From: Candidatus Methylomirabilales bacterium
Lineage (GTDB): Bacteria > Methylomirabilota > Methylomirabilia > Methylomirabilales > CSP1-5
Reading direction: 5' to 3'
Length of the DNA: 56,762 bases
NCBI GenBank assembly: GCA_041599135.1
Contig: JBFHXD010000002.1
Span: 1 to 56,762, forward strand
The position numbers and the translations under genes are program-made. The notes under the pieces were generated by a model. That model worked only from the letters and a program-made list of their open reading frames with translations, was not told the origin of the DNA and searched no databases. Below, piece by piece: positions 1 through 56,762 of this stretch. The stretch's first letter is position 1. Each line of letters opens with the position of its first letter.

Positions 1-338
1 GAGAAGCCCAGTGCCGCATGCATCAGTACCTCGCTTCGCAGATAGCGTTGTACACTCCTGCCAGAGGCCGGAACTCGATCCGGGCCAACCACCGCATAGT
101 GCAGCAGCCCGCCCGCTATCGTCATCAGGAACAGGGCCGCACCGTAGTAGCGCAAACCGTCACGGAAGCCCCAGAAATTCTGCCAAGCCTCCCCAGGCCG
201 CAGCGTTGCCCAGACCTCAAAGCCTCCCGGAGCGATGACCTGTTGCGGGCTCACCGTGAAGTATCCCCAGGCTCCGACGACGACGCCGAGGCCGGCCAAC
301 AACGTCGCAGCCATCACGAGCCATGCTCGCCATTTCAT
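1..338 (-). CDS. Partial hypothetical membrane protein (C-terminus lies outside the window)
   Basis: Minus-strand frame runs open to the window edge, so it is absent from the ORF track. ATG at 338-336 is preceded by GAGGAGG. Translation begins MKWRAWLVMAATLLAGLGVVVGAWGYFTV..., a hydrophobic N-terminus. Lies directly downstream of the receiver gene at 432-854. Confidence 0.45.
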   Translation of the reverse strand, partial: MKWRAWLVMAATLLAGLGVVVGAWGYFTVSPQQVIAPGGFEVWATLRPGEAWQNFWGFRDGLRYYGAALFLMTIAGGLLHYAVVGPDRVPASGRSVQRYLRSEVLMHAALGF

Positions 339-431
339 CGCAAACCTCCTCAGGCCCTCCCGGGCCTCCGCCGCGTCGGCGTCTCTGAACGGACACCAAT
401 CTCGGGGGGTCAGCCTCCTCGGGGGTCCCCC

Positions 432-854
432 TCATGACCACAAGGATGCGTCCCGTGCACTTCCCAGCGCCCTTTGGACTTCACGCTGCAGCTCCTCACT
501 CCGAAATGGTTTGGTGAGGTAGGCCGCCGCCCCCAGTTCGATGGCCCGAGCATAGCTTCCCCAATTTCCAAACGCGGTGATGACTAAAACGGGAATATCG
601 GGCCGCCGTTCCTGGAGTCGCTGGAGGAGTACGAGCCCATCCATGCCAGGCATCAGCATGTCCGTGATGACCAGCGCGCACGGGTGACGCTCGACGTACT
701 CCAGGGCTTCCCTGCCATCGCCCGCGACATCCACCGTATACCCTTGGCGGCGAAGAAGCCGACGGAGCCCCTCGCGCGTATCCTCATCATTTTCGACAAG
801 TAAAATCGTGCCCGTCCTCACGGACTCCTCCACTGCAGCCCTGGCGCCGTCCAC
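432..854 (-). CDS. Single-domain CheY-like response regulator receiver
   Basis: ILLVENDED acidic pocket, phospho-acceptor context LVITDMLMPGMDG, and the conserved K in YLTKPF. No output domain (140 aa). Confidence 0.85.
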   Translation of the reverse strand: MDGARAAVEESVRTGTILLVENDEDTREGLRRLLRRQGYTVDVAGDGREALEYVERHPCALVITDMLMPGMDGLVLLQRLQERRPDIPVLVITAFGNWGSYARAIELGAAAYLTKPFRSEELQREVQRALGSARDASLWS

Positions 855-1256
855 ATGCCCACGCCACGCGGCTCAAAAAGTGATCCTTTCAATGAAGTCA
901 GGCAGCAAGCCAGGTGCCACCGGGTGACGCCGGCGCCGCCCGAGTGCTAACCGCCGAATTCCTGAGGGAAAGCGAGACGAAGACGGGAGGGACGGAGCGG
1001 AATTTCCTCAATCAAATTGAGGCACCCCTGCCCCACGCCGTAAAAGGAGGGAGGCGCCCGAGCGCGAGAAATGGCGGTCTTGTGGGCAGAAGCGCTCTGC
1101 GGCTCTTCGGGACAGGTGTGCCCCAACGCGGGCGGTTTGTCCCAGGGGAGCGCGCCCCTCGGGAGGGACGGGCTGGGAGCGCCTTATAATAATAAGGATA
1201 GGGGAATGCTATGCAGAACCGCATGGGGCGAGGGTGCCCCAGAGAGGAAAGAGGCC

Positions 1257-1312
1257 TTGACGGGAGGTGTGTGCATTCTATTTTTTCTAGTGGACATAGC
1301 TAGTGGACACAG
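1257..1312 (+). promoter_or_regulatory. Candidate sigma70-type promoter followed by a tandem 13-nt direct repeat
   Basis: TTGACG (1257-1262), a 16-nt spacer, then TATTTT (1279-1284). Immediately followed by CTAGTGGACATAG and CTAGTGGACACAG (1287-1312). About 80 nt upstream of the 1395 gene. Confidence 0.25.
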
Positions 1313-1394
1313 AACGAAAGGGGGGATGTTTCGCCAACACGATGGGGACGTGCCCGGTCGTCGTAACGTCTATGTCAAAGCGTGAGAAAGGAGA

Positions 1395-1727
1395 GTGGTG
1401 CAAGTGGTCTCGAGAAAAGCGGGTGTGGGTCTCGCCTTGCTGGTGGCAAGCGTCCTCCCCTTCCAATCAGCATGGGCGGGCATCCAGAAATGGGGTGATA
1501 TCGGGACTGTGGCGGCCGTCGCTGTTGACAGCCGGACAATCGTCGTGGAGATTCCCCGAGGAACTGACAGCTTGACGGTGGGCGCCGAGGTGTTAGCGGA
1601 TGCGATCCTCAAGGCAGATGGGCAGGCGATCAACCTGGCCGATATCCAAGTGGGGGATCAGGTTCGCATCGAGTGGAGCCGCAGCGATGAGGGCGTTGTC
1701 GCCCACAAGATCATCGTGACCAAATGA
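1395..1727 (+). CDS. Small secreted hypothetical protein
   Basis: GTG start after AAAGGAGAG. N-terminal signal-peptide-like segment (GVGLALLVASVLPFQSAWA). 110 aa, no recognisable catalytic motif. Confidence 0.55.
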   Translation: MVQVVSRKAGVGLALLVASVLPFQSAWAGIQKWGDIGTVAAVAVDSRTIVVEIPRGTDSLTVGAEVLADAILKADGQAINLADIQVGDQVRIEWSRSDEGVVAHKIIVTK

Positions 1728-1837
1728 CGACGACGAATACGCGTGCACTCGGTTGACACACGGCCCGTGTGCGAGTTGATCCCCCCATATCTCAGGGGCT
1801 CCTTGACAAAGGGGCTCCTGCCTTGTTTTATCCCCCT

Positions 1838-2344
1838 TCACCGCCGTCCTCGGCTGCTCTCAGCCCGGGGGGTGCGGCGATCCTCCAACGGCTTGCGTTG
1901 CCGGGCACGAGTTTCCCCGGGGGAACCCGCCTTTGTCTTCTCCTCGCCGGCCATGGCTCGTAAGAGATCGATGGTGGTGATGATTCCAACCAGCGATGAA
2001 CCGCGAACGACCGGCAGACAGCCGATGCGATGCTCGACCATGAGTCGGGCTGCCCGATGCGTCCGGGTATCTGGCGTCACCGAGTGGACCCGCCGGGTCA
2101 TGACCTCGCCCACCTTCACCTGGACCCACGCGGCGGTGAATCGTGCTATGTCATCAGGCGCGGCCAGCGACGAGGGGAGCAAATGACGAAGATCCCGATC
2201 AGTAATGATTCCCACGAGCCGCTTTCCCTGGACGACCGGAAGGTGCCGGATTTGATGAGTCTGAAATAGGTCTTGCACCTTTCGGAGAGTTGTGTCAGGC
2301 CGGACCGTGATCGGATTCAGGGTCATATACTGTTCGACCACCAT
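1838..2344 (-). CDS. CBS-pair domain protein
   Basis: Two CBS repeats (IRHLPVVQGKRLVGIITDRDL and IGCLPVVRGSSLVGIITTIDL). Start chosen at the ATG preceded by AAGGAGG; the longer track ORF (to 2506) looks like an N-terminal over-extension. Confidence 0.8.
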   Translation of the reverse strand: MVVEQYMTLNPITVRPDTTLRKVQDLFQTHQIRHLPVVQGKRLVGIITDRDLRHLLPSSLAAPDDIARFTAAWVQVKVGEVMTRRVHSVTPDTRTHRAARLMVEHRIGCLPVVRGSSLVGIITTIDLLRAMAGEEKTKAGSPGETRARQRKPLEDRRTPRAESSRGRR

Positions 2345-2490
2345 GTTCTCCTCCTTGACCCACTGAGGTGTCATGTCTTTTTCGCCAGCCAAAAGAAAAA
2401 AACGGGGCGGAGCAATCTCCGCCTCCGCTCTCTCTATTGCCCCTTGTGACTGCACGTGGCTTGGTTCCACAGCGGTCAGATTGGCCTTCC

Positions 2491-2973
2491 CTATTTGATC
2501 GCCCAAACCTCCTGCTCATCCAGCTGCCTGAGCAGGCTGCGGAACGCCCGGACCATCAGCACGGGCCGCGTCGAGGCCTTGAGGACCTTCTCGGCCACGC
2601 TGCCCAGATCGAACTTATCGAAGCCGGTGGTCCCGTGGCTCATCATCGCGATGAGGTCCGCGTTTTCCTGCTCAGCCACCATGAGGATCTCCACCGCCGG
2701 CTCGCCCACCAGCACCTCGAGTTTTGTCGTAATACCAGTGTCCTGCAGGCGCTTGGCCACCCCCTCGAGGTACTTGGCTGCCTGTGCCCGGTCAGCGTCC
2801 ACCCAGTTACGGGCTTCGGTGGGCGCCTCGGCAGCAATCGAGGCATGTCTGGGGTCAGTCGTACGCAGCAGGAGCACCTCGGCGCCACTGACCTTGGCGA
2901 TCGGCTCTACGTGCGGTAGAATCCGCTCGGCCAACTCCGACCCATCTAGGGGTACCAGAATCCGCTTATACAT
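2491..2973 (-). CDS. Universal stress protein (UspA family)
   Basis: MYKRILVPLDGSELAE start typical of Usp proteins, plus the C-terminal ATP-binding-type motif MMSHGTTGFDKFDLGSVAEKV. Start moved to the internal ATG. Confidence 0.85.
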   Translation of the reverse strand: MYKRILVPLDGSELAERILPHVEPIAKVSGAEVLLLRTTDPRHASIAAEAPTEARNWVDADRAQAAKYLEGVAKRLQDTGITTKLEVLVGEPAVEILMVAEQENADLIAMMSHGTTGFDKFDLGSVAEKVLKASTRPVLMVRAFRSLLRQLDEQEVWAIK

Positions 2974-3245
2974 CTTACTCCCTCCTTTCGCGGGTCCATC
3001 CCTCCAACCGGACCCTTTCACCACACCTCACTTCGCCCACTGCCACCTTCATCCAAGAGCAAGCTGTATTCCGAGTCGCAAAGAGCATTAACCTAGCATT
3101 TTTAAAGGCTTCGTCCAACAGGCCGAGCGGGATGTGGGGTACCCGTGTCCAGACCGAGATTCGGCTTGTCCCGCGAAGCCTTTATTTTCATTTGCCAACC
3201 ATTGGGGCTCGCTTTCCTCAGTGGGACAGCCTCGCCCCATGCCTT

Positions 3246-4193
3246 TCACATTAGTGATGCCTCGCCAGAGACCTCTTTCGTCGCCCGAATGACCAGGACC
3301 GGATCCGTCGAATGCCGCACGACCCGGTCGGCCACACTGCCACGGATCCAGCGATCGATCCCGGAAACGCCGTGGGTGGTCATAGCCACCATGCAATGTG
3401 GGAGCTCCCGGGACAGGTCCATGATGGTCCCACCGGGATGACCATGCACCACACGCCCTTCCACCGAAGCGAGGCCCTGCTCACGCAGCCTCTCGCACAC
3501 GGTTTCAATATACTCCTGGGCCTCGGCGTCCCCCTTCTCGATCAGGCCTTCAATACGAGCCAGGGGATAGCCTGCAAAGTCAGAGGCCGGCAAAGGATAT
3601 TCCTCTGCAGACTGGGTCACCTTGAGCAGAATGACATTCAACCCGAGGGCCGTGGCAAGCGCGACCGCGTGGGGGAGCGCCTGCTCTGCAACGGTCGACC
3701 CATCCAGAGGAACGAGCAGCGAACGCAGCTTTACCTCTGATGTGTTGCCTTGCCGGTCCTGAACTCGGACAATGAGGATCGGGTGGCTGGTCGCGTGCAG
3801 CACCTTATCGGTCGTGCTCCCTAATACCCAGCGCGTCATTCCAGATCGGCCATGCGTACACATCGCAACCATCGTGTCGGGTATCGTCTCGGACTCCTGC
3901 ACGATGGACGGTGCGGGGTTCCCCTCATGTACGATGGTTGACACCGTCAGCCCATCCTTCCGCAAGCCGGCGGCCACGCTCTCGAGATAATCCTGCATCT
4001 GGGTGCGTACGCTGGTGATGATCCGATCGAGGTACAGACCATGCGCGGGGTCCGCGAGGCTCGGCGAGACAGGTTCGAAGACCCGGAGAAGTTCAACCCG
4101 GGCTCCAAGCCCCTTGCCCAACATGCGGACGTAGGGCAGCACCTGCTCCGCCAGCTCGGACCCATCCAGGGGAACGAGTATCCGCCGATACAT
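3246..4193 (-). CDS. Tandem (two-domain) universal stress protein
   Basis: Two Usp units, each with ILVPLDGS.. and ..THGRSG/THGVSG...GS motifs. 315 aa. Confidence 0.85.
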   Translation of the reverse strand: MYRRILVPLDGSELAEQVLPYVRMLGKGLGARVELLRVFEPVSPSLADPAHGLYLDRIITSVRTQMQDYLESVAAGLRKDGLTVSTIVHEGNPAPSIVQESETIPDTMVAMCTHGRSGMTRWVLGSTTDKVLHATSHPILIVRVQDRQGNTSEVKLRSLLVPLDGSTVAEQALPHAVALATALGLNVILLKVTQSAEEYPLPASDFAGYPLARIEGLIEKGDAEAQEYIETVCERLREQGLASVEGRVVHGHPGGTIMDLSRELPHCMVAMTTHGVSGIDRWIRGSVADRVVRHSTDPVLVIRATKEVSGEASLM

Positions 4194-4208
4194 TGCCTCT
4201 CACCCCTT

Positions 4209-4676
4209 TCACGAACGCACTGCGCTGCGGAGCCTTTCCGCCCTCCCCCCCAGGTGCTCCTTACTGATCCCCGCAAGGACCGCTCGACCCAAATTCGCGA
4301 TCTCGTCGCCGACGACGACCAAGACCTCGTCGAGGGTGATAATGCTCACAAGTCGCCCTCTTCCATCGACGACCGGCACCCGACGGATACCGCGGGCGCG
4401 CATTCGCTCGGTAACGTCCGCGAGCGGTGTCCCCTCACGGGCCACGACCAGGTCTGTGCTCATGATGTCTCGAGCCCGCAGCGAGAGAGGATCGCGGTCC
4501 GGTGCCACAACGCGTGACACCACGTCCCGGTCGGTGACGATCCCCACCGGCCGGTCCTTCTCTGTGATGATCACAGCCCCCACGTGCCGGTCCCGCATCA
4601 GGACCGCGAGCGTCCGCACGCTCGTCTCGGGAGCTGCCGTAACCAGGGCTTTTCGAATCTTGACCTTGGCACTCAT
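4209..4676 (-). CDS. CBS-pair domain protein
   Basis: Two CBS repeats (VGAVIITEKDRPVGIVTDRDV and IRRVPVVDGRGRLVSIITLDEV). 155 aa. Confidence 0.85.
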   Translation of the reverse strand: MSAKVKIRKALVTAAPETSVRTLAVLMRDRHVGAVIITEKDRPVGIVTDRDVVSRVVAPDRDPLSLRARDIMSTDLVVAREGTPLADVTERMRARGIRRVPVVDGRGRLVSIITLDEVLVVVGDEIANLGRAVLAGISKEHLGGRAERLRSAVRS

Positions 4677-4725
4677 CGTCGCCTCCCTTCGTTGTGTCAG
4701 GAAGGGGCGGCCAACACATCCCTCA

Positions 4726-6552
4726 CTAACTCACGACACCGGCGAACCGATTCTCCTCATGGCCCAGAATTTCCCGGAGCTCTTCACCCTCGATCACCTC
4801 CCGGTCCAGGAGGAGCTTGGCCAGTCGATGAAGCATCTCTTGCTTTTCTTTGAGGATCGTCCGCGCCCGCTCGCACGCCTCCTGCACGAGCACCTTCACC
4901 TCCTCATCGATGACCCGAGCGGTCTCCTCGGCATATTCGCGAACGGCGGGAAGGCTTTCGGGCAGGAAGAGTGGGCGCCGTGTCTGTTCAAAGGAGACCG
5001 GACCAAGTCTCTCGCTCATTCCGTACGCGGCCACCATGCGCCGGGCGATATCCGTCGCTTTGAGCAGGTCATCCTGGGCGCCTGTAGAGACTTCGTGGAA
5101 AATAAGCTCCTCGGCGCACCGCCCCGCGAGGAGCACGGTCAGGCGCTCGAGCAGTTCAGACCGGGTCAGCAGGTATCGGTCCTCGGTGGGAAGCTGCAGC
5201 GTGTAGCCGAGGGCGGCGATGCCCCTCGGGATAATGGAGACTTTATGAACAGGATCCGTATGCGGGAGAGAACTCGCCACCAGCGCATGGCCCGACTCGT
5301 GGTACGCGACGATTTCCTTCTCTTTGGCGCTGATGACTCGCGCCTTTTTCTCGAGACCGGCCAGCACCCGGTCGATCGCCTCCTCGAGGTCCCCCATCTC
5401 CACCTCGGTCTTGTTCCACCGGGCAGCCAACAGGGCTGCCTCGTTCATGACGTTCGCCAAATCGGCGCCCGCAAATCCGGGGGTCCGTGCCGCGATGATC
5501 TTGAGCTCTACTTTGTGGGAGAGCTTGACGTTTTTCGCGTGCACCTGCAGGATGGCCTCCCGGCCCTTCACATCAGGACGGTCGACCAAGACCTGTCGGT
5601 CAAACCGGCCAGGCCTGAGCAGCGCAGGATCCAGGATCTCGGGGCGATTGGTGGCCGCCACGATGATGACCCCCTTCCGGGGGTCGAAACCGTCCATTTC
5701 GGCCAGGAGCTGGTTCAGGGTCTGCTCGCGTTCATCGTGGCTGACCTGGGGGCTGATGCCCCTCGCCTTCCCCAGGGCGTCAAGCTCGTCGATAAACACG
5801 ATGCAGGGAGCCCTGGCCATGGCTTGCTGGAAGAGATCCCGCACCCGGGCTGCCCCCACACCCACGAACATCTCGACGAACTCCGAGCCGGAGATGGAGA
5901 AGAAGGGCACCTTCGCCTCCCCCGCCACCGCCCGCGCCAAGAGGGTTTTGCCGGTCCCGGGGGGGCCGACGAGGAGAACCCCCTTCGGAATCTTGCCACC
6001 GAGCACCTGAAACTTCTGGGGATTCCGCAGAAATTCGACGACCTCCTCAAGCTCCTCCTTGGCCTCGTCCACGCCTGCGACATCGTCAAAGGTCGTCTTG
6101 GTTTCATCCTGGACATAGAGCTTGGCCTTACTTCGGCCCACGGAGAGCAGCCCCTGCGGCGGTCCCATCCGCTGGTAGAGCATCCTGAAAAGGAAGAAGA
6201 CGAGGAAGAGGGGAAGCATCCAGATGAAAAGATCCCTCAGCCAGGATGTCTCCATGGTCCCCACGAAGCTAATCCGCCTCTCTTCCAGCTCACTAACCAG
6301 GCCAGGGTCCTCTACGCGGATCGTGTAAAAAGCCTTGCCTTCCTCGGACGGCTTTTTCGGATCCACTATCCTCCCCTGGACCGTTTGCGATGAAATCGCA
6401 AGATCCTCCACCTGTCTCGCCGCCACCAGTCGCTTGAACTCACTATAGGGGATCTGCTGACCGCGTTGCTCGAACATCAGGTTGAGGCCGATAAGGAGCG
6501 CCAGCAGCGGCAGAAGAAGGTACCACAACGGAATGCGCGTATCCTTGTTCAT
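4726..6552 (-). CDS. ftsH: ATP-dependent zinc metalloprotease FtsH
   Basis: N-terminal TM segments, Walker A GPPGTGKT, Walker [12 protein letters not shown] region, and zinc motif HESGHAL. 608 aa. Confidence 0.97.
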
Positions 6553-6667
6553 GTCATTCCCTATTTCTCAGACCGTTGCCCGAATGAGGCACACCGGGCA
6601 CGGTCACATCGCGCTCATCTCATGACCCGTTCGATCACCACGGGCAAACACCCGCGCAGGGCTCTTT

Positions 6668-7135
6668 CTATACGCCCGTGGAGAACTTGAGCACCGTGGG
6701 CTTCACCAGCCGCTCAAAATCAGCAAACGCCAGCTTCACCACCTCCGTGTGGCTCCCCGCGTTGAACGCGATCTCCTTGCTTTCCGCCAGACTCTGTGCC
6801 ACCAGCACTGGCAGCCCGTAGAGGTTCCCAAACGGCGGCATCGCCCCGGTCTCGCAATCGGGAAATAGTTTGGCGAACTCGGCCTCGGTGGCCAACCCGA
6901 CGGTGGAGGCGCCAACCGCCTCTCGCAACCGATCCAGATCGACCTTGTACGCGGCGGGGAGGACTGCCATTTTCATCGCGCCGTCCACTTTGATCATGAC
7001 CGTTTTTGCCAGGGCCTTGCCCGGGATATGTGTGGCCGCGGCAATCTCCTGCGCCGTGTAGGCTGAGGAATGGCTCATGGTGACGTAGCGCACCTGCTGC
7101 TCGTCCAGAAACGCCTTCAGTCTGCTGACTGGCAT
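6668..7135 (-). CDS. YbaK/ProX-type aminoacyl-tRNA deacylase domain protein
   Basis: 155 aa. Layout and motifs (KTVMIKVDG..., MPPFGNLYG) resemble the YbaK/EbsC-associated domain. Assignment is from memory of the family. Confidence 0.7.
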   Translation of the reverse strand: MPVSRLKAFLDEQQVRYVTMSHSSAYTAQEIAAATHIPGKALAKTVMIKVDGAMKMAVLPAAYKVDLDRLREAVGASTVGLATEAEFAKLFPDCETGAMPPFGNLYGLPVLVAQSLAESKEIAFNAGSHTEVVKLAFADFERLVKPTVLKFSTGV

Positions 7136-7761
7136 GGCCGACCTCCTTTACCTGTGCTCCATTCGCGGCCAGGCAGGCGGGTACGCCCGCTTGCCTTTCA
7201 GGTCCCTCTATCTATGAACATATGCACTTCCATTACATCCTCAAGAGCAAGCGGTGTACCGCCGTTCCTTTCGCTATCCCAGCAATTCGGTAGAGGGTAT
7301 AACCCCCTGAAAATGAGATGTTTTTGCCATCTGAACGGATCGTGCGAGATGAATGTCGGAAAAATCGAGGTCGCAAGGTGGGGCAGGGATGCCTCAGTCG
7401 GGCCGTAAGGGGTGATGTAACCTCACGTGGAATGGAAGGGATACCTGCTGAGACCCCAGTGCCCCGAGTCCCAGCACTGTCTCATGTTGCGAGGATAATC
7501 TCGGCGGAGGAAGGCGTCCGTGGAAGAAAAATGTAGTTCCTTTACTTTCAATGAATTAGTGGTTTTATTCGTCCTTCGAGGTATTAAGGGGGGAAGCGGC
7601 ACCCCGCTTGCTTCTCTGTCCGTCATAATTTCCAGCCGGATTGAGACAATTTTTTTTGACGAACAGGACGGGGAGGAGTTAGAATCGGCAGGTTTGAGCT
7701 GCCACGCTGGGGAGCTGAATCCACCCCTGAGGCTCATCGAACGCCAGGGAGAGGAGGGAGG

Positions 7762-8361
7762 GTGGTAAGAGAGCAACGGCGCGAGCAGGTCCTCGATGCA
7801 GCCAAGGCCGTCTTCGCCAAGAAGGGCTTTCACAGATCGAGCATTGCCAATATCATCCACGGGGCCGGCATCGCCCGCGGGACGTTTTATCTCTATTTCA
7901 AAAATAAGCGGGATATCTTCGATTGCCTGTTGGACTCCCTCCTCGAGCAGGTGGACCAACGCATTCCGACCATCGAGGTGGGAAAGGGAAAGCCTCCCCC
8001 CCTTGAACAGCTCAAGACCAACCTCACGCGGGTCACGACCCTGGCGCTGGAGGAGCCCGACCTGATCCAAATTCTGTTCCACCACGCCATGGGGTTGGAC
8101 AAGGAGCTCGACCGGAAGGTTCAGGCGTTCTATGAAATGCTGCGAGGGCGGATCGAAGGGGCACTGACCTTGGGAATCAAGATAGGCCTGGTCCGCCCCT
8201 GTCCCACAAGCCTGGTGGCCTATGGCGTCCTGGGGGCCATGAAAGAGGTGATGGGGCAGCTGGCCTCGAATCGGATTTCGCCTCCCGACCTCAAGGCTGT
8301 GGTGGAGGGCCTCTTGGAGTTCGGCCTCCATGGCGTCCTCGTCGAGCCGTTCGAAGGCTAA
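7762..8361 (+). CDS. TetR-family transcriptional regulator
   Basis: GTG start after GAGGAGGGAGG. N-terminal HTH region (REQVLDAAKAVFAKKGFHRSSIANIIHGAGIARGTFYLYFKNKRDIF). 199 aa. Confidence 0.9.
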   Translation: MVREQRREQVLDAAKAVFAKKGFHRSSIANIIHGAGIARGTFYLYFKNKRDIFDCLLDSLLEQVDQRIPTIEVGKGKPPPLEQLKTNLTRVTTLALEEPDLIQILFHHAMGLDKELDRKVQAFYEMLRGRIEGALTLGIKIGLVRPCPTSLVAYGVLGAMKEVMGQLASNRISPPDLKAVVEGLLEFGLHGVLVEPFEG

Positions 8362-8380
8362 AATTTTTTTAAATTTCCAC

Positions 8381-8400
8381 TAGACTGACATGTCAGTCTA
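8381..8400. promoter_or_regulatory. Perfect 20-bp palindrome, candidate TetR operator
   Basis: TAGACTGACA/TGTCAGTCTA lies 20 nt after the tetR stop and about 215 nt upstream of the next gene's ATG (8617). Confidence 0.5.
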
Positions 8401-8616
8401 TGATATGAAACGATCAATCCTGCCACCCAAGTTGGGTGACTCGACCGGCCCCTAAGGTATTACCCCAAAACCAGCCCCTCGATTCTTTGACAGCGCCAAT
8501 GCTTGCCGCCCGGCGACCGGATACGGAGCCGGACAGTTTACCCCTATATTCTGACCCGATGGGGGGAAACCGGACACGCCAACATAACAATAACAATAAA
8601 TGGTGAGGAGGAAGAC

Positions 8617-10134
8617 ATGACACAGGCAACGGTAGACCGCATCGAGCATTACCGGGCCTATAAGCCCCGGCCATTTACGAAACGGGAGCGGGATCACACG
8701 ACGATTCTTTACGGCGGCATGACCTGGCGCCACGAGGCATTGGTCCAGGGGGTTTTTGAGAATCTCGGCTACAAGGCCCTGGCCCTGCCGAACATCGAAA
8801 GAAAAGACCTGGATACCGGGAAGGAACTCATCGATACCGGAGCCTGCTGCCCGACCACCTTTACGACCGGCAACCTGGTCAACTTTCTGCAGTCGGAGTC
8901 CAGTCGAATCGGCCTGGAAGAGGTCAGGCGGAAGTACGTCTACTTTACGGCCGGAGCCTGCGGGGCGTGCCGATTCGGTCAGTACCATGCCTCCTACGAG
9001 ATGGCCCTACGCAACATTGGCCTCGGAGATTTCCGCATGTTCCTCTTTGCGCAGGACGAGCTCGACCAGGGAGACATGAGCGGAGGGGGACTGGAGTTCA
9101 CCATGCCCCTCACCATGGGGGCTATCTGGGCCGTCCTGTTGGGGGATCTCCTGACGGACCTGGATTTCCTGATCCGGCCGTATGAAGTTGTCCCCGGAAA
9201 GACAGATCACGTCGTCAAGGAGAGCATCGACTACCTCTATGACGTCTTCAAGAAAAGACCCGTCAAGGGAAAAAAGTGGGGCTCGTTAGCATGGCATCTC
9301 ACGACGGGGTACTTCACGGATGCGCTCAGGGAAGTGAAAAAGAAATTCGACACCATCGAGGTTGACCGCCTCCGGCCAAAGGCCAAGGTGGCGATCACTG
9401 GGGAGTTCTGGCTTCAGACGCACGAGGGGGACGGGAACTACAACATCAAGCGGTGGCTGGAGCAGGAAGGCGGCGAGGTGATTCCGCCTCCGATTGCGGT
9501 GTGGCTGGATTACTGGATCAAGTGGTACTTGATCACCTTGGAGCAGAAACTCGGGATCGAGAAAAATGTCCGACCGAAGATGGCGGCCGCACGGGGCCTC
9601 CAAGTGGTGTACCGGTGGTCCTACAACCGGCTCCGGCAGGCCTTAGGGGATCTCCCGTATGACCTGCCGTCTCAGGACGAGCTCCAGAGGCTCGCTGCCC
9701 CCTTTTACCACTACCATCTCTCTGGCGGAGAGGGCTACATGCTCGTTGGAAAGGCGCTGTACAAGCATCTGCATAAGAGGGCACACATGATCTGCGAGCT
9801 CTCGCCGTACTCCTGCCTGCCCAACACCATGTCCGTCGGAAGCATGGCGGGTGTGCTGGGCAAGTACCCGGATCTCTTATACGCGGCGATTGAGGTGAAG
9901 GGGGATGCCGAGGTTCATGCCCTCTCGCGGTGCCAGATGATCCTCACCGAGGCCAAAAAGCGAGCCGCGCAGGAATTTGAAGAGACGCTGGAGCGAACCG
10001 GCCTTACGGTCGACAAGATCAGAGCGGTTGAAAAGGACCACCCGGAACTCACGCGGGCGACCTATCGGGTGCCGCACAACGGGGTCGCGGGGACAGCCGC
10101 GAATTATGTCCGACATCTTGCCGAACGGATTTAG
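8617..10134 (+). CDS. 2-hydroxyacyl-CoA dehydratase-like / activase-associated protein (Cys-rich)
   Basis: ATG after GAGGAGG. ILYGGMTWRHEALVQG...DTGACCPTTFTTGNL and FTAGACGACRFGQY resemble the uncharacterised domains that flank double BadF/BcrA ATPases in giant 'CoA-substrate-specific enzyme activase' proteins. Confidence 0.65.
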   Translation: MTQATVDRIEHYRAYKPRPFTKRERDHTTILYGGMTWRHEALVQGVFENLGYKALALPNIERKDLDTGKELIDTGACCPTTFTTGNLVNFLQSESSRIGLEEVRRKYVYFTAGACGACRFGQYHASYEMALRNIGLGDFRMFLFAQDELDQGDMSGGGLEFTMPLTMGAIWAVLLGDLLTDLDFLIRPYEVVPGKTDHVVKESIDYLYDVFKKRPVKGKKWGSLAWHLTTGYFTDALREVKKKFDTIEVDRLRPKAKVAITGEFWLQTHEGDGNYNIKRWLEQEGGEVIPPPIAVWLDYWIKWYLITLEQKLGIEKNVRPKMAAARGLQVVYRWSYNRLRQALGDLPYDLPSQDELQRLAAPFYHYHLSGGEGYMLVGKALYKHLHKRAHMICELSPYSCLPNTMSVGSMAGVLGKYPDLLYAAIEVKGDAEVHALSRCQMILTEAKKRAAQEFEETLERTGLTVDKIRAVEKDHPELTRATYRVPHNGVAGTAANYVRHLAERI

Positions 10135-10236
10135 CAAAAGCTAAGCCGTCAGCTGTCAGCAATCAGCCAAGACGACCTGAGCCTGAAAGCTGACAGCGGA
10201 CTGCTGATAGCTGACCGCTGATAAGGGAGAGAGGCA

Positions 10237-12420
10237 ATGAAGATCGTTGGTTTTGACTGTGGCAGTACCACCGTCAAGGCGATTGTCGTTGAAAACGGCG
10301 CAGTCCTCTGGAAGGACTACCGCCGGCATGGGACCAAGATTGCCGAGACCACCCTGGATTTTCTGAGCCGGATAGAAGCCGAGTCCGGATTCCAACCCGG
10401 GAACGACAGAATTTACATCACGGGCTCATCCGGCGGGCCCATCACCCAGCTCATCGGCGCCAAGCACGTCCAAGAAGTGGTCGCGGTCGCGGCAGCCGTG
10501 GAGAAGCTCCATCCCGAGGTCATGTTTGTCTCCGAGATCGGCGGGGAAGACATGAAGACGATCTTCTTCACGAAGATGCTCGGGAATGGGAAGTCGAAAC
10601 AGGTGATGATGCAGTCCGCCTGCGCCGGGGGGACTGGCAATTTCATCGAAAAAACGGCCCGGAAGTTGGGCGTCATAGACAAGCTCGTCGAGATGGGGTA
10701 CGCGGGCTATGCACTGCACAAGGTGAGCCCCAAGTGCGGCATCTTTGCCGAAGCGGATGCGAATTCCTTGGTCAAAGCCGGCGTCCCCGTGGAGGAGATC
10801 ATCGCGAGTCTTTTCGAGGCGGTGGTGTATCAGAACCTGGCGACGCTCACCAAGGGCAATACGCCGATGCCGGAGGTGCTCCTGTTGGGCGGGCCCAATC
10901 TCTTTTTCCACGGACTGCAGCAGGCCTGGAGGCATCACCTCACCAAGCTGTGGACAGAAAGAAAGGTGTCGATCCCCGATGGGAAAGATCCGGAAAGCCT
11001 CATCTGCGTCCCCCAGGAAGCCCTCTACTATACGTGTCTCGGATGTGTCGAGACTGCTCACGGGGAGCCCCCCGGGGTAGGGATCTATGCCGGACGAGAG
11101 CGACTCCAGTGGTGGATCGAGGAGGGGCAGTACGAGCAGAAGAAAAAAGAGGGTGGAAAGGGTTTGTGGACCACCGTTGAAGATCTCGATGGCTTCAAGC
11201 GGGTGTACGCCGAGAATGGCAATGGACGCTCTGACCCTCAGCGCAATGGATCCATCCTGCAAGTCGTTTGCGGAATGGATTTTGGATCGACCACGGCGAA
11301 GTTCGTGTTGCTGTCACCGGAGCGGGAGATTCTTGCAACCGGATACGCGATTTCCCACGGAAACCCCATTGAAGACGCCAAGACCCTCTTTCGGCAGGTC
11401 AAAGCGGCTCTGGGCAACGGCGAAATTCTGGCAGTCAGTGTCACCGGCTATGGAAAAGACCTGCTCAAAGACATCATTGGTGCGGACGTCCCCGTGGTAG
11501 AAACCGTGGCCCATGCGGCGGCGGGTCTCCATTTTTTCCCGGATGCCGACTGTATTTGTGACGTCGGAGGGGTCGATGTCAAGATCATGATCCTCCGGCA
11601 GGGGACCGTCTCAGATTTTCGCCTGAACTCCCAATGCTCCTCCGGAAATGGGGCGTTTCTGCAGGGGGTGGCCGAGCGCTTCACGATTCCCCTGGAAGAG
11701 ATTGCCGACCGCGCCTTCCTGGCCCAGGCCAAGCCGATGCTGAGCATGGGGTGCGGGGTGTTCCTGCAGAGCGATATTGTCAATCAACAACGGAAAGGCT
11801 GGCAGGCGAATGAAATTTTGGCCAGCCTCTGCGGCATCCTCCCCTTGAACGTCTGGGTGTACGCTGGGGGCCTGACCAATCTCGGTCAGGTGGGGAGAAA
11901 GTTCATCTTGCAAGGCGGCACGCACAGAAACCTGGCCGTGGTAAAGGCACAGGTGGACTTCATCCGATCCAAGGTTCCGGATGCGGAGATCGTGGTGCAT
12001 CCCTACTCAGGGGAGGCTGGCGCCATCGGGGCCGCCTTGGTGGCCTTGGACTGGTGGGTGAAAGGAAATCGGACTCGCTTCCGGGGATTTGAAACCATTG
12101 AATCTCTGACCTACAATACCGTCACCTCCCTGGATACGATCTGTAAGTGGTGCCCAGTGAACTGCAAGAGAACCTTCGTGGACGTCCAGGTCCCTGACGG
12201 GAAGGGGCGATCCTGGAGCAAGGTCCCGCTGGCAGAAGGGTGGGAGCGGGTAATCGTGAATAACTCCTGCCCGAAGGGGCTGGTCGAGGACGCCAACGAA
12301 ATGCGGGTCATTAAAACCGAGTTGGAAAAGACCAAGGCCGCCTTCCCCAATATCGGCGAATACGTCCGGCAACAGGGCTTTCGACCGCCACGGAGTTCAG
12401 CGGCATGCTCGGTCTCCTAA
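10237..12420 (+). CDS. Double BadF/BadG/BcrA/BcrD-type ATPase (dehydratase/reductase activase-like)
   Basis: Two ASKHA-fold units, each opening with an activase-type phosphate-1 motif (VGFDCGSTTVKAIV and CGMDFGSTTAKFVL). C-terminal Cys cluster (CKWCPVNCK...NNSCPKG). 727 aa. Confidence 0.85.
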   Translation: MKIVGFDCGSTTVKAIVVENGAVLWKDYRRHGTKIAETTLDFLSRIEAESGFQPGNDRIYITGSSGGPITQLIGAKHVQEVVAVAAAVEKLHPEVMFVSEIGGEDMKTIFFTKMLGNGKSKQVMMQSACAGGTGNFIEKTARKLGVIDKLVEMGYAGYALHKVSPKCGIFAEADANSLVKAGVPVEEIIASLFEAVVYQNLATLTKGNTPMPEVLLLGGPNLFFHGLQQAWRHHLTKLWTERKVSIPDGKDPESLICVPQEALYYTCLGCVETAHGEPPGVGIYAGRERLQWWIEEGQYEQKKKEGGKGLWTTVEDLDGFKRVYAENGNGRSDPQRNGSILQVVCGMDFGSTTAKFVLLSPEREILATGYAISHGNPIEDAKTLFRQVKAALGNGEILAVSVTGYGKDLLKDIIGADVPVVETVAHAAAGLHFFPDADCICDVGGVDVKIMILRQGTVSDFRLNSQCSSGNGAFLQGVAERFTIPLEEIADRAFLAQAKPMLSMGCGVFLQSDIVNQQRKGWQANEILASLCGILPLNVWVYAGGLTNLGQVGRKFILQGGTHRNLAVVKAQVDFIRSKVPDAEIVVHPYSGEAGAIGAALVALDWWVKGNRTRFRGFETIESLTYNTVTSLDTICKWCPVNCKRTFVDVQVPDGKGRSWSKVPLAEGWERVIVNNSCPKGLVEDANEMRVIKTELEKTKAAFPNIGEYVRQQGFRPPRSSAACSVS

Positions 12421-13598
12421 GAAAGAAAGCCGCTCCTGACGTCAGCGTCCAGCGGGCCAAGCGGGCAGAGCTGCGCGTGGGCATTCCGCGCACGCTCAAT
12501 CTCTGGAACACCCACCAATTTTGGACCGGCTTCCTCGTTGCCCTTGGGATCAAGCCGGAACACATTGTCTTTAGCTCGGAAACGTCAGAGGAGCAGTTCA
12601 AGCAGTTCGGCAAAGGGCGGGGCACCGTGGATTGCTGCTATCCCGTCAAATGCATCAGCGGTCACTATGGCGAGCTGGTTGCTCACAAGAAACGCGTGCA
12701 ACTGATCTTGTCCCCCATGATCTATTCGCTCCCCTCGCCCCTCCAGGGCCATGTCCACGACACCTTGAGCTGCCCACGGGTCATGGCCGGTCCGGAGAAC
12801 ATCAAGGCCGGATTTCTCAAGGAGCGGGACGTCTTTACCGAAAACGGCATCACGTATACCTCCCCGTTTGTATCACTGGGTGAACCGCGCCTGGTCGCAA
12901 AGCAACTCTATGAATGTCTCAGCGAGCCACTGGGTCTCGAGATGGAAGAAACCAGGCGGGCGGTGGAATCCGGGTACAAAGCCCTGCATGAGTTTAATCA
13001 AAAGATGAGAGCCAATAGCAGAGAGGTCCTGTCGTGGTGTGCTCGCGAGCACAAGCCCTGCATTTTAGTCCTGGCCCGCCCCTATCACATGGACTCCGGC
13101 ATTGGACATGAGATCGAGGTGGATCTTCAGGCGAATGGGTATCCCATCCTCTGGAACCAGTACCTCCCCGTAGACGAGGATGTGATGCAGTGGCTGTTTG
13201 GGGAAGAGATCAGCGCCGGGATTATCAAGAGCGCCTTTGATATCTCCGACGTGTGGGGTTCGTCGTATTCCTCCAACACCAACGAGATCCTCTGGGGGGC
13301 GAAGGTGGCCGCCCGGATGCCCTGGATCACCTGCGCGGTCCGTCTCTCGAGCTACGAATGCGGGATGGACCAACCCACCTACACGCCGACCCAGGCGATC
13401 GTGGAGCGCTCAGGCACGCTCCACTTCAAGTTCGGGGACCTCGACGGCACCAAACCCGGGGGATCGATCAAGATCCGGGTGGAGACCATCCACTACTATA
13501 TCCAGCAGTCCTATCTCGGCATCATTGAGAATAAACTCAAGCGATTGCCGAGCCCCAGTCCGCTTCTCAATGAAATTTCCACTCGTGTCGTCGTGTGA
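12405..13598 (+). CDS. DUF2229-like 'CoA enzyme activase' associated domain protein
   Basis: Overlaps the preceding gene by 16 nt. RVGIPRTLNLWNTHQFWTGFLVALG...VDCCYPVKCISGHYGEL matches my memory of the DUF2229 N-terminal signature. Confidence 0.7.
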   Translation: MLGLLRKKAAPDVSVQRAKRAELRVGIPRTLNLWNTHQFWTGFLVALGIKPEHIVFSSETSEEQFKQFGKGRGTVDCCYPVKCISGHYGELVAHKKRVQLILSPMIYSLPSPLQGHVHDTLSCPRVMAGPENIKAGFLKERDVFTENGITYTSPFVSLGEPRLVAKQLYECLSEPLGLEMEETRRAVESGYKALHEFNQKMRANSREVLSWCAREHKPCILVLARPYHMDSGIGHEIEVDLQANGYPILWNQYLPVDEDVMQWLFGEEISAGIIKSAFDISDVWGSSYSSNTNEILWGAKVAARMPWITCAVRLSSYECGMDQPTYTPTQAIVERSGTLHFKFGDLDGTKPGGSIKIRVETIHYYIQQSYLGIIENKLKRLPSPSPLLNEISTRVVV

Positions 13599-13623
13599 GG
13601 AACAGCATCACGCCGGATTGCTC

Positions 13624-14028
13624 TTACCCGCGAGAATTGTCGTTTGTGTTCGTCTGTAGGGACCGGATGTATCCACCGATCTCCCGCCGCGAATCCTCCG
13701 ACACATCGACCAACTCGAGCCCCGTGCGATAGACACAGTCTCGCTCCCCGCCGGGCCACGTTTCATAGCGGTAGACCACTGTTCGGATAACCCGACAGTC
13801 GACACTGACCTTTTCCCCGCGCAACAAGAGGATCAGGATGGTCATGGTGCCGGGTCGAATGATGTACGAGTGTTCGATCAGGGCCCCGCCCAAACTGATA
13901 TCAACTACAGATACCTCATGGGTATTACCAATCCATCCTGACAGCCATCTCCCGGCCCGCCACCGGGGGAACCGCCGCCTCTCCGATTTCGCCTGGTCCA
14001 CCGGCTTTCCTACCCGTTGACGTTTCAT
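13624..14028 (-). CDS. PilZ-domain protein (c-di-GMP receptor candidate)
   Basis: RRFPR (RxxxR) followed by DISLGG (D/NxSxxG) at the appropriate spacing. 134 aa. Confidence 0.75.
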   Translation of the reverse strand: MKRQRVGKPVDQAKSERRRFPRWRAGRWLSGWIGNTHEVSVVDISLGGALIEHSYIIRPGTMTILILLLRGEKVSVDCRVIRTVVYRYETWPGGERDCVYRTGLELVDVSEDSRREIGGYIRSLQTNTNDNSRG

Positions 14029-14540
14029 GCGGCTTGTTCATCTCCTCCGATAAGGAGAGACAGAGGGAGTTGGTGATATTTCTGGACTTTGATTTCGATC
14101 ATCTTCCCCTGTGCCTCTGTGGTCTTGGGCAGGTGGACCTCCAAGACACCATCCTTGAAGGTCGCACTGACCCTGTCGGCATCCACACCAGTAGCAAGCG
14201 TCAGACTGCGCGCGAAGAACCCAGCCACGGGTTCAGAGCAGTCGTCTTCCTCGCTCGATTGCTTCCACTCTCCCCGGATGGTCAGGACGCCGTCCTCCAC
14301 CGCAACTGCGATGTCGTGCTGGTGCAGACCAGGAAGGTCCGCCCGGAGGATCACCTCTTCCTTCCGGTCGAGCATAGCCACGGCCGGCGCCGAGCGGCCT
14401 GTTTCGCCGGTCCATCGCGACCAGGGTTGCTCCCGGAATAGCCGGTCGAACGCTTTTTCCATCTCTCGTTCCATCCGGACCTGCACCCGAAACGAGCCGC
14501 GCGCCGGGCCCCATCTCGGCCACCATCGCTCGATTGCCAT
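14025..14540 (-). CDS. Hsp20/alpha-crystallin small heat-shock protein
   Basis: Alpha-crystallin core (PAVAMLDRKEEVILRADLPGL...GVLTIRGE...ATFKDGVLEVHLPK). 4-nt overlap with the downstream PilZ gene. Confidence 0.85.
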   Translation of the reverse strand: MAIERWWPRWGPARGSFRVQVRMEREMEKAFDRLFREQPWSRWTGETGRSAPAVAMLDRKEEVILRADLPGLHQHDIAVAVEDGVLTIRGEWKQSSEEDDCSEPVAGFFARSLTLATGVDADRVSATFKDGVLEVHLPKTTEAQGKMIEIKVQKYHQLPLSLLIGGDEQAA

Positions 14541-14608
14541 GATTGTGCCTCGCTTGCCTCCCCACGATAAACCGGGGTGGGAGAAGGGCGCCCGTCGCTC
14601 TACTCGGC

Positions 14609-14926
14609 CTAGTGATTAATCCCTGGTTTCACCGTCCACCTGATGATCTCTCTGAGCAATGCCGCGCGCTCTATGCTTTCCCTCATCTGCGTGAGCTTGG
14701 CCACCAACTCCCGCTCGATCTCCTTGCTCTCGGCCACGAGGCGATCGTACATTTCGCAGGCTTCCATGTGCATACGGTCCTGAACCTCCGTGAGCTTGTC
14801 CCGAACCGCCTCAACGGAAGCTTGCTGGCCCCTGCCAAACACTTCCTCTGAAATCGTGCAGATCTCCTTCCGATAGCGATCGATGAGTTCCGTCATACCT
14901 AACATACGTTGCTCAAGTGGCTTCAT
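14609..14926 (-). CDS. Hypothetical helical protein
   Basis: 105-aa ORF with codon usage like neighbouring genes (GAG/AAG/ATC/CTC rich). No recognisable domain. Confidence 0.5.
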   Translation of the reverse strand: MKPLEQRMLGMTELIDRYRKEICTISEEVFGRGQQASVEAVRDKLTEVQDRMHMEACEMYDRLVAESKEIERELVAKLTQMRESIERAALLREIIRWTVKPGINH

Positions 14927-15031
14927 GGAGCGCTCCTCAGGTTATCTCTTCCGGACACGTTTTCGTTGTCGACTGTTCCAGTAGTCGCCCGTGTGACCCG
15001 TGCACAGCAAAGCCAGGTGCAGGCATTGTTC

Positions 15032-15271
15032 TCACGCGGCATTCTCGACACGTTCGGCGATCAGTTGCAGGAACGCCACGGCCTCCTCGGTCGTAAAGAT
15101 CCCGATCTCCTGGGCCTGGTTGGCGATCCCTTCCCAAGTTGCTCCCTTCCCTTGGTCTGCGTCCCGACACCGGACTCGCTCATAAATGGCGGCCAAGAGG
15201 TCGGGCGGCGCCCGGACGATCAGTTTGCGGAGCAACTCTTGTCCTTTCATGTTTTTGCCTTCCACGGTCAT
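15032..15271 (-). CDS. Hypothetical small protein
   Basis: 79-aa ORF with a purine-rich RBS-like AAAGGGGG upstream. No recognisable domain. Confidence 0.45.
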   Translation of the reverse strand: MTVEGKNMKGQELLRKLIVRAPPDLLAAIYERVRCRDADQGKGATWEGIANQAQEIGIFTTEEAVAFLQLIAERVENAA

Positions 15272-15569
15272 CTCAACCCCCTTTCAGCCGGGCCATCAGC
15301 GCGATGGTGTCCTCCGTCTGCGTCCATGGCGAGTAAGGTCCTCGATCCACACACGACTGAACGGCAGCACCAGAGGAAGAACCAACACCTTTTGTTTAAA
15401 CCAAGGGGTTATCTCGAACCGGATTATCCGCTGTCGAAAAAAATCGCCCCAAGGAGAACCCGTTTCCTCCTTGAGGCGTCATGGCCTTTGCCGAGTGGCG
15501 CGCCCGAGGCGCCCCTCGACTGCATGCACAATTTTGCGTCTAGATTCTCACCGAATCCCTCTTCTCATG

Positions 15570-16187
15570 TCAAGAAATTTCTTCGAAGGGGGCAAGGAGT
15601 TCATCCGCCTTTAAGATCGTGCCGGCAACGACCTTGAGGCTCGTTCTCGTGGTGCGGCTTTTGTGTTGCATCCGTCGGAAAGCCTCGGCCTCAGAAAGCT
15701 GCAGCCGGTTCATCAGGACCCCTTTCGCCTTCTCCACCACTTTCCTGGTCTCCAGCGCCTCCTTCAGGTCGCTGACCTCCCGACGCAGGGTATCAAGCTC
15801 CCTGAAACGGGCCAAAGCCACCTCGATCGTCGATCGAAGGGTACTCTCATTTACCGGCTTCAACAGGTAGGCCATCGCTCCGGCCTCCCCGGCTCGCTGG
15901 ACAAAATCCTCTTCGGGGTAGGCGGTGAGGAAGACGATGGGAACAGCGACCTCTCCGAGGATGGCGCGCGCTGCTTCGATCCCGTCAAGACGGGGGATCC
16001 GGATGTCCATAATGATGAGGTCCGGATGGAGCTACGACGCAAGCCCAACCGCCTCTTGCCCGTCCTTCGCCACACCGACAACGCGGTGGCCGATGCCTTC
16101 AAGCTGGCCCTTCAGCCCGGCGGCCACAAGGCCTTCGTCCTCGACGACGAGAACCGCAAGGTCCTGATTGAGTCCCTGAGAAGTCAC
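15570..16187 (-). pseudogene. REC-ANTAR response regulator interrupted by an in-frame TAG (16032-16034)
   Basis: Reading the minus strand from GTG 16187 gives VTSQGLNQDLAVLVVEDEGLVAAGLKGQLEGIGHRVVGVAKDGQEAVGLAS*LHPDLIIMDIRIPRLDG..., continuous with the track ORF 15570-16010. That ORF carries the rest of the receiver (KP motif) and an ANTAR domain (VVEKAKGVLMNRLQLSEAEAFRRMQHKSRTT). Lies 26 nt downstream of the histidine kinase stop. Confidence 0.75.
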
Positions 16188-16213
16188 TGCATAGCCTCGT
16201 TACAGTCCATATA

Positions 16214-18028
16214 CTAGCTATCTGTCAGCTGTGGTTTCGGGAACCGGACGGTCGCGAGCGTTCCCCTGTCATTGCGCAGTTGAAACTGCCCCTGGAGGTC
16301 GGTCTCGACCAACGACGCGACGATATCCAAGCCCACGCCTTTCTTCCATCCGCCCTCCTTGGTCATCGGGATCCCAATACCGTTGTCTCTGACGGACAAC
16401 TGGATCTCCTCTTGTCTTTCTGTGACGTGAACCTCAATAAGACCGGCATGGCGGGACGGAAAGGCGTGAATGAGAGCATTGGTGATCAGCTCATTGGCGG
16501 CCAAGGCCAAGGAGCCGAGCCACTTGGGCGGAAGCCTCAGAGGAGGGGCGTCGACGGTGATCTTGACATGTTCCTCCCAGCCGATACCCTTCACGACGGC
16601 CTTCGCGACCTTCTCGACCAGCCTCTTCAGATCGAGCTCCCTGAAGTCATCCTGGGCAAGGAGATCGTGGATGGCGGCCAGATGCTGTACCCGATCGATA
16701 CAGGCCTTCAGCGCCTCCTCAGCCGTCCAGCGCCTCTTCCGACCGAGCTCCATGGACAGCAAGCCGACAATCGTTGCCAGGTTATTCCGCACCCGGTGAT
16801 TCAGTTCCCGAAGCAGCAGGGCCTCGGCTTCGGCCGCGCGTTTGCGCTCGGCAATTTCCGTTTGCAAGGTTGCATTAGCTTGCGCCAGCTCGGCTGTCCG
16901 CTTCTGCACGCGCAGTTCTAACTCGTCGTGTGCCCTGCGCAGTGCTTCCTCTGCCCGCTTGCGCTCGGTGAACTGACCGATCCGGCCGCCGATGTCTGCT
17001 GCCATCTCGAGGAGCTCGGGATCGGGCTGCCGGGTCTCGCGGGTGTACAGCACGATAACGCCCGTCACGTCGTCCTCGGCTTCAATCGGAAAGGCCAATG
17101 CAGCGTGCAAACCTATCTTGGCCGCAATGGGAGCCCGGAGGAAATTGGTGTCTGCGAGGATATTAGGAATCCATGCCGCTCGGCGGCTGGCCCAGACGCG
17201 ACCCGGCAACTCGCTTCCCGGTGCAAAGGTGCTTGTGCGACTGATCGCCTCGAATTCCGTGACATCGAGGGCCGGCACATGCCACATGCCATCCCAGCGG
17301 AGCACCTTTGCACTGCGGTCCACGCGCCATAGCTCGCCGAGTTCACATCTCAGGCCCTCGCAGACGGCCTGTAAGAGAGGGAAGGTCGCATCACGGAGCG
17401 TGGCAGCCTCCGCCAGGACGCGCGTGACGGCGAACTGCGCCTTCAGACGACTCTCCGCCCGCTTGCGGTCGGTGGTGTCACGGATGAGCCATCGCAGGCT
17501 TGGCAGCTGCCCCTGCGTGTCGCGGACGGCGGCGACGCTGACCGTCGCAAGGAAGGGGGCACCTCTCAGGGGCTGCAATCGCACTTCCCAATCCCGCACC
17601 TGCGGCAGCGCTGTTAATCGAGTGAGCTGGGACTCAAAGGTCTTACGATCCCGCTCGGCCACAAAGCGCAGTAGCTGTTTTCCGACTAGGTCAGCCGGGT
17701 GTGCGGCGAGCAGCGCAGCGGCGGCGCGATTCGCGTCTCTGATTGTTCCCCCGACATCCGTGACAAGGTACCCATCCAGCGCGAACTCGAACATCTCTCG
17801 GTACCGCTGCCGCTCCGCGTCCGCAGCCCGCCGGGTCACCGCTAACTCGTCGTTCTGTTGCCGAAATTCTTGCGCAGCTTTCTGAAGGTCATGCAGCGCG
17901 TTCGAGAATTCCTTGAGGATCTCAACGGCGAGTTCTTGGACCGGCGACACGCCGACATGCTCTTGGAGATCTTCTAGGAGGCGGTGAACTGCGGAATCAA
18001 TCTCCTGGTACACGGGGCCCTCCTTCAT
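16214..18028 (-). CDS. Cytoplasmic PAS/GAF sensor histidine kinase (HisKA_2/HWE-like H-box)
   Basis: Coiled-coil N-terminus and PAS- and GAF-like middle region. H-box ELNHRVRNNLATIVGLL. HATPase_c N and G boxes (NELITNAL, DNGIGIP). No TM segment. 604 aa. Confidence 0.9.
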   Translation of the reverse strand: MKEGPVYQEIDSAVHRLLEDLQEHVGVSPVQELAVEILKEFSNALHDLQKAAQEFRQQNDELAVTRRAADAERQRYREMFEFALDGYLVTDVGGTIRDANRAAAALLAAHPADLVGKQLLRFVAERDRKTFESQLTRLTALPQVRDWEVRLQPLRGAPFLATVSVAAVRDTQGQLPSLRWLIRDTTDRKRAESRLKAQFAVTRVLAEAATLRDATFPLLQAVCEGLRCELGELWRVDRSAKVLRWDGMWHVPALDVTEFEAISRTSTFAPGSELPGRVWASRRAAWIPNILADTNFLRAPIAAKIGLHAALAFPIEAEDDVTGVIVLYTRETRQPDPELLEMAADIGGRIGQFTERKRAEEALRRAHDELELRVQKRTAELAQANATLQTEIAERKRAAEAEALLLRELNHRVRNNLATIVGLLSMELGRKRRWTAEEALKACIDRVQHLAAIHDLLAQDDFRELDLKRLVEKVAKAVVKGIGWEEHVKITVDAPPLRLPPKWLGSLALAANELITNALIHAFPSRHAGLIEVHVTERQEEIQLSVRDNGIGIPMTKEGGWKKGVGLDIVASLVETDLQGQFQLRNDRGTLATVRFPKPQLTDS

Positions 18029-18219
18029 CTCTCAATCTCCTTTGATCAGCAAAATCGGCCCCTTATAAGTTTACTCTGCGCTCACGGGCAGGATTTAGGG
18101 CTTACAATGCTCCGCCGAGGGGCCTCAGTATCCCCAGACTTGCGGACTCTGTCAAGTGCCAGGAATTTCATGAGAAGTGAGCACCAGTTGGATCGGCACC
18201 GAGGGGAAGGACGGGGTCC

Positions 18220-19431
18220 TCAGCAGATCGGATAGCGCCCCCGGGCCAGCTCCTCGCAGAAGAGGGGCATGCCCTCAAGCTCCTCTTGCACCAACGTGCA
18301 GATCGGATCATCCACATCCGCGAGGGTAAAGCCTGGCTGCAGACGGATCTGCACGGAGGCCATCTGTGGTCGATCAACGGGCTCGCCGATGCGACTGCAA
18401 AGCCAAACCACCACCTCGCGCAACCCCGGAATCTCGGAATAGATCCGGGTCGCCAGCACGTGGGTCAGGACATTGTAGATCTTCCCCACGTGGCTCACCG
18501 GGTTTTTCCCGGCTGCTGCCTCCGACCCCCGGGGGCGGTTCAGTGCGATGAGCCCATTGACCTGGTTGCCGCGGCCGACTTCCCCCGAATCGGCATCTTC
18601 CGCCGAGGTACCTAAAACAGAAAGGTACATCCCGGCTATGCCCGTCCCTGGGCGATCCAGCGTGTTGAGGCTTGTGCTGATCTCGCGCAGATTTTCTCGC
18701 TGGCCACGGAGATGGGCCAGGAGGGCGTCGTGCACCGACTCCTTGCGCCGGAAGTAATCCGTCTCACTCCCCACGTATTCGTCAAGCAGGGGCATGGCGA
18801 TGGTGACCTCGAGCTTCCGGCCCGTGCGGACACCCATGACCTTGACATCCTCCCCGGTTTCAGGAAAGCGACTCTTAAACGCTGGGGAGTTGAGATAGTG
18901 TTCAGTCTGCAGCACCAACCGCTCTGTCTCACTGAGCGGCGCGTATCCCACCGCCGCCGACGTGTCATTGGCCCCGAGCACGCCCTTTTTCTCCAAGAAT
19001 AGGCTAGTCAGCTCTTCCGAGCCGGGCTTGAGCTCGACTTGATACCTAAGATGGTGATCTGGATCGACGCGGCGCAGGTTTTCCCGGAACCACCCCTTTG
19101 CCGTTTCCACCGCAATATCAGCGACATTGAGCTCCTCGTTCCCGACGACCGCGGTGGCGCGATCTCCGATCACCAGCCGCATCGGCTCCAGGACGCGTCC
19201 CCCACCGAAGTGCCGCTCCACCTGGCCTGCCACCAGGAGCCCCTTGTCACAGTTGTGGTGCAGGATGCCGCCGAATCGCTCCACGTAGGCCTTCGACAGC
19301 GCCTGGGACACCTGCTCCATCACGGCGTCGCAGATCGTATCCGGGTGTCCGAGACCCTTACGCTCCACGATTTCGACATCGAGCTCCGCTGCGGAGAGGC
19401 CGCTGATTGGCTGGATATGGATGTTGTCCAT
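18220..19431 (-). CDS. Archaeal-type S-adenosylmethionine synthetase (methionine adenosyltransferase)
   Basis: VERKGLGHPDTICD and GANDTSAAVGYAPLS motifs, with length (~403 aa from MDNIHIQP) as in archaeal-type MAT rather than bacterial MetK. Start moved to the ATG 4 nt after the upstream stop. Confidence 0.8.
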   Translation of the reverse strand: MDNIHIQPISGLSAAELDVEIVERKGLGHPDTICDAVMEQVSQALSKAYVERFGGILHHNCDKGLLVAGQVERHFGGGRVLEPMRLVIGDRATAVVGNEELNVADIAVETAKGWFRENLRRVDPDHHLRYQVELKPGSEELTSLFLEKKGVLGANDTSAAVGYAPLSETERLVLQTEHYLNSPAFKSRFPETGEDVKVMGVRTGRKLEVTIAMPLLDEYVGSETDYFRRKESVHDALLAHLRGQRENLREISTSLNTLDRPGTGIAGMYLSVLGTSAEDADSGEVGRGNQVNGLIALNRPRGSEAAAGKNPVSHVGKIYNVLTHVLATRIYSEIPGLREVVVWLCSRIGEPVDRPQMASVQIRLQPGFTLADVDDPICTLVQEELEGMPLFCEELARGRYPIC

Positions 19432-19435
19432 AGGA

Positions 19436-19966
19436 TCAACCTGACAGGTATCCTTTGTCCACCAGGGTGGCCACGACGCGTCGGGCTGCCACCTCGGGCG
19501 CCTCCCAATCACCATGTACAACCACCTCCGGGCGCTCTGGTGGTTCATATGCCGACTGCAATCCGGGCACGGTGGTGGCTTTTCCTTGCTGCGCCTTGTG
19601 ATAAATGCCCTTGGGGTCACGATCCATGCACACCTTCAGGGGGCAATCCACATAGACCTCGAGAAATCGGGGAATGTGCTGCCGCGCGCGGTCCCGATAG
19701 GCTCGGCGGTTGGCCGTCGCGTCGAAGATCACGGGTACACCGTGCTCGGTGAGAAGCCGGCCCACGTGAGTCATGGCCCCATAAAAGATGTCCCGTTCTT
19801 CTTCATTATAGCGGGGATGAGGGGTGAAGATCCGACGCAAGGCGTCCGACTCTAATACCGCGACGTCAATCCCTCGGGTCGAGAGCTCCCGGGCCAATGC
19901 CGCGGCGACAGTGGACTTGCCTGAAGCTGGCAGGCCCGTGATCCACACGGCGAAGCCCGCTCGCAC
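19436..19966 (-). CDS. cysC: Adenylyl-sulfate (APS) kinase-like P-loop kinase
   Basis: VWITGLPASGKST P-loop, LESDALRR substrate region. 176 aa. Confidence 0.8.
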   Translation of the reverse strand: MRAGFAVWITGLPASGKSTVAAALARELSTRGIDVAVLESDALRRIFTPHPRYNEEERDIFYGAMTHVGRLLTEHGVPVIFDATANRRAYRDRARQHIPRFLEVYVDCPLKVCMDRDPKGIYHKAQQGKATTVPGLQSAYEPPERPEVVVHGDWEAPEVAARRVVATLVDKGYLSG

Positions 19967-19967
19967 T

Positions 19968-21056
19968 TTACGCTCCGCAATACGCGTTTACCCGCTCCGG
20001 ATCAAAGACGTCCGCGTCCAGTACTGCCTCGATGAACGCAAAGAGTTTTCGCCGGACGCCCTCGGTCAGGTGGGGATACCAGAGCGGGCTGGCCATGACC
20101 AGTCCTCGGAAGGCGAAGAAGGGGGCCGCCACCTCAAGCAGCTCTCGATCACCGCTTTTTTCCAGATACCGTTCCCAGAAGCGGTGGAAGAGCGCCCCGA
20201 GAGAATTCTCGAGACGCTCGGATCGCTGCAGGGAGAAAAACAAGTAGTTCATGGTCAAGCAGACTACATCATCCGCGGGTTCTCCCCATTCTCCCCTGGC
20301 GCGGTCGAGCACCTGGAAGTCCGTCCCCTCGCGGAACATGATATTCCACGGGTGAAAATCCCCATGCACCTGGCGCAGTCGGTGCGTGCGTTCCTTAAGT
20401 CGCCACCGCCAAGCAAGGCAGCGCTGTTCGATACGTTCCAGGAGATCCGGGGTAATGAATCCATGCCGGGACGGATAGCTATCCGTCAAGCCCATGATAC
20501 ATTCGCCGTGACCGACCAGCTCGCGAATGCGCCGGCTATACAAATCCGGATCGGTTCCGGGTACCCGGTGGATCTCAACAAGATAATCGCAGAGCGCATC
20601 GGTTCTGGCCAGATCGAGGTCGGTGAGTTTGCCGTCGTCCCGCAGCCGGGTTAGATCCCGGAAATATTCCTGCCCCTCCACGTATTCCATGAGCAGGAAG
20701 AGCTCCTCCACGTTTCCCAGAGAGAGGATACGCCCATCCTGTTCGAAGGCCGCCACGTCCAGCGAGCGGACGTGGCGCGGAAGGCGGTTGAAGGCCCAAT
20801 GGTCCCACAGCAGTGCTTGGGCCCGATCCGCCATGTGTTGATGTCCGAAGCGGCCCGGGTGTATGGTCTCGACCACAGCCCGGTGACGTTGGCCAGCCAC
20901 CTCATACTCCACCTGGATCGGCACGCCGTACCCGTATCCTTTGATGGCTGCGGCCTGAAGGGGTTCCCCGATCGGACTCAGCCCAATAACGTGTACGGGC
21001 TCCCCCAACAGGGACGCCAAGTAGGCCCCAAGGGTGTCGGGATTCAACTCGGGCAC
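19968..21056 (-). CDS. APH/choline-kinase-family phosphotransferase
   Basis: Brenner-type catalytic motif VHGDFHPWNIMF with a downstream Asp (VLDRARGEWG). 362 aa. Its stop abuts the cysC-like start. Confidence 0.75.
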   Translation of the reverse strand: MPELNPDTLGAYLASLLGEPVHVIGLSPIGEPLQAAAIKGYGYGVPIQVEYEVAGQRHRAVVETIHPGRFGHQHMADRAQALLWDHWAFNRLPRHVRSLDVAAFEQDGRILSLGNVEELFLLMEYVEGQEYFRDLTRLRDDGKLTDLDLARTDALCDYLVEIHRVPGTDPDLYSRRIRELVGHGECIMGLTDSYPSRHGFITPDLLERIEQRCLAWRWRLKERTHRLRQVHGDFHPWNIMFREGTDFQVLDRARGEWGEPADDVVCLTMNYLFFSLQRSERLENSLGALFHRFWERYLEKSGDRELLEVAAPFFAFRGLVMASPLWYPHLTEGVRRKLFAFIEAVLDADVFDPERVNAYCGA

Positions 21057-21103
21057 AAAAGTTCCCTCGTGCGAGAAGGCTGGAACGCTTCCTGCTGAAC
21101 GAT

Positions 21104-21125
21104 TCTAGCATCCTAGCGTTCTAGC
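21104..21125. repeat. CTAG-rich intergenic word; inverted copy of the element at 56541-56570
   Basis: tctagcatcctagcgttctagc. Its reverse complement gctagaacgctaggatgctaga equals 56541-56570, apart from an 8-nt tandem duplication (ggaacgct) in the latter. Confidence 0.8.
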
Positions 21126-21147
21126 TTTCCAGCATGCCGTGGAAGCC

Positions 21148-22263
21148 TCACAGACCGAAGCGGGCAGGACTGAAAGGATCAAGGGAAAGTGAAGGGGACT
21201 CACCCAGAATCATCTCAGCCACGAGCTGGCCGGTGAGAGGGCCTAGGAGAATGCCGTTACGGAAGTGGCCGGTGGCGATGTACGTACCGGTCAGATCCTG
21301 CAGCGGACCGATAATGGGAAGCCCATCCTTCGCGTGCGGGCGAAACCCGGCCCAGGCACGGGTGAAGGGCCGATCGACAAGCCCGGGGAGGAGAGTGAGT
21401 ACGAGCTCACTAAAGGCGTGAATCCCGCCGAGCGTTACCTGCTTTTCGAATCCGACGTACTCGACATTGCTCCCCACGATCAGGCCGCCATCGAGGCGGG
21501 GAACCAAGTAGCCTCCCCTTCCCCAGACTGGATGCCGCAAGGGTGGCTCCGAAAGCTCGGCGTAGAGGATCTGCCCACGGGCAGGCTCCACAGGGATCCG
21601 CCGACCCAGGAGGGTCCCGAGCTGTGCTGCCCAGGCCCCGGTGCACAAGACGACATGGGCGGACGTGTAGATCCCTTGTGGAGTCCGAACACCGGCAACT
21701 CTGTCGCCTTCATACAGGAATCCCGTCACAGGCGTCCCCTCCAGGATGCGCACGCCGAGGGCCTGGGCCGCGTGGGCCAGCCCGCGGAGGAGTTCGGTGT
21801 TGTTGACATGATGATCCCCCGGAAAGAAGAGCGCTCCCCCGATCTTCTTGGTCAGCCCTGGCTCGAGCGTACCCACCTCTTCCGGGGTCAGCCGTTCCAC
21901 GGCCAACCCGAGCGCTTTCTGCCAGCGGTACCGTCCCTCCGCAGCCTCGTCCCCTTCCTCGTCGAGGAGGTATAAAATTCCCCACCCGAGATACTCGATG
22001 TCGACCCCGGCGCGCTCCTTGAGTTTCGGCGCCAGATCCTCGTAATAGTGGCGTGCGGCAAGGCAGAAGTCGAGAAAGGGCCCTGGGCCGGCCGCCTCAC
22101 ACTGCGGCGCCAGCATCCCGGCCGCCGCCCCCGAGGCCTCGCCGCCGATCTGGCCCCGATCGAGGACAAGAACACTTTTCATGCCTTTTTCGGCCAGGTG
22201 GTAGGCGACGGAGCAGCCGACGACCCCTGCTCCAATGATGATGACATCCGCTGTGTGAGCCAT
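21148..22263 (-). CDS. FAD-dependent glycine/D-amino-acid oxidase (ThiO-like, DAO family)
   Basis: N-terminal DVIIIGAGVVGCSVAYHL dinucleotide-binding fold. 371 aa with overall DAO-like layout. Confidence 0.8.
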   Translation of the reverse strand: MAHTADVIIIGAGVVGCSVAYHLAEKGMKSVLVLDRGQIGGEASGAAAGMLAPQCEAAGPGPFLDFCLAARHYYEDLAPKLKERAGVDIEYLGWGILYLLDEEGDEAAEGRYRWQKALGLAVERLTPEEVGTLEPGLTKKIGGALFFPGDHHVNNTELLRGLAHAAQALGVRILEGTPVTGFLYEGDRVAGVRTPQGIYTSAHVVLCTGAWAAQLGTLLGRRIPVEPARGQILYAELSEPPLRHPVWGRGGYLVPRLDGGLIVGSNVEYVGFEKQVTLGGIHAFSELVLTLLPGLVDRPFTRAWAGFRPHAKDGLPIIGPLQDLTGTYIATGHFRNGILLGPLTGQLVAEMILGESPSLSLDPFSPARFGL

Positions 22264-22315
22264 GCGTTTCGTTCTCCCTTTTCAGCGGCGTCGTATCCTT
22301 CTTTCTTTCACAATC

Positions 22316-22708
22316 TCACTTCTTGGATTCGCTGCGGAGGGTTCTCTGAATAAGAGTCAGGAGCGAGCCAGATCGGAAGGGCTTGGTGACAAAATCAACC
22401 GCCCCAAGCTCCGTGGCCTTGGCGAAGGTGGCCCGGTCGGTGAAGGCCGAGAGGAAGACCACCGGCAGCGACTTGTCCTGCCGCCGGATCTCCGTCAAAA
22501 GCTCGAGACCTCCCTTTCCCGGCATGACGAGATCGGTGAGGACCAAATGGCATGGGTGCGTTTGAAGCACGGCGATGGCCTCATCGCCGTCCTCGGCCAG
22601 GTAGACTTCATATCCGGCGGCTACAAGGATACGTCGGAGATTCTCCCGCATATCCTCGTCATCCTCGACGACGAGGATCCGAGGCTGCAGACTCTCTTTC
22701 GCTTTCAT
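22316..22708 (-). CDS. Single-domain CheY-like response regulator receiver (paralogue of 432-854)
   Basis: ILVVEDDEDM, LVLTDLVMPGKGGLELL, FVTKPF. Start moved to the internal ATG (MKAKESLQPR). Confidence 0.85.
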   Translation of the reverse strand: MKAKESLQPRILVVEDDEDMRENLRRILVAAGYEVYLAEDGDEAIAVLQTHPCHLVLTDLVMPGKGGLELLTEIRRQDKSLPVVFLSAFTDRATFAKATELGAVDFVTKPFRSGSLLTLIQRTLRSESKK

Positions 22709-22840
22709 CCGGTCTGCTCCCGGGCGTCCAGTCCTTGCCCGATCGACGCTCCCCAACCGTCCATTCCCGTCGTTGCTCTCAACCCCTAGCGCTCCCTGCG
22801 CCATCCAGCCGCATTCGGGATCTCCCTGTCCGCACCCCAC

Positions 22841-24583
22841 TTAGGGAAAGGTCAACGAGAGGAATTCACCCTTCCCCACATCCACCAGCCCCCGGTCGGT
22901 CAAGCGAATCTCGGGGATCACCGGCAGGGCCAGAAATGACAGGGCTGCAAAGGGATTTGGAGCCATACACCCGAGATCGCAGGCGTTGAGCAACAGGCGC
23001 TCCAGGGCCGCCGCCACGTCGCCCGGTTTCTCCTCGCTCATGAGGCCGGCGACGGGCAGAGAGAGGGAAGCTAATATCTCGCCGCGTGCCGCGACAGCAA
23101 GCCCGCCCCCCATTGATGCCACGTGTTCGAGGGCGGTCAGGAGATCCCTGTCTTCCACACCTACCGCAATGAGGTTATGGGAATCGTGGGCCACTGAGGA
23201 GGCCAGCGCACCCTGCCGGAGGCCGAACCCCTGCACAAGGCCGAGGCCAATGTTTCCGTTTCTGCCATGCCGCTCGACGACCACGAGCTTGAGGATGTCG
23301 CGCGCGGGATCGGCACGCACCTCGCCGTCTACGACCGTCGCCTCGAGCACCAACCGGCGAGTCGTGATCTGTCCCGGCACGAGCCCAATGACCCGCACGG
23401 ACCTCGTGCGATCGGCGGAGATGCGCAAGTTCTCCGTCGAAAGCGGAGGAATCCTCACCGTGTTGAGGGTCCCAGGCTCTCGCCGCCGGGGAATCTCTCG
23501 TAGAAGCTTTCCCTCCTCCGCAACAAGGCGTCCTGCCTTAAACACCAAGAGTGGGGTGAACTCCCGGAGGTTATCTACGACGACCAGATCCGCGAGATAT
23601 CCTGGTGCCACTGCTCCGCGGTCCCGAAGTCCGAATGCTTCCGCCACATTCAGCGTCACGAGCTGCACGGCAAGGTGCGGTGAGAGCCCCATCGAGACTG
23701 CCCGTCGGAGTAGCGCATCCAGGTGACCGTGGGCAACAAGCTCGTGGGGTTCCTTATCGTCGCTGACGAGCAGACAGCGTCGTCCCGTCACTGGCGTGAC
23801 GAGGGGCAGGAGCTCGGCCAGGTTCCGAGCCTGAGATCCTTCCCGGATCATGACGCGCATCCCCAACCGGAGCTTCTCTTGTGCCTCCTCGAGCGTGGTC
23901 GACTCATGATCCGATCCGATCCCAGCGCCGAAGTATGCCATCAGGCCTTCGCCGGTGAGGCCGGGGGCGTGGCCGTTGACGAACTTGCCCCGGGACCTGG
24001 CGAGGGCAATCTTCTCTAGGATGTCCCGGCTTCCCTGAATGACGCCGGGATAATCCATCACTTCCGCCAAACCGAGGATCCGATCCTCCTCCAGCAGGGC
24101 TCCGATTGCCTCAAGGCCCAAGGAGGCCCCGGCGGTCTCGAGCCCTGTGGCAGGGACACACGATGAGGCCATGAAATAACAATCCAGGGGGAGATCCTGG
24201 CTGGCCCGCAGCATGTACCGTACCCCGTCGAGGCCAAGGACGTTCGCGACCTCGTGTGGGTCCGCGATGACTGCCGTGGTCCCGCGTGGAACGACCGCTT
24301 CGGCGAAGCCTTCGGGCGTCAGCAGCGAACTCTCGATGTGAATATGACCCTCGATAAGGCCCGGGAGGACGTATTTCCCATAGAGGTCAAACACCTCCTG
24401 CGCACGTCGGTACTGGGATCCGATTCCGACGATGCGACCCCCACCGAGCGCCACGTTGGTGGTCCTCACCTCTCCGGTGAAGACATTGAGCAGCTTCACC
24501 CCTGTCAGAAGCGTGTCCGCCTCGCGCCGCAGTCCTGCCATTTCAATGGATTTCTGCCGGTTTTCTACGTCATCCCGGATCAC
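22841..24583 (-). CDS. ade: Adenine deaminase
   Basis: Amidohydrolase metal motif GLIEGHIHIESSLLTP, with ~580 aa length typical of adenine deaminase. Confidence 0.85.
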   Translation of the reverse strand: MIRDDVENRQKSIEMAGLRREADTLLTGVKLLNVFTGEVRTTNVALGGGRIVGIGSQYRRAQEVFDLYGKYVLPGLIEGHIHIESSLLTPEGFAEAVVPRGTTAVIADPHEVANVLGLDGVRYMLRASQDLPLDCYFMASSCVPATGLETAGASLGLEAIGALLEEDRILGLAEVMDYPGVIQGSRDILEKIALARSRGKFVNGHAPGLTGEGLMAYFGAGIGSDHESTTLEEAQEKLRLGMRVMIREGSQARNLAELLPLVTPVTGRRCLLVSDDKEPHELVAHGHLDALLRRAVSMGLSPHLAVQLVTLNVAEAFGLRDRGAVAPGYLADLVVVDNLREFTPLLVFKAGRLVAEEGKLLREIPRRREPGTLNTVRIPPLSTENLRISADRTRSVRVIGLVPGQITTRRLVLEATVVDGEVRADPARDILKLVVVERHGRNGNIGLGLVQGFGLRQGALASSVAHDSHNLIAVGVEDRDLLTALEHVASMGGGLAVAARGEILASLSLPVAGLMSEEKPGDVAAALERLLLNACDLGCMAPNPFAALSFLALPVIPEIRLTDRGLVDVGKGEFLSLTFP

Positions 24584-25112
24584 GATGCTCTACCCCTTCG
24601 ACGCGATAGATATCCGGCAGATGCCGGTATTGCTCGGCAAAGTCGATGCCGTATCCCACGATGAAACCGCGAGGGACGGTAAAGCCCACGTACTCCACCG
24701 GCACCTGGGCGAGACGCCGCTCTCGCTTATCAATGAGGGTGCAGACCTTGATCGACCGGGCTCCTCGCCCTTCGAGCGCATTCCGTATAGCCTGGAGTGT
24801 GATCCCCGTATCCTCGATATCCTCCACGAGCAGGACATCCCGCCCCACAATGGGAAGCTGGAGGTCCTTCGTGACAGTCACCTGCCCAGAAGTTTCTGCC
24901 CGGGAGCCGTAACTGGCTGCACCGATGAAGTCCACCGCCGCCGGGATGGTGAGTTGTCGGATCAGGTCAGCCATAAAGACGAACGCGCCGCGGAGGATCC
25001 CGACGAGGACGAGATCCTTCCCGGCGTAATCGGCACTGATGGCTTCGGCCAGCTCCCGGACCCGTTGCGCGATTTCCTCCCGGGAATACAGGAGCACAAG
25101 CTGCTCCGTCAT
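24570..25112 (-). CDS. hpt: Hypoxanthine(-guanine) phosphoribosyltransferase
   Basis: C-terminal 180 aa of track ORF 24570-25919, from MTEQLVLLYSREEI. PRPP loop VLLVEDIEDTGITL. 14-nt overlap with ade. Confidence 0.9.
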   Translation of the reverse strand: MTEQLVLLYSREEIAQRVRELAEAISADYAGKDLVLVGILRGAFVFMADLIRQLTIPAAVDFIGAASYGSRAETSGQVTVTKDLQLPIVGRDVLLVEDIEDTGITLQAIRNALEGRGARSIKVCTLIDKRERRLAQVPVEYVGFTVPRGFIVGYGIDFAEQYRHLPDIYRVEGVEHRDPG

Positions 25113-25518
25113 GGCCGTTGTACCCAAACGTATCCTCCTGCATCCGAGACCGGTGGCAAAAAACCCAGACGGCGCTCCCCCACCTCCTCCTCCCCCGGAC
25201 CTGTCAACGCACCGAGAGCAACCTTGGTGCCACGAGGAGGAGGGGGTCATAAGTACTTGTAATTTCTTGAATTTGAAGAGGAAGAGACGATCTCCGCGCT
25301 CCCCGGGACGCTTGGATGGAGCTGGGCTCTGGGACCTGGCCGCCCCACAGAAGAAGGGCGATTTCTTGTAAGTCTTCATATTTTCACGGAATAGTGCTGG
25401 GACGTTGATGTCCCAAACAGATGGCCCTGCCCCGACGATGTTCGATCTGATCTCGCCGCCATGGCGACACACGAGGTTTCTGTACTGCACATCTTCCTGG
25501 GTGGGGTGTGAGGAGAGT

Positions 25519-27477
25519 TTAGTCGGCACCGGTGGGGGGAATTGGCCTACCCCCAAGGACAGGCAGGTGGAAGTCAAATCGCTCGCTGAGATAGCCGAGA
25601 CCAAACAGGACGGCCCCGATAGCATCCGTCGTTGGATCGGGATGGAGCAGGAAGAGACCGCCTGCGATGTAGAGGATGCGCTCCAACGGCGTCGATGATT
25701 TTCGCAAGAAGCCCATGACCCCCGCCTCGATGGCGAACATCGCCGCAATCGCGGCGAGGGACACCCACAGAATTTTCGACCAGCTCCCCACGAAGAGGAG
25801 CGACGGATTGTAGATGAAATAGAACGGGATGATGTATCCGCCGATGCCGAGGCGCATTGCGTCCCACGCCGTGCGCAGCCAACTCCCGCCGGAGATGGCG
25901 GTTGCAGTGAAGACTGCAATGCACACCGGCGGGGTCAGTCCCGACTTGATCGCGAAATAAAAGATGAACAAGTGACCGGCCAATGTCGGGACCCCCAGAC
26001 CGGCAAGGGCCGGGCCCAGGACCGCGGCCGCGATGACGTAGGCGGCCGTCGTCGTCATCCCCATGCCCAGGATGATGGCGGTCCCCATCGTGGCGAGCAG
26101 GGCCAGCATGATGCTGGTCCCCGCGAGGCTGATGATGAGCTCAGACACCGTGACCCCGAAGCCCGTGAGGGAGATCATGGTCACGGCCATCTGGACGCAG
26201 CTCATCATCACCATGAGCCAGGCGAGCGCCGTGAGCACCGCATCGTAATAGCCCCGGGCAATGATCCTGATCCGGTGCCAGACCTCTTTCGGGCTCCAGG
26301 ATCCGATGAGGAGAAACACCCCCATGGCGGCCATGATGGCCCAGCCGGCCGCGTACTGCGCAGGAAAGAGCCGGAAGAGGAAGTAGATCAGCAGGCCGAC
26401 CGGGACCACGAAGACCAGAATCTGGCGCGGCGCAAAGACCTCCCGCAACGAAGGGAGGTCCTCAGCGCCCAACTTGCCAATGTGCCGTCTGCCCGCTTCG
26501 ACCCACACCCCTGCCATGATCCCGGAGAAATAGACCAATGCGGGGATGATCGCGGCGACCATCACCTTCACGTACGGCAGGCCGAGCATCTCGGCCATGA
26601 CAAACGCTCCCGCCCCCATGATGGGCGGCATAATCTGTCCCCCCGAAGAGGCCGAGGCCTCCACCGCCGCCGCCATCTCTTTGGGAAACCCGAGGCGCTT
26701 CATGGTCGGAATGGTGAAGGCCCCGGTGGTCGCCACGTTCGCCACGGAGGATCCGGAGAGCATGCCGAAGAAGGCGCTGGAGATCACGGCAATATGTCCC
26801 GCGCCTCCCCGGAGGCGTCCTCCACTGACCTTGGCCAGATCCATGAACGTCTTGCCCACGCCGCAGGCGAAGAGCACCGGGCCGAAGATGACGAAGGGGG
26901 CGATCAGCCGGCTGGTCAGGTCGGTGAGGAGGCCCCAGATCCCCTCGGTCATGAGATAAAACTGATAAAAGATCTCCTCGACACCGAAGCCGGCGTGGCC
27001 GAACCGGCCCGGAATCCATGGGCCCACGAAGCCGTAGACAATGAAGGCCAACACCAGCAGGGGGATCGCGAGCCCCAGGGACCGGCGCGTCCCTTCGAGC
27101 AAGGACGCCGCCAGGATGATACTGAACCCGATGTGTATCGTCTCGTAATAGCCCGGCATGCGCACCAGGGCTTCCCACTGGAACATCAAGTAGATGCACG
27201 GGACGAGACTGACCACGGCAATCACGAGGTCCAGGAGGCCGGGCCCGTGCCGAGAACCGAGTAGAAAACAAAAGGCGCGAGAAGGAGACTCCCGCGTGAG
27301 GACGATGGAGTGGATGGGATAGGCGATGTAGACGAGGGCTAGGCCGAAGGCGAGAGAGATGGAGCCCTGCAGGACCGGATGCCAGGCGACGGTGAGGGCC
27401 GTGTAAAGCAGAAAAGTGCTCCACACTCCCACGAGAACGCTAGCGATAACTTTCCAGACACCCGTCAGCTCGCGCAC
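25519..27477 (-). CDS. TAXI-type TRAP transporter, fused small/large permease
   Basis: 652-aa polytopic membrane protein adjacent to a TAXI solute receptor. Composition and length fit the fused 4TM/12TM permease. Confidence 0.8.
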   Translation of the reverse strand: MRELTGVWKVIASVLVGVWSTFLLYTALTVAWHPVLQGSISLAFGLALVYIAYPIHSIVLTRESPSRAFCFLLGSRHGPGLLDLVIAVVSLVPCIYLMFQWEALVRMPGYYETIHIGFSIILAASLLEGTRRSLGLAIPLLVLAFIVYGFVGPWIPGRFGHAGFGVEEIFYQFYLMTEGIWGLLTDLTSRLIAPFVIFGPVLFACGVGKTFMDLAKVSGGRLRGGAGHIAVISSAFFGMLSGSSVANVATTGAFTIPTMKRLGFPKEMAAAVEASASSGGQIMPPIMGAGAFVMAEMLGLPYVKVMVAAIIPALVYFSGIMAGVWVEAGRRHIGKLGAEDLPSLREVFAPRQILVFVVPVGLLIYFLFRLFPAQYAAGWAIMAAMGVFLLIGSWSPKEVWHRIRIIARGYYDAVLTALAWLMVMMSCVQMAVTMISLTGFGVTVSELIISLAGTSIMLALLATMGTAIILGMGMTTTAAYVIAAAVLGPALAGLGVPTLAGHLFIFYFAIKSGLTPPVCIAVFTATAISGGSWLRTAWDAMRLGIGGYIIPFYFIYNPSLLFVGSWSKILWVSLAAIAAMFAIEAGVMGFLRKSSTPLERILYIAGGLFLLHPDPTTDAIGAVLFGLGYLSERFDFHLPVLGGRPIPPTGAD

Positions 27478-27516
27478 TACTCCACCGTCCCTATCTATCT
27501 ATTCTTTCTCCGGCGA

Positions 27517-27897
27517 TCACTTGGTCACGATCAAGGGATGCGTGGCCACGCTTCCGTGGTCGCCCGCCGCCTCAATCGTAAACTCGCCGACCGGCGCGAC
27601 CGCAGGAATGCCAGTCTCCACGCTGAAAGCGCCGGAATCATCGGCTATAATGGCATCAACTTTCTCTGTGCCAAGACCGTGTATGATCCCGGGTCCCGTC
27701 TCGAGGGTGACCTCCACCACCTCGCCGGGTTTAAAGCCCGAGCCGCTGATGGTGATGACCGTTTTCGGTTTCCCCTTGCTCGGATCCACGACCAACGCGG
27801 CGGCCTTCCCCGTAGAGGCACAGGCGGCCATGAGGCCCAGCGCGAGTGCTACCACCATTAGGATAGAAACCCCATACCTGCTTAGTCGATTCCCCAT
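27517..27897 (-). CDS. Small secreted protein/lipoprotein, Ig-like fold suspected
   Basis: Signal sequence with LMAAC (lipobox-like). Beta-rich mature part (TISGSGFKPGEVVEVTL). Sits between the TRAP receptor and permease genes. Confidence 0.55.
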   Translation of the reverse strand: MGNRLSRYGVSILMVVALALGLMAACASTGKAAALVVDPSKGKPKTVITISGSGFKPGEVVEVTLETGPGIIHGLGTEKVDAIIADDSGAFSVETGIPAVAPVGEFTIEAAGDHGSVATHPLIVTK

Positions 27898-27985
27898 GGG
27901 ATTTTTCCTCCCTCTTCACAAAGCAGCGTCGTCGTCCAGCGATGCGCCGAACCGCTGTACCATTTCACAGGACACCGGCTACGCC

Positions 27986-28978
27986 TTACATCTCAGGCGG
28001 GCGCAGGTGAGCCGGGACCTTGACCTTGAGCACTTCTTCGTAAAACTTGACCGCGCCCCGATGGAAGGGGACGTCCAGTCCGTGTTTCACCGCGTTGCCG
28101 AAGAGATCGTCAAAGTTGCCGGCCTGCAGGGTTTTCAGGGGTTCAACAATATTCGTCCGGTCCTCCCAGACGGCCTTGACGATCTTGAAGATCACGTCGT
28201 CGGGGACGTCCTTGCGCACAAAATCGGTGATCACATAGGCAAAGCTGAGCTGATTTTTCTCGACCGCCTTGAACAGGCCCGCCGGGATGGTCAAACTCTT
28301 GCCGTGGCCGGGGAATTTCTCGTTCATTTTCTTGACTTCTTCAGGTGTCACCGGGATGATGTTGATATCCAAGGCCGATTCGACGTCGAGGACCGCTGCA
28401 TCCTTGTACCCCGCCTTGAACCACCCCTGGACGACGCCGGACTTCAGGGCGTCCGGACTGGCCCCCAGCCCCAACAATTTGTAATCAGGCTTGATATTCA
28501 GGGCTTCGAAGAAGAACTCGATGAGCCGGCCCGAGGTCGTCCCAGGGTTCAAGGCGAACGGCAACCCGGTGATGCCCTGCAGCGTGGTCACCCCGCTCTT
28601 CTTGGTGGTGAGGATGTGAATGGGGGTGATGTACCCGCCCCAGAGGGCCCTCAGGTCTTTGTTGGGCCTTCCCTCAAAATCGAGAATCCCCTTGTAGCTG
28701 GCAAAACCGGCGCTGGCATCCGCCGGCCCCATGTGAATGGTCCCCCGTTGCAGGCGGACCAGGTTCTCCACGTAGCCGCCGGTCTCCACAACCGTGATCT
28801 GGATCTCGCCCGGATAGGCGCGATTGACCGCCCCCGCCATGGCCACGGTATTGGCGTAGAGGCCGGACCGGACGCTCGTCGATCCCCATTTCAAGCGGTG
28901 AGCGCCGTCGGCCGTCCCGACGACGCCTAGGGAGAGAACCAAAACGAAGAGTATCCACCCGAAACGTTTACCGGACAT
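27986..28978 (-). CDS. TRAP transporter solute receptor, TAXI family
   Basis: Signal peptide. ~330 aa periplasmic binding protein with TAXI/NMT1-like features (YANTVAMAGAVNRAYPGEIQITVVETGG). Confidence 0.8.
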   Translation of the reverse strand: MSGKRFGWILFVLVLSLGVVGTADGAHRLKWGSTSVRSGLYANTVAMAGAVNRAYPGEIQITVVETGGYVENLVRLQRGTIHMGPADASAGFASYKGILDFEGRPNKDLRALWGGYITPIHILTTKKSGVTTLQGITGLPFALNPGTTSGRLIEFFFEALNIKPDYKLLGLGASPDALKSGVVQGWFKAGYKDAAVLDVESALDINIIPVTPEEVKKMNEKFPGHGKSLTIPAGLFKAVEKNQLSFAYVITDFVRKDVPDDVIFKIVKAVWEDRTNIVEPLKTLQAGNFDDLFGNAVKHGLDVPFHRGAVKFYEEVLKVKVPAHLRPPEM

Positions 28979-29073
28979 ATGTCACCTCCTGTCCTGATAG
29001 AAATGCGAAAGAGAGTGGGAGCTTCTGCGACAGCTTCACATCTGCGCTGGGGTGAGAAGCCGAGCTGGTGGGG

Positions 29074-29238
29074 CTAAGATCCAGGCAGGATTTTCTTGCC
29101 GCATCGAACGCAGATGTACTGCTTGGCTTCTGCCTCTTCGGCGAATATAGGGTCTATGAAACCCCTCCGTATCGTGATCTCTTCCGCTGCCTTCATACAG
29201 TCTCGGCAAACGGCATCCTTATCAATCCAGACTCCCAC
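29074..29238 (-). CDS. Possible small zinc-ribbon protein (54 aa, GTG start)
   Basis: Hand translation: VGVWIDKDAVCRDCMKAAEEITIRRGFIDPIFAEEAEAKQYICVRCGKKILPGS*. Two CxxC pairs. Below the track's size cut-off, and the start is uncertain. Confidence 0.3.
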   Translation of the reverse strand: MGVWIDKDAVCRDCMKAAEEITIRRGFIDPIFAEEAEAKQYICVRCGKKILPGS

Positions 29239-29413
29239 TGGCGGTTTTCTATCTTCGCGTCTATAAATGGAGCGCTAGTCCAATGTTGACCCTCTGCAGG
29301 TGCTTATTCTTTCATCACCTGTAATGCTCCTCCCTTTCGCCCTGACTCCACAATTGCCCATCATTGGTTACTCGTCGGTCAGCACTTCTCCTAAAACCTC
29401 CGTGCGGTCGCCT

Positions 29414-30409
<996 letters not shown>

Positions 30410-30964
30410 CTAGCTTGCTACGCGCGATGTGCTGCATGCCTGAGCTAGTTCAAAGCCCGCCGTCAGCGCCTTGAGGTTTTGCTCTTCAGTGCCTTTGGGG
30501 ACCCGGGTCAATACTGCCCTTTCGATGGCTTCCCGAGAGACGACTCCGGAAAGAGCAGTGACCGTGCCCAAGGCAACGATGTTGGCAACGACCTCACTTC
30601 CCATCCTTTCCCGGGCTGTTTTGAGGATGGGAAGGCGAAAGGTTGCGAACCTCCCCGAGGGAACAGCGAGTACCTCTGCGGAGTCCACAATTAGGGTCCC
30701 GGTGTTTTTCAGATCCTCCCAGTACATGTCACAGGCCTCTTGGGTCAGGGCGAGGAGGAGATCGATCCGCCCGGCCTTGGGGTAGTCGATTTCCTCATCG
30801 CTGATGATGAGCTCTGCCTTGGTTGCCCCTCCTCGGGATTCGGGCCCGTAGACCTGGGTCTGGACAACGTTCCTCCCGTCTTGGATCACCGACTCGGCAA
30901 GGATGATCCCGGCCAGGATGATGCCCTGTCCTCCCTCCCCACTCAGTCGAATCTCATACCTCAT
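30410..30964 (-). CDS. korC: 2-oxoacid:ferredoxin oxidoreductase, gamma subunit
   Basis: 184 aa with the SGEGGQGIILAG motif. Last gene of the delta-alpha-beta-gamma set. Confidence 0.85.
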   Translation of the reverse strand: MRYEIRLSGEGGQGIILAGIILAESVIQDGRNVVQTQVYGPESRGGATKAELIISDEEIDYPKAGRIDLLLALTQEACDMYWEDLKNTGTLIVDSAEVLAVPSGRFATFRLPILKTARERMGSEVVANIVALGTVTALSGVVSREAIERAVLTRVPKGTEEQNLKALTAGFELAQACSTSRVAS

Positions 30965-31014
30965 CTTCGCTCCGTCCGATCATCTTTGGCGGGACACGAT
31001 CTACCAGTCACGAA

Positions 31015-31782
31015 TCACCGCGCCTGTGCTTGGGCCTTGGCGATGATTTTCTCGCAGACTTCGGTGTACTCCGGTGCCGAGGTCTTGTGAAGTACGCCCA
31101 TCGGCAAAGTCGTCTTGGCCAAGGCCTGAAGCATCTCTGCCGGTGTCCCCAGTTTGTTCCTCCGACCGTGGATCTCGGGACAGGTGGTGAGGATCTCAAT
31201 AAATGAGAATCCCTTATGCTGGATCCCCTCGGCGATTAGCTTCTCCAGGGGAATGGTCCTGAACGCTGTCCCCCGAGCCACGAAGGTCGCACCCGCGGCT
31301 TCAACGAGGCGGCAGGCGTTGAAGTGAGGTTCGCTGTTTCCATAAGGACTCGTGGTGGAAAAAAGTTCCTCCGGCGTGGTCGGGGCGACTTGGCCGCCCG
31401 TCATCCCGTAGATCTGGTTATTAAACAGGAGGCAGGTGAGGTCGATGTTCCTCCGCGCCGAGTGAATCAGATGGTTCCCGCCGATGGAGAGGCCGTCCCC
31501 ATCCCCGGTAATGACGATGACGGTGACGTCGGGCCGGGCGAGTTTCAAGCCGGTGGCAAAGGCTAACGGCCTCCCATGGGTCGTATGGAGGGTGTTGCAA
31601 TCCACATAGCCCGTCAGCCGACTGGAACACCCAATCCCCGAGACCATGGCGATTCGATCTTTCGAAAGGTCCAGACGATGGATCGCGCGGAGAAGCGCCT
31701 TCAGGATCACGCCGTTCCCACACCCCTTGCACCAGATGTGGGGCATCATCTCCCTTCGAAAATACTGTTCGTAGTCGAACAT
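31015..31782 (-). CDS. korB: 2-oxoacid:ferredoxin oxidoreductase, beta (TPP-binding) subunit
   Basis: WCKGCGNG Cys motif and TPP/Mg motif TGDGDGLSIGGNH. 255 aa. Confidence 0.9.
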   Translation of the reverse strand: MFDYEQYFRREMMPHIWCKGCGNGVILKALLRAIHRLDLSKDRIAMVSGIGCSSRLTGYVDCNTLHTTHGRPLAFATGLKLARPDVTVIVITGDGDGLSIGGNHLIHSARRNIDLTCLLFNNQIYGMTGGQVAPTTPEELFSTTSPYGNSEPHFNACRLVEAAGATFVARGTAFRTIPLEKLIAEGIQHKGFSFIEILTTCPEIHGRRNKLGTPAEMLQALAKTTLPMGVLHKTSAPEYTEVCEKIIAKAQAQAR

Positions 31783-32915
31783 CAGCGGAGCTCCCGTACG
31801 GCGGTAAGGATTTCCTCGGGATGAATTGGCTGCCCGCTCGCCTTCTGAACCGCAACAATTTTCGTCTTACCGTGAACCACCCGGTCCACCTCGTAGATCA
31901 GTTGACCGAGATTCATCTCGGCAACGACGATGGCTTTCACCTGATCGGCGAGCTTCTCGAGCTCCAGATCAGGAAAAGGCCACAGGGAGATCGGCCTGAA
32001 CAGACCGACCCGCATGCCTTCTCTCCTCGCCGTCCTGATCGCGGCCCGGGCAGAGCGCGCCGTCACGCCGTACGCAAAGATGGCGATCTCGGCATCGTCG
32101 AGGAGGAAGGCCTCATGGGCCACAATCTCCTCCCGACGCTGTTCAATCTTTCGATGAAGCCGCCGTTGCTTTGTCTCGACGATTCGAGGATTTTGGGCGG
32201 GAAACCCTCGCTCGTCATGAGCCAATCCAGTGATATGATACCGATACCCCTCCCCGAAGCGAACGAAAGGCGGGACATCGTCCTCTTCTGCCTTGTACGG
32301 CAGATACGTGTCAGGTAAGGTGGATGACTTCTTGCGGTCGATGATCCCGAACTGCGAGGGGTCGGGCACTTCTGCTTTCTCCCGCATGTGTCCGATGACC
32401 TCGTCGTAGAGAAGAATCACGGGAGTGCGGCAGAGTTCCGAAAGGTTAAACGCCCGGATGGTGAGATCGTAGATCTCTCTGACCGAGGCGGGAGCGAGGG
32501 CGACGACTGGGTGATCGCCGTGTGTCCCCCACCGAGCCTGCATGACATCCCCCTGGGCGGGCGATGTGGGGAGGCCGGTGCTGGGCCCTCCCCGCATGAC
32601 GTTCACGACGACGCAGGGAATCTCCGTATAGACCGCAAACCCCAAGTTCTCTTGCTTTAATGAAAAGCCTGGTCCGCTCGTCGCGGTCATGACTTTGCTA
32701 CCTGCGATGGAGGCCCCGATGCATGCGGCCATGGCGGCGATTTCGTCCTCCATCTGGATAAACTTTCCGCCCACCCGCGGGAGGAGTTTCGCCAACTCTT
32801 CAGCGATCTCAGAGGAGGGCGTGATGGGGTAGCCCGCGAAGAAGGTACATCCCGCGGCGATGGCTGCATGCGCGCATGCCTCATTCCCTTGCATCAAACG
32901 AACGTGTCCACCCAC
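31782..32915 (-). CDS. korA: 2-oxoacid:ferredoxin oxidoreductase, alpha subunit
   Basis: MQGNEACAHAAIAAGCTFFAGYPITPSSEI. 377 aa. Confidence 0.9.
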   Translation of the reverse strand: MGGHVRLMQGNEACAHAAIAAGCTFFAGYPITPSSEIAEELAKLLPRVGGKFIQMEDEIAAMAACIGASIAGSKVMTATSGPGFSLKQENLGFAVYTEIPCVVVNVMRGGPSTGLPTSPAQGDVMQARWGTHGDHPVVALAPASVREIYDLTIRAFNLSELCRTPVILLYDEVIGHMREKAEVPDPSQFGIIDRKKSSTLPDTYLPYKAEEDDVPPFVRFGEGYRYHITGLAHDERGFPAQNPRIVETKQRRLHRKIEQRREEIVAHEAFLLDDAEIAIFAYGVTARSARAAIRTARREGMRVGLFRPISLWPFPDLELEKLADQVKAIVVAEMNLGQLIYEVDRVVHGKTKIVAVQKASGQPIHPEEILTAVRELR

Positions 32916-32930
32916 GTGCTTCCCTTGCCA

Positions 32931-33158
32931 TTACTCGACGGAGATGGCGAAATCAGGACAGAGGAGATCGCATAAGAGACACTTGTTACAGGCTTTGAGG
33001 TCCACGACCTCCACAATCCCCAGGGCGTTCATGACCAAGCAGTTCCTTTTGCACACCTCCACGCAGATCTCGCAGCCTTTACACCAATCCTCCAGGACCG
33101 TGATCGCCACCTTGTCGGTGGCGTAGACCTTAGACAGCCCCAGCGCTTGCCTAACCAT
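32931..33158 (-). CDS. korD: 2-oxoacid:ferredoxin oxidoreductase, delta (2x[4Fe-4S] ferredoxin) subunit
   Basis: CKGCEICVEVC and CNKCLLCDLLCP motifs. 75 aa. Confidence 0.85.
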   Translation of the reverse strand: MVRQALGLSKVYATDKVAITVLEDWCKGCEICVEVCKRNCLVMNALGIVEVVDLKACNKCLLCDLLCPDFAISVE

Positions 33159-33347
33159 GAATGCACCCCGTATTTCTCTGCCAGATGACGGCTCGACTGA
33201 GCTCGCCGAGGTCTCGCCGAAGTCCGACGACCGATGACCGTTAACCGTAGACCGACGACAGACGACCGGTTTCTAAAAAACTAAAAAAAGGTTCTCCGGC
33301 CCGCACGGTCAGCGGTAATCGGTCATCGAACTACCTGTCCTGTCCGG
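33159..33347. repeat. Word-repeat-rich intergenic spacer (gltA to korD)
   Basis: ccgatgaccg (33231-33240) and its inverted partner aatcggtcatcga (33317-33329). The CGGTCATCG core recurs at 56620-56632 and 56722-56734. Confidence 0.6.
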
Positions 33348-34661
33348 CTAGCGCCGCTGCTGCAGCGGCACATAATCACGCTGGTCGGCCCCGGTATACA
33401 CCTGCCGGGGACGAGCGATCTTCTGCTCCGAGTCCAGGAGCATCTCCTGCCACTGGGCGAGCCACCCCGGTGTCCGACCGATAGCGAAGAGCACTGGATA
33501 GATGTCCACCGGAAATCCCATCGCCTGGTAAATGATCCCCGAATAGAAATCAACATTCGGGTAGAGGCGGCGCTTGACGAAGAACTCATCCTCGAGGGCG
33601 ATTCGCTCGAGCTCCAGCGCGATGTCCAAAAGGACGTTTCGCCCGGTGACCTCGAAGACCCTTTCGGCGATCTCCCTGATGATCTTGGCCCGGGGGTCGT
33701 AGCTCTTGTATACCCGATGGCCAAAGCCCATGAGCAGCGCCTCGCGCGTCTTAACCTTCTTGACGAACTCCGGGACTTTCTCCTTCGAGCCGATCTCCCC
33801 CAGCATCCGGAGGACCGCCTCGTTGGCTCCCCCGTGCAGCGGCCCGTACAGCGCCGCCGTGGCCGCCGCCACCGCGGAATAGGGATCGACGTGGGAGCTG
33901 CCGACGCTACGCATCGCGTTGGCGCTACAGTTCTGCTCGTGGTCCACGTGGAGGATGAACAGCACATCTAGCGCCCGCTCGAGAATGGGGTCCGGCTTAT
34001 ATTTCACTTCAGTCATCTTGAAGAGCATGTTGAGGAAGTTGCCACTGTAGGAGAGGTCGTTATCTGGATAGGCAAAGGGCATCCCCAGGCTATGCCGGTA
34101 GGCGAAGGCTGCCACGGTGGGCATCTTGGCGATCAGGCGATAAATCTGCTTCTGCCGGATGGCCGGATCCGTGATGATCTTCGCGTCGGGATAGAAGGTC
34201 GAGAGGGCCCCAACCGTCCCCACCAAAATCCCCATCGGGTGGGCGTCATAGTGAAACCCGTCTATAAACTTCTTGATGTTCTCGTGGATCATGGTGTGGT
34301 GGGTAATGTTGTAGACCCACTCCTCCAGCTGCTTCCCCGTGGGCAGCTCACCATGGATAATCAGATAGGCGGTCTCAAGGAACGTGCTTTGCTCGGCCAG
34401 CTGCTCGATGGGGTAGCCTCGGTACCGCAGAATCCCCCGCTCTCCATCGATGAAGGTGACCCCGCTTTTGCACGAGGCCGTATTCATGAAGGCGGGATCG
34501 TAGCTCAAGAGCCCAAAGTCCTCCTCGGATACCCGGATCTGCCGCAGATCACTCGCCCGAATGGACGCCCCGTACGTCGGATACAGGCCGTACTGGATGG
34601 GGAGCTCGTAGGTCTTGCCCGTGCGGTTATCGGTAATCGTCAACGTATCCTTTCCCATCAC
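33348..34661 (-). CDS. gltA: Citrate synthase
   Basis: 437 aa with MGFGHRVYKSYDPRA signature and catalytic His/Asp context. Confidence 0.95.
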   Translation of the reverse strand: MMGKDTLTITDNRTGKTYELPIQYGLYPTYGASIRASDLRQIRVSEEDFGLLSYDPAFMNTASCKSGVTFIDGERGILRYRGYPIEQLAEQSTFLETAYLIIHGELPTGKQLEEWVYNITHHTMIHENIKKFIDGFHYDAHPMGILVGTVGALSTFYPDAKIITDPAIRQKQIYRLIAKMPTVAAFAYRHSLGMPFAYPDNDLSYSGNFLNMLFKMTEVKYKPDPILERALDVLFILHVDHEQNCSANAMRSVGSSHVDPYSAVAAATAALYGPLHGGANEAVLRMLGEIGSKEKVPEFVKKVKTREALLMGFGHRVYKSYDPRAKIIREIAERVFEVTGRNVLLDIALELERIALEDEFFVKRRLYPNVDFYSGIIYQAMGFPVDIYPVLFAIGRTPGWLAQWQEMLLDSEQKIARPRQVYTGADQRDYVPLQQRR

Positions 34662-34745
34662 CTATCCTCCTCGTGTCCGATGTCCAACGTCAGGGTTTAG
34701 AGTTGAGGGTTGAAGACCCAACACCCGTTTGGACTTTGGACTGGT
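34662..34745. repeat. Word-repeat-rich intergenic spacer (icd to gltA)
   Basis: cagggtttagagttgaggg (34691-34709) and cccaacaccc (34717-34726). Both recur at 56663-56681 and 56601-56610. Confidence 0.7.
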
Positions 34746-35972
<1,227 letters not shown>

Positions 35973-36049
35973 GTTGAAGTCCTCCGTTCTCAGAGTGGGT
36001 TATACAACCGCGCGCACGATCGAGGTCACTCCTCTCCATTACCTCCCCT

Positions 36050-37426
36050 TCACGATCGCTTCTTTATTCTCCCCTCGATGTTTTGAAGCATCTCGGTGTT
36101 CGTACCGAACTTGAACTCCTCGAGGCCCAGTTTGTTAGCTTCCTCCCGTTCGACCCGCTCCAGGATCCGCCAGAGTCCCTTGCATACGACTGGGACCGAC
36201 TTCTCACGAATACGGTGAAAAACGGTCCCGATCCGCTGGTAGATCTCCCGCCGGGAGAGCCCGGGACGCTCGGACAGGTAACGGTTCACGACGGCCGCCC
36301 CCTTCTCGGCATCTAATCGCGCCTTGCCGACGACCCCGTCGCTGGCGCTCCGCGACCAGCCGATGATAAAGACGCCATCCATGACCTGCTCGACCTGGGG
36401 ATCAAAAGCTTGATATTTCGCCGCATCAGGGTCCTGAGGATCCGGGTTTGGATTCGCCGCATAGCCCCAGGCTCCATCTCTAGGGGCAAGACCCAGGTCG
36501 AGGTCCACCACGTCCCCGATGGCAAAGACTACCGTGTCCACGGGGAGCACGGTGGTTTCGCCCAGGCCTTTGGCGGAGAGGGAACCCTTGCGTTCGACCA
36601 ACGTGTTTTCCTCGACCTCCATGCCGACCATACGCCCGGTCTCATCCCGGACGATCCGTTTCGGCGAGGCCAGAAAGCGAAAAGTGAGACGCGTGGGACC
36701 CCTGCCCGCCTTCGGCTCCACATGACAGTCCTTCGTCAGCTCCTTATACTGCACGTCCATGTCCTGGCCGAGCGGCTCGAGCAGAGGCCGAATCCGTTCG
36801 AGCTCCGCCTTCAATGCGTCCTGGTCTATATGCCAGGCTATGGGTTTCATCTCGCGATCATCGTATTTCCGCTCCACGGGCCCGCGCCGCGCCACGGCGA
36901 TGACCTCGGGAACTTCGCGGATGGTGACCAGATAGTTGGCGATGTCCGCCATGACGTTGCCGATGCCGATGACGGCCACGCGGTTCCCCATGGGAAATTC
37001 TTTCTGGCTAAAAGGCGGGAGGAGATTATAGTGATAGACCAGGTCCTTGGCGTGATAGACATTTGGCCCTTCGTCCCCGGGAACGCCCAACGACTTCGTC
37101 CCCTGGGCCCCGGCGCCGACCACGATCGCGCTCGGTTTGAGATCTTGGAGGTCGCTTAACCGGATAGCCCCTGCCTCGCCCACCTGGACACCGCCGAAGT
37201 AAATGACCCGGGGATTTGCGAGGATCTGCCGAAACTGCTTGCGTAAGCCCTCTTTCATCTTGTGTTTCGACAAGTAGATGCCATACTCCGCGAGTCCCCC
37301 CGGTTTGATATCCCGGTTGAGGATCACGACGGTATGGCCTTTCTCAGCGAGCTTGCCGGTGGCATACAGGGCTGCAGGTCCCGCCCCCACCATGACGACG
37401 AGATGCCCATTCCGATCTTCCATCAC
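36050..37426 (-). CDS. FprA/adrenodoxin-reductase-type NAD(P)H:ferredoxin oxidoreductase
   Basis: FAD fold VMVGAGPAALYATGKL, GGLAEYGI, and a second Rossmann fold VAVIGIGNVMADIA. 458 aa. Confidence 0.7.
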   Translation of the reverse strand: MMEDRNGHLVVMVGAGPAALYATGKLAEKGHTVVILNRDIKPGGLAEYGIYLSKHKMKEGLRKQFRQILANPRVIYFGGVQVGEAGAIRLSDLQDLKPSAIVVGAGAQGTKSLGVPGDEGPNVYHAKDLVYHYNLLPPFSQKEFPMGNRVAVIGIGNVMADIANYLVTIREVPEVIAVARRGPVERKYDDREMKPIAWHIDQDALKAELERIRPLLEPLGQDMDVQYKELTKDCHVEPKAGRGPTRLTFRFLASPKRIVRDETGRMVGMEVEENTLVERKGSLSAKGLGETTVLPVDTVVFAIGDVVDLDLGLAPRDGAWGYAANPNPDPQDPDAAKYQAFDPQVEQVMDGVFIIGWSRSASDGVVGKARLDAEKGAAVVNRYLSERPGLSRREIYQRIGTVFHRIREKSVPVVCKGLWRILERVEREEANKLGLEEFKFGTNTEMLQNIEGRIKKRS

Positions 37427-37477
37427 TGCTCCATTTCCATCCGCTTCTTCCGCTCTACAATTACGCCGACGGCCAAC

Positions 37478-37813
37478 TTATCGCTTCTTCCGCGGGCGGC
37501 GTTTTTTCGAGATGACATCCTCGATCCAGGTGAGGGCCGCCATGCCCGTGGGAAAGCCGGACGTGGTGATAGCCAGAAGCGCCACCTGGTAAATCTCCTC
37601 AGGAGTGGCGCCCCGCTCTACGGCCAGCCGAGTGTGGGCTTTTACCGCCCCCTCCAGTCGGCCGCCGATGGCGATCCCCAGCTTGATCAGCTCTCGGAAC
37701 TTCGGGTCTATTGGTCCTTGTCGGTGAACTGCTGCTCCTAGACGATCGTAAGACTCCCAAACGCGCCGGAAGCTTCTTTGAAATCGCCTATAGGCCGGTG
37801 GTAGCTTCGCCAT
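37478..37813 (-). CDS. Carboxymuconolactone decarboxylase (AhpD-like) family protein, lacks CxxC
   Basis: 111 aa. KFRELIKLGIAIGGRLEGAVKAHTRLAVERGATPEEI matches the CMD helix pattern but has no Cys pair. Confidence 0.7.
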   Translation of the reverse strand: MAKLPPAYRRFQRSFRRVWESYDRLGAAVHRQGPIDPKFRELIKLGIAIGGRLEGAVKAHTRLAVERGATPEEIYQVALLAITTSGFPTGMAALTWIEDVISKKRRPRKKR

Positions 37814-37854
37814 GGCTTCTCCTCCGCTGGGTCACCCTCTCTTGTGGATTTATC

Positions 37855-38355
37855 TTACCCCCGTTTCGCACGGCCGTCATCAAGGGCAGTCACGGTTGCA
37901 GTCTCCGTCCCCAGGGCAGAGAGTCCAAGGCGAAGTGGCTCTCCTGGCCAGATGAGTCGCCGATGGAGCAATGAATAGTGGCGAAAGCGGGATGGCATGT
38001 GGGAGCCGACAGAGGCGATTCCCACGACCAGCAGCAGGAGCATTACGCGAGCCTCCCAGAACACGGGAATGGCCAACAAGAGAGCGAGCTTGACCAGGAC
38101 CGTGATCCCCTTCCCCAGGAAGAGCCAGTACAGCCCCGCGGCATACATCTCCAATGCGATCAATCCGATGCCGCTTACGATGGTGAGCCACAGAGAGGGC
38201 AAGAGCTTTTCGGGGTCCACCGCAAAGGCGTGCCCTCCGAGCAGCACACCAAAGGCCGCCAAATGCAGCGTTCGTAAGCCGACGGACCAGGCCCTCGCCG
38301 CTGGCAGAAACCGCATTTGTTCAGGGAAAAGCCAGTGCTGGATCGTCTCGATCAT
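37855..38355 (-). CDS. Hypothetical integral membrane protein (~4-5 TM)
   Basis: 166 aa, strongly hydrophobic. Follows the P19-like gene. Confidence 0.55.
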   Translation of the reverse strand: MIETIQHWLFPEQMRFLPAARAWSVGLRTLHLAAFGVLLGGHAFAVDPEKLLPSLWLTIVSGIGLIALEMYAAGLYWLFLGKGITVLVKLALLLAIPVFWEARVMLLLLVVGIASVGSHMPSRFRHYSLLHRRLIWPGEPLRLGLSALGTETATVTALDDGRAKRG

Positions 38356-38393
38356 GCCTTCGGCGCCCTATCTCTTAGCTCTCGGCTCTTCGT

Positions 38394-38891
38394 TCACCGG
38401 TATTCGTAGGTGAAGACCGCCTGAGCCTGGGTTTTCCATACATCCGCCAGGTGCTTGAACCGCGCAATATCCGGGGGCTGCACATCGATCAGAATCCCAT
38501 AGGTTCCCCGGTTCGGCAGGCTGATGTTCGCCCCGTAGTGGAGCCACTCTCCGATCATCGGTTCCAGCTCCACGGTGGATGACCAGCCTCTGGTTTTGTC
38601 CGTAATGGTCGCCTTGATGTTGAGGTACGGAATGTAGATCCGCCGGCCCAGATCGAAGACCCGCACATCGAGGTGATGGGTGGCCGCCTCCGCGGGTTTG
38701 TGGTGGGTGTCCTTTGGGGAAATAAGCTCCTGGGGTCCCCACGCGTATAGGGCAATTTCCAGGTTTCCGACGGTGCTCACCCCGACCTGAGCCCGTTCCC
38801 CGTGCGTCCACCCGTACTGGGGGAGGAAGACCAGGAAAGCTGTAAGGGTTGCCAACATCAAGCGGTACATACGGGATACTCCCACTCGCAT
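38394..38891 (-). CDS. Periplasmic P19/FetP/Tp34-like iron (metal) transport protein
   Basis: Signal peptide. THHLDVRVFD..., EPMIGEWLHYGANISLPNRGTYGILIDVQPP and FTYEY resemble the PF10634 'Iron_transport' pattern as I recall it. Confidence 0.55.
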   Translation of the reverse strand: MRVGVSRMYRLMLATLTAFLVFLPQYGWTHGERAQVGVSTVGNLEIALYAWGPQELISPKDTHHKPAEAATHHLDVRVFDLGRRIYIPYLNIKATITDKTRGWSSTVELEPMIGEWLHYGANISLPNRGTYGILIDVQPPDIARFKHLADVWKTQAQAVFTYEYR

Positions 38892-39112
38892 ACGGGTGTT
38901 AGGTTTCAGGCTCGATGAGCAAGGGGGGTGCCAGGGAAAAAAGAGTGTCGCAGTTAATGGGTAACCATTTGATTTTAAAGTGAAATTACGAATAAAACGT
39001 CGTTAATGCTCCGAGGCTTTCAGAGGTTACTGAGGCACGAGTGCCCCAGAACAGCAACGGGAGGTACACCACATAACGCAAACATTTCAACAGGATAACG
39101 ACTTAGCCGGAT

Positions 39113-39146
39113 GGGGCAGGTTTGCCCCATGGGGTGAGCCTGCCCC
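39113..39146 (-). terminator. GC-rich nested hairpin after the molybdoenzyme operon (no U-tract)
   Basis: GGGGCAGG...CCTGCCCC 8-bp stem enclosing the CCCCATGGGG palindrome. ~40 nt downstream of the 39183 stop. An AT-rich promoter-like region follows. Confidence 0.3.
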
Positions 39147-39182
39147 AACGCTTGTGTTCCACGGTTTCGGGGGAGAGGACGC

Positions 39183-40760
39183 TCATGTCAAAGAACCACG
39201 GCAGGAGTTGCAGTACCGCGTAATGAAAGAGAGAGTGCCGGCATCCTCAGGTCCCAGCATGCCTGCGATCCGCTTGAGCATGGCGCCCGGAGCCACCGGA
39301 GCTCCGCAAGACTCACAGCGCGCCTCAGTATCCCGGTGTAGGGTGCGTCTCCCCCGGGCGATTTGCGCGAGATCGGTCACCTTCTCGACGTGCACCACGC
39401 GCTCGGGGCAGACTGGGACGCACGACTCACAGCCAATGCATATTCCTGGCTCATAGGTCAGGGCAACGTCCTCGTGACCACGGTCCATTTGCAAGGCGTC
39501 GGTGGGACAAGCTCGGACGCAGGCTTCGCAGGCGGTGCATCCCTCCTTGACGGCGACCATGCCTACCGGAGAGTACGGATGAGTCAACGCAAAGTCGAGG
39601 GAGGGGGCGAACTGCTCCGCTAGCCCGAGAAGCGCCTGTGCGGTTGCCCGCGGGGCAAACAGCGCCACATCCCGGGTGCGGCCTGCTCTCGACTCCTCTC
39701 TCGGCTCGGGCAGGGAACCAAGCGCACGCGCCAATGCCTGTTCATCGCCCGGATCGAGAAGTCTCACCGCGTCAGGCGAGGCACCTAGCCCGCTCAAGAA
39801 CTCTCGGCAGTAAGCGACCCTTCCCTTGGTGACCTCCCTTTGTCCGAATCGGCAGTCATCTCGAAGGCAGGGGAGTACCCCCGTGGCCACAGCGCCCAGA
39901 TTGAGGCACTGAAGAAGCCAGGTCGGCGTCACCACCCCGAGACAAGGGACCTCGACCGGGAGCCAGCTCGCAGGGTACGAGAACCCCTGATCGGCGAGCC
40001 CCTGAAGGGTCGGGGCGCTCCGCGCGCAGACAAACATGATGGCCCGGGGACGAATAGGCAGTGATGCGCCGTTGAGGAGCGTGGCAATCTGCGCGTTGAT
40101 CTGTTGGGGCGAGACCCCCGGGAGATCGATGGCTTGCTGAGGGCAAGCGGACACGCATGCCCCGCATCCAGTGCATCGTGTCTTGTCGAGGGCCATAAAG
40201 TCTTCGGACGGTTCCAGGGCCTGCCAGGGGCAGGTCGTCGCACAGACCCGACACCCCTCGTTGAATGCGCAGTCTCCTTTTCGAATAAACGCGACCGGTT
40301 CGTATCGTACCGGCGGGAGAGTGAAGAGAGCACGGCGGCTGAGGGTCTGGTCCCATGAGAGCACGGGCTTGATGTTGTCGGGCCGGCTTTCGGGAGAGGC
40401 CCCCACGCTCGCCAAAGCGGCTTCCAACAGGATCTTTGCCTTGGCCGTGGCCTGGGACCTTTCGTGCACCTGAGCGCAGTAGGCACCCAGATTCACGACC
40501 TCGACGCCAAAGGGGTCGAGCCCCACCTTTCGCGCTTGCGCCTCGAACTCAGGGACAGAATAGGCATGAGAGCAAAGCCCGAGGACCAACCCGGTGCCGT
40601 CGCTCAGTGCCTTATCCAGCGACCATCGCGACGTGCAACAGGGCCCCTGCTCGATTCGCATGCCGAGCTCCGGCACGCGACCCCGAAACCATTCCCGTAT
40701 CGCCTCGAGGTCCAGGCCGAATCCTCGGGTTTCGAGCTCCTGACACAGGAAGACCGCCAT
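39183..40760 (-). CDS. Cytoplasmic poly-ferredoxin with MvhD/FlpD-like domain(s) and a C-terminal Cys4 ribbon
   Basis: Two 2x[4Fe-4S] ferredoxin units (CRVCATTCP/CTGCGACVSACP and CTACEACVRACP/CIGCESCVPVCP). FlpD/MvhD-like segment IMFVCARS...VEVPCLGVVTPTWLLQCLNLGAVATGVLPCLRDDCRFG. C-terminal CESCG...CNSC. No signal peptide. Confidence 0.7.
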   Translation of the reverse strand: MAVFLCQELETRGFGLDLEAIREWFRGRVPELGMRIEQGPCCTSRWSLDKALSDGTGLVLGLCSHAYSVPEFEAQARKVGLDPFGVEVVNLGAYCAQVHERSQATAKAKILLEAALASVGASPESRPDNIKPVLSWDQTLSRRALFTLPPVRYEPVAFIRKGDCAFNEGCRVCATTCPWQALEPSEDFMALDKTRCTGCGACVSACPQQAIDLPGVSPQQINAQIATLLNGASLPIRPRAIMFVCARSAPTLQGLADQGFSYPASWLPVEVPCLGVVTPTWLLQCLNLGAVATGVLPCLRDDCRFGQREVTKGRVAYCREFLSGLGASPDAVRLLDPGDEQALARALGSLPEPREESRAGRTRDVALFAPRATAQALLGLAEQFAPSLDFALTHPYSPVGMVAVKEGCTACEACVRACPTDALQMDRGHEDVALTYEPGICIGCESCVPVCPERVVHVEKVTDLAQIARGRRTLHRDTEARCESCGAPVAPGAMLKRIAGMLGPEDAGTLSFITRYCNSCRGSLT

Positions 40761-40793
40761 CCCATCTTCTCCCTGTCGTGATCGTTCTCTTAG

Positions 40794-41516
40794 TTATACT
40801 GAACGGCTGGCTTCTTGATGATACTGCATCAGGAGGGCATCTATCAACGCCTGGTCATGCCCGATGAAGTCGTGGGCCGCTCGGGTGACCACGGTGTAAA
40901 AGCCATCCCCGGCGTGGCGGGCAACCTGCTCGGCAAGGACCGGAAACCAGAGGTAAAGGTGCCGACCAAGAAATCCCGCCTCCGCCTCAAGTCGCTTGAC
41001 GCCGTCCTTGAGCGACTGCTTGGTCCAGGCCTCTGCTTCCTTTCCGCAGAGGAAGCTCATGAACTCAAGCTCGACGGACGCATGGTCCGGCGGTTCCTTG
41101 AAGGACGTCGCCACCGCCAGGCCAGCCGCGCCGTATACTCCGTCAAGTGCCGCCATGGTCAACGCCGGGTTGTCGGGCGTCAGAAAGCCAGACTCGTACA
41201 GGGGCACCTTTTGGTGTACGAGAAACAGATCGAGATAGGCCTGCTCGAGGTCCGCAGTTCCTGACTCCTCCCGCTGTACGAGAAGAGCCAGGAACCTGGT
41301 CCACTGGGAAAAGAAGGCAAACTCCACGAGCGACTGACTTTGCTGCTCTAACTCGCGGGCAACAGCGACGAGGCTCGTTAGGCGCTCCTCAGCCGGGTAG
41401 AGCAGCGTCGTGCCGAAGAGCCGGTACGCGGCCTGACGGAAGCGTGCCAGATCTGCGAGCCGCACGGGGGCAGCGCGAGATTTCCGCCTTGTAGCCTTAG
41501 GGCTTCTGCGGGCCAT
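40794..41516 (-). CDS. TorD/DmsD/NarJ-family molybdoenzyme chaperone
   Basis: From MARRSPKATRR... . RQAAYRLFGTTLLYP, LDLFLV, YESGF and ELEFMSFL are typical of the 'nitrate reductase delta'/TorD family. The track ORF N-terminus (to 41825) is an over-extension overlapping the dihaem gene. A GTG at 41465 is an alternative start. Confidence 0.7.
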   Translation of the reverse strand: MARRSPKATRRKSRAAPVRLADLARFRQAAYRLFGTTLLYPAEERLTSLVAVARELEQQSQSLVEFAFFSQWTRFLALLVQREESGTADLEQAYLDLFLVHQKVPLYESGFLTPDNPALTMAALDGVYGAAGLAVATSFKEPPDHASVELEFMSFLCGKEAEAWTKQSLKDGVKRLEAEAGFLGRHLYLWFPVLAEQVARHAGDGFYTVVTRAAHDFIGHDQALIDALLMQYHQEASRSV

Positions 41517-41883
41517 AGAAGTGCCGACCCGGCCCGGCCGTATGGCATCCCAGGCAGACCCGGCGGTCAGTGAAGCCGGGGGAGCTTGCCGAAACGTCCA
41601 CCGCAGGTGGCTCGGTAAAGGGCAAAACGCTCGGGGGCAGCTGCCCGCCATGACAGGTGGCACATTCGAGCCCGAGGACCCCGGCATGGATTCTATGGAA
41701 GCGCTGATCCGGCGCCATCCCATAGGCCTTGTTCGCCTTGCCGCCGACGTCGATCTTGCCCTGTTGGATTTTTTTGGCCACCTCGGGCAGTGATACGGAC
41801 TCGTCTTCTGATGCGGTGGCCGCAAATCCGCCGATTAACCCGACCCCAAGCAACACCACCAAGATCGCAATCACCCTGTTCAT
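41497..41883 (-). CDS. Membrane-anchored/secreted dihaem cytochrome c
   Basis: N-terminal hydrophobic helix. Two CxxCH motifs (CATCH, CLGCH). 128 aa. ATGA overlap with the Fe-S subunit gene. Confidence 0.75.
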   Translation of the reverse strand: MNRVIAILVVLLGVGLIGGFAATASEDESVSLPEVAKKIQQGKIDVGGKANKAYGMAPDQRFHRIHAGVLGLECATCHGGQLPPSVLPFTEPPAVDVSASSPGFTDRRVCLGCHTAGPGRHFYGPQKP

Positions 41884-42623
41884 GCTGACCCCCTCCCTGG
41901 CTGTTCGATCTGGCGTGCTCCGTCCCCGGGTCGTGCCTTACCGACGTAATGCACCCGTGGCTGCGTGCCAAAGTCCTCCCGCAGACGGAACGAACGCTTG
42001 TCGGCCACGCGCTTCGAAACCGCGCTTTTTGGGTCATCGAGGTCGCCGAACTCCAGCGCAAAGACCGGGCAGACGTTTACGCACGCGGGCTTGAGCCCTT
42101 TCCCTTCCACCCGCTGGACGCAGAAGGTACACTTGCCCATGATCCCCTGGGGATGGCCAGCACCGGCGATTCTCCGCTTTTCCTTGCCATATTTGCGGAA
42201 CAGGTCCGGATTCTCGTATGGAGGGGAGTCGCCTTTCGTAATCTGAATCAGATCCTTGTCGCCCCAATTCAGGTACTGGTTCTTCTTCCCAGGTTTCCAG
42301 TTGAAGTAATTCACCCCGTACGGACAGGCAATGGCACAATAGCGGCAGCCGATGCACGTGTCAACATTGGTCGCCACCATACCATCCGCCCGCTTGTACC
42401 GTGCCCCGGTCGGACACACCTTGACGCACGGGGCATTGTCACAGTGCTGACAGGGCCGGGGCAGGAACGATATCTTCGTGTTGGGGTACTCCCCCTCCTC
42501 GAACCGAAAGACGTACATCCAGAAGGTACCCTCAGGGGTGTTGTTCTCGACCTTGCACGCCTCCATGCAGGCGCGGCACCCCGTGCACCGATCCACATCT
42601 ACTACCATTCCGTATCTCGGCAT
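41880..42623 (-). CDS. Four-cluster [4Fe-4S] electron-transfer subunit (PsrB/DmsB/NrfC type)
   Basis: CTGCRACMEAC, CQHCDNAPCVKVCP, CIGCRYCAIACP, CTFC...CVNVCP. 247 aa. Confidence 0.9.
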   Translation of the reverse strand: MPRYGMVVDVDRCTGCRACMEACKVENNTPEGTFWMYVFRFEEGEYPNTKISFLPRPCQHCDNAPCVKVCPTGARYKRADGMVATNVDTCIGCRYCAIACPYGVNYFNWKPGKKNQYLNWGDKDLIQITKGDSPPYENPDLFRKYGKEKRRIAGAGHPQGIMGKCTFCVQRVEGKGLKPACVNVCPVFALEFGDLDDPKSAVSKRVADKRSFRLREDFGTQPRVHYVGKARPGDGARQIEQPGRGSA

Positions 42624-42635
42624 CGCTCACCTCCG

Positions 42636-45188
42636 CTAGGCCTTCCAGACTCGAACTTTGACATGGAAGGATTGATCCGCACTGTTGCTCACATAGCCTT
42701 CGCCAGTAAAGAAGAGGATGTTGGAGTTCGGCCCCTTGGTAAAGGGTTCGCTCCCCCTGTTATAGTGGTGGGGCATCCCTACCACATCCGGCCTGATTCC
42801 CTCGGACAGCCGGGCCTGTGTTTTTACTTTTCTCTTCTCTCCGGTCACCGCGTTGTGGGACTCCACCCAGACCATATCGCCGTCCTTGATCCCCTTCGCT
42901 TTGGCCGTCTTGGGGTTGATCTCGAGCCGCTGCTCGGGTGCCAGCTCGGCCAGCAACGGAATCTGGGACGCGCGGGCCTGCTTGAACTCGATGAGCTTGA
43001 AGCTGATCAGGGTGAGGTCATACGTGCTCGGCGAACCTTCCATCGTGGGCGTCCGATAGGCCGGAAGCGCCGTATAGTCCTGCCAGTAAATCTTGTCGAC
43101 TCCTTTCTCCCTCATCTCGCCCTGGTAGCGCAGCAGTGATTCCCCGTAGAGACGATGGCGGTTGCCGCCAAAGGGGGGATCCTGGGCGTACCCATAGTAC
43201 TTCTTCGCCGGCACGGGTCCCTTGACCTTGACCCCGTGCTTCTCGAAGTACGCGATTCCTTCCTTGATTCCCTCTCCTTTTGCCCATGTGTCGAAGATTT
43301 CTCGGACGGTGGGCTTCTTGTTCACGTCTAGCGTGTGCGGGGCCTTCAGCTTGAGCGCCTTGTTGACCTGGGCCAGGTACCCCTTGTCGCCGTACAAGAT
43401 GCCGGCCTTTTCACAGAGATCGAGGTAGATATCGATGTCCCCCCGGCTCTGGTACAGCGGGTTCATCACAGGGATCCGCATCGCAACCGCATCGGTGTAC
43501 TGGTCCGTGGCACTCAAGGGGCCCTCGTACTTCTCCATGGTGGCGGCGGGAAGGACGACATCCGCGAAGTAATCCGCCGTCTCGGACAGCCACGGGTCGA
43601 TGACCGCTATGAACTTCAGCTTCTTGTACGCCTCGATGAAATCCGGTTGCGAGCAGAACGAGCCCAGAGGGTTCGCCATGTGGACGATCATCACCTCTGG
43701 CGTGTAGTCGACCCCGTATTTCTTGGGATTCTGGATCACCTTGGTCACGATCCCGGAGAGGTTACTGTTGATGGGGTAGAACTTCGAGTCTTTGAGATAG
43801 ACGTTATAGGGAGGATCCTTGATCTTGATACTATCGAGCTTCTCCCAGTTCTTGTGGATCTTGTGCGTGTAGTCGATCCGGAGCCCTCCTACCGCCTCGA
43901 CCGCACCGAGGAGCATGGAGACGAGCATCATGGCCCGCAGCGTCTGGAAGCCGAGTTCCGTCTGCGACATGTGGTAGGCCATGATGCTGACCGGGCGGTA
44001 CGGAAGCCGCACGCCGTCCAGCACGATGGTGCTTCCGATCCTAGCGTTGTCACCCAGGTCCCAAGCTACTTGGCGGATGCTGTCCGCCGGGATATCGCAG
44101 ATCTTCGCAGCATGCTCGGGGGTATACTCATCCACGTGCTCCTTAAAGACCTGGAAGGCCGTCTTGACCTTCGCCCGCCCGACGGTGAACTCTCCCTCAA
44201 GCGCCGGCTTGACCCCCTTGGCATCGTGGGGTTTTGCGGACCTGGATGCCGAGTCCCAGACCTGCTCCTTCCCAGCCACGCGGAGGAAGGAACCGTCCTT
44301 CGTCACCAGGAAAGGCGCATTGGTGTGCTTCGTCAGGTACTCCCGGTCGATCGTGCCCCGTCGGATCAACTCGCGGGAGAGTGCCAGGGCCAGGGCCAGG
44401 TCGGTCTGCGGCTTGATGGGGAGCCACTCATCCGTGAAAGGGCCCGCGCCCCTGAGCCGGGGATCGATCACGACGGTCTTCATCCCCCGCTCTTTGGCTT
44501 CGACGAGCTGCTGGGGCCAGGTGAGCCAACACGTCTTGTTGCCACCGGCGTTCGTGATATTCCAGCCCCAGGATAGCAGATAGTTGCAGTGCCGGAAGTC
44601 CGGGTGGAGCACCCCGTGCAAGCCCGTGGTGTACTCACAAGCGCGATACCCGGCGTCAGAGCAATAGGCGCCGTGGTGGAGCTTGGTCGCGCCCGAAGCC
44701 TTGACGAAGGCATCATCGTAGAATTTCTTCGCCTTGCTCCGCCCCTTTTGCCAGAGGAGCAGCCGCTTGTCTCGCTTACGCACGTCATTGATTTTATCCG
44801 CCACCAGTGTCAGGGCCTCGTCCCACGAGACCTGACGCCATTTGCCGGGGACCCCTTTTTCGTTGGTCCGGACCAGGGGGGCCTTTACCCGGTTGGGGTC
44901 ATACATTGCCTGAATCTGGGCAACCCCCTTGGGACACAGCGTTCCCTTGTTCCGCGGATGGTCAGGGTGTCCTTCGAGCTTCACCACCCGCCCGTTGATG
45001 CGGCGGGCAAGGATGCCGCAGTCCTGTTTGCCAATCCAGCAGGTCGTGGGCACCATCTCTTCCGCAGCCGCCGGTGAGCCGGCCATGACCTCCAGCGTCT
45101 CCGGTCCACCGGAGAGGAAGCGGCTGAGGACAAGACCTCCCCCTGCTGCCGCAGAGCCTTTGAGGAAAGATCTTCGTGTAATTTTCAT
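42636..45188 (-). CDS. Tat-exported bis-MGD molybdopterin oxidoreductase catalytic subunit (Psr/Phs/Arr-like clade, substrate unknown)
   Basis: Twin-arginine signal MKITRRSFLKGSAAAGGG. N-terminal Fe-S motif C-x2-G-x3-C-x27-C (TTCWIGKQDCG...LCPKG). 850 aa. RBS AAGGAGG. Confidence 0.88.
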   Translation of the reverse strand: MKITRRSFLKGSAAAGGGLVLSRFLSGGPETLEVMAGSPAAAEEMVPTTCWIGKQDCGILARRINGRVVKLEGHPDHPRNKGTLCPKGVAQIQAMYDPNRVKAPLVRTNEKGVPGKWRQVSWDEALTLVADKINDVRKRDKRLLLWQKGRSKAKKFYDDAFVKASGATKLHHGAYCSDAGYRACEYTTGLHGVLHPDFRHCNYLLSWGWNITNAGGNKTCWLTWPQQLVEAKERGMKTVVIDPRLRGAGPFTDEWLPIKPQTDLALALALSRELIRRGTIDREYLTKHTNAPFLVTKDGSFLRVAGKEQVWDSASRSAKPHDAKGVKPALEGEFTVGRAKVKTAFQVFKEHVDEYTPEHAAKICDIPADSIRQVAWDLGDNARIGSTIVLDGVRLPYRPVSIMAYHMSQTELGFQTLRAMMLVSMLLGAVEAVGGLRIDYTHKIHKNWEKLDSIKIKDPPYNVYLKDSKFYPINSNLSGIVTKVIQNPKKYGVDYTPEVMIVHMANPLGSFCSQPDFIEAYKKLKFIAVIDPWLSETADYFADVVLPAATMEKYEGPLSATDQYTDAVAMRIPVMNPLYQSRGDIDIYLDLCEKAGILYGDKGYLAQVNKALKLKAPHTLDVNKKPTVREIFDTWAKGEGIKEGIAYFEKHGVKVKGPVPAKKYYGYAQDPPFGGNRHRLYGESLLRYQGEMREKGVDKIYWQDYTALPAYRTPTMEGSPSTYDLTLISFKLIEFKQARASQIPLLAELAPEQRLEINPKTAKAKGIKDGDMVWVESHNAVTGEKRKVKTQARLSEGIRPDVVGMPHHYNRGSEPFTKGPNSNILFFTGEGYVSNSADQSFHVKVRVWKA

Positions 45189-45269
45189 ATTCTCCCCTCC
45201 TTAGATAGTACGCGCCGGGGTTTACCCTAATCTCTCACGAGTTCTCCGAGGACTATTTGAACGCTCAAC

Positions 45270-45309
45270 ATAAAAAAGGAGATCGCCCACGATGGGAACG
45301 ATCTCCTTT
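45270..45309 (-). terminator. Intrinsic terminator (attenuator) in the 5' leader of the molybdoenzyme operon
   Basis: Minus strand: AAAGGAGATCG-TTCCCATCGTGGG-CGATCTCCTTT followed by TTTAT. 11-bp perfect stem, inner CCCA/TGGG extension. ~80 nt upstream of ATG 45188. Confidence 0.7.
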
Positions 45310-45427
45310 GCCAATTCAGGCCCGGAGCTAGAGTATCTCGACCGGACCATCGGGCTGGCCGGGGGATCGCTCCCCCGACCGTCGGGTCCATCCCGTCCCT
45401 GGGGGATCAGGATGGTTCGGAGATCTC
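45299..45427 (-). ncRNA. Structured leader; candidate riboswitch aptamer (Moco-type suspected)
   Basis: GAUCUCC (from 45425-45419) can pair with GGAGAUC (45306-45300), closing a ~110-nt multi-hairpin region. That region includes the GNRA hairpin GGGGGA-GCGA-UCCCCC and CCAUCC...GGAUGG. The 3' strand of this helix is also the 5' strand of the terminator. The CUCCGAACC...GGGCCUG...GGCAAAGGAG strings resemble conserved Moco-motif blocks, from memory only. Confidence 0.4.
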
Positions 45428-45761
45428 ACTTTTATTTCTCGGTAACTTCGAGATGCCAGGCCGTCTCTGCCGGCCGAATGAGTCCTGACGCTGCGTGAGC
45501 AAAGCAGGTGCCACAATGAGAGACCGACCCTGATAACGCACTAACTTATCGATTCGTGAAGAAAAAAGAGGACAGAGCTGAAGCGAAGGCGCACAGGCCA
45601 TTGAGGCGTGGCTGCCCCAGAAAGAACGAGGAAAGACACGCGCAAAAACACCGAAAATATCCGAAAGTAGCTATGTTGGAAGTATGGGACACTCTTGCCT
45701 CATTCCTAGGAATTGTCCCTTGGCTGTCCCACTGCTCTCCTCCTCCGTACGCAGGCCTCTA

Positions 45762-45800
45762 CAAAAAAAGAAGGGCTCCGTTCGTTTGACGGAGCCCTTC
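45762..45800 (-). terminator. Rho-independent terminator after the octaheme cytochrome gene
   Basis: Minus strand: GAAGGGCTCCGT-CAAACG-ACGGAGCCCTTC followed by TTTTTTTGT. ~30 nt downstream of the stop at 45832. Confidence 0.8.
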
Positions 45801-45831
45801 ATGGAGTAACAGAAACAAAATCCTGGGCTGG

Positions 45832-46953
45832 CTACTTACCGAGGGTGTGAATATTCTTGCTGTTCTCCAGCGCCCACTTCGTGTCCTGTGCGCCGTGACA
45901 GCGCAGGCAGGCGAAGTCCACGGTCAGTATCCCTGTGGCGAACTTGCCATCGGGGGTGAACATCTTATCTGCCGGATTTGTCGAAATCTTCACGATGTGG
46001 GATTTCACATCGCCGACATATTTCGAAAACTTTTCGGCACTCTTCCCGGCGGGGGGCATATGGCAGTCCATGCACGTGATGCCAGAGAGCTGCATTTTGC
46101 TGCCCTTGAACTCCTTGCCCTGCTTCGAATGGCAGGCCGTGCACTCTCTCCTGATGGAGACCTCCGCCCGCTTATGCGAGTCATGGCAGGTGACGCAGCC
46201 GATCTTGCCTGCATGCGGGCCGGCGAGATACTCGTTGTACTGCTCGTGGTGGCGGATGAACCCACCCTTGGCGGGAATCTTTTCTTTGGTCCCACGAATG
46301 TGACACTGACCGCAAAGGTCCGGGGAAGTGCTCCGCTTGATATTCTCCTTGCTCGGTGCCTCGGCGTGGGCCGCGCCCGGGCCATGGCACTCCTCGCACG
46401 TGATCCCGGGAAAGGCCCACGTGCCGACGATTCCCGGCAGCCCGTCTTGGTGCCCCTCTTTGCTGTACCCGCTGGTGTGGCACGCGCCGCAGTCGTAGGG
46501 CTTTTTCTCGCCTGCGTGGTAGTCCACCCAGCGGCCCGTGGCCAGGTTGTACTGGTTCTTTCCGGGTTGATCCTTATTGGGCCCGGTCTTGGTGATGATA
46601 TATCCCTGTGTGTCAACAAACCGCGCCTTCCAGTTGGCCCCACCGATCACATAGCTGATGTCGTCCCAGTCGTACCCCTCGGGCAGGGGGATTCCCCACG
46701 CCCGGGCCTCGGCGGCGGGGCGAAGTTTCTTGGGATGCCCAGAAGCTCGGTAGTCGTTGTACTTGTCGCTATGGCACTCGGCGCAGGCCTGGGGCCCTGC
46801 ATAGCCCTTTGCCTTGGCCTCGCGTGAAACTTTCTCCGAAGGAAGAAGCAGCGCCTTCTCGTTCGCCCATGTAAATCCAGCGACGAGCACAAAGACCAAG
46901 GACAAGACAGTAAGGGAGCAAACAATATAGGGACGCGCGATACGCCTACGCAT
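45832..46953 (-). CDS. Octaheme c-type cytochrome (secreted or anchored)
   Basis: N-terminal hydrophobic segment. Eight CxxCH motifs (CAECH, CGACH, CEECH, CGQCH, CVTCH, CTACH, CMDCH, CLRCH). 373 aa. Confidence 0.85.
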   Translation of the reverse strand: MRRRIARPYIVCSLTVLSLVFVLVAGFTWANEKALLLPSEKVSREAKAKGYAGPQACAECHSDKYNDYRASGHPKKLRPAAEARAWGIPLPEGYDWDDISYVIGGANWKARFVDTQGYIITKTGPNKDQPGKNQYNLATGRWVDYHAGEKKPYDCGACHTSGYSKEGHQDGLPGIVGTWAFPGITCEECHGPGAAHAEAPSKENIKRSTSPDLCGQCHIRGTKEKIPAKGGFIRHHEQYNEYLAGPHAGKIGCVTCHDSHKRAEVSIRRECTACHSKQGKEFKGSKMQLSGITCMDCHMPPAGKSAEKFSKYVGDVKSHIVKISTNPADKMFTPDGKFATGILTVDFACLRCHGAQDTKWALENSKNIHTLGK

Positions 46954-47057
46954 GGCGACTTCCTTCCGAAGGCTTCACAGTTTTTCGCAGGCCTTCCGAC
47001 ACGAATTCTACATCCTGAAGGGCCTCGCGCACGAATTAAGTCGCGGTCCAATTATAG

Positions 47058-48434
47058 TTAAAACTTCACGGTGATCCTGGCCTGGATGTTATCACTGGTC
47101 TGACGTTCCTCGGCACCGACCAACTTGTCGATCTCCTGCCGGTGCCGGTACCGGAGGTCGAAGACGGTGTTCTTGAAGATGCCCACCTTATACCGCATCT
47201 CGATGCTCCAGGCGTTGTTCGGATAGTCCGGCGAGATCAGATAGCCGGCCTCGGTCCAGTTGAACTGAAACCCGAGGCTCCCGGGCCCCACATTTTTGAG
47301 ATCGAGTCCCGCGACGACGGCGAACCGACCCGCCGACTCCGTGCTGTTTGAGACCTCCAGGACGTTTTCCTGAGGCGTCTGGGTCATCACGCCGAACTCC
47401 CCGAACGGGTGGAGGATGATGGGCTCCAGCCACGAGAGCGGGAAATCCGCCGCGCCTTTGAGCGTGAAGGCGACCATATTCTCCTTCTGCTCGCTGGCGA
47501 GGCCTGCGGGCCGGAGCGCTTGCGGGATGATCGTGACATCCGCCAAGAGCTGGGTGAAGGGCTTCGAGCGAGGCGCTTCCAGGGCCACATAATAGGTGAA
47601 GCGGGAAGCCCCCTCTTCATAGTCGACCGGTCCTCGAGCCCCAACGCCGTTGGTCGGACCGTCCTTGGGGTTTTCCTGGCCGATCAGATGGAGCGTGAAG
47701 GCAGAGGGCCTTCCGATGCTCACGTGGAAGCCGTCGGTCCAAGTGATGTCGAGGCCAGAGGAATCGTGACGGGAGAGGCTGTCCTCCACTACCGAATCCA
47801 CCTCGAACGCGGTTTGGAGCCTTCCGCCCTCGATCGTGAGGAGCTCGTGGGGCTTCAGCGTGAGGAACAGCTCATCGAAGGTCACATCGCCGGGTTCGAG
47901 GCCCCCGTCGAACTTGAACTGGAAATCAAAGTTCTCAATTTCAGTATTGATCCCGAGGGCTAACCGGGCGGTCAGACCGAGCCAGGGAAAGAAAGAGACC
48001 TCAGCCCCTCCGCGGAGCCGGGCCGCCGGGATGACCTTGACAAAGGCGTCGCCGTCTCGCTTCCCCGTTCTGTTGTAAGGTACCGCGGCCCTCAGGTCCC
48101 CGATGAAGGTCACATGCCGCGCCACCCACGACCGCTGCTTTTCCGCGCCGGCCGTCTCTGGCTCACGAGATGGCTCTGCGGGGGCGGAGGCGCTTTCCTG
48201 CTTGGAAGGTTGGTGTTGCTGAACGGTAGGGTCTTGTAGCTTCGCCACCGAATCCGCGCCAACCGCGCGTGTCGGTGTGAGGATCAGCATCGACAGAGCA
48301 AGCACCGCAATCAGTATCCTCTTCAGGGAAAAGAGGACATTCGGAGTTACCCCCGGTTTCGTGGACACACCCAGAGGATAGGGGGTTGATTCAAACGTTG
48401 CGGGACTGAGGGAGTTAGTCACTGGTGCAGCCAC
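47058..48434 (-). CDS. Outer-membrane beta-barrel (porin-like) protein
   Basis: Internal signal-like segment LKRILIAVLALSMLILTPTRAVGA. Long alternating amphipathic beta pattern. C-terminal ...IQARITVKF with terminal Phe. The true start is probably downstream of 48434. Confidence 0.6.
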   Translation of the reverse strand: MAAPVTNSLSPATFESTPYPLGVSTKPGVTPNVLFSLKRILIAVLALSMLILTPTRAVGADSVAKLQDPTVQQHQPSKQESASAPAEPSREPETAGAEKQRSWVARHVTFIGDLRAAVPYNRTGKRDGDAFVKVIPAARLRGGAEVSFFPWLGLTARLALGINTEIENFDFQFKFDGGLEPGDVTFDELFLTLKPHELLTIEGGRLQTAFEVDSVVEDSLSRHDSSGLDITWTDGFHVSIGRPSAFTLHLIGQENPKDGPTNGVGARGPVDYEEGASRFTYYVALEAPRSKPFTQLLADVTIIPQALRPAGLASEQKENMVAFTLKGAADFPLSWLEPIILHPFGEFGVMTQTPQENVLEVSNSTESAGRFAVVAGLDLKNVGPGSLGFQFNWTEAGYLISPDYPNNAWSIEMRYKVGIFKNTVFDLRYRHRQEIDKLVGAEERQTSDNIQARITVKF

Positions 48435-48650
48435 CTCCTTCTGGGTCTCTCCGGCCGGGTGCGCCAGGCAAAGTAGCCACTGCGACTCATGCGGAGCGCT
48501 TGACTAAGCCGGCCCACACGGATAAAGCGCCCTTGAGCATTGCGCCAGGGTTCAATCGGAGATCCGGACGCTTTCACAGGGGGTTGCGCCGGCAAAGACA
48601 AGAATGAAAGGCTCCGTCACTCTGCTGGAACGCTTACAGCAAACGAGGCT

Positions 48651-48755
48651 GCACAGGGCCGGATTTGACCCGGGAACCCTCTGGTCACACTCAACGTACG
48701 GAAGCAGATCGGCTGCAGGCCCGAGCTGGGCCTTTTGCTCGCCGCACGCGGGTCT
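48651..48755. repeat. Copy A of a ~105-bp direct repeat (thioredoxin-segment fragment, AGA at the position of the TGA)
   Basis: Hand alignment with 50604-50708 shows about 10 mismatches. Minus-frame peptide RPACGEQKAQLGPAADLLPYVECDQRVPGSNPALC versus (TGA)PACGEQKAQFGPAADLLPYVECDQRVPGSNPGLC. Confidence 0.85.
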
Positions 48756-48808
48756 CGGCGTGGTTCCGCAGACTACGGCGCCGATCTTACTGGCATGACG
48801 GATTCGCG

Positions 48809-50272
48809 CTACTTTTGTTCCCCGTAGCGCTGGCGGTAAAACTCCTGGATCTTCTGGAGTTGCTCCTTGCTCATCCCCTCTTTGAGCCATCGATGGCCCG
48901 GCTGGGAGAAGACGTGCTTGTCGAGGAGCTGCGTGGCAAGCGGCTCGCCCGCGACGTGCTTGACCTCTGGAATGAATTCGAGATAGAAGTTCTTCGCAAC
49001 ATCATACATGCCGTGCCACCAGGCATAATCAGGTCCTGACATGGACGCGCCGTGTCGCGCCCGGCGCCCCTCGTGGTGCCAGAGTTCCCAGTAGATCCAC
49101 TCCAGATGCTCGTCGAAGGGGGCCGGTGTCAGCTTCCCTGCCTTCTTGAGCTCTTGCATGATGGTAGTGGCCGGGCGGGCGAACTTGTCGTTGTACAGGA
49201 CCACCAGATCGTCGAACTGCCGGTAGAATCCGGTTACGAACGGCTCAGCATGACAGTTCCTGCACACGTTCACCATGCGGTCCCGTCGGTCTTTCCAGGT
49301 TAACACCTCTTTCACCCGCTTTCCGTCCACCCTGGCTCCGGGCTTGGGCAGGGGCTTGCCCTCCGGAATATCGGTCTTGGACAGATCGTCGAAGACCACC
49401 ATGTTCAGCTTGTTTGAAATCGGTGGCCTGAGCGTCCAGGAGATTCGCTCGCCCACATCGTGGGTCACTCCCTGATTTGGCGTGGCGCTCATATGGCACG
49501 TTGCGCACGTCGGGGCCGCCGTGTAGTCCACGCCTACGATCCAACTGGAGCGGTCAATGTTCAGCCGGTCCTTGAACGCTTGGTACAGGATGCCGTGCTT
49601 GGACTCCTGGTAGACTTCGATCTGCGGGTGATCCGGTCCCAGGTGGCACTTCCCACAGGCATCGGGCCGACGGGCCTGACCCACCGAGAAGGCATGCCGG
49701 GTGTGGCAGGCGCTACAGCTTCCCCGGCTGCCATCCGGGTTGATGCGGCCGATCCCTGTGTTGGGCCAGGTGGTTGGATCCAGCTTTCCCCCGGAGAGCA
49801 CGCGGATTTTCGATCCGTGGCACTGCATGCACCCCGTGGCGACGGCTGGCGGCCCCCCTACCACCTCACCCAGGAAGTTGTCAAGAGAGGCGAGAATTTG
49901 CCCCCCCTTCGCATGGTGGCTCCCTTTCTGCTCATCCACTTCTTTCTGGTGGCACTGGGCACAATCCTTCGGACTCACCAGGATAGCGATCGTCAGGTCA
50001 AAGTGTTCGAAAGCGTCCGGATCTCCCTTGGCGGCGCGATGGCAATCGTAGCAGTTGACTCCAACCTCTCCGTGACGCCCGATGCGCCACTCCTCTACCA
50101 GGGCCACGTTCTGCTCCCTATGGCAGGCGACGCAGGCGTCTCCCTCTTTCGCCCCCCAGCTTGTGCCCGGGTACTGCGCGTAGGCTCGTCCTTCCCACCA
50201 CCCCGGGGTCGCAAGTATGCCCAAGAGGAGAGTTGTCCCCATCGCCGTAACAGAAAGCCACCGGCTCATCAT
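48809..50272 (-). CDS. Hydroxylamine-oxidoreductase-like (HAO family) octaheme cytochrome c
   Basis: Signal peptide from MMSRWLSVTAMGTTLLLG, with AGGAGG RBS. Eight CxxCH motifs (CVACH, CYDCH, CAQCH, CMQCH, CSACH, CGKCH, CATCH, CRNCH). CGKCHLGPDHPQIEVYQESKHG block typical of the HAO family. Confidence 0.8.
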   Translation of the reverse strand: MMSRWLSVTAMGTTLLLGILATPGWWEGRAYAQYPGTSWGAKEGDACVACHREQNVALVEEWRIGRHGEVGVNCYDCHRAAKGDPDAFEHFDLTIAILVSPKDCAQCHQKEVDEQKGSHHAKGGQILASLDNFLGEVVGGPPAVATGCMQCHGSKIRVLSGGKLDPTTWPNTGIGRINPDGSRGSCSACHTRHAFSVGQARRPDACGKCHLGPDHPQIEVYQESKHGILYQAFKDRLNIDRSSWIVGVDYTAAPTCATCHMSATPNQGVTHDVGERISWTLRPPISNKLNMVVFDDLSKTDIPEGKPLPKPGARVDGKRVKEVLTWKDRRDRMVNVCRNCHAEPFVTGFYRQFDDLVVLYNDKFARPATTIMQELKKAGKLTPAPFDEHLEWIYWELWHHEGRRARHGASMSGPDYAWWHGMYDVAKNFYLEFIPEVKHVAGEPLATQLLDKHVFSQPGHRWLKEGMSKEQLQKIQEFYRQRYGEQK

Positions 50273-50314
50273 GTGTCTCCTCCTATTTGGATGGCGACTC
50301 ATATCGTTACAGAG

Positions 50315-50328
50315 TTTTTGCGCAAAAA
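50315..50328. promoter_or_regulatory. Perfect 14-bp palindrome upstream of the HAO-like gene
   Basis: TTTTTGCGCAAAAA, ~45 nt upstream of ATG 50272, inside an unusually AT-rich gap (50360-50494). Confidence 0.25.
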
Positions 50329-50494
50329 AACCTCTCGCGGCGTTCCGGACATCGTGCACTCACATACGTGTCATTATCTTGGCATCTATGTACTAGAGAA
50401 CCGGTCCCATGTCTATGACCAAAATCACAAAAAAATAAATTTTATGATAGGCCCCCGCAAGGGACGCCGAAATTCCGCGGGTCCTTCGAGAATA

Positions 50495-51325
50495 CTACTG
50501 TTGGAAGTCCGAGAGCTTGGCCAGCCGGTTAAACGAGAGGACGCCCTCGTAGCGCTTTCCCTTGATGAACCACGTGGGGTAGGCCTTGATCGCGAGTTGG
50601 TTGCACAGCCCCGGGTTTGACCCGGGAACCCTCTGGTCACACTCGACGTACGGAAGCAGATCAGCCGCAGGCCCGAACTGGGCCTTTTGCTCGCCACACG
50701 CGGGTCACCAGTATGCCCCGTACATCATGGCGCCGCTCTCGGCGAGGTGGCGAGCGAGCGCCTGCTGTGCGGCGGCGGTCTCCGGCGAGCTTGCCGCGAA
50801 GAAGCCGGCGCCGATGAGGACCGTCGCCACCGCGGTGATGGTTCCGAGGGTCACAACGCGGGACTTGCGCGCGGGGAACCGTCGGCCCGTCCCCCTTGGG
50901 CGGTACAGAAGGAGCACGCCAAACAGCGCGGCCGCGATCACCGCCGAAAGGATGCAATACCCGCAGATCGCGCGGATCTCAAACAGCTCGAGGTAGGTGA
51001 GATACGCCGAGAAGGAAACGCCTGCCACGGCGAGGAGAAAGGTGGAGAGCCATCGCCGCGCGTCTAGCCCGATGAGCGCGATCGCACCGATGGCTGCGTA
51101 CAGCCCGGCGCCCCACAGCGCCGTCGGCAAGCCAAAAAAGACGGCGTATCGGCTTGCCTGGACGATGTCACAGCCACTGCCGGCCGTGCAGAAGAGGGGG
51201 CTGTCACCGCCGAGCTTCGTCAATGCGAGATAGCCCGCGACGACGAATCCCGCGGCTGCAAGCCCGGCCACCGGCCAGTTGCGCCGTGGCGTCTCGAATT
51301 GTTTGTGTCGTGAGAATCGTGCCAT
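50495..51325 (-). CDS. VKOR (DsbB-analogue) fused to a thioredoxin-like domain, with in-frame TGA (50705-50707) at the first Cys of the CxxC motif; candidate selenoprotein
   Basis: VKOR motifs CTAGSGCDIVQAS and CGYC in a 4-5 TM core. Then ...LAESGAMMYGAYW-TGA-PACGEQKAQFGPAADLLPYVECDQRVPGSNPGLCNQLAIKAYPTWFIKGKRYEGV...*. This reproduces the YGAYWCPHC...YVEC...YPTW pattern of VKOR-Trx fusions. The 69 sense codons after the TGA contain no ATG, GTG or TTG. Confidence 0.65.
50604..50708. repeat. Copy B of the ~105-bp direct repeat (inside the functional thioredoxin domain, includes the TGA)
   Basis: See copy A. The two copies bracket the HAO-like gene and its AT-rich upstream region. Confidence 0.85.
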
Positions 51326-51337
51326 TTTTTCCTTGTA

Positions 51338-52834
51338 TCATTGCCCGCGCGCTTGGGCAAGTGCCTCTTCCGCCTTGCGACGCGCGGTCTCGTATAGCGC
51401 GTCCGCGGCATCCGGATTGTGGATACCTCGCCCGCCCTTCACGAGGGCGAGCGCTCGCTGCGCGTCTTTGAGCAGCACGTCTGCTCCGCTGGTCTGGCGT
51501 CCAGCGCGCCGCGCCTTGCCGAGTGCGGCCTCCGCCCGTTTGATCGCCGTGGCGGCTTGTGCCATCTGCTCGTCGAATCCGGTTGTCCACGCTTCCACGA
51601 ACGCCATGTATGCCTCGTCGTGGCACACGAGGCACTGCTGGCCAGCAGCCTTGCGCGAATGCTCTTTGGTGAGGTCGTGGCATCCTGTGCAACCCACGGC
51701 AGCAACCATGACGTTCGGCTTGATTTTCGCGAGGTCTGTCTTCACCTCGCCGCGGTAGAACGCGGCTTGCCTGCGGTGACACGATTCGCACCGCTCGTTC
51801 TGTGGGCTGTGGTGACAGGACGTGCACGTCGCAGGAGTCGCGGTGACTGCCTTGTGCACCTCGGCCGAATGGCATCCCGTGCACACGGCACCGAACTCCG
51901 TAATGTGCCGGGCGTGGGGGACGTTCTGCTTTGCGAAGACCACCGTCTCGGGAACCTTGACCCCTGCCTGTTCGTGGCACAGCACGCCACAGTACCCTCC
52001 GCGGACCAGGGTGTCATTGGTCTTGACCGGCGCCTTGCCAAGGAGCTTGAGCGCCTCGTCGAGCCAGCCGTTCGCGAGTTTGAGCAGATCCGCCGCATAG
52101 AAGACATTGTGGACGCCTTTCCCGAGAACAACGAACTGGATGTTGAACTCGGCCTCGTCCACGAGCTGCCAGGCCCGGGCCTGCTTCGGATTCGTTGGAT
52201 CGGTCCCGCTCAGCGCCCCGCGTGCCTGTTTGAGCTTCGGCGCGACGACCTCTCGCATCTTGTCCAGCGTGTCCGCCCACTTTTGGAGCATCCCGCGATA
52301 TTTCTCGCCGTGGCACTCAACACATGCCTGCTCGCTCGGTCTGAACGTCTGCCCCACGATCCCGGCCTCGCGCTCGGTCTCTTTGGGCACGATGTGGCAG
52401 GCGATGCATGCCACCCGAACCTGAAACATGTGGCTCGGGATCATCGGTGTCCCGCGCCCACCCATGCCGAGATACATTCGAAGCACCCCTTGGTGCTTGT
52501 CAACGTGACAGTTCGCGCACTCCAGCTCACCGGCCCGGTGGGGTTTCGCCGGCGGTTTTACTTTGGCGCGGTCGGCAGGCGCGATGGGCCGCGGACCAGG
52601 ATGCTGTGCAACCATACTGGGCAGTCCGATGACCGCGGGCTGAGGACTGATCAAGGTCGATTTCGGATTTCGGATTTCGGATTTCGGATTTTTCCCTGCA
52701 GTGAACGGCGAACTGTGAGCGACGAGGGACACCGCAGTGACTGTCGAGTCGGACCCTGGTTTCTCCGCGGAAACGGCTGGAAGGGCTACGCCGAGCAGCA
52801 GCCCGAGGGCGGCGATGCGGATCCACACGGTCAT
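51338..52834 (-). CDS. Periplasmic multihaem cytochrome c (8 CxxCH plus 1 CxxxCH)
   Basis: Signal peptide MTVWIRIAALGLLLGVALPAVSA. CANCH, CIACH, CVECH, CGVLCH, CTGCH, CTSCH, CESCH, CTGCH, CLVCH. ATGA overlap with the upstream gene. The track ORF N-terminus is over-extended. Confidence 0.85.
   Translation of the reverse strand: MTVWIRIAALGLLLGVALPAVSAEKPGSDSTVTAVSLVAHSSPFTAGKNPKSEIRNPKSTLISPQPAVIGLPSMVAQHPGPRPIAPADRAKVKPPAKPHRAGELECANCHVDKHQGVLRMYLGMGGRGTPMIPSHMFQVRVACIACHIVPKETEREAGIVGQTFRPSEQACVECHGEKYRGMLQKWADTLDKMREVVAPKLKQARGALSGTDPTNPKQARAWQLVDEAEFNIQFVVLGKGVHNVFYAADLLKLANGWLDEALKLLGKAPVKTNDTLVRGGYCGVLCHEQAGVKVPETVVFAKQNVPHARHITEFGAVCTGCHSAEVHKAVTATPATCTSCHHSPQNERCESCHRRQAAFYRGEVKTDLAKIKPNVMVAAVGCTGCHDLTKEHSRKAAGQQCLVCHDEAYMAFVEAWTTGFDEQMAQAATAIKRAEAALGKARRAGRQTSGADVLLKDAQRALALVKGGRGIHNPDAADALYETARRKAEEALAQARGQ
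52659..52693. repeat. Heptanucleotide tandem repeat inside the multihaem cytochrome CDS
   Basis: GATTTCG x4 perfect plus one imperfect unit (GATTTTT). Encodes ...GKNPKSEIRNPKST... just after the signal peptide. Confidence 0.9.
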
Positions 52835-53757
52835 TGGGAGCCCTCCGCAGTGCGGGCGATACGGGTGGTCCGGTCCGTATCGCGGACGGCAGTCGGAATC
52901 CCCATCAACGGAGGCAGCCTGTGCTTGATCTCGTTGTGACAGCGCGTGCATTCGATGCTGTGCTTCTCGACGTGGGCGTCGTGGACGAGCGCAGTATCGG
53001 AGTACCGCTCGATCTTCTCTGGCTCGTTGTGGCAGGTGAAGCAGCGCTCGCGCGGGGCCTCCCCATCCCCCTCGATGACGTTCAGGTGGCACTTCTGGCA
53101 GGCAACTCCGCGGCGCGCTATCTCCTCGTGGTTGAACCGGACCGAGCCCACTATGATCTCACCCGTGGGCGGATCGTGGCAGCTCGTACACCCGGCGATC
53201 GGGGCCAGCTCGCGCGCGGCCTTCTTCCCTTTAAAGTGGCAAAGGAAGCACGCCGATTCCGCCACCTCGAAATGCCTCTCAATGACGATCTGCGAGTGGC
53301 AGCTCGTGCAACGGAGCTGTCGTCCGGTCTTCAAAGGGTCGAAGTGCGGTTGGTGATTGAACCGGATTGCTTGCCTAAAGCTGACGGTGCCCGCCTCCGT
53401 GAGTTGGCTGCTGGAATGGCAGCCTGATCGAAGGCAGCTCGCGTCTTCGACCTCGGCAAACGGCTTTGAGCTGTAAGTCTGGGTGACATACTTTGCGACC
53501 TGGCTGATCGCCTGATACTTGACCCAGAGTGTGTCGCGGAAGCCTGGCGGATAGTGGCACTGGACGCAGGCCACGGTATTATGCTTGGAGTGCTTCCAGG
53601 CCTCCACGTAGGGCACCATAATGTGGCATGAGTTGCAGAATGACGGGCTCGAGCTGACCTTATAGAGCCCTCCCAGCATGGCGATGCCAACCACCAGAAC
53701 TGTGGTGAGGAGTATCAGAGTCTTTCGTCGGCGTCGGGCGGTAGGTTGCGGGTCCAC
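52831..53757 (-). CDS. NapC/NirT/NrfH-like membrane-anchored multihaem cytochrome c (8 CxxCH plus 1 Cx4CH)
   Basis: N-terminal TM helix followed immediately by FCNSCH. Then CVQCH, CLRSGCH, CTSCH, CFLCH, CTSCH, CQKCH, CFTCH, CTRCH. 308 aa. Confidence 0.85.
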   Translation of the reverse strand: MDPQPTARRRRKTLILLTTVLVVGIAMLGGLYKVSSSPSFCNSCHIMVPYVEAWKHSKHNTVACVQCHYPPGFRDTLWVKYQAISQVAKYVTQTYSSKPFAEVEDASCLRSGCHSSSQLTEAGTVSFRQAIRFNHQPHFDPLKTGRQLRCTSCHSQIVIERHFEVAESACFLCHFKGKKAARELAPIAGCTSCHDPPTGEIIVGSVRFNHEEIARRGVACQKCHLNVIEGDGEAPRERCFTCHNEPEKIERYSDTALVHDAHVEKHSIECTRCHNEIKHRLPPLMGIPTAVRDTDRTTRIARTAEGSQ

Positions 53758-53953
53758 GTAGTCTTCTCCCCTTCCTTCAGGGGGGTCACCATGATGATCC
53801 GATTAGGATGACCCCGGCGGCCAGCGTCGAAACATGGCCGCCCGGGGGTTCTTATCCCTCCAGAGCGAATGGTGATCCGCCTGAAGAGCCTCAAGCCGTC
53901 CATCGGGCGGTGCCCAGTCCTTGCCTGCTGAGCTCCCGATCGCTAGGGCAGCT

Positions 53954-54298
53954 TCATTTTTTCACATGGCACTTGTTGCAACTGGCCTTGTCTTTCGTGC
54001 TGAAGGATTGCTGCCCGTTATGGCAGGTCCCGCAGAACTTTCCGTCGTCCATTGCCGCCATCGTGATTGGTCCAGACGTCCCCTTCTTCATCTTGAACAC
54101 TTTGGTGTGACAAGCGGTGCACTTAAATTGCTGCTTGTGCTTTTCGTGGCTGAACGTGACCGGACCCGGGCTGTCCTTGCCCTGCTCAAACGTGAAGTCC
54201 GGCGGGACCTTGATCCCCGCAGCGTCGGGGACAAAAGCCACCGTCCCGAGCGCGAACCCGATGACAAGCGCAAGGCTACCGAAGAGCATGAATCGCAT
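53954..54298 (-). CDS. Triheme cytochrome c7/c3-type
   Basis: Start at MRFMLFG after GGAGGGG. VTFSHEKHKQQFKCTACH, CGTCH, CNKCH. ~114 aa. Confidence 0.8.
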   Translation of the reverse strand: MRFMLFGSLALVIGFALGTVAFVPDAAGIKVPPDFTFEQGKDSPGPVTFSHEKHKQQFKCTACHTKVFKMKKGTSGPITMAAMDDGKFCGTCHNGQQSFSTKDKASCNKCHVKK

Positions 54299-54321
54299 AG
54301 TCCCCTCCTCTCTCATGTCGG

Positions 54322-54945
54322 CTATTGGGGTGGCGAGGCTACGCTCCGCAAGAACCCAAAAAGATCCACCATCTCTTTGGACGTAAAGCGGGGATACAGA
54401 ATTCCCATTGCTTTGGTATGTCCCGCCATCCGGGGGGAATGATTCCATATCGCGGCTGCCCAAACAAGGGGCGACTCGTAACCACCCTGATACTCCGTGA
54501 ACTCAATCCCCACGCCGCCCCCCTCACCTCGGAGCCGATGGCACTTGAGGCACCCTTTCCGGACCAGGAGGGTTTGTCCCCTGAGAAGATCTGGGGCAGG
54601 GTCCCGGGAAGGGTCGGCCTCGAGGTACGCCATCACGTCGGCCATTTCCTCAACGTTAATTCGCGGCCACTCATGTCCCTCCCGTCTGAGCATTTCGAAC
54701 ATGGCCGGCGCGTGATTCCAGAGCCGGCCCGTCAGCTCGAGCGCGCCCTGACGTCGCTGCAGATTTTCAAGCTTTGGTCCCCCCCCCCACTCACCCAAGG
54801 GCATATGACAGCGAGAGCACTGTTTGTCGATGAAAAGCTTTTCCCCCCGCTTTGCGTCTCCCGCCGCCTTGGCGGCAGCCAGCATGTTTGGGGCCAAAAG
54901 GCCTCCGCAAATCAAGATGGCGCCGAGCAGTCGATGCGGTCTCAT
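54322..54945 (-). CDS. Dihaem class-I cytochrome c associated with the bc complex
   Basis: Signal peptide [24 protein letters not shown] and CLKCH. ATGA overlap with the cytochrome b stop. Confidence 0.8.
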
Positions 54946-56045
54946 TGCGTCGCAACCTCCGTGTAGCCAAGGTACGTCAACACGATCATGTACACAATAG
55001 TAGAGATACCGATCCAAGTGAACAGAGGGCTGGGCTCGCCCCGGGCGGTCCGCCTGTCCAGAAAGGGGATGAGCAAGAGGAAAAGCCCGCCCAGGCCGAA
55101 GCCAAGGATCCCCACAGCATCCCCCTCGATGCCGAGGATGTGGGACGGTAAGTACTTGAGCGTCTTGAACATAAACATGAAGTACCACTCGGGCTTGATG
55201 CCGACCGGCGCGGGCGCAAACGGGTCGGCCTTCTGGCCGAGCTCCGTTGGGAAGTAGGCGGCTAACGCGGCCAGGATCGCCAGGGCGGCGAGCCATCCCA
55301 CCATGTCCCGTAGCAAGAAGTTCGGCAGAAAAGGCATGACGCGCTTCGAGCTCGTTGGCTGCTCAACGCCGGGCGGGATGCTCATGCCATGCTTCTGGAC
55401 CAGGAAGAGATGCAGGCCCAGCAGGAGGGTGGTGAGTGCTGGAAGGACGGCGACATGGAATCCGTAAAAGCGTGTGAGCGTCGCCCCGGTGACTTCGTCA
55501 CCGCCGCGGGAAACCCGGAGAAGAAACGACCCGATCACGGGGACAGCCCCCGTGATCTCGGTCCCCACCTGGGTTGCGAAAAAGGCAAGCTCATTCCATG
55601 GCAGCAGATACCCGGTAAAGCCGAAGGCCATCGCGATGCCCATCAGTCCTATGCCCGAGAGCCAAGTGATCTCGCGCGGTGGGCGATACGCCTTGAGGAT
55701 CCACACACTAAAGAGGTGAACAAACAGGGTAAAGATCATCAAGTTCGCCGCCCACGCGTGGATCGAGCGGATGAGCCAGCCGAACTCCACCTCCGCCATC
55801 AGGAACTGGACGGACTCATACGCCTCCTCAGCGCTTGGGCGGTAATAGAAGATCAGGAGAATACCCGTGGCCACCTGGATCATGAAGAGAAAAAGGGTCA
55901 TCCCCCCAAGGTAGTACCACAACGTATGCCGGTGGACGGGGACTTCCTTCTTTCTGGCGATCTTCTCCACCTCGGCGAGGCCGACGCGTCCGTCGAGCCA
56001 ATTCCAGAGCCTGCCATGTTGCTGGTCGGGAGTGTCCATGCTCAC
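54942..56045 (-). CDS. Cytochrome b (fused b6 plus subunit-IV-like) of a Rieske/cyt b complex
   Basis: 367 aa polytopic protein with conserved His pairs in helices B/D and a PEWY motif ([12 protein letters not shown]). Confidence 0.92.
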
Positions 56046-56500
56046 GCACTCTTACTGACCACAATCTCGTTTCCACGCACGTTGACGATGTACTGCTCTA
56101 GCGGCCGGGGGGGCGGGCCGGCGATGTTGTTCCCGTTGAGATCAAAGTGCCCATTATGACAGGCGCACCAGATGTGACTGAGGTCGGACCGGTACTGCAC
56201 CGTGCAATTGAGATGGGTACAGGTGGCAGAGAAGGCCCGGAGCTCTCCGGTCGGCGTCCGGATCAGGATCCCAGGGCGGTTGCCGAATTTGAAAATCTGC
56301 CCCGAATTCGGTGTGACATCGACCGGCTTAATCGGCAATGTCACCGTTGCGGCCGTGGACTCTCCCGCTGGCGGTGGAATGAGGTACCGGGTCACAGGAT
56401 AGAGGACCGAGAGCAGAAAAGCCCCCCCGCTCGTGGCCAGAAACCAGTTGATGAATTTCCTGCGCGTCGTCTCTCGCCCCAGCAGATCCTCAATCATCAT
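56042..56500 (-). CDS. Rieske [2Fe-2S] subunit
   Basis: CTHLNCTV and CACHNGHF cluster-binding boxes, with an N-terminal TM/Tat-like segment. 152 aa. Confidence 0.92.
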
Positions 56501-56727
56501 AGTCTCCTCTTGGCTGGTGGTTAGTGGTTGGTGATTAGTGGCTAGAACGCTGGAACGCTAGGATGCTAGGACGCACTTAGCGCTCCCCTAACCCCTACCA
56601 CCCAACACCCAATACTTATGATCGGTCACCGGTTGACGTTTCACAGTTTACGGTTCGTAGTTCAGGGTTCAGAGTTGAGAGCTTCGCACTGGACACTCCA
56701 CACTCAACACCTAACTGCGGTGATCGG
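56501..56727. repeat. Word-repeat-rich spacer upstream of the Rieske gene
   Basis: Contains gctagaacgctggaacgctaggatgctagg (56541-56570), cccaacaccc (56601-56610), gatcggtcaccgg (56620-56632), cagggttcagagttgagag (56663-56681) and gatcggtcatcgg (56722-56734). Each word has a partner in another spacer of this window. Confidence 0.75.
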
Positions 56728-56762
56728 TCATCGGCTCTCCAGTTGGCGGATCTTGGCCACGA

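Follow-up and report, generated by a model that had tools for sequence, protein, structure and literature searches.

A respiratory gene cluster combining a Rieske/cytochrome b core with multihaem cytochromes in a Methylomirabilota genome

Gene content, haem inventory and transcription units

The window, i.e. the whole stretch of 56,762 nucleotides that was analysed, carries a genuine respiratory gene cluster of a Methylomirabilota (NC10/Rokubacteria) genome. All genes are found on the minus strand, and their order and identities agree with those given in the earlier note on this DNA. In the direction of transcription the features are:

56733..56762, minus: upstream multihaem cytochrome, last ~10 codons (…VAKIRQLESR*), truncated by the window edge
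56042..56500, minus: Rieske 2Fe-2S subunit, 152 aa, twin-arginine signal/anchor (PF00355, 43 bits)
54942..56045, minus: b6-like cytochrome b with subunit IV fused, 367 aa (PF00033, 174 bits; PF00032, 41 bits)
54322..54945, minus: dihaem class-I cytochrome c, 207 aa (two CxxCH; PF00034)
53954..54298, minus: trihaem c7-type cytochrome, 114 aa (PF14522, 60 bits; TIGR04257, 75 bits, cut-off 40)
52831..53757, minus: NapC/NrfH-like nonahaem cytochrome, membrane-anchored, 8 CxxCH plus Cx4CH (CLRSGCH) (PF03264, 49 bits)
51338..52834, minus: periplasmic nonahaem cytochrome, 8 CxxCH plus Cx3CH (CGVLCH), signal peptide, 4-nt overlap with the NapC-like gene
50494..51325, minus: VKOR-thioredoxin (VKOR-Trx) fusion with in-frame UGA at 50705-50707 (PF07884, 92 bits)
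50670..50684, minus: hairpin GGCCCAGUUCGGGCC, 20 nt past the UGA, candidate bacterial SECIS, conserved in relatives
48809..50272, minus: HAO/IhOCC-family octahaem cytochrome, 487 aa, periplasmic (PF13447, 95 bits)
47058..48434, minus: outer-membrane porin, 16-18 strands (AF2 pLDDT 85), start codon uncertain
45832..46953, minus: octahaem cytochrome, 8 CxxCH, relative of OcwA (N-terminal part; PDB matches)
45770..45800, minus: strong intrinsic-terminator-like hairpin directly 3' of the octahaem gene (stem, then T run)
45275-45309, minus: second intrinsic-terminator-like hairpin (stem, then T run)
42636..45188, minus: Mo-bisPGD catalytic subunit, TAT-exported, Psr/Phs/Arr-like clade (PF00384, PF01568, PF04879, TAT signal)
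41880..42623, minus: four-cluster FeS subunit, ArrB/DsrO/NrfC-like (Fer4_11 and related domains)
41497..41883, minus: small dihaem cytochrome c, N-terminal anchor or signal (two CxxCH), 4-nt overlap with the FeS gene
40794..41516, minus: TorD/NarJ-type chaperone for the Mo enzyme (PF02613, 76 bits; TIGR03482, 73 bits)

Between 45832 and 56500, six exported cytochromes carry 37 in-frame CxxCH motifs (2+3+8+8+8+8) and the Mo operon contributes 2 more, the same count as had been made before. This density is far above chance, a six-frame count giving 37 motifs per 10.7 kb in the cluster and 1 in the window's other 41.5 kb, and every c-type cytochrome of the cluster bears a signal peptide or anchor. 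Two non-canonical motifs that had been put forward as haem sites, YCGVLCH (Cx3CH) and SCLRSGCH (Cx4CH), were kept in 29/29 and 77/78 homologues of the respective proteins; as conserved haem sites, they bring the total to 39 c-type haems, to which the Mo operon adds its 2. The cluster extends past the window end, since the residues encoded at 56733..56762 match the C-terminus (…VVKIRQLDRRR…) of a 464-aa cytochrome with 9 CxxCH that precedes the Rieske gene in relatives, e.g. at locus L100.

The run is co-directional as described earlier, but the “many” 4-nt overlaps reported for it are just three (Rieske/cytochrome b, cytochrome b/dihaem and NapC-like/nonahaem), plus one in the Mo operon. The three overlaps in the two core sub-operons argue for co-translation. 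Intergenic gaps of 196, 221, ~374 and 104 nt occur inside the cluster: the 196-nt gap, between the c7 and NapC-like genes, divides the core in this window, and those of 221 and ~374 nt bound the HAO-like gene. A promoter scan returned 3 sites (3.7 expected). Ahead of the Mo operon, a 643-nt gap holds the two strong terminators (12- and 14-bp stems, each with a T run after it), which are predicted to set the cytochrome genes apart from it. The cluster is more than one operon, the Mo operon being transcribed as a unit of its own. GC content is uniform and TCA-cycle genes surround the cluster, so that no sign of a mobile island was found.

The Rieske/cytochrome b core and its genomic context

The Rieske subunit contains both cluster boxes (CTHLNC and CACHNGHF) and a twin-arginine motif (TRRKF). 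Because Gly and Phe replace the potential-raising Ser and Tyr of high-potential Rieske proteins, we infer a low-potential, menaquinol type. In cytochrome b the His pairs are 13 and 14 residues apart and the Qo motif is PEWY; the haem-ci Cys was looked for in the sequence and is absent (YYLGG). The dihaem cytochrome starts at the ATG at 54945, which is preceded by a ribosome-binding site (GGAGG) and overlaps the stop of cytochrome b by 4 nt; its homologues (56-64% identity) keep this position in relatives. The c7 start is likewise supported by a ribosome-binding site, and relatives carry a c7 gene in the equivalent position. The NapC/NrfH-like protein resembles NrfH (2j7a_C, E 8e-6) at its N-terminus and ActA of alternative complex III (8k9e, 6lod) over the remainder, and the first-haem CxxCHxM, the hallmark of NrfH, is kept in 78/78 homologues. 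The periplasmic nonahaem cytochrome is a novel soluble family with no recognisable fold: no homologue was found among PDB sequences, its AF2 model is poor and the structural matches (NrfA/MccA/ONR) are all non-significant. It has 448 homologues, and the taxon-labelled ones are nearly all Rokubacteria/Methylomirabilota.

Related genomes do share the arrangement, so that the refuting case set by the earlier note, its absence from all of them, did not occur. The six-gene order Rieske, cytochrome b, dihaem, c7, NapC/NrfH-like nonahaem and periplasmic nonahaem was found at 19/19 close soil-metagenome loci with enough upstream sequence, and the last two genes adjoin in 71/80 loci. The core thus recurs in the phylum, usually by an outer-membrane electron conduit: an MtrA-like decahaem gene lies downstream of it at 13 of the 15 loci with enough downstream sequence, and an MtrB/PioB porin was detected in most (PF11854, following the MtrA-like gene at L100 and L001). 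In this lineage, the HAO-like octahaem, an ordinary porin and the OcwA-like octahaem replace the conduit genes. At L001, the gene order (VKOR-Trx, HAO-like, MtrA-like, MtrB) shows the HAO-like gene inserted where core and conduit meet.

The β-barrel assignment of the porin was borne out by its AF2 model (pLDDT 85) and by Foldseek matches of that model to OmpM1, PorB, OprB and Occ porins (E 1e-13 to 1e-9). Its signal peptide starts near 48335 and its C-terminal residue is Phe. The few named ones among its 77 homologues are NC10/Methylomirabilales, and one homologue matches Porin_O_P. The suggested extracellular electron transfer gains no support from the porin in this window, which is of a general 16-18-strand type and whose homologues adjoin MFS transporters, not cytochromes; support comes from relatives, in which the operon continues into MtrA/MtrB(PioB)-like genes. 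The octahaem cytochrome after the porin matches OcwA (6i5b, E 1.6e-17) and OmhA (6qvm, E 8e-8), and a homologue with 80% identity lies downstream of an HAO-like gene at L007.

The VKOR-Trx gene holds the equivalent slot at L001, L110, L111 and L113. Its UGA takes the place of the first CxxC cysteine codon, and read-through yields YGAYW-U-PAC-GEQK… followed by a Trx-like domain; the UGA and the conserved frame downstream also occur at L001, L002, L110, L111 and L113. The hairpin GGCCCAGUUCGGGCC is present at L001 with a compensating G-U change and is near-identical at L110, L111 and L113, the VKOR-Trx proteins of these hairpin-bearing relatives being only 53-78% identical. Because a conserved in-frame UGA (U-P-A-C) is followed by a conserved hairpin, the fusion is probably a selenoprotein. 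The VKOR membrane domain, the periplasmic Trx-like domain and the W-x-P-x-C motif are shared with bacterial VKOR-thioredoxin fusions (DsbB/DsbA substitutes), from which this gene differs by the conserved UGA at the first redox Cys, with the conserved hairpin after it, and by its place within a respiratory cytochrome operon. The in-frame TGA joining the VKOR and Trx halves went unmentioned in the earlier note.

In the Mo operon, the catalytic subunit has PhsA as best NCBIfam model (259 bits, below the cut-off of 694) and Thermus Psr as best PDB match (2vpw, E 6e-39), and the FeS subunit scores 189 bits for ArrB and 187 bits for DsrO, each under its cut-off. A family search with the small dihaem cytochrome c returned no match. 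This cytochrome stands in for the NrfD-type membrane subunit and, since it replaces the NrfD anchor, the Mo enzyme could draw on a shared cytochrome pool.

It might be argued that the bc complex, NrfH-type system, HAO-like cytochrome, porin, octahaem and Mo enzyme lie side by side by chance and are functionally uncoupled, given the several long intergenic gaps, the two strong terminators and the differing neighbours of the HAO-like, porin and Mo genes in other genomes. We regard this as very improbable in view of the invariant core order with its 4-nt overlaps and of the NapC-like/nonahaem pairing. Moreover, L005 and L001 also bring together HAO-like, Rieske/cytochrome b, porin-cytochrome and Mo genes, though in shuffled order, and HAO-like and octahaem genes are linked again at L007.

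The HAO-like octahaem cytochrome

The HAO-like protein has eight CxxCH in the same order as IhOCC (Igni_0955, PDB 4qo5) and the HAO/HDH clade, and, in the classification of the NrfA/ONR/HAO superfamily given by PMC9250108, belongs to clade 1. IhOCC is its best PDB match (profile E 3e-65, versus ~1e-24 to 1e-26 for HAO/HOX/HDH), and it scores 77 bits against the HDH equivalog (cut-off 900). Unlike IhOCC (DPDVPA), it retains the HAO Asp-His pair (GPDHPQ), Asp214-His215 aligning with Asp267-His268 of NeHAO, and an invariant Tyr occupies the position of a Trp in IhOCC and of a Val in Kustc0458. A manual alignment, ungapped across 32 residues, pairs this Tyr416 with Tyr467 of N. europaea HAO, the cross-linking residue, whereas the hhalign alignment stops short of the Tyr region; Tyr416 is a candidate cross-link Tyr. 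The family was found in at least 596 stretches, of which 80 loci from many phyla were kept (55-89% identity), with GPDY[AT]WWH conserved among them. The substrate is most likely nitrite, NO or hydroxylamine.

Of the 80 species genomes surveyed, most have the HAO-like gene on its own or next to NrfCD-/Psr-type modules. Examples are L042, with a small multihaem, NrfC and NrfD, and L036, with a Psr-like Mo-FeS-NrfD set; these neighbours are other quinol-dehydrogenase modules, a wiring as for NrfA. It is joined to the core only in this window, at L001/L002 and, in changed order, at L005. The earlier report of a bc complex clustered with an HAO-family protein applies to this window, but the HAO-like gene lies outside the conserved core (0/34 close-clade core loci from metagenomes) and, being alone in most genomes, its tie to the core may be incidental.

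The likeness drawn earlier to anammox Rieske/cytochrome b clusters with multihaem and HAO-like subunits was apt. Lücker et al. 2013 (PMC3578206) had described an operon of Rieske/cytochrome b and octahaem genes common to Nitrospina, Kuenenia and M. oxyfera. With R/b-2 and R/b-3 of Kuenenia (kustd1480-85, kuste4569-74) the cluster shares the Rieske/cytochrome b pair, membrane-bound multihaems, a b6-like cytochrome b and, in this window, a nearby HAO-family octahaem. As proposed for those complexes, the HAO-like octahaem could be a genuine catalytic subunit of the Rieske/cytochrome b complex, which would then be a quinol:nitrite (or NO/hydroxylamine) oxidoreductase conserving energy via the Q cycle. 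The genes are co-directional here, and at L005 the HAO-like, Rieske and cytochrome b genes are directly adjacent in that order; HAO homologues that lack the cross-link reduce nitrite to NO (PMC8042395). An anammox-type complex is nevertheless improbable: the HAO-like gene is a lineage-specific addition and not a conserved subunit, VKOR-Trx and a 221-nt gap separate it from the core, and ~76/80 species genomes have no Rieske/cytochrome b neighbour of it. The core differs further in its dihaem, c7, NrfH-type nonahaem and novel soluble nonahaem cytochromes, in the absence of an NAD(P)-binding subunit and in the coupling of the relatives' operon to MtrAB/PioAB genes.

The presence of a NapC/NirT-type quinol dehydrogenase and a porin-like protein had been named as a difference from the anammox clusters. 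A NapC/NirT-family cytochrome paired with an HAO-family enzyme is not unusual, the nitrifier HAO-c554-cM552 module being the classic case. In that module and in NrfHA/NrfABCD, as proposed here, a periplasmic multihaem enzyme is coupled to quinone through a NapC/NrfH-family or NrfCD-type partner, and neighbours of either type occur with the HAO-like family (this window and L042). The quinol-side cytochrome differs here in having nine haems and an ActA-like extension, and in being fixed in an operon with the Rieske/cytochrome b complex, not with the enzyme.

A candidate electron-transfer hub

Among conduits with inner-membrane partners, Shewanella CymA-MtrCAB, Sideroxydans MtoAB-MtoD-CymA and Rhodopseudomonas PioABC were compared. 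Relatives (L094-L122, L001 and L005) share with these a NapC/NirT-family protein, periplasmic multihaems, an MtrA-like decahaem and a PF11854 porin in one co-directional cluster. In contrast to those systems, the inner-membrane side here adds a complete Rieske/cytochrome b complex, the NapC-family member has nine haems and this window lacks the MtrAB pair, having a small general porin and the OcwA-like octahaem instead. Geobacter Cbc-type complexes and ExtMNOPQS likewise join multihaem c-type cytochromes to a quinol-oxidising subunit of the b type and to an FeS subunit that is Rieske-like, but gene content and order differ here and the cluster's scores lie under the equivalog cut-offs (ExtP 290, ExtN/ExtO 200), with cytochrome b at 214 bits against the ExtP model. 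To our knowledge, there is no established mechanistic precedent for an operon that holds two quinol-reactive modules.

The core could also run inward, carrying electrons from a donor outside the cell or in the periplasm, for example Fe(II)/minerals via MtrAB/PioAB (relatives) or hydroxylamine via the HAO-like enzyme, along the multihaem wire to the quinone pool, which they would enter through the NrfH-like cytochrome or a reversed Rieske/cytochrome b complex, as in Sideroxydans MtoAB-MtoD-CymA, the Acidithiobacillus pet operon or the nitrifier module. Such electron uptake is consistent with the two-gene MtrAB/PioAB type of the relatives' porin-cytochrome genes, beside which no MtrC-like gene was seen, and with a published network analysis that points to iron oxidation, Rokubacteria being among the nearest neighbours of PioA/PioB there (~43% identity; PMC10654088). 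Retention of the Asp-His pair known from oxidative HAOs and the invariant Tyr416 would also fit, and hydroxylamine oxidation has been proposed for HAO-like proteins of Methylomirabilis (PMC6094997). On the other hand, the Tyr416 equivalence is manual, and the nearest solved structure, IhOCC, lacks the P460 cross-link and is regarded as a reductase (PMC9250108). Deltaproteobacteria wire the HAO-like family like NrfABCD, a reductive system, and at L100 NrfA lies just upstream, which fits reduction. Sequence does not reveal direction, and we consider uptake rather unlikely.

With modest confidence, we lean towards a modular, menaquinone-linked periplasmic electron-transfer hub that feeds interchangeable terminal modules. 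The Rieske/cytochrome b complex, predicted to be Q-cycle-competent, would form one inner-membrane supercomplex or functional unit with the dihaem, c7, NrfH-type nonahaem and soluble nonahaem cytochromes, through which menaquinol and a multihaem wire in the periplasm would exchange electrons. A selenocysteine-containing VKOR-Trx would probably maintain periplasmic thiol/disulfide chemistry for Cys-rich proteins via the same quinone pool. In view of the gaps of 196, 221 and ~374 nt, co-regulation within the core and with the HAO-like gene is uncertain. The separately transcribed Psr/Phs-like molybdoenzyme could tap the same cytochrome pool. The multihaem wire would serve swappable terminal modules: in most relatives an MtrA/MtrB(PioAB)-type outer-membrane conduit and, in this lineage, the periplasmic octahaem enzyme of the HAO/IhOCC family, with a general porin and then an OcwA-like octahaem cytochrome after it.

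Gene content and transcription units of the cytochrome cluster

An earlier note, made from the sequence alone, had listed a run of respiratory genes from a Rieske protein to a molybdoenzyme operon. Both the list and its order were borne out for positions 56500 to 41497 of the minus strand, and family scans concurred for all listed genes of the cluster except that of the beta-barrel protein.

Table. Genes of the cluster (all on the minus strand), with family matches and the junction to the following gene.
51338-56500, minus: core of six genes, listed on the next six lines
Rieske protein: PF00355, 43 bits; 4-nt overlap with cytochrome b
Cytochrome b: PF00033 (174 bits) and PF00032, b6-like with fused subunit IV; 4-nt overlap with the dihaem gene, whose position is kept in relatives
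Dihaem cytochrome: class-I cytochrome c; 23 nt to the c7 gene
Trihaem cytochrome, c7-type: TIGR04257, 75 bits (cut-off 40); 196 nt to the NapC-like gene
NapC-like protein, NapC/NirT family: PF03264, 49 bits (cut-off 24); 4-nt overlap with the nonahaem gene
Soluble periplasmic multihaem (nonahaem): generic c3/c7 matches only; 12 nt to the VKOR gene
50494-51325, minus: VKOR-thioredoxin (VKOR-Trx), PF07884, 92 bits; 221 nt from the Trx end to the HAO-like gene
48809-50272, minus: HAO-like octahaem, "Multi-haem_cyto" PF13447, 95 bits; about 374 nt to the porin gene
47058-48434, minus: porin; 104 nt to the octahaem gene
45832-46953, minus: OcwA-like octahaem, the last octahaem of the cluster; 643 nt to the Mo enzyme gene, with two strong terminator-like hairpins (45770-45800 and 45275-45309)
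41497-45188, minus: Mo operon with a Psr/Phs-like Mo enzyme, an FeS subunit and a small dihaem cytochrome c, the last two genes overlapping by 4 nt
40794-41516, minus: TorD-type chaperone

A GGAGG-type ribosome-binding site precedes each of the refined gene starts, at 54945 (dihaem), 54298 (c7), 52834 (soluble nonahaem) and 50272 (HAO-like). The haem count of the note was reproduced, with 37 CxxCH motifs (2+3+8+8+8+8) in six cytochromes and two more in the small dihaem protein that belongs to the Mo operon. In a six-frame count these 37 fall within the 10.7 kb of the cluster, compared to a single CxxCH in the other 41.5 kb, and chance is therefore no explanation of their density. The two irregular motifs singled out by the note are conserved haem sites as well: 77 of 78 homologues of the NapC-like protein retain its Cx4CH (CLRSGCH), and the C-x3-CH of the soluble cytochrome is invariant in 29 homologues. 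With these sites, both proteins are nonahaems and the total for the six cytochromes is 39 c-haems.

The description of the genes as having many 4-nt overlaps holds for four junctions, but was overstated, as gaps of 104-643 nt are found elsewhere. Based on the measured spacings, the cluster probably comprises four or five transcription units. A promoter scan returned 3 sites compared to 3.7 expected, only the two terminators ahead of the Mo operon standing out, and neither an Rfam gathering scan nor a tRNA scan of the window gave any match. The possibility of a mobile island found no support, given a uniform GC content (0.58-0.64) and surrounding genes for the TCA cycle and housekeeping functions, such as those of citrate synthase, the isocitrate and malate dehydrogenases, a 2-oxoacid:ferredoxin oxidoreductase and FtsH. 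For the HAO-like protein and the porin, the closest named proteins come from "Candidatus Methylomirabilales" MAGs (83-86% identity; 89% in another NCBI assembly), and nearly all nonahaem homologues that have a name bear the label Rokubacteria, Methylomirabilota or NC10.

At the edge of the window (56733-56762) the last 10 codons of a gene (…VAKIRQLESR*) match the C-terminus of a 464-aa multihaem cytochrome located upstream of Rieske in relatives, so the cluster extends beyond the window. The stretch before Rieske (56501-56762) includes a gap of about 230 nt of non-coding sequence with two copies, 102 nt apart, of a 34-nt repeat with the core (A/G)TGATCGGTCA(C/T)CGG, as well as a tandem 14-mer; these may represent a regulator binding site. 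Away from the cluster, the S-adenosylmethionine synthetase (18220-19620, minus strand; PF01941, 513 bits) belongs to the archaeal type, as opposed to the MetK typical of bacteria. On the plus strand (10237-13598), the gene of a 727-aa double ATPase of the BcrAD/BadFG type precedes that of a DUF2229 "CoA enzyme activase" protein; the two form an activator pair like those of 2-hydroxyacyl-CoA dehydratases or benzoyl-CoA reductases, with no dehydratase gene visible nearby.

The quinol-side core and its conservation in relatives

The Rieske protein presents both cluster-binding boxes (CTHLNC and CACHNGHF) and a TAT-type N-terminal anchor with a TRRKF twin-arginine motif. Cytochrome b presents two histidine pairs for haems bL and bH (H-x13-H and H-x14-H) and the PEWY motif of the Qo site (KPEWYF). 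Judged from these residues, the two proteins jointly carry everything needed for a Q cycle. A feature of b6f and Firmicute b6c complexes is absent, as the window cytochrome b has no haem-ci cysteine and reads WYYLGG at that position, where QcrB of B. subtilis has YCFGG. In ubiquinol- and plastoquinol-type Rieske proteins a serine and a tyrosine in box II raise the potential; box II of the window protein has neither, from which we infer a low-potential, menaquinol-type centre.

The NapC-like protein has a single N-terminal transmembrane helix that serves as anchor (TLILLTTVLVVGIAMLGGL), and its first haem site is of the NrfH-like CxxCHxM type (FCNSCHIM) in 78 of 78 homologues. Its N-terminal part matches NrfH (2j7a_C, E 8e-6), while the remainder resembles ActA of alternative complex III. 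With nine haem sites in 308 aa it differs from the tetrahaem NrfH and CymA and from the pentahaem TorC, and its score against TIGR03153 (58 bits) is below the cut-off of 134. Its sequence points to a new, larger subfamily of NapC/NirT/NrfH quinol dehydrogenases with an ActA-like extension. For the soluble nonahaem, a PDB sequence search returned no real homologue; its AF2 model was poor (pLDDT 61) and Foldseek gave only non-significant matches to NrfA, MccA and ONR (E 0.3-1), for which reason no fold was assigned.

A search of metagenome contigs with the NapC-like protein, whose gene is central in the cluster, yielded 80 loci, against which all cluster proteins were scored; the 34 loci with a NapC-like protein at least 60% identical are referred to as close. 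Wherever a close locus had at least 3 kb of upstream sequence (19 of 19), Rieske and cytochrome b were present upstream, at 70-80% identity and with direction and order unchanged, and the dihaem and c7 genes came next. The nonahaem gene directly follows the NapC-like gene in 71 of the 80 loci. Upstream of Rieske, relatives harbor the 464-aa cytochrome, which has nine CxxCH motifs, and a cytochrome c with four. Downstream of the nonahaem, a 10-CxxCH MtrA-like cytochrome was found in 13 of the 15 close loci with enough sequence, followed in L100 and L001 (two of the homologous loci) by an MtrB/PioB porin of about 750 aa (PF11854). These counts include near-duplicate loci (L100/L101, L094/L095 and L107/L108), so that the independent observations are nearer ten. 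Among the distant loci (50-57% identity) the pair of NapC-like protein and nonahaem was kept in 44 of 46, with Rieske and cytochrome b nearby in only nine, in other orders. In L100, on a Rokubacteria-like contig, a canonical NrfA (2773-4170; PF02335, 420 bits) is located just upstream of the cluster running from Rieske/cytochrome b over the NapC-like protein to MtrAB; nitrite ammonification and the conduit may share quinol-side machinery there.

The VKOR and Trx halves are encoded in one frame, broken by a TGA at the first redox cysteine (YGAYW-U-PAC-GEQK). This in-frame UGA (50705-50707) lies in the CxxC motif, read as W-U-P-A-C, and both the UGA and the downstream frame are kept in five other loci (L001, L002, L110, L111 and L113), whose proteins are 53-78% identical. 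Twenty nt 3' of the UGA, a 5-bp GC hairpin with a GUU loop (50670-50684), a candidate SECIS element, is nearly invariant, GGCCC(A/G)GUUCGGG(C/U)C, with a compensating G-U change in L001; it had no match in the Rfam scan. An in-frame UGA, a conserved downstream frame and a hairpin shortly after it are the standard signature of bacterial selenoproteins, and the VKOR-Trx protein is probably a selenocysteine protein. A selenocysteine VKOR-Trx appears to be undescribed, as a literature search, with subscription journals outside its coverage, returned no report of a selenocysteine VKOR. In L110, L111 and L113 the gene is located just 3' of the nonahaem, as in the window, and in L111 and L113 the MtrA-like gene comes after it; the protein may have a helper role.

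The HAO-like octahaem and the other outlets

Taken as a whole, the island described by the earlier note is conserved in part: the order of the core is kept in relatives (19 of 19 close loci), but the HAO-like gene lies outside it, being absent from all 34 close loci. It joins the core in three places: in the window, in L001/L002 and in L005. The order in L001/L002 is NapC-like, nonahaem, VKOR-Trx, HAO-like (89% identical), MtrA-like and MtrB; in L005 it is Mo enzyme operon, MtrA-like, MtrB, HAO-like, Rieske, cytochrome b, multihaem, dihaem and c7. In a further locus, L007, a two-component system lies downstream of the HAO-like gene (85% identical), and beyond it a copy of the window octahaem (80% identical). 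Since the core is conserved and genes of the cluster are found together again in L001, L005 and L007, it is very improbable that the cluster is a mere juxtaposition of independent units.

The comparison with anammox bacteria drawn by the note is apt; in those bacteria, the association of a Rieske/cytochrome b complex with multihaem partners is an established idea, and one noted for M. oxyfera too. In another reading, the HAO-like protein would be a true subunit of the Rieske/cytochrome b complex, as proposed for anammox bacteria. The synteny data weaken this reading, which we consider improbable, and as a conserved subunit of the complex the HAO-like protein was rejected.

The family itself is widespread. 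Relatives are encoded in at least 596 genomic stretches; the 80 loci retained are drawn from many phyla and include Nitrospira, Chromatiaceae, Thiomargarita, Rhodocyclaceae, Desulfomonilaceae and Geobacteraceae, among others. It is also unusually well conserved, with 55-89% identity and invariant blocks such as GPDY[AT]WWH, and in most of the 80 genomes the gene stands alone. In Deltaproteobacteria (L042, 10001-14171) a small multihaem, an NrfC-like and an NrfD-like gene come after it, and in Nitrospirota (L036, 9968-17708) a Psr-like Mo-FeS-NrfD set; about 15 other loci from these two groups present one or the other arrangement. NrfA is wired to the quinone pool through NrfABCD-style partners, and the same style of wiring is seen for the HAO-like family in L042 and L036.

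Members are often automatically annotated as hydroxylamine dehydrogenase. The window protein has eight CxxCH sites in the HAO order, and its best solved match is IhOCC of Ignicoccus (4qo5, Igni_0955), with a profile E of 2.8e-65 over three collinear stretches, compared to about 1e-24 to 1e-26 for HAO, HOX and HDH (best HAO 6e-26). On the strength of this match, it is assigned to clade 1 as defined by Soares et al. (PMC9250108) for the NrfA/ONR/HAO superfamily, a clade whose IhOCC branch has been described as being without the P460 cofactor (PMC9250108). In a profile alignment, the invariant Asp214-His215 of the HAO-like protein (GPDHPQ) coincides with the catalytic pair of N. europaea HAO, Asp267-His268 (GVDHNN), whereas IhOCC reads DPDVPA at the position of this pair.

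The invariant Tyr416 (GPDYAWWHG) is replaced by Trp in IhOCC, and by Val in the cross-link-free Kustc0458 according to a weak, non-significant HMMER stretch. When residues 385-416 were set manually, without gaps, against 436-467 of the N. europaea enzyme (32 residues), Glu/Glu (twice), Gly/Gly and Tyr/Tyr were matched; PDB chains confirmed the sequence of that enzyme in the region of Tyr467, its cross-linking residue. An hhalign comparison of the HAO-like family with the C-terminus of N. europaea HAO ends at GKLTPA/GTLTGQ, 32 residues before the Tyr, so that the equivalence of Tyr416 and Tyr467 rests on the manual ungapped alignment, and Tyr416 is put forward as a candidate P460 cross-link tyrosine, a lead and not a result. 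[quoted passage not shown] With the Asp-His pair and the candidate tyrosine both kept, the HAO/IhOCC clade could, in a reading that we consider unlikely but possible, be an oxidative hydroxylamine- or NO-forming enzyme outside nitrifiers and anammox bacteria. The clade is routinely auto-annotated as hydroxylamine dehydrogenase, and whether it forms the P460 cross-link decides how it should be read in nitrogen-cycle gene surveys.

The porin-like protein of the note is a genuine porin of the general 16-18-strand type (AF2 pLDDT 85; Foldseek matches to OmpM1, PorB, OprB and Occ), but it is no MtrB-type sheath and has no conserved adjacency to cytochromes; a role as MtrB-like sheath was ruled out on structure and gene context. 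Its family is small (77 homologues), the few named members are from NC10/Methylomirabilales and one matches Porin_O_P. In three of four other contexts (L087, L088 and L090) the homologue is located beside an MFS transporter, and in the fourth, L089, no cytochrome is found near it. Neither a PF11854 match nor a tblastn match to MtrA or MtrB from relatives was obtained in the window; the combination of MtrB/PioB porin and decahaem was encountered only in relatives (L001, L005 and L094-L122). No ATG, GTG or TTG occurs in the porin reading frame close to the beginning of the signal peptide (about 48335), where homologues begin, the sole in-frame starts being GTG codons about 30 codons upstream; the protein has either a long N-terminal extension or a CTG start.

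The last octahaem of the window shows similarity to OcwA, a cell-surface reductase, in the c554-like N-terminal half of the latter. The Mo enzyme has a TAT signal (PF10518), an FS0 4Fe-4S domain (PF04879), PF00384 and PF01568, with a Fer4_11 four-cluster FeS partner. Its best PDB match is Thermus Psr (2vpw, E 6e-39), and it scores far below every equivalog cut-off (PhsA 259 vs 694; ArrA 150 vs 1600). By its domains and matches, it is assigned to the Psr/Phs/Arr-like clade as a TAT-exported member. The Mo operon, which includes the TorD-type chaperone, has no gene for an NrfD/PsrC-type membrane subunit, its place being taken by a 128-aa dihaem cytochrome.

Directly after the chaperone gene lies that of a 525-aa cytoplasmic polyferredoxin with an MvhD/FlpD-like domain (39183-40760, minus strand; HdrA2-like C-terminal part), an odd partner for a periplasmic molybdoenzyme. 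Just past the Mo operon are found a small exported protein with a PF10634 Fe2+-transport (P19-like) domain (38394-38891, minus strand) and, beside it, a membrane protein with no family match (37855-38355, minus strand). A P19-like domain is also found near the porin homologue in L090.

Proposed working and meaning

The gene identities, the haem sites, the export signals and the order of the core are shown by the sequence data, and so is the difference between lineages in the module that follows the core, which is exchanged at one position. We lean slightly towards a reading in which the core and the two cytochromes upstream of it form an inner-membrane assembly that leads from the menaquinone pool, over a periplasmic multihaem wire, to lineage-specific terminal modules. 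Two quinone-reactive modules, cytochrome b/Rieske and the NrfH-like nonahaem, would link the pool to the wire, which would supply whichever terminal module the lineage holds. In most relatives this would be the outer-membrane MtrAB/PioAB conduit, and in the window lineage a periplasmic HAO/IhOCC-type enzyme, with a small nitrogen oxide or hydroxylamine as candidate substrate. The OcwA-like octahaem and the dihaem-linked Mo enzyme would provide further outlets. The same hardware might run inward, with Fe(II) or hydroxylamine as the source of electrons, which we regard as possible but clearly less probable than the outward direction; PioAB-like genes have been noted previously in Rokubacteria, and electron uptake has been suggested for these homologues (PMC10654088).

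Every component of the cluster belongs to a known superfamily. Literature searches, with most subscription journals outside their coverage, returned no description of an operon in which Rieske/cytochrome b, an NrfH-type cytochrome of nine haems and a novel nonahaem are joined to a conduit of the MtrAB type, nor of the rewiring of that operon to an HAO-like enzyme. We tentatively put forward, as an unlikely but possible reading, that the Methylomirabilota operon encodes a new inner-membrane supercomplex, in which a Q-cycle Rieske/cytochrome b and the NrfH-type nonahaem would be connected via the novel nonahaem to MtrAB/PioAB, and that the window lineage has rewired this engine to the HAO/IhOCC clade.

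Rokubacteria/Methylomirabilota are abundant in soils and aquifers and, to our knowledge, their respiration is known almost only from genomes. The replacement of the conduit by the HAO-like enzyme shows an exchange of terminal modules on what would be a fixed quinol-side engine. If the proposed working is true, the operon of Rieske/cytochrome b, NrfH-type nonahaem and conduit would offer a concrete route, open to testing, by which the phylum could take part in the redox cycling of iron, manganese or humic matter, and would add a new kind of inner-membrane partner for extracellular electron transfer to the short list of known ones (CymA, ImcH, CbcL and CbcBA). If the supercomplex reading is true, it would represent a bc-complex-based engine of extracellular electron exchange in abundant soil bacteria.

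Follow-up and report, generated by a model that had tools for sequence, protein, structure and literature searches.

The window analysed here is a 56,762-nucleotide stretch of DNA from Candidatus Methylomirabilales bacterium (GCA_041599135.1, JBFHXD010000002.1), in which three consecutive minus-strand genes run into an intrinsic terminator, as the initial annotation had described. The features of the locus, in coordinates of the window, are as follows.

48809-50359, minus strand: open reading frame of the HAO-family octaheme gene; likely start at 50272; eight CxxCH motifs
47058-48434, minus strand: barrel gene; 458 aa; no CxxCH motif; C-terminus ...RITVKF
45832-46953, minus strand: cyt2 gene, encoding the second octaheme cytochrome; 373 aa; eight CxxCH motifs
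45770-45800, minus strand: intrinsic terminator directly 3' of cyt2; 12-bp G+C-rich stem in which 8 of 12 pairs are G-C, followed by TTTTTTT
48647-48754, minus strand: relic thioredoxin copy of 108 nt; its partner copy, a direct repeat with 92% identity, lies at 50599-50706
45764-48325, minus strand: barrel-cyt2 cassette, delimited by DNA homology to the sole other lineage with the pair

Packing of the three genes is loose, given spacers of 374 nt between the HAO and barrel genes and 104 nt between the barrel and cyt2 genes; the larger spacer holds the 108-nt relic of the upstream thioredoxin coding segment. An assembly chimera is ruled out because independent unitigs from three metagenome runs cross the junctions.

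The middle gene, for whose product a beta-barrel had been proposed, probably starts at the GTG at 48422, 3' of the ribosome-binding site AAGGAGG, and encodes a signal peptide followed by a disordered linker of ~50 aa and then the barrel. A Pfam search of the 458-aa protein returned no match. Inspection of its AlphaFold2 model (mean pLDDT 75, 188 residues at 90 or above) with DSSP reveals 16 strands, and Foldseek matches the model to OmpM1, PorB, OmpF, OccK and OprP, where the best matches are 16-18-strand porins and TM-scores reach 0.71 when normalised to the target. The hallmarks of a classical 16-strand porin are all present, namely a signal peptide, an antiparallel barrel with an even number of strands, an aromatic residue at the C-terminus and a long loop joining strands 5 and 6. 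This loop, which corresponds in position to the constriction loop L3, carries the most conserved motif of the family, FE(L/V)DSVVxDSLSRHDSGGLD..WTDG, in a segment that the model renders with low confidence. The window protein retains every invariant residue of the family, the last residue is F or Y in each of the 30 aligned homologues, and no CxxCH motif or cytochrome fusion was found among family members. The barrel thus shares its fold, signal peptide, C-terminal Phe and a conserved charged loop at the L3 position with OmpM1, PorB, OmpF, OprP and LbtU, whereas sequence similarity to these porins is marginal: the OprO/OprP anion-porin family (Porin_O_P) gives weak matches in 6 of 30 homologues (E 0.0015), and the LbtU porin profile NF033652, which 3 of the 30 match, gives the window protein 16.5 bits, confined to its last 75 residues. 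Assignment to the LbtU siderophore porins was rejected, as the curated cut-off of that profile is 90 bits. On the strength of the model, the beta-barrel proposal holds and the 458-aa protein is predicted to be a small 16-strand outer-membrane barrel of the general-porin type. Such a protein, with its conserved acidic L3-type loop, would act as a diffusion porin by which a small hydrophilic solute may pass the outer membrane.

The barrel family is small and unannotated, with 249 representatives in 1.84 billion proteins. Across ~38 loci, an efflux-type MFS transporter lies directly upstream of the barrel homologue in 10 and EB_dh proteins do so in 2, while a cytochrome stands beside the barrel only in the window and in the near-identical L046/L070 lineage. 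Pairing with an MFS transporter is a trait reminiscent of LbtU, which pairs with LbtB/LbtC. Because the family normally sits directly behind an efflux-type MFS transporter, its context suggests a two-membrane route for a small molecule, possibly a metallophore. The cyt2-linked barrels form a tip clade (support 100/99) within an MFS-linked clade (98/99), and the usual MFS partner is absent from the window genome, whose lineage would have lost it. Among 61 relatives, 3 carry the barrel; in G012 the slot contains cyt2 but no barrel, and G005 has an intact cyt2 with the barrel present only as a 3' fragment on another contig. The three-gene order, for which a synteny check in related genomes had been proposed, was found nowhere besides the window in the compared genomes. 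Both this result and the general lack of cytochrome neighbours in the porin family, which the initial description had itself named as grounds for refuting it, speak against a porin-cytochrome-style module.

The second cytochrome, cyt2, was correctly recognised as a further 8-haem protein. From its sequence, it carries a Sec signal and no lipobox, and with 43 aa per heme it has the make-up of a globular, enzyme-type octaheme. Its profile retrieves OcwA of Thermincola potens (6I5B, E 9e-24), OmhA (6QVM, 1.5e-13) and MccA (4RKM, 2.5e-8), all three belonging to clade 3 of the NrfA/HAO superfamily, and scores 87 bits to OcwA versus 32 bits to MtrA (6r2q). The match to TIGR03508 (MtrA/DmsE) reaches 32.7 bits, where the cut-off is 192. 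Foldseek likewise returns OcwA (E 2e-10) and MccA (5e-9) for an AlphaFold2 model of moderate confidence (pLDDT 69.5). A HHxQY motif is common to OcwA and cyt2: the invariant pair H235-H236 (HHEQY) aligns to SHHLQY of OcwA, albeit in a 7-bit domain only, and this OcwA pair is distal to a five-coordinate heme (PMC9250108). In contrast to its relatives, which have 9 or 11 hemes in more than 500 aa, cyt2 has 8 in 373 aa; it also lacks the CX15CH motif of MccA, and its predicted location is the periplasm of a diderm rather than an S-layer or cell wall. Homology in sequence and in predicted fold to 6I5B, 6QVM and 4RKM places cyt2 in the OcwA/OmhA/MccA clade of multiheme cytochromes and not among MtrA-type wires. 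More than 2500 homologues exist, including ones in Chloroflexi and the Firmicute Calderihabitans, and molybdoenzyme operons accompany cyt2 in the window, L047, G012 and G018. It would be a periplasmic cytochrome, probably a reductase or an electron carrier, that serves periplasmic redox enzymes such as the downstream molybdoenzyme.

These properties bear on the proposal of an MtrAB- or Pcc-style conduit that includes the HAO-family protein. A true trans-outer-membrane conduit would have cyt2 and/or the HAO-like protein inserted in the barrel, as a miniature analogue of MtrAB or Pcc, and we regard it as very improbable, even with multiheme cytochrome genes flanking the barrel gene in a run closed by a terminator and a slot that equals, by position, that of MtrAB in congeners. 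The barrel of MtrB in the solved structure of Shewanella MtrCAB (PDB 6R2Q) has 26 strands. In MtrAB, MtoAB and PioAB a multiheme cytochrome gene adjoins the barrel gene, as here, and the same slot is used in G002, G004, G008 and L046. Their barrel, however, belongs to PF11854 and spans about 650-800 aa, whereas the window barrel lies outside PF11854 and has 458 aa; their cytochrome carries ten hemes and belongs to the MtrA/DmsE family, in contrast to the 8-heme, OcwA/MccA-like cyt2; their gene order is reversed relative to the window pair; and their adjacency is kept across lineages. Membership of the Mtr-type conduits was rejected given no PF11854, 16 strands, no decaheme and no conserved adjacency.

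Comparison with the Geobacter Pcc systems (OmbB-OmaB-OmcB) is closer in size, since a porin-like protein of ~400-450 aa stands beside an 8-heme periplasmic cytochrome in both cases. For MtrB, 28 trans-membrane motifs were predicted, while the smaller Pcc porins have 18-22 predicted strands and are always paired and co-evolving with a periplasmic multiheme cytochrome; the majority of Pcc clusters, though not every one, additionally encode a multiheme cytochrome that is an outer-membrane lipoprotein (Shi et al. 2014, PMC4245776). In contrast, the window barrel, with 16 strands, falls under the Pcc range and far under MtrB, its family is usually partnered by an MFS transporter, and barrel and cytochrome neither co-occur nor co-evolve. 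The window locus has no lipoprotein cytochrome, and because neither octaheme carries a lipobox an outer-face partner is missing. A Geobacter-type Pcc was accordingly rejected as well. A conduit might still draw on the fact that OcwA and OmhA, the nearest solved relatives of cyt2, act as terminal reductases on the cell surface of Gram-positive metal reducers, and on the smaller size of Pcc porins relative to MtrB; against this stand the globular character of cyt2, its preference for OcwA over MtrA, and an HAO adjacency that is unique to the window genome and a product of rearrangement.

The HAO-like protein itself is assigned to its family as originally proposed, with a PF13447 match (E 7e-27), eight CxxCH motifs and homology to HAO, HDH and IhOCC structures. 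It has a Sec signal peptide and, as read from the sequence, no lipobox. Its best match in the PDB is IhOCC of Ignicoccus hospitalis (4QO5, E 2e-47), ahead of HAO, HOX and HDH at about 1e-17 to 1e-20, and a profile search widens the gap (E 3e-65 versus about 1e-25 for oxidative HAOs). IhOCC is also the sole solved structure whose C-terminal helices align with the window protein, although domain-level matches cover just ~31-275 and 329-432 of the 490-position profile and IhOCC lacks the GPDYxWWHG motif that is invariant in the family of the window protein. In NeHAO, Tyr467 forms a cross-link with heme 4 of the adjacent subunit. An alignment for this residue, which had been recommended at the outset, was chained from NeHAO (NPGGWTY467TEGW) through a Methylomirabilis-type HAO (L023, NPD-YALWYGW) to the window protein (GPD-YAWWHGM) and Kustc0458 (QQD-VSWWWGQ). 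It places Trp at the Tyr467 position with moderate confidence (17 bits), and in the same low-scoring alignment an invariant Tyr two residues earlier faces Trp465 of NeHAO. On this alignment an oxidative HAO with a P460 cofactor was rejected. Eight CxxCH motifs and a non-Tyr residue at the cross-link position are shared with IhOCC and the reductive HAOs (Kuenenia Kustc0458/HAOr and epsilon-Hao), and HAO-type enzymes without the heme-Tyr cross-link work reductively according to the literature. As the cross-linking Tyr seems to be absent, the protein appears to be of the reductive or IhOCC type. Its gene would encode a soluble periplasmic octaheme enzyme without the heme-Tyr cross-link, most likely reducing nitrite, hydroxylamine or NO.

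Nothing in the wider distribution of this enzyme ties it to a barrel. The family spans Methylomirabilota, Nitrospira and Alpha-, Beta- and Gammaproteobacteria, and its genes elsewhere adjoin NarGHJI or monoheme cytochromes or stand alone, never a barrel. In the window, the two copies of the 108-nt direct repeat bracket the HAO gene, and the repeated sequence is part of the upstream VKOR-Trx gene, where it encodes part of the thioredoxin domain; in the relatives L069 and L040 it is present once. The HAO gene is missing from the nearest relative carrying barrel and cyt2, and the order in L069 is VKOR, 2.8 kb of unrelated genes and barrel. Because it is bracketed by the repeat and absent from L069, the HAO gene is best read, from sequence comparison, as a later insertion beside the barrel, an alternative that the initial annotation had already raised. 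A recombination event that also copied 108 nt of the adjacent thioredoxin coding segment would have brought it in.

The barrel and cyt2 genes are kept as a pair in one other lineage. The cassette has 87% blastn identity to L046 and L070, its upstream border at 48325 coincides with the start-codon position of the homologues, and homology to L046, L070 and L038 stops at 45764. The 104-nt spacing is identical and the terminator is shared in two flanking contexts, that of the window and that of L046/L069/L070, and purifying selection acts on both genes (dN/dS 0.31 and 0.13). The two genes are probably co-transcribed as a two-gene cassette closed by the terminator. They occupy a slot in a respiratory island of the Methylomirabilales (NC10), where Rieske/cytochrome b, c-type cytochromes, a NapC-like octaheme, a further 8-CxxCH cytochrome (584-aa ORF) and VKOR-Trx precede the slot and a periplasmic molybdoenzyme operon follows it. 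This is exactly the MtrAB position in congeners G002, G004 and G008, and the genuine conduits of the genus consist of a decaheme MtrA and an MtrB_PioB barrel (Pfam E 1e-94). No PF11854 match occurs anywhere in the window genome (G000), while 8 of 21 relatives have one.

Because the pair is conserved in two contexts under purifying selection, and sits in the MtrAB slot of a genome without MtrB/PioB or the barrel's MFS partner, a functional link is possible in which the porin feeds a periplasmic reductase, and the substrate-porin alternative raised initially is viable for the barrel. Barrel and cyt2 would then cooperate, the porin admitting a soluble extracellular acceptor such as chelated Fe(III), another metal complex or an oxyanion (sulfite, thiosulfate, arsenate or selenate), and cyt2, maybe through a five-coordinate catalytic heme, and/or the adjacent Tat-exported molybdoenzyme reducing it in the periplasm, so that the unit partly replaces the lost MtrAB conduit. 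We consider such cooperation unlikely on balance, although it is the strongest competitor. The position immediately upstream of the molybdoenzyme operon speaks for it, as do the HHxQY alignment to OcwA, the EB_dh-domain or molybdoenzyme genes and iron-uptake genes that adjoin relatives of both barrel and cyt2, and the weak OprO/OprP matches of the barrel family. However, that alignment amounts to 7 bits, cyt2 occurs without the barrel in G012, G005 and thousands of other genomes, almost every barrel locus lacks cyt2, L046/L070 possess MtrAB alongside the pair, which therefore replaces nothing there, and the substrate is not nameable from sequence. A stronger form, held to be somewhat less likely again, sees a new two-gene respiratory unit, in which a small specific porin feeds a metal chelate or oxyanion acceptor to a periplasmic OcwA-type octaheme reductase, and which a Methylomirabilales lineage recruited into the MtrAB slot, here in place of the lost MtrAB.

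Beyond the demonstrated gene identities, folds, distribution and cassette borders, we favour with moderate confidence a recent patchwork, in which the three genes are separately inherited units juxtaposed by recombination rather than one machine or a new conduit. In this reading, no electrons would be wired through the barrel. As judged from sequence, the locus is a variable, recombination-prone slot of the Methylomirabilales respiratory island.

The source names of its closest homologues assign the window to a metagenome-assembled genome of the Methylomirabilales (NC10). Inspection of the minus strand reveals three consecutive open reading frames that run into a hairpin:

48809–50359, minus strand: HAO-like octaheme protein; open reading frame that probably starts at the ATG at 50272; 8 CxxCH motifs
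47058–48434, minus strand: barrel; open reading frame of 458 aa with no CxxCH and the C-terminus ...RITVKF
45832–46953, minus strand: second octaheme cytochrome (cyt2); open reading frame of 373 aa with 8 CxxCH motifs
45800–45770, minus strand: terminator hairpin; 12-pair stem followed by T7, ending the three-gene run

Since reading frames, CxxCH counts and hairpin are all present, the initial annotation was correct in describing an HAO octaheme gene, a barrel gene, a second octaheme gene and a terminator. The spacers are loose, at 374 nt between the HAO-like and barrel genes and 104 nt between the barrel gene and cyt2.

The supposition that the 458-aa protein is a barrel is borne out by structure prediction. 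AlphaFold2 modeling from a 30-sequence alignment yields a barrel of high confidence, in which 188 residues have a pLDDT of at least 90. DSSP assigns 16 strands to it (residues 104–453); N-terminal to these are a helix formed by the signal peptide and ~50 residues of disordered linker. The top Foldseek matches are the 16–18-strand porins OmpM1, PorB, OmpF, OccK, OprB and OprP, with E-values down to 2e-11 and TM-scores up to 0.71. The barrel alone matches no Pfam family and has a single NCBIfam match, the LbtU siderophore porin, at 16 bits over the last 75 residues. Searches of Pfam and NCBIfam with the barrel plus all 30 aligned members returned nothing above cut-off; weak matches among the 30 homologues are to LbtU (three members) and the OprO/OprP porin family (six members). 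The best-conserved stretch of the family, FE(L/V)DSVVxDSLSRHDSGGLD..WTDG, lies between strands 5 and 6, the position of the L3 loop of classical porins, which folds into the lumen and determines selectivity. MtrB is a 26-strand barrel (PDB 6R2Q), as against 16 strands in the model of the window barrel. For the Pcc porins the prediction is 18–22 strands, in a study that predicted 28 trans-membrane motifs for MtrB (Shi et al. 2014, PMC4245776).

The barrel family is small, where an exhaustive search of 1.84 billion cluster representatives gave 249 profile matches, nearly all 370–450 aa in length. Cytochrome fusions were sought in the long homologues and a cytochrome-fused barrel was rejected, as their N-terminal extensions are charged, of low complexity and devoid of CxxCH. 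In the homologues P0324, P0312, P0371, P0398, P0383 and P0308 these extensions comprise 100–200 aa, are E/R/A-rich and coiled-coil-like, and are in some cases preceded by an apparent N-terminal transmembrane helix. These features suggest that the porin is fused to a putative tether across the periplasm. The linker of the window barrel is shorter and P/E/S/A-rich.

Gene neighborhoods were surveyed for ~38 barrel loci from public assemblies, GTDB genomes and JGI metagenomes. At 10 of these loci an upstream MFS gene on the same strand either overlaps the barrel gene or stops no more than ~40 nt before it. The MFS-linked barrels are 51–63% identical to the window barrel and mostly from Methylomirabilota, and their partners are of the Pfam MFS_3 efflux type, with weak NCBIfam similarities that include bacillibactin and staphylopine exporters. 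Small EB_dh-domain proteins precede the barrel at two of the ~38 loci, and gammaproteobacterial loci have variable neighbors. Only L046 and L070 have a multiheme cytochrome next to the barrel; both contigs stem from one population, and their barrel shares 85–91% identity with that of the window. The two cyt2-linked barrels group as a tip clade (support 100/99) in a maximum-likelihood tree, where a partnerless copy, L006, is sister to them, and all of these nest within a clade (98/99) that otherwise consists of MFS-linked barrels. G000, the window's own assembly, yielded no orthologue of the MFS partner. The barrel is present in 3 of 61 related genomes, and the congener G005 carries a 3′ fragment only, on a contig separate from its intact cyt2. 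This remnant (L009, contig C140, 45–632) retains the 3′ 195 barrel codons with the 5′ part replaced by unrelated sequence, which indicates apparent gene decay or rearrangement.

The second octaheme cytochrome belongs to a much wider family. More than 2500 homologues occur in Methylomirabilota, Rokubacteria, Nitrospirota, Thermodesulfobacteriota, Chloroflexi and the Firmicute Calderihabitans, so that the family is not tied to an outer membrane. Among solved structures its profile matches OcwA (6I5B, E 9e-24), OmhA (6QVM, E 1.5e-13) and MccA (4RKM, E 2.5e-8), and reaches only 32 bits against MtrA (6R2Q chain A). The AlphaFold2 model of cyt2, of moderate confidence (pLDDT 69.5), matches OcwA and MccA in fold. 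Within the NrfA/HAO superfamily, OcwA, OmhA and MccA are assigned to "clade 3", which is of the enzyme type (PMC9250108). An invariant HHEQY motif in cyt2 aligns weakly to the OcwA histidine pair distal to the five-coordinate heme, which suggests that cyt2 may be catalytic. The gene stands immediately after the orthologous five-gene molybdoenzyme operon in locus L047, beside other molybdoenzymes in the related genomes G012 and G018, ahead of the molybdoenzyme operon in the window, and alone or adjoining other cytochromes elsewhere. In L047 (5471–9317) an iron-dependent repressor/FeoA gene and FeoB come after cyt2. EB_dh (DOMON-like heme-binding) proteins adjoin cyt2 in L043 (4499–6355) and L097 (2456–3856) and barrel homologues in L003 (9121–9995) and L054. 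These Feo and EB_dh neighbors are possible hints at iron or oxyanion chemistry.

The position between the VKOR-Trx gene and the periplasmic molybdoenzyme operon is a variable slot, which related genomes and loci fill as follows:

G004: VKOR, MtrA, MtrB, FeS protein, molybdoenzyme
G002: VKOR, HAO, MtrA, MtrB
G008: MtrB, then a molybdoenzyme operon as in the window (93% identical)
G012: HAO, histidine kinase, sigma-54 regulator, cyt2, FeS protein, molybdoenzyme
L046/L070: barrel, cyt2, response regulator, MtrA, MtrB

MtrA + MtrB_PioB coordinates in these loci are:

L040 (G002, contig C33): 8646–11901
L098 (G004, contig C3): 10221–13461
L100 (G008, contig C40): 8882–10555
L046: 4487–7231

The congener MtrB homologues are unambiguous (PF11854, E 1e-94 to 1e-123), and MtrB/PioB is present in 8 of 21 relatives. 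No PF11854 homologue was found in G000, an assembly of 2.69 Mb that is 94% complete. Canonical pairs of decaheme MtrA and MtrB_PioB in congeners lie directly downstream of a NapC-like octaheme/8-CxxCH cytochrome/VKOR(-HAO) cluster; the pair adjoins Rieske/cyt b genes in G020, and in G002 an IhOCC-type HAO gene is immediately upstream of MtrA. Because the congener MtrAB pairs adjoin island genes, an Mtr-type conduit is normally attached to the NC10 respiratory island.

The initial annotation had read the three genes as an MtrAB/Pcc-like module. Its intuition about location was good, since congeners carry a porin-cytochrome conduit at the same position; the genes in the window are of a different kind. 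The 16-strand barrel, its MFS-linked family and a cyt2 that is OcwA/MccA-like rather than MtrA-like all speak against a conduit in the MtrAB/Pcc style, such that true electron conduction through the 16-strand porin is highly improbable. A role for barrel–cyt2 as a replacement for MtrAB was also weakened: both occur in tandem in L046/L070, and the pair is therefore not simply a substitute.

DNA homology of the barrel–cyt2 unit to L046/L070 begins at 45764, immediately beyond the terminator, and extends up to 48325; G005 shares only the cyt2-plus-terminator segment (45764–46968). The upstream border at 48325 coincides with the start codon of homologues, which is CTG in the window. The window barrel has an apparent new GTG start at 48422 (alternatively 48434), downstream of the strong RBS AAGGAGG, that adds ~33–37 residues (N-region) before the predicted signal peptide. 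Assembly graphs from two runs contain a small bubble at this border, with alternative letters at 48338 and 48355–48356, which points to variation between strains at the recombination joint. Conservation of the cassette, purifying selection on barrel and cyt2 (dN/dS 0.31 and 0.13) and position in the slot speak for the main rival explanation, a functional unit whose porin would supply a reductase in the periplasm; we consider this possible, if rather unlikely. Comparison of 45832–48320 with L046 gives a dS of 0.27 for the barrel and 0.56 for the adjoining cyt2, a two-fold gap within the cassette that could be due to recombination inside it or to codon-usage effects.

For the HAO-like protein, the closest solved structure is IhOCC (4QO5; E 2e-47 by single sequence, 3e-65 by profile), compared with ~1e-25 for oxidative HAO, HOX and HDH, which align over the central heme block only. 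Direct alignment of its C-terminus to NeHAO/KsHOX failed with the whole protein, the family profile and the C-terminal 125 aa, so the Tyr467 position was located by chained alignment via a Methylomirabilis-type HAO (L023). NPD-YALWYGW of L023 pairs with NPGGWTY467TEGW of NeHAO, and because GPD-YAWWHGM of the window and QQD-VSWWWGQ of Kustc0458 share one register with L023, the window protein has Trp at the Tyr467 position. Two residues earlier, opposite NeHAO Trp465, stands the invariant Tyr of SGPDYAWWHG. Kustc0458 and IhOCC are without the Tyr cross-link, and such enzymes are reductive (PMC8042395, PMC9250108). Alignment of SGPDYAWWHG to reference HAOs, proposed earlier as the means of distinguishing oxidative from reductive types, thus favors the latter: the cross-linking Tyr is apparently absent, and we conclude with moderate confidence that the protein is an enzyme of the reductive type, with nitrite, hydroxylamine or NO as its predicted substrate. 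Homologues, 60–90% identical, are numerous in Methylomirabilota, Nitrospira and Proteobacteria, where they neighbor NarGHJI or monoheme cytochromes or stand alone; none of the loci examined has a barrel beside them. In L087 (9001–19387) a 79%-identical homologue is directly followed by a cytochrome c gene, NarGHJI and a NarK-like MFS gene, which fits a role in nitrogen-oxide metabolism. The G002 match (L040, contig C33, 6750–8219) was reported with one in-frame TAA, yet its 489-aa open reading frame is intact; the TAA is probably in an upstream extension of the alignment.

That the HAO gene was a later insertion, the alternative offered in the initial annotation, agrees with the flanking sequence. 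L069, a contig of the L070 population, has the order 8-CxxCH cytochrome (whose counterpart in the window is a 584-aa ORF), VKOR-Trx, a 2.8-kb stretch with a glycosyltransferase and other unrelated genes, and barrel, with no HAO gene between VKOR-Trx and barrel. The window's HAO gene lies between two copies of a 108-nt direct repeat, 92% identical to each other, of which relatives have a single copy:

50599–50706: copy within the VKOR-Trx gene
48647–48754, minus strand: relic copy in the HAO–barrel spacer

This repeat supports a recombination event, of which it would be the footprint, that brought the HAO gene in. The runs found to contain the locus are all DNA metagenomes, none of them RNA-seq. 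A chimeric assembly, whether at the 108-nt repeat or the border of the cassette, was rejected because independent unitigs from other metagenome runs, spanning 48172–48448 and 48357–51224, cross both junctions.

The three genes are thus probably a mosaic of independent units, namely a reductive IhOCC-type enzyme, an MFS-less solute porin and an OcwA/MccA-clade cytochrome. The porin would have lost its former MFS partner, and cyt2 would serve periplasmic redox enzymes. There is no new kind of system here: the families are uncharacterized and the fold classes known. A barrel beside a cytochrome need not constitute an extracellular electron conduit, and real Mtr/Pcc modules are told apart from look-alikes by strand number, family-wide gene context and cytochrome fold class. 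Several leads emerge. The barrel belongs to an unannotated family of porins that is rare, with ~250 representatives at 50% identity, and usually has an MFS transporter of the efflux type as its partner. Within the NC10 respiratory island lies a recombination hot spot where MtrAB, the OcwA-like cytochrome, the IhOCC-type enzyme and molybdoenzyme operons are swapped among close relatives. Finally, the large, conserved and uncharacterized IhOCC-like family of Methylomirabilota, Nitrospira and Proteobacteria, with its invariant GPDYxWWHG, is a candidate nitrite/hydroxylamine reductase worth biochemical study.

Follow-up and report, generated by a model that had tools for sequence, protein, structure and literature searches.

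Gene organization and reading frame

The window analysed here is a stretch of 56,762 nt from a Candidatus Methylomirabilales bacterium. On its minus strand it carries a gene (50495..51325) whose translation comprises 276 sense codons, counting a putative selenocysteine (Sec) codon at position 207, followed by TAG. The start ATG lies at 51325-51323, an in-frame TGA at 50707-50705 and the TAG at 50497-50495; the VKOR ORF has 206 codons before the TGA, and the frame stays open for 69 codons further. The protein reads ...LAESGAMMYGAYW-TGA-PACGEQKAQFGPAADLLPYVECDQRVPGSNPGLCNQLAIKAYPTWFIKGKRYEGVLSFNRLAKLSDFQQ-TAG and consists of a VKOR domain, a fifth TM helix and a periplasmic thioredoxin (Trx)-like domain. 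Residues 1-206 (50708..51325, minus strand) form the VKOR core and TM5, with a loop cysteine pair (C46/C52) and a membrane CXXC (C121/C124). All four cysteines are invariant in the homologue alignments, and S58 aligns with a conserved Ser of 4NV2. When the full-length protein was searched against Pfam, PF07884 on the VKOR domain was the sole match (E=9e-26). In NCBIfam, the Trx part had no match and the VKOR models stayed below threshold.

The UGA (residue 207; 50705..50707, minus strand) occupies the first position of the redox motif U-P-A-C. The original prediction had stated that it replaces the first Cys of the CxxC motif, and this was confirmed, as the aligned column is TGC or TGT in the homologues with Cys at this position (Cys forms). 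The motif is W-U-P-A-C in the window and W-C-P-H-C in homologues. The 69 codons 3' of the UGA (50498..50704, minus strand) encode the Trx-like domain with the resolving Cys210, a YVEC...C pair and the YPTW cis-Pro region. As had been claimed, ATG, GTG and TTG are all absent from these codons, and there is no start codon able to yield a separate Trx domain with the redox motif. Gene callers and databases show a 206-aa 'VKOR family protein' in its place, and the truncated entries all end ...YGAYW.

Directly upstream, an octahaem cytochrome gene ends with TGA at 51340-51338, 12 nt before the VKOR-Trx gene; an AAGGA ribosome-binding site comes next, 4 nt away from the VKOR ATG. This operon junction (51330..51340, minus strand) was read directly from the sequence, and its gene order recurs in L001, L004 and L007.

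Conservation of the UGA codon and of the downstream frame

Of 80 metagenome loci, 78 have TGA at exactly this codon, as do L001-L008 and about 20 Methylomirabilota/Rokubacteria MAG loci. The orthologues of this type (Sec forms) amount to 83 distinct proteins that are 47-85% identical; among named relatives, a Candidatus Methylomirabilis sp. MAG comes closest (84% identity). In the 74 distinct DNA segments available for Sec forms the codon is always TGA and never TAA or TAG. A Cys codon (TGC/TGT) stands at the aligned column in 48 distinct homologues. Such Cys forms were found in sister lineages, and the close relative L012 (82% identical) has TGT at the Sec column. An alignment of orthologues had been proposed as a check for Cys/Sec pairs, and such pairs are present at this column. 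The change between Sec and Cys goes together with a His-to-Ala change in the motif (U-P-A-C versus C-P-H-C).

The downstream 69-80 codons are conserved in every TGA orthologue. We also looked for orthologues that end at the TGA and found none; all of them continue through the conserved Trx domain. Diversity after the UGA was 0.18, 0.11 and 0.52 at codon positions 1, 2 and 3, respectively. Since the third position varies far more than the first and second, the substitution pattern downstream of the UGA is of the coding type. The Trx domain is under purifying selection in 83 distinct sequences, which argues that the full-length product must matter.

A conserved hairpin downstream of the UGA

A hairpin with the sequence GGCCC-AGUUC-GGGCC had been named as a candidate SECIS element. 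It is present in the window, where it begins 20 nt after the A of the UGA (core hairpin 50669-50685, minus strand). The predicted bacterial SECIS element spans codons E212-A221 (50663..50691, minus strand) and is built from an upper stem of an A-U pair plus GGCCC/GGGCC, an AGUUC apical loop, a 3-nt internal loop and a 3-bp lower stem. The bSECIS model (PMC13188914) describes an apical loop of 3-9 nt with a G in the first two loop positions, an upper stem of 4-16 bp, a UGA-to-loop distance of 16-37 nt and an MFE of -7.5 kcal/mol or lower. On all four criteria of this model the window hairpin agrees, with its AGUUC loop, a 6-bp stem, a spacing of 25 nt and, folded with the A-U pair and the 3-bp lower stem, an MFE of -13.9 kcal/mol. 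The earlier statement that it falls within the bacterial SECIS distance range was thus correct. In the family the loop is typically GUU closed by G-C on a stem of 6-7 bp. Overall, the loop measures 3-5 nt, with a G as its first or second nucleotide and a U after it, while the stem has 5-7 bp and the spacing is 25-26 nt.

The hairpin, GGCCC(G)-GUU-(C)GGGCC, is essentially invariant in the 74 distinct Sec-form sequences, synonymous sites included. It overlaps the codons for K-A-Q/R-F-G-P, and the codons GCC, CGG/CAG, TTC and GGG were kept in 73, 74, 74 and 74 of the 74 Sec forms, respectively, whereas they are mixed in Cys forms. Third-position diversity of the Sec forms in the hairpin codons (+8 to +11) was only 0.09, compared to 0.36 and 0.52 in the flanks; the same codons vary freely in Cys forms. 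With RNAalifold, the Sec set yielded a consensus hairpin (-9.66), whereas the Cys set had no consensus structure. The mean hairpin MFE was -11.9 kcal/mol in Sec forms and -4.3 kcal/mol in Cys forms, and the hairpin is absent from the Cys-form set (48 sequences). The hairpin named from the window sequence is the conserved element, with selection at the nucleotide level in TGA forms only. Three Cys forms that are nested within the Sec clade (L012, L065 and L121) retain it, as expected if they are recent Sec-to-Cys reversions.

Compensatory covariation was not found in the Sec-form set, because the stem never varies. Variation was limited to the A-U closing pair and to one G-C pair that had changed to G-U. 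The window loop, AGUUC, is the rarer type (3 of 74 sequences), in which an A-C mismatch replaces the G-C closing pair. When folded alone, the 91-nt region after the UGA was no more stable than shuffled sequence (z=0.16); single-sequence folding is uninformative here, as the coding region is GC-rich. An Rfam search over 50480-50760 gave no SECIS or other credible match.

The second hairpin that had been pointed out, CCCGGG-UCAAA-CCCGGG (50610..50626, minus strand), is indeed there, but it is not conserved: weak versions occur in the closest relatives and none elsewhere. At about 80 nt from the UGA it falls beyond the range of distances expected of a SECIS, and the region around it, which codes for P-G...P-G, varies in length. 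We rejected it as a recoding signal and did not count it as part of the element.

Selenocysteine machinery and curated selenoprotein genes

tRNA scans of the 56.8-kb window and 169 sequences found no tRNA-Sec, and tblastn with E. coli SelA, SelB and SelD as approximate queries gave no match in the window and related loci. Taken together, selA, selB, selD and tRNA-Sec were not found in the window and 1.7 Mb of related loci, which is a small sample per genome. A 92-nt 'tRNA-Ala' called by ARAGORN in L109 was dropped, as it had no Rfam support. On related contigs, two curated selenoprotein genes with an in-frame TGA adjoin the VKOR gene, namely a CUAEP radical SAM gene (NF040546, 698 bits, 12 loci) and an ExtKL cytochrome gene (NF040886, 317 bits, 2 loci). 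A Methylomirabilota MAG has been reported with 63 predicted selenoprotein genes, and Sec-type hydrogenases have also been reported in this phylum. The curated genes and the phylum-level reports indirectly indicate that the lineage uses Sec.

We scanned the window for other TGA read-through candidates and found none; the scan returned gene junctions and off-frame ORFs. A rough scan of all loci for a SECIS plus a redox motif was very noisy, and three recurrent candidates survived the NCBIfam check. We discarded 'GYMNCU' (L071/L075) and 'CDRCHKU' (L046 and others), judging their TGA to be an ordinary stop.

Comparison with known systems

With U written as C, the full-length protein matches Synechococcus VKOR-Trx (4NV2/3KP9) over residues 19-273 (E=3e-41), and the domain after the UGA matches the isolated Trx domain 3KP8 (E=2e-22). 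The alignment to 4NV2 spans TM5 and the Trx domain, with UPAC taking the place of a CXXC that has Sec for its first Cys. Sec207 aligns with the Synechococcus residue that pairs with the VKOR loop in the mixed disulfide, Cys209. Both proteins (Synechococcus structures 3KP9, 4NV2, 4NV5 and 4NV6; Trx domain 3KP8) share the four-helix VKOR core, TM5, the periplasmic Trx-like domain, the loop Cys pair, the membrane CXXC and the motifs YGAYW-x-P-x-C, YVEC and YPTW. The window protein differs in having a predicted Sec for Cys209, U-P-A-C for C-P-H-C and an internal predicted SECIS.

The closest selenoproteins in kind are the periplasmic UxxC proteins of the Trx fold (Table 1 of PMC13188914), comprising DsbA-like form 1, DsbG-like, thiol:disulfide interchange protein and thiol-disulfide isomerase-like classes. 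In these, too, Sec replaces the first Cys of CxxC, Cys homologues exist and, within the ORF, the SECIS follows directly after the UGA; none of them is known other than from sequence. However, they are soluble or single-anchor proteins described by the models PF01323, PF13098, NF041057 and cd02966, whereas the window Trx domain is covalently fused to its own quinone-linked reoxidase. In Pfam and NCBIfam it did not match PF01323, PF13098, NF041057 or related NCBIfam models. The logic of the E. coli DsbB-DsbA pair is the same (PMC4555120): a four-helix membrane protein with two Cys pairs returns an oxidase of the Trx fold, in which the N-terminal residue of CxxC is reactive, to its oxidised state and passes the electrons to quinone. 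DsbB, however, is a non-homologous analogue of VKOR, DsbB and DsbA are separate proteins, and no Sec form is listed for them.

Like the E. coli fdhF/fdnG SECIS and the consensus bSECIS, the hairpin is a stem-loop directly 3' of the UGA inside the ORF, with a small apical loop that starts with G and then U and a spacing within 16-37 nt. In contrast to fdhF/fdnG, the hairpin of this family is unrelated in sequence, shorter and very GC-rich, with mostly a 3-nt GUU loop. The author of the original prediction was not aware of a described VKOR-fused selenoprotein. Neither the 2026 catalogue of 119 prokaryotic selenoprotein families nor NCBIfam has a VKOR entry, VKOR is not mentioned in the deep-Sep paper, and literature searches for a VKOR selenoprotein returned only unrelated papers, mostly on ferroptosis. 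We regard VKOR-Trx(Sec) as a genuine member of the UxxC Trx-fold selenoproteins, and probably one not described before.

Association with multihaem cytochromes

In the window and about half of the Sec-form loci, VKOR-Trx is the last gene of a multihaem-cytochrome operon, which adjoins Rieske and cytochrome b genes. Cys forms, in contrast, were found in multihaem cytochrome operons at 1 of 41 loci. The gene had been described as embedded in a cluster with about 40 haem-binding motifs. We counted 37 CXXCH motifs in the neighbouring minus-strand ORFs, but this context holds for the window and that half of the Sec-form loci and not for the rest.

Proposed function and alternative explanations

The conserved TGA, the open frame, the Sec/Cys pairs and the TGA-specific hairpin support the proposal of a UxxC selenoprotein. 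We consider it highly probable that the locus is a single selenoprotein gene, encoding a five-helix VKOR quinone reductase joined to a periplasmic Trx-like domain with a Sec-Pro-Ala-Cys motif. By analogy with known bacterial systems, we infer that SelB binds the hairpin and that Sec is inserted. SelB loaded with Sec-tRNA(Sec) would be drawn to the hairpin, 20 nt further on, once a ribosome arrives at UGA207; Sec would be inserted at 207 and the Trx domain would be translated as well. From homology with Synechococcus VKOR-Trx we likewise infer in which direction and from which substrates electrons flow, and the role of the enzyme in quinone-dependent disulfide formation. The oxidised Sec207-Cys210 selenenylsulfide would take two electrons from cysteine pairs of exported proteins, leaving disulfides in these clients. 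Attack of the resulting selenolate on the loop disulfide of VKOR, Cys46-Cys52, would produce a Sec207-Cys46 intermediate, and the electrons would move to the membrane pair Cys121-Cys124 and on to quinone. Sec at one position would thereby act in turn as nucleophile, leaving group and electrophile, and because it sits at this three-role position, both exchange steps would be expected to speed up. Since the gene is the last of a multihaem-cytochrome operon that adjoins Rieske and cytochrome b genes, its preferred clients may, speculatively, be these periplasmic redox proteins.

We weighed four other explanations of the UGA. It is unlikely that the UGA mostly terminates, leaving a 206-residue stand-alone VKOR that works with a separate DsbA-like partner, with the full-length protein as a minor or selenium-dependent product. 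Because RF2 competes with Sec insertion in bacteria, the cell is likely to make some truncated protein; this protein would retain all four VKOR cysteines, and stand-alone five-helix VKORs without a Trx domain do exist, for instance in actinobacteria (PMC4555120). The purifying selection on the Trx domain speaks against it, however, and termination supplements the selenoprotein explanation rather than excluding it. Less likely still is a UGA recoded through the hairpin and SelB in which a tRNA-ReC/SelC* inserts Cys, giving an ordinary CPAC enzyme. Such tRNAs have been reported to decode SECIS-dependent UGA in 13-17% of surveyed genomes (PMC13582414), and the TGA, hairpin and frame are compatible with either amino acid. 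Nevertheless, the mechanism is rare, Methylomirabilota have been reported with very large predicted selenoproteomes, and the replacement of His by Ala suggests that the chemistry at 207 differs from that of Cys. Neither kind of tRNA was found in the window and the 169 sequences scanned.

The remaining two explanations we regard as extremely improbable. One is that a TGC/TGT Cys codon was turned into TGA by a nonsense mutation or a sequencing error, or that the gene is a pseudogene; the nonsense mutation had been raised by the original prediction itself. One base change would suffice, and L012 shows the Cys codon in a close relative. However, 83 distinct orthologues, taken from samples and assemblies that are independent of one another, share the same TGA, an intact frame and the conserved hairpin, and a disabling mutation would not last across a phylum. 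The comparative data refute this alternative, and comparison of these orthologues likewise excludes that the in-frame TGA, the frame and the hairpin came together by chance. The other is that UGA encodes an amino acid throughout the genome (Trp or Gly, its meanings in codes 4 and 25), which is equally refuted, in this case by stop usage. TGA is the commonest terminator in the window, where it ends 17 of 40 large ORFs including the gene directly upstream, and it is also the true terminal stop of the VKOR-Trx gene itself in 50 of 99 orthologues. As UGA is a normal stop in this genome, its decoding at codon 207 must be site-specific.

If the selenoprotein explanation is true, the disulfide-generating step of the VKOR/DsbB type joins the reactions where nature uses selenium, with Sec as the electron shuttle that connects client proteins to a quinone-linked membrane enzyme. 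Codon 207 is almost certainly decoded as Sec, and this points to a widespread selenium-containing version of VKOR-Trx that appears in databases as a truncated protein. This would correct a systematic misannotation of dozens of Methylomirabilota/Rokubacteria entries, given as 206-aa 'VKOR family protein' without the catalytic partner domain. The window protein and L012 would form a very close natural Sec/Cys pair, which makes the contribution of Sec to oxidative folding testable. The co-variation of U-P-A-C and C-P-H-C hints that the DsbA-type histidine may be dispensable once the nucleophile is a selenolate. The hairpin would be a very clean example of a SECIS: its synonymous sites are fixed, revertants still carry it as a fossil, and it determines the residues K-A-R-F-G-P. 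It could serve as a search model for more selenoproteins in this selenium-rich phylum.

A further reading, which we consider improbable, takes the UGA as a selenium-sensing switch with dual products and the Sec form as a dedicated, kinetically superior oxidase that matures the co-transcribed multihaem cytochromes. With selenium, the fused VKOR-Trx(Sec) would be made; without it, a stand-alone VKOR would act with another partner. In some relatives, the cytochromes to be matured would include the selenoprotein ExtKL, which is encoded directly upstream of the VKOR-Trx gene. If this were true, the gene would belong to a 'selenoprotein operon' that serves extracytoplasmic electron transfer in Methylomirabilota.

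A TGA replaces the first redox cysteine of a VKOR-thioredoxin fusion

The VKOR-thioredoxin (VKOR-Trx) gene lies on the minus strand and comprises 206 codons starting with ATG (51325-51323), an in-frame TGA (50707-50705) and 69 sense codons before a TAG (50497-50495). An AAGGA ribosome-binding site precedes the ATG, and the TGA stop of the upstream octahaem cytochrome gene is located 12 nt before it. The segment before the in-frame TGA encodes a VKOR domain (Pfam PF07884, E=9e-26), the only Pfam match of the VKOR-Trx protein, and the segment after it reads PACGEQK...YVEC...YPTW. When U was entered as C, residues 19-273 of the 276-residue protein aligned with the crystallised Synechococcus VKOR-thioredoxin fusion (4NV2, 3KP9; E=3e-41), and the C-terminal part alone matched the isolated Trx domain (3KP8). 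As originally predicted for a UxxC selenoprotein, the TGA aligns exactly with the first Cys of the YGAYW-C-PHC redox motif, and reading of the frame confirmed that the 69 codons after the TGA contain no ATG, GTG or TTG.

Conservation of the TGA among relatives

A protein search with the read-through sequence had a bimodal outcome. The nearest relatives (63-93% identity) range from 205 to 211 residues and without exception end with ...YGAYW, whereas full-length relatives (264-295 residues) come in only at about 50-56% identity, with Cys at position 207. In the DNA behind three of the truncated entries, a TGA leads into a Trx domain that is conserved and in frame. Scanning metagenomes yielded 80 loci (47-85% identity), of which 78 have TGA and two TGT or TGC at codon 207; TAA or TAG was never found. 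Directly after the TGA follows PAC (PVC in one locus), and wherever the contig was long enough the conserved Trx frame extends over 69-80 codons. The original prediction had offered a Cys to TGA nonsense mutation as the alternative, which did not hold, as both the TGA and the frame behind it are kept in these 78 loci; a chance mutation is ruled out by conservation of the TGA across a phylum. Genome-wide reassignment of UGA can also be excluded, since TGA is the commonest ordinary stop in the window, terminating 17 of the 40 large ORFs.

Among species-representative genomes, another 80 loci were found, these with organism names. Hosts of the TGA form (Sec form) were Candidatus Methylomirabilis, Methylomirabilales, NC10 CSP1-5 and many Rokubacteria/Rokuibacteriota/Methylomirabilota MAGs, together with two bins labelled otherwise. 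The TGC/TGT form (Cys form) was found in other Methylomirabilota, Dehalococcoidia, Armatimonadota, Gammaproteobacteria and cyanobacteria, so that the orthologues do provide the Cys/Sec pairs at codon 207 that had been sought. The 83 distinct Sec-form proteins form one clade of a neighbour-joining tree, nested among Methylomirabilota Cys forms and with six Cys forms inside it. This pattern fits a single old Cys-to-Sec change followed by a few reversions.

A conserved hairpin downstream of the UGA

Two hairpins had been proposed, of which the first, GGCCC-AGUUC-GGGCC (50669-50685), is indeed present 20 nt past the UGA and is conserved as a putative SECIS, while the second is not a conserved element. 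We compared 74 distinct Sec-form with 48 distinct Cys-form DNA segments. After the UGA, codon +8 is GCC in 73/74 Sec forms, codon +9 is CGG in 71/74 and CAG in 3/74, and codons +10 and +11 are TTC and GGG in all 74, whereas the Cys forms use GCG, GCC, GAG and others at +8, CTC, CTG and others at +9, TTC and TTT at +10, and GGC, GGG and GGT at +11. The third positions of neighbouring Ala, Pro and Gly codons are free to vary in the Sec forms, where the mean pairwise third-position difference was 0.09 for the hairpin codons versus 0.36 upstream and 0.52 downstream. From the Sec set, RNAalifold derived a consensus hairpin (-9.66), whereas the Cys set gave no structure; the mean hairpin energies were -11.9 and -4.3 kcal/mol, respectively. 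Except for the closing pair (G-C in 71/74, A-C in 3/74), the six stem pairs are standard in all Sec forms, with G-C and G-U alternating at one position. A weak point is that the stem is invariant, so that the 74 Sec forms provide no compensatory changes; the argument for a SECIS is the freezing of synonymous sites specifically in UGA forms.

Under the bSECIS model, the loop measures 3-9 nt and has a G at position one or two, mostly with G or U next to it, the stem has 4-16 bp, the UGA spacing is 16-37 nt and the MFE is <= -7.5 kcal/mol (PMC13188914). Both the family hairpin (GGCCCG-GUU-CGGGCC) and the window variant (spacing 25 nt, MFE -13.9 kcal/mol) agree with this model in every respect. 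By every test applied to these sequences, the hairpin thus appears to be a SECIS. It fixes the peptide K-A-R/Q-F-G-P, where Cys forms have K-A-L-F-G-D. The hairpin is also retained in three Cys-codon loci nested in the Sec clade, L012 (TGT), L065 and L121 (both TGC), and in L104 (TGT), inside or beside this clade; these look like fossil SECIS elements after recent Sec-to-Cys reversion. The second hairpin, CCCGGG-UCAAA-CCCGGG (50610-50626), is a perfect 6-bp palindrome in codons for P-G-S-N-P-G. It was rejected as part of the signal, being too far from the UGA, weak in the nearest relatives and absent elsewhere, and is probably incidental.

Redox motif and proposed mechanism

For Synechococcus VKOR-Trx, electrons have been proposed to pass from the Trx CXXC via the loop Cys pair and the membrane CXXC to quinone (PMC4555152). 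The window protein has kept the loop cysteines C46 and C52, the membrane cysteines C121 and C124 and the resolving C210, with Sec at the position of Cys209 of the Synechococcus enzyme. As all residues of the path are retained, we infer a quinone-linked periplasmic disulfide-forming enzyme. A Sec207-Cys210 selenenylsulfide would oxidise client thiols, and the selenolate would next attack the Cys46-Cys52 disulfide. General selenium chemistry makes Sec superior to Cys as a nucleophile and also as a leaving group, and each of the two exchange steps should accordingly be accelerated.

How position 207 is encoded is mirrored in the middle of the redox motif. The Sec forms read U-P-A-C, with Ala in 73/74 (codons P208-A209, window 50696-50701), and Cys forms C-P-H-C, with His in 42/48; the revertants L012 and L104 retain P-A. 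With a selenolate as the nucleophile, the DsbA-type histidine may no longer be needed.

Indirect evidence for selenocysteine decoding in the lineage

No tRNA genes were found in the window, and no tRNA-Sec, selA, selB or selD in 1.7 Mb of related loci. A 92-nt 'tRNA-Ala(cgc)' called by ARAGORN in the related locus L109 (1790-1881) had no Rfam match and is therefore probably a false positive. In 12 Rokubacteria-type loci (L034, L036, L040, L042, L049, L055, L058, L066, L077, L088, L102 and L141), a radical SAM gene lies upstream of the TGA-VKOR gene in divergent orientation (for instance L066 291-1739, minus strand). It matches NF040546, 'CUAEP/CCAEP-tail radical SAM (seleno)protein' (698 bits, cut-off 500), has a TGA at the CU site wherever the C-terminus is present (...TEPWFC-TGA-AEPT[RK]GQL...) and carries its own hairpin, GGGCC-AGUU-GGCCC. 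Two selenoprotein genes are therefore adjacent in this Rokubacteria clade. Directly upstream of VKOR-Trx(Sec) in two further loci, L044 (1796-2971, TGA 2663) and L098 (1019-2134, TGA 1829), lies a gene for a five-haem cytochrome matching NF040886, 'multiheme c-type cytochrome (seleno)protein ExtKL' (317 bits, cut-off 250). Within its motif HR[IV]PDG-U-LWTS, U stands for an in-frame TGA; this gene and VKOR-Trx(Sec) may form a two-selenoprotein operon. A 2026 review lists 63 predicted selenoprotein genes for one Methylomirabilota MAG, and a separate paper describes Sec-type group 4 hydrogenases in Methylomirabilota. These neighbouring genes and phylum-level reports are good indirect evidence that the organism decodes Sec.

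Six gammaproteobacterial loci with Cys-type VKOR (L140, L142, L143, L148, L150 and L156) contain a peroxiredoxin-like gene (for instance L143 2467-3138, minus strand) reading FPKAFTGG-TGA-TAEC. It is a Prx selenoprotein of the known T..U type, although its NCBIfam scores were all under the family cut-offs.

Relation to known selenoproteins

Most prokaryotic selenoproteins have a Trx fold, UxxC or CxxU, Cys homologues and an in-ORF SECIS, and the catalogue already includes DsbA-like, DsbG-like and thiol:disulfide interchange selenoproteins (PMC13188914). VKOR-Trx(Sec) resembles these in its UxxC, Cys homologues and in-ORF SECIS. The kind is thus familiar, but the family itself is absent from the 119 families and subfamilies inventoried in 2026 (PMC13188914), none of which is a VKOR entry, and from the NCBIfam selenoprotein models (June 2026). 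Full-text literature searches found nothing relevant on a VKOR selenoprotein, though automated predictions (Deng et al. 2026) may already list the family, and public databases carry truncated 'VKOR family proteins'. The reading of VKOR-Trx(Sec) as a selenoprotein of this familiar kind is well supported.

Genomic context

On the minus strand, VKOR-Trx(Sec) is preceded by genes for a Rieske protein (assigned by position and by the Rieske genes called in the related loci L001 and L004), cytochrome b, two small c-type cytochromes, a NapC/NirT-type cytochrome and an octahaem cytochrome; the order upstream of VKOR is identical in L001, L004 and L007. It is followed by an HAO-like octahaem cytochrome, a coding-like 458-aa ORF (47058-48434, GC3 0.76) with no Pfam match and no cysteine, a further octahaem cytochrome, and a TAT-exported molybdopterin oxidoreductase (850 aa) accompanied by its Fe-S subunit and a NarJ-like chaperone (40794-45188, no Sec codon). 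We counted 37 CXXCH motifs in the ORFs nearby, close to the roughly 40 predicted. Among distinct loci, at least four CXXCH occur in the 2 kb upstream of 25/53 Sec forms versus 1/41 Cys forms; the cytochrome association is therefore real but confined to one portion of the Sec clade. Any functional tie to the maturation of cytochromes is speculative.

No in-frame TGA with a convincing downstream frame was seen in the gene at 39183-40760 (minus strand), whose 525-aa product contains 31 Cys and combines several 4Fe-4S domains with an MvhD/FlpD domain (PF02662), a family that includes archaeal selenoproteins.
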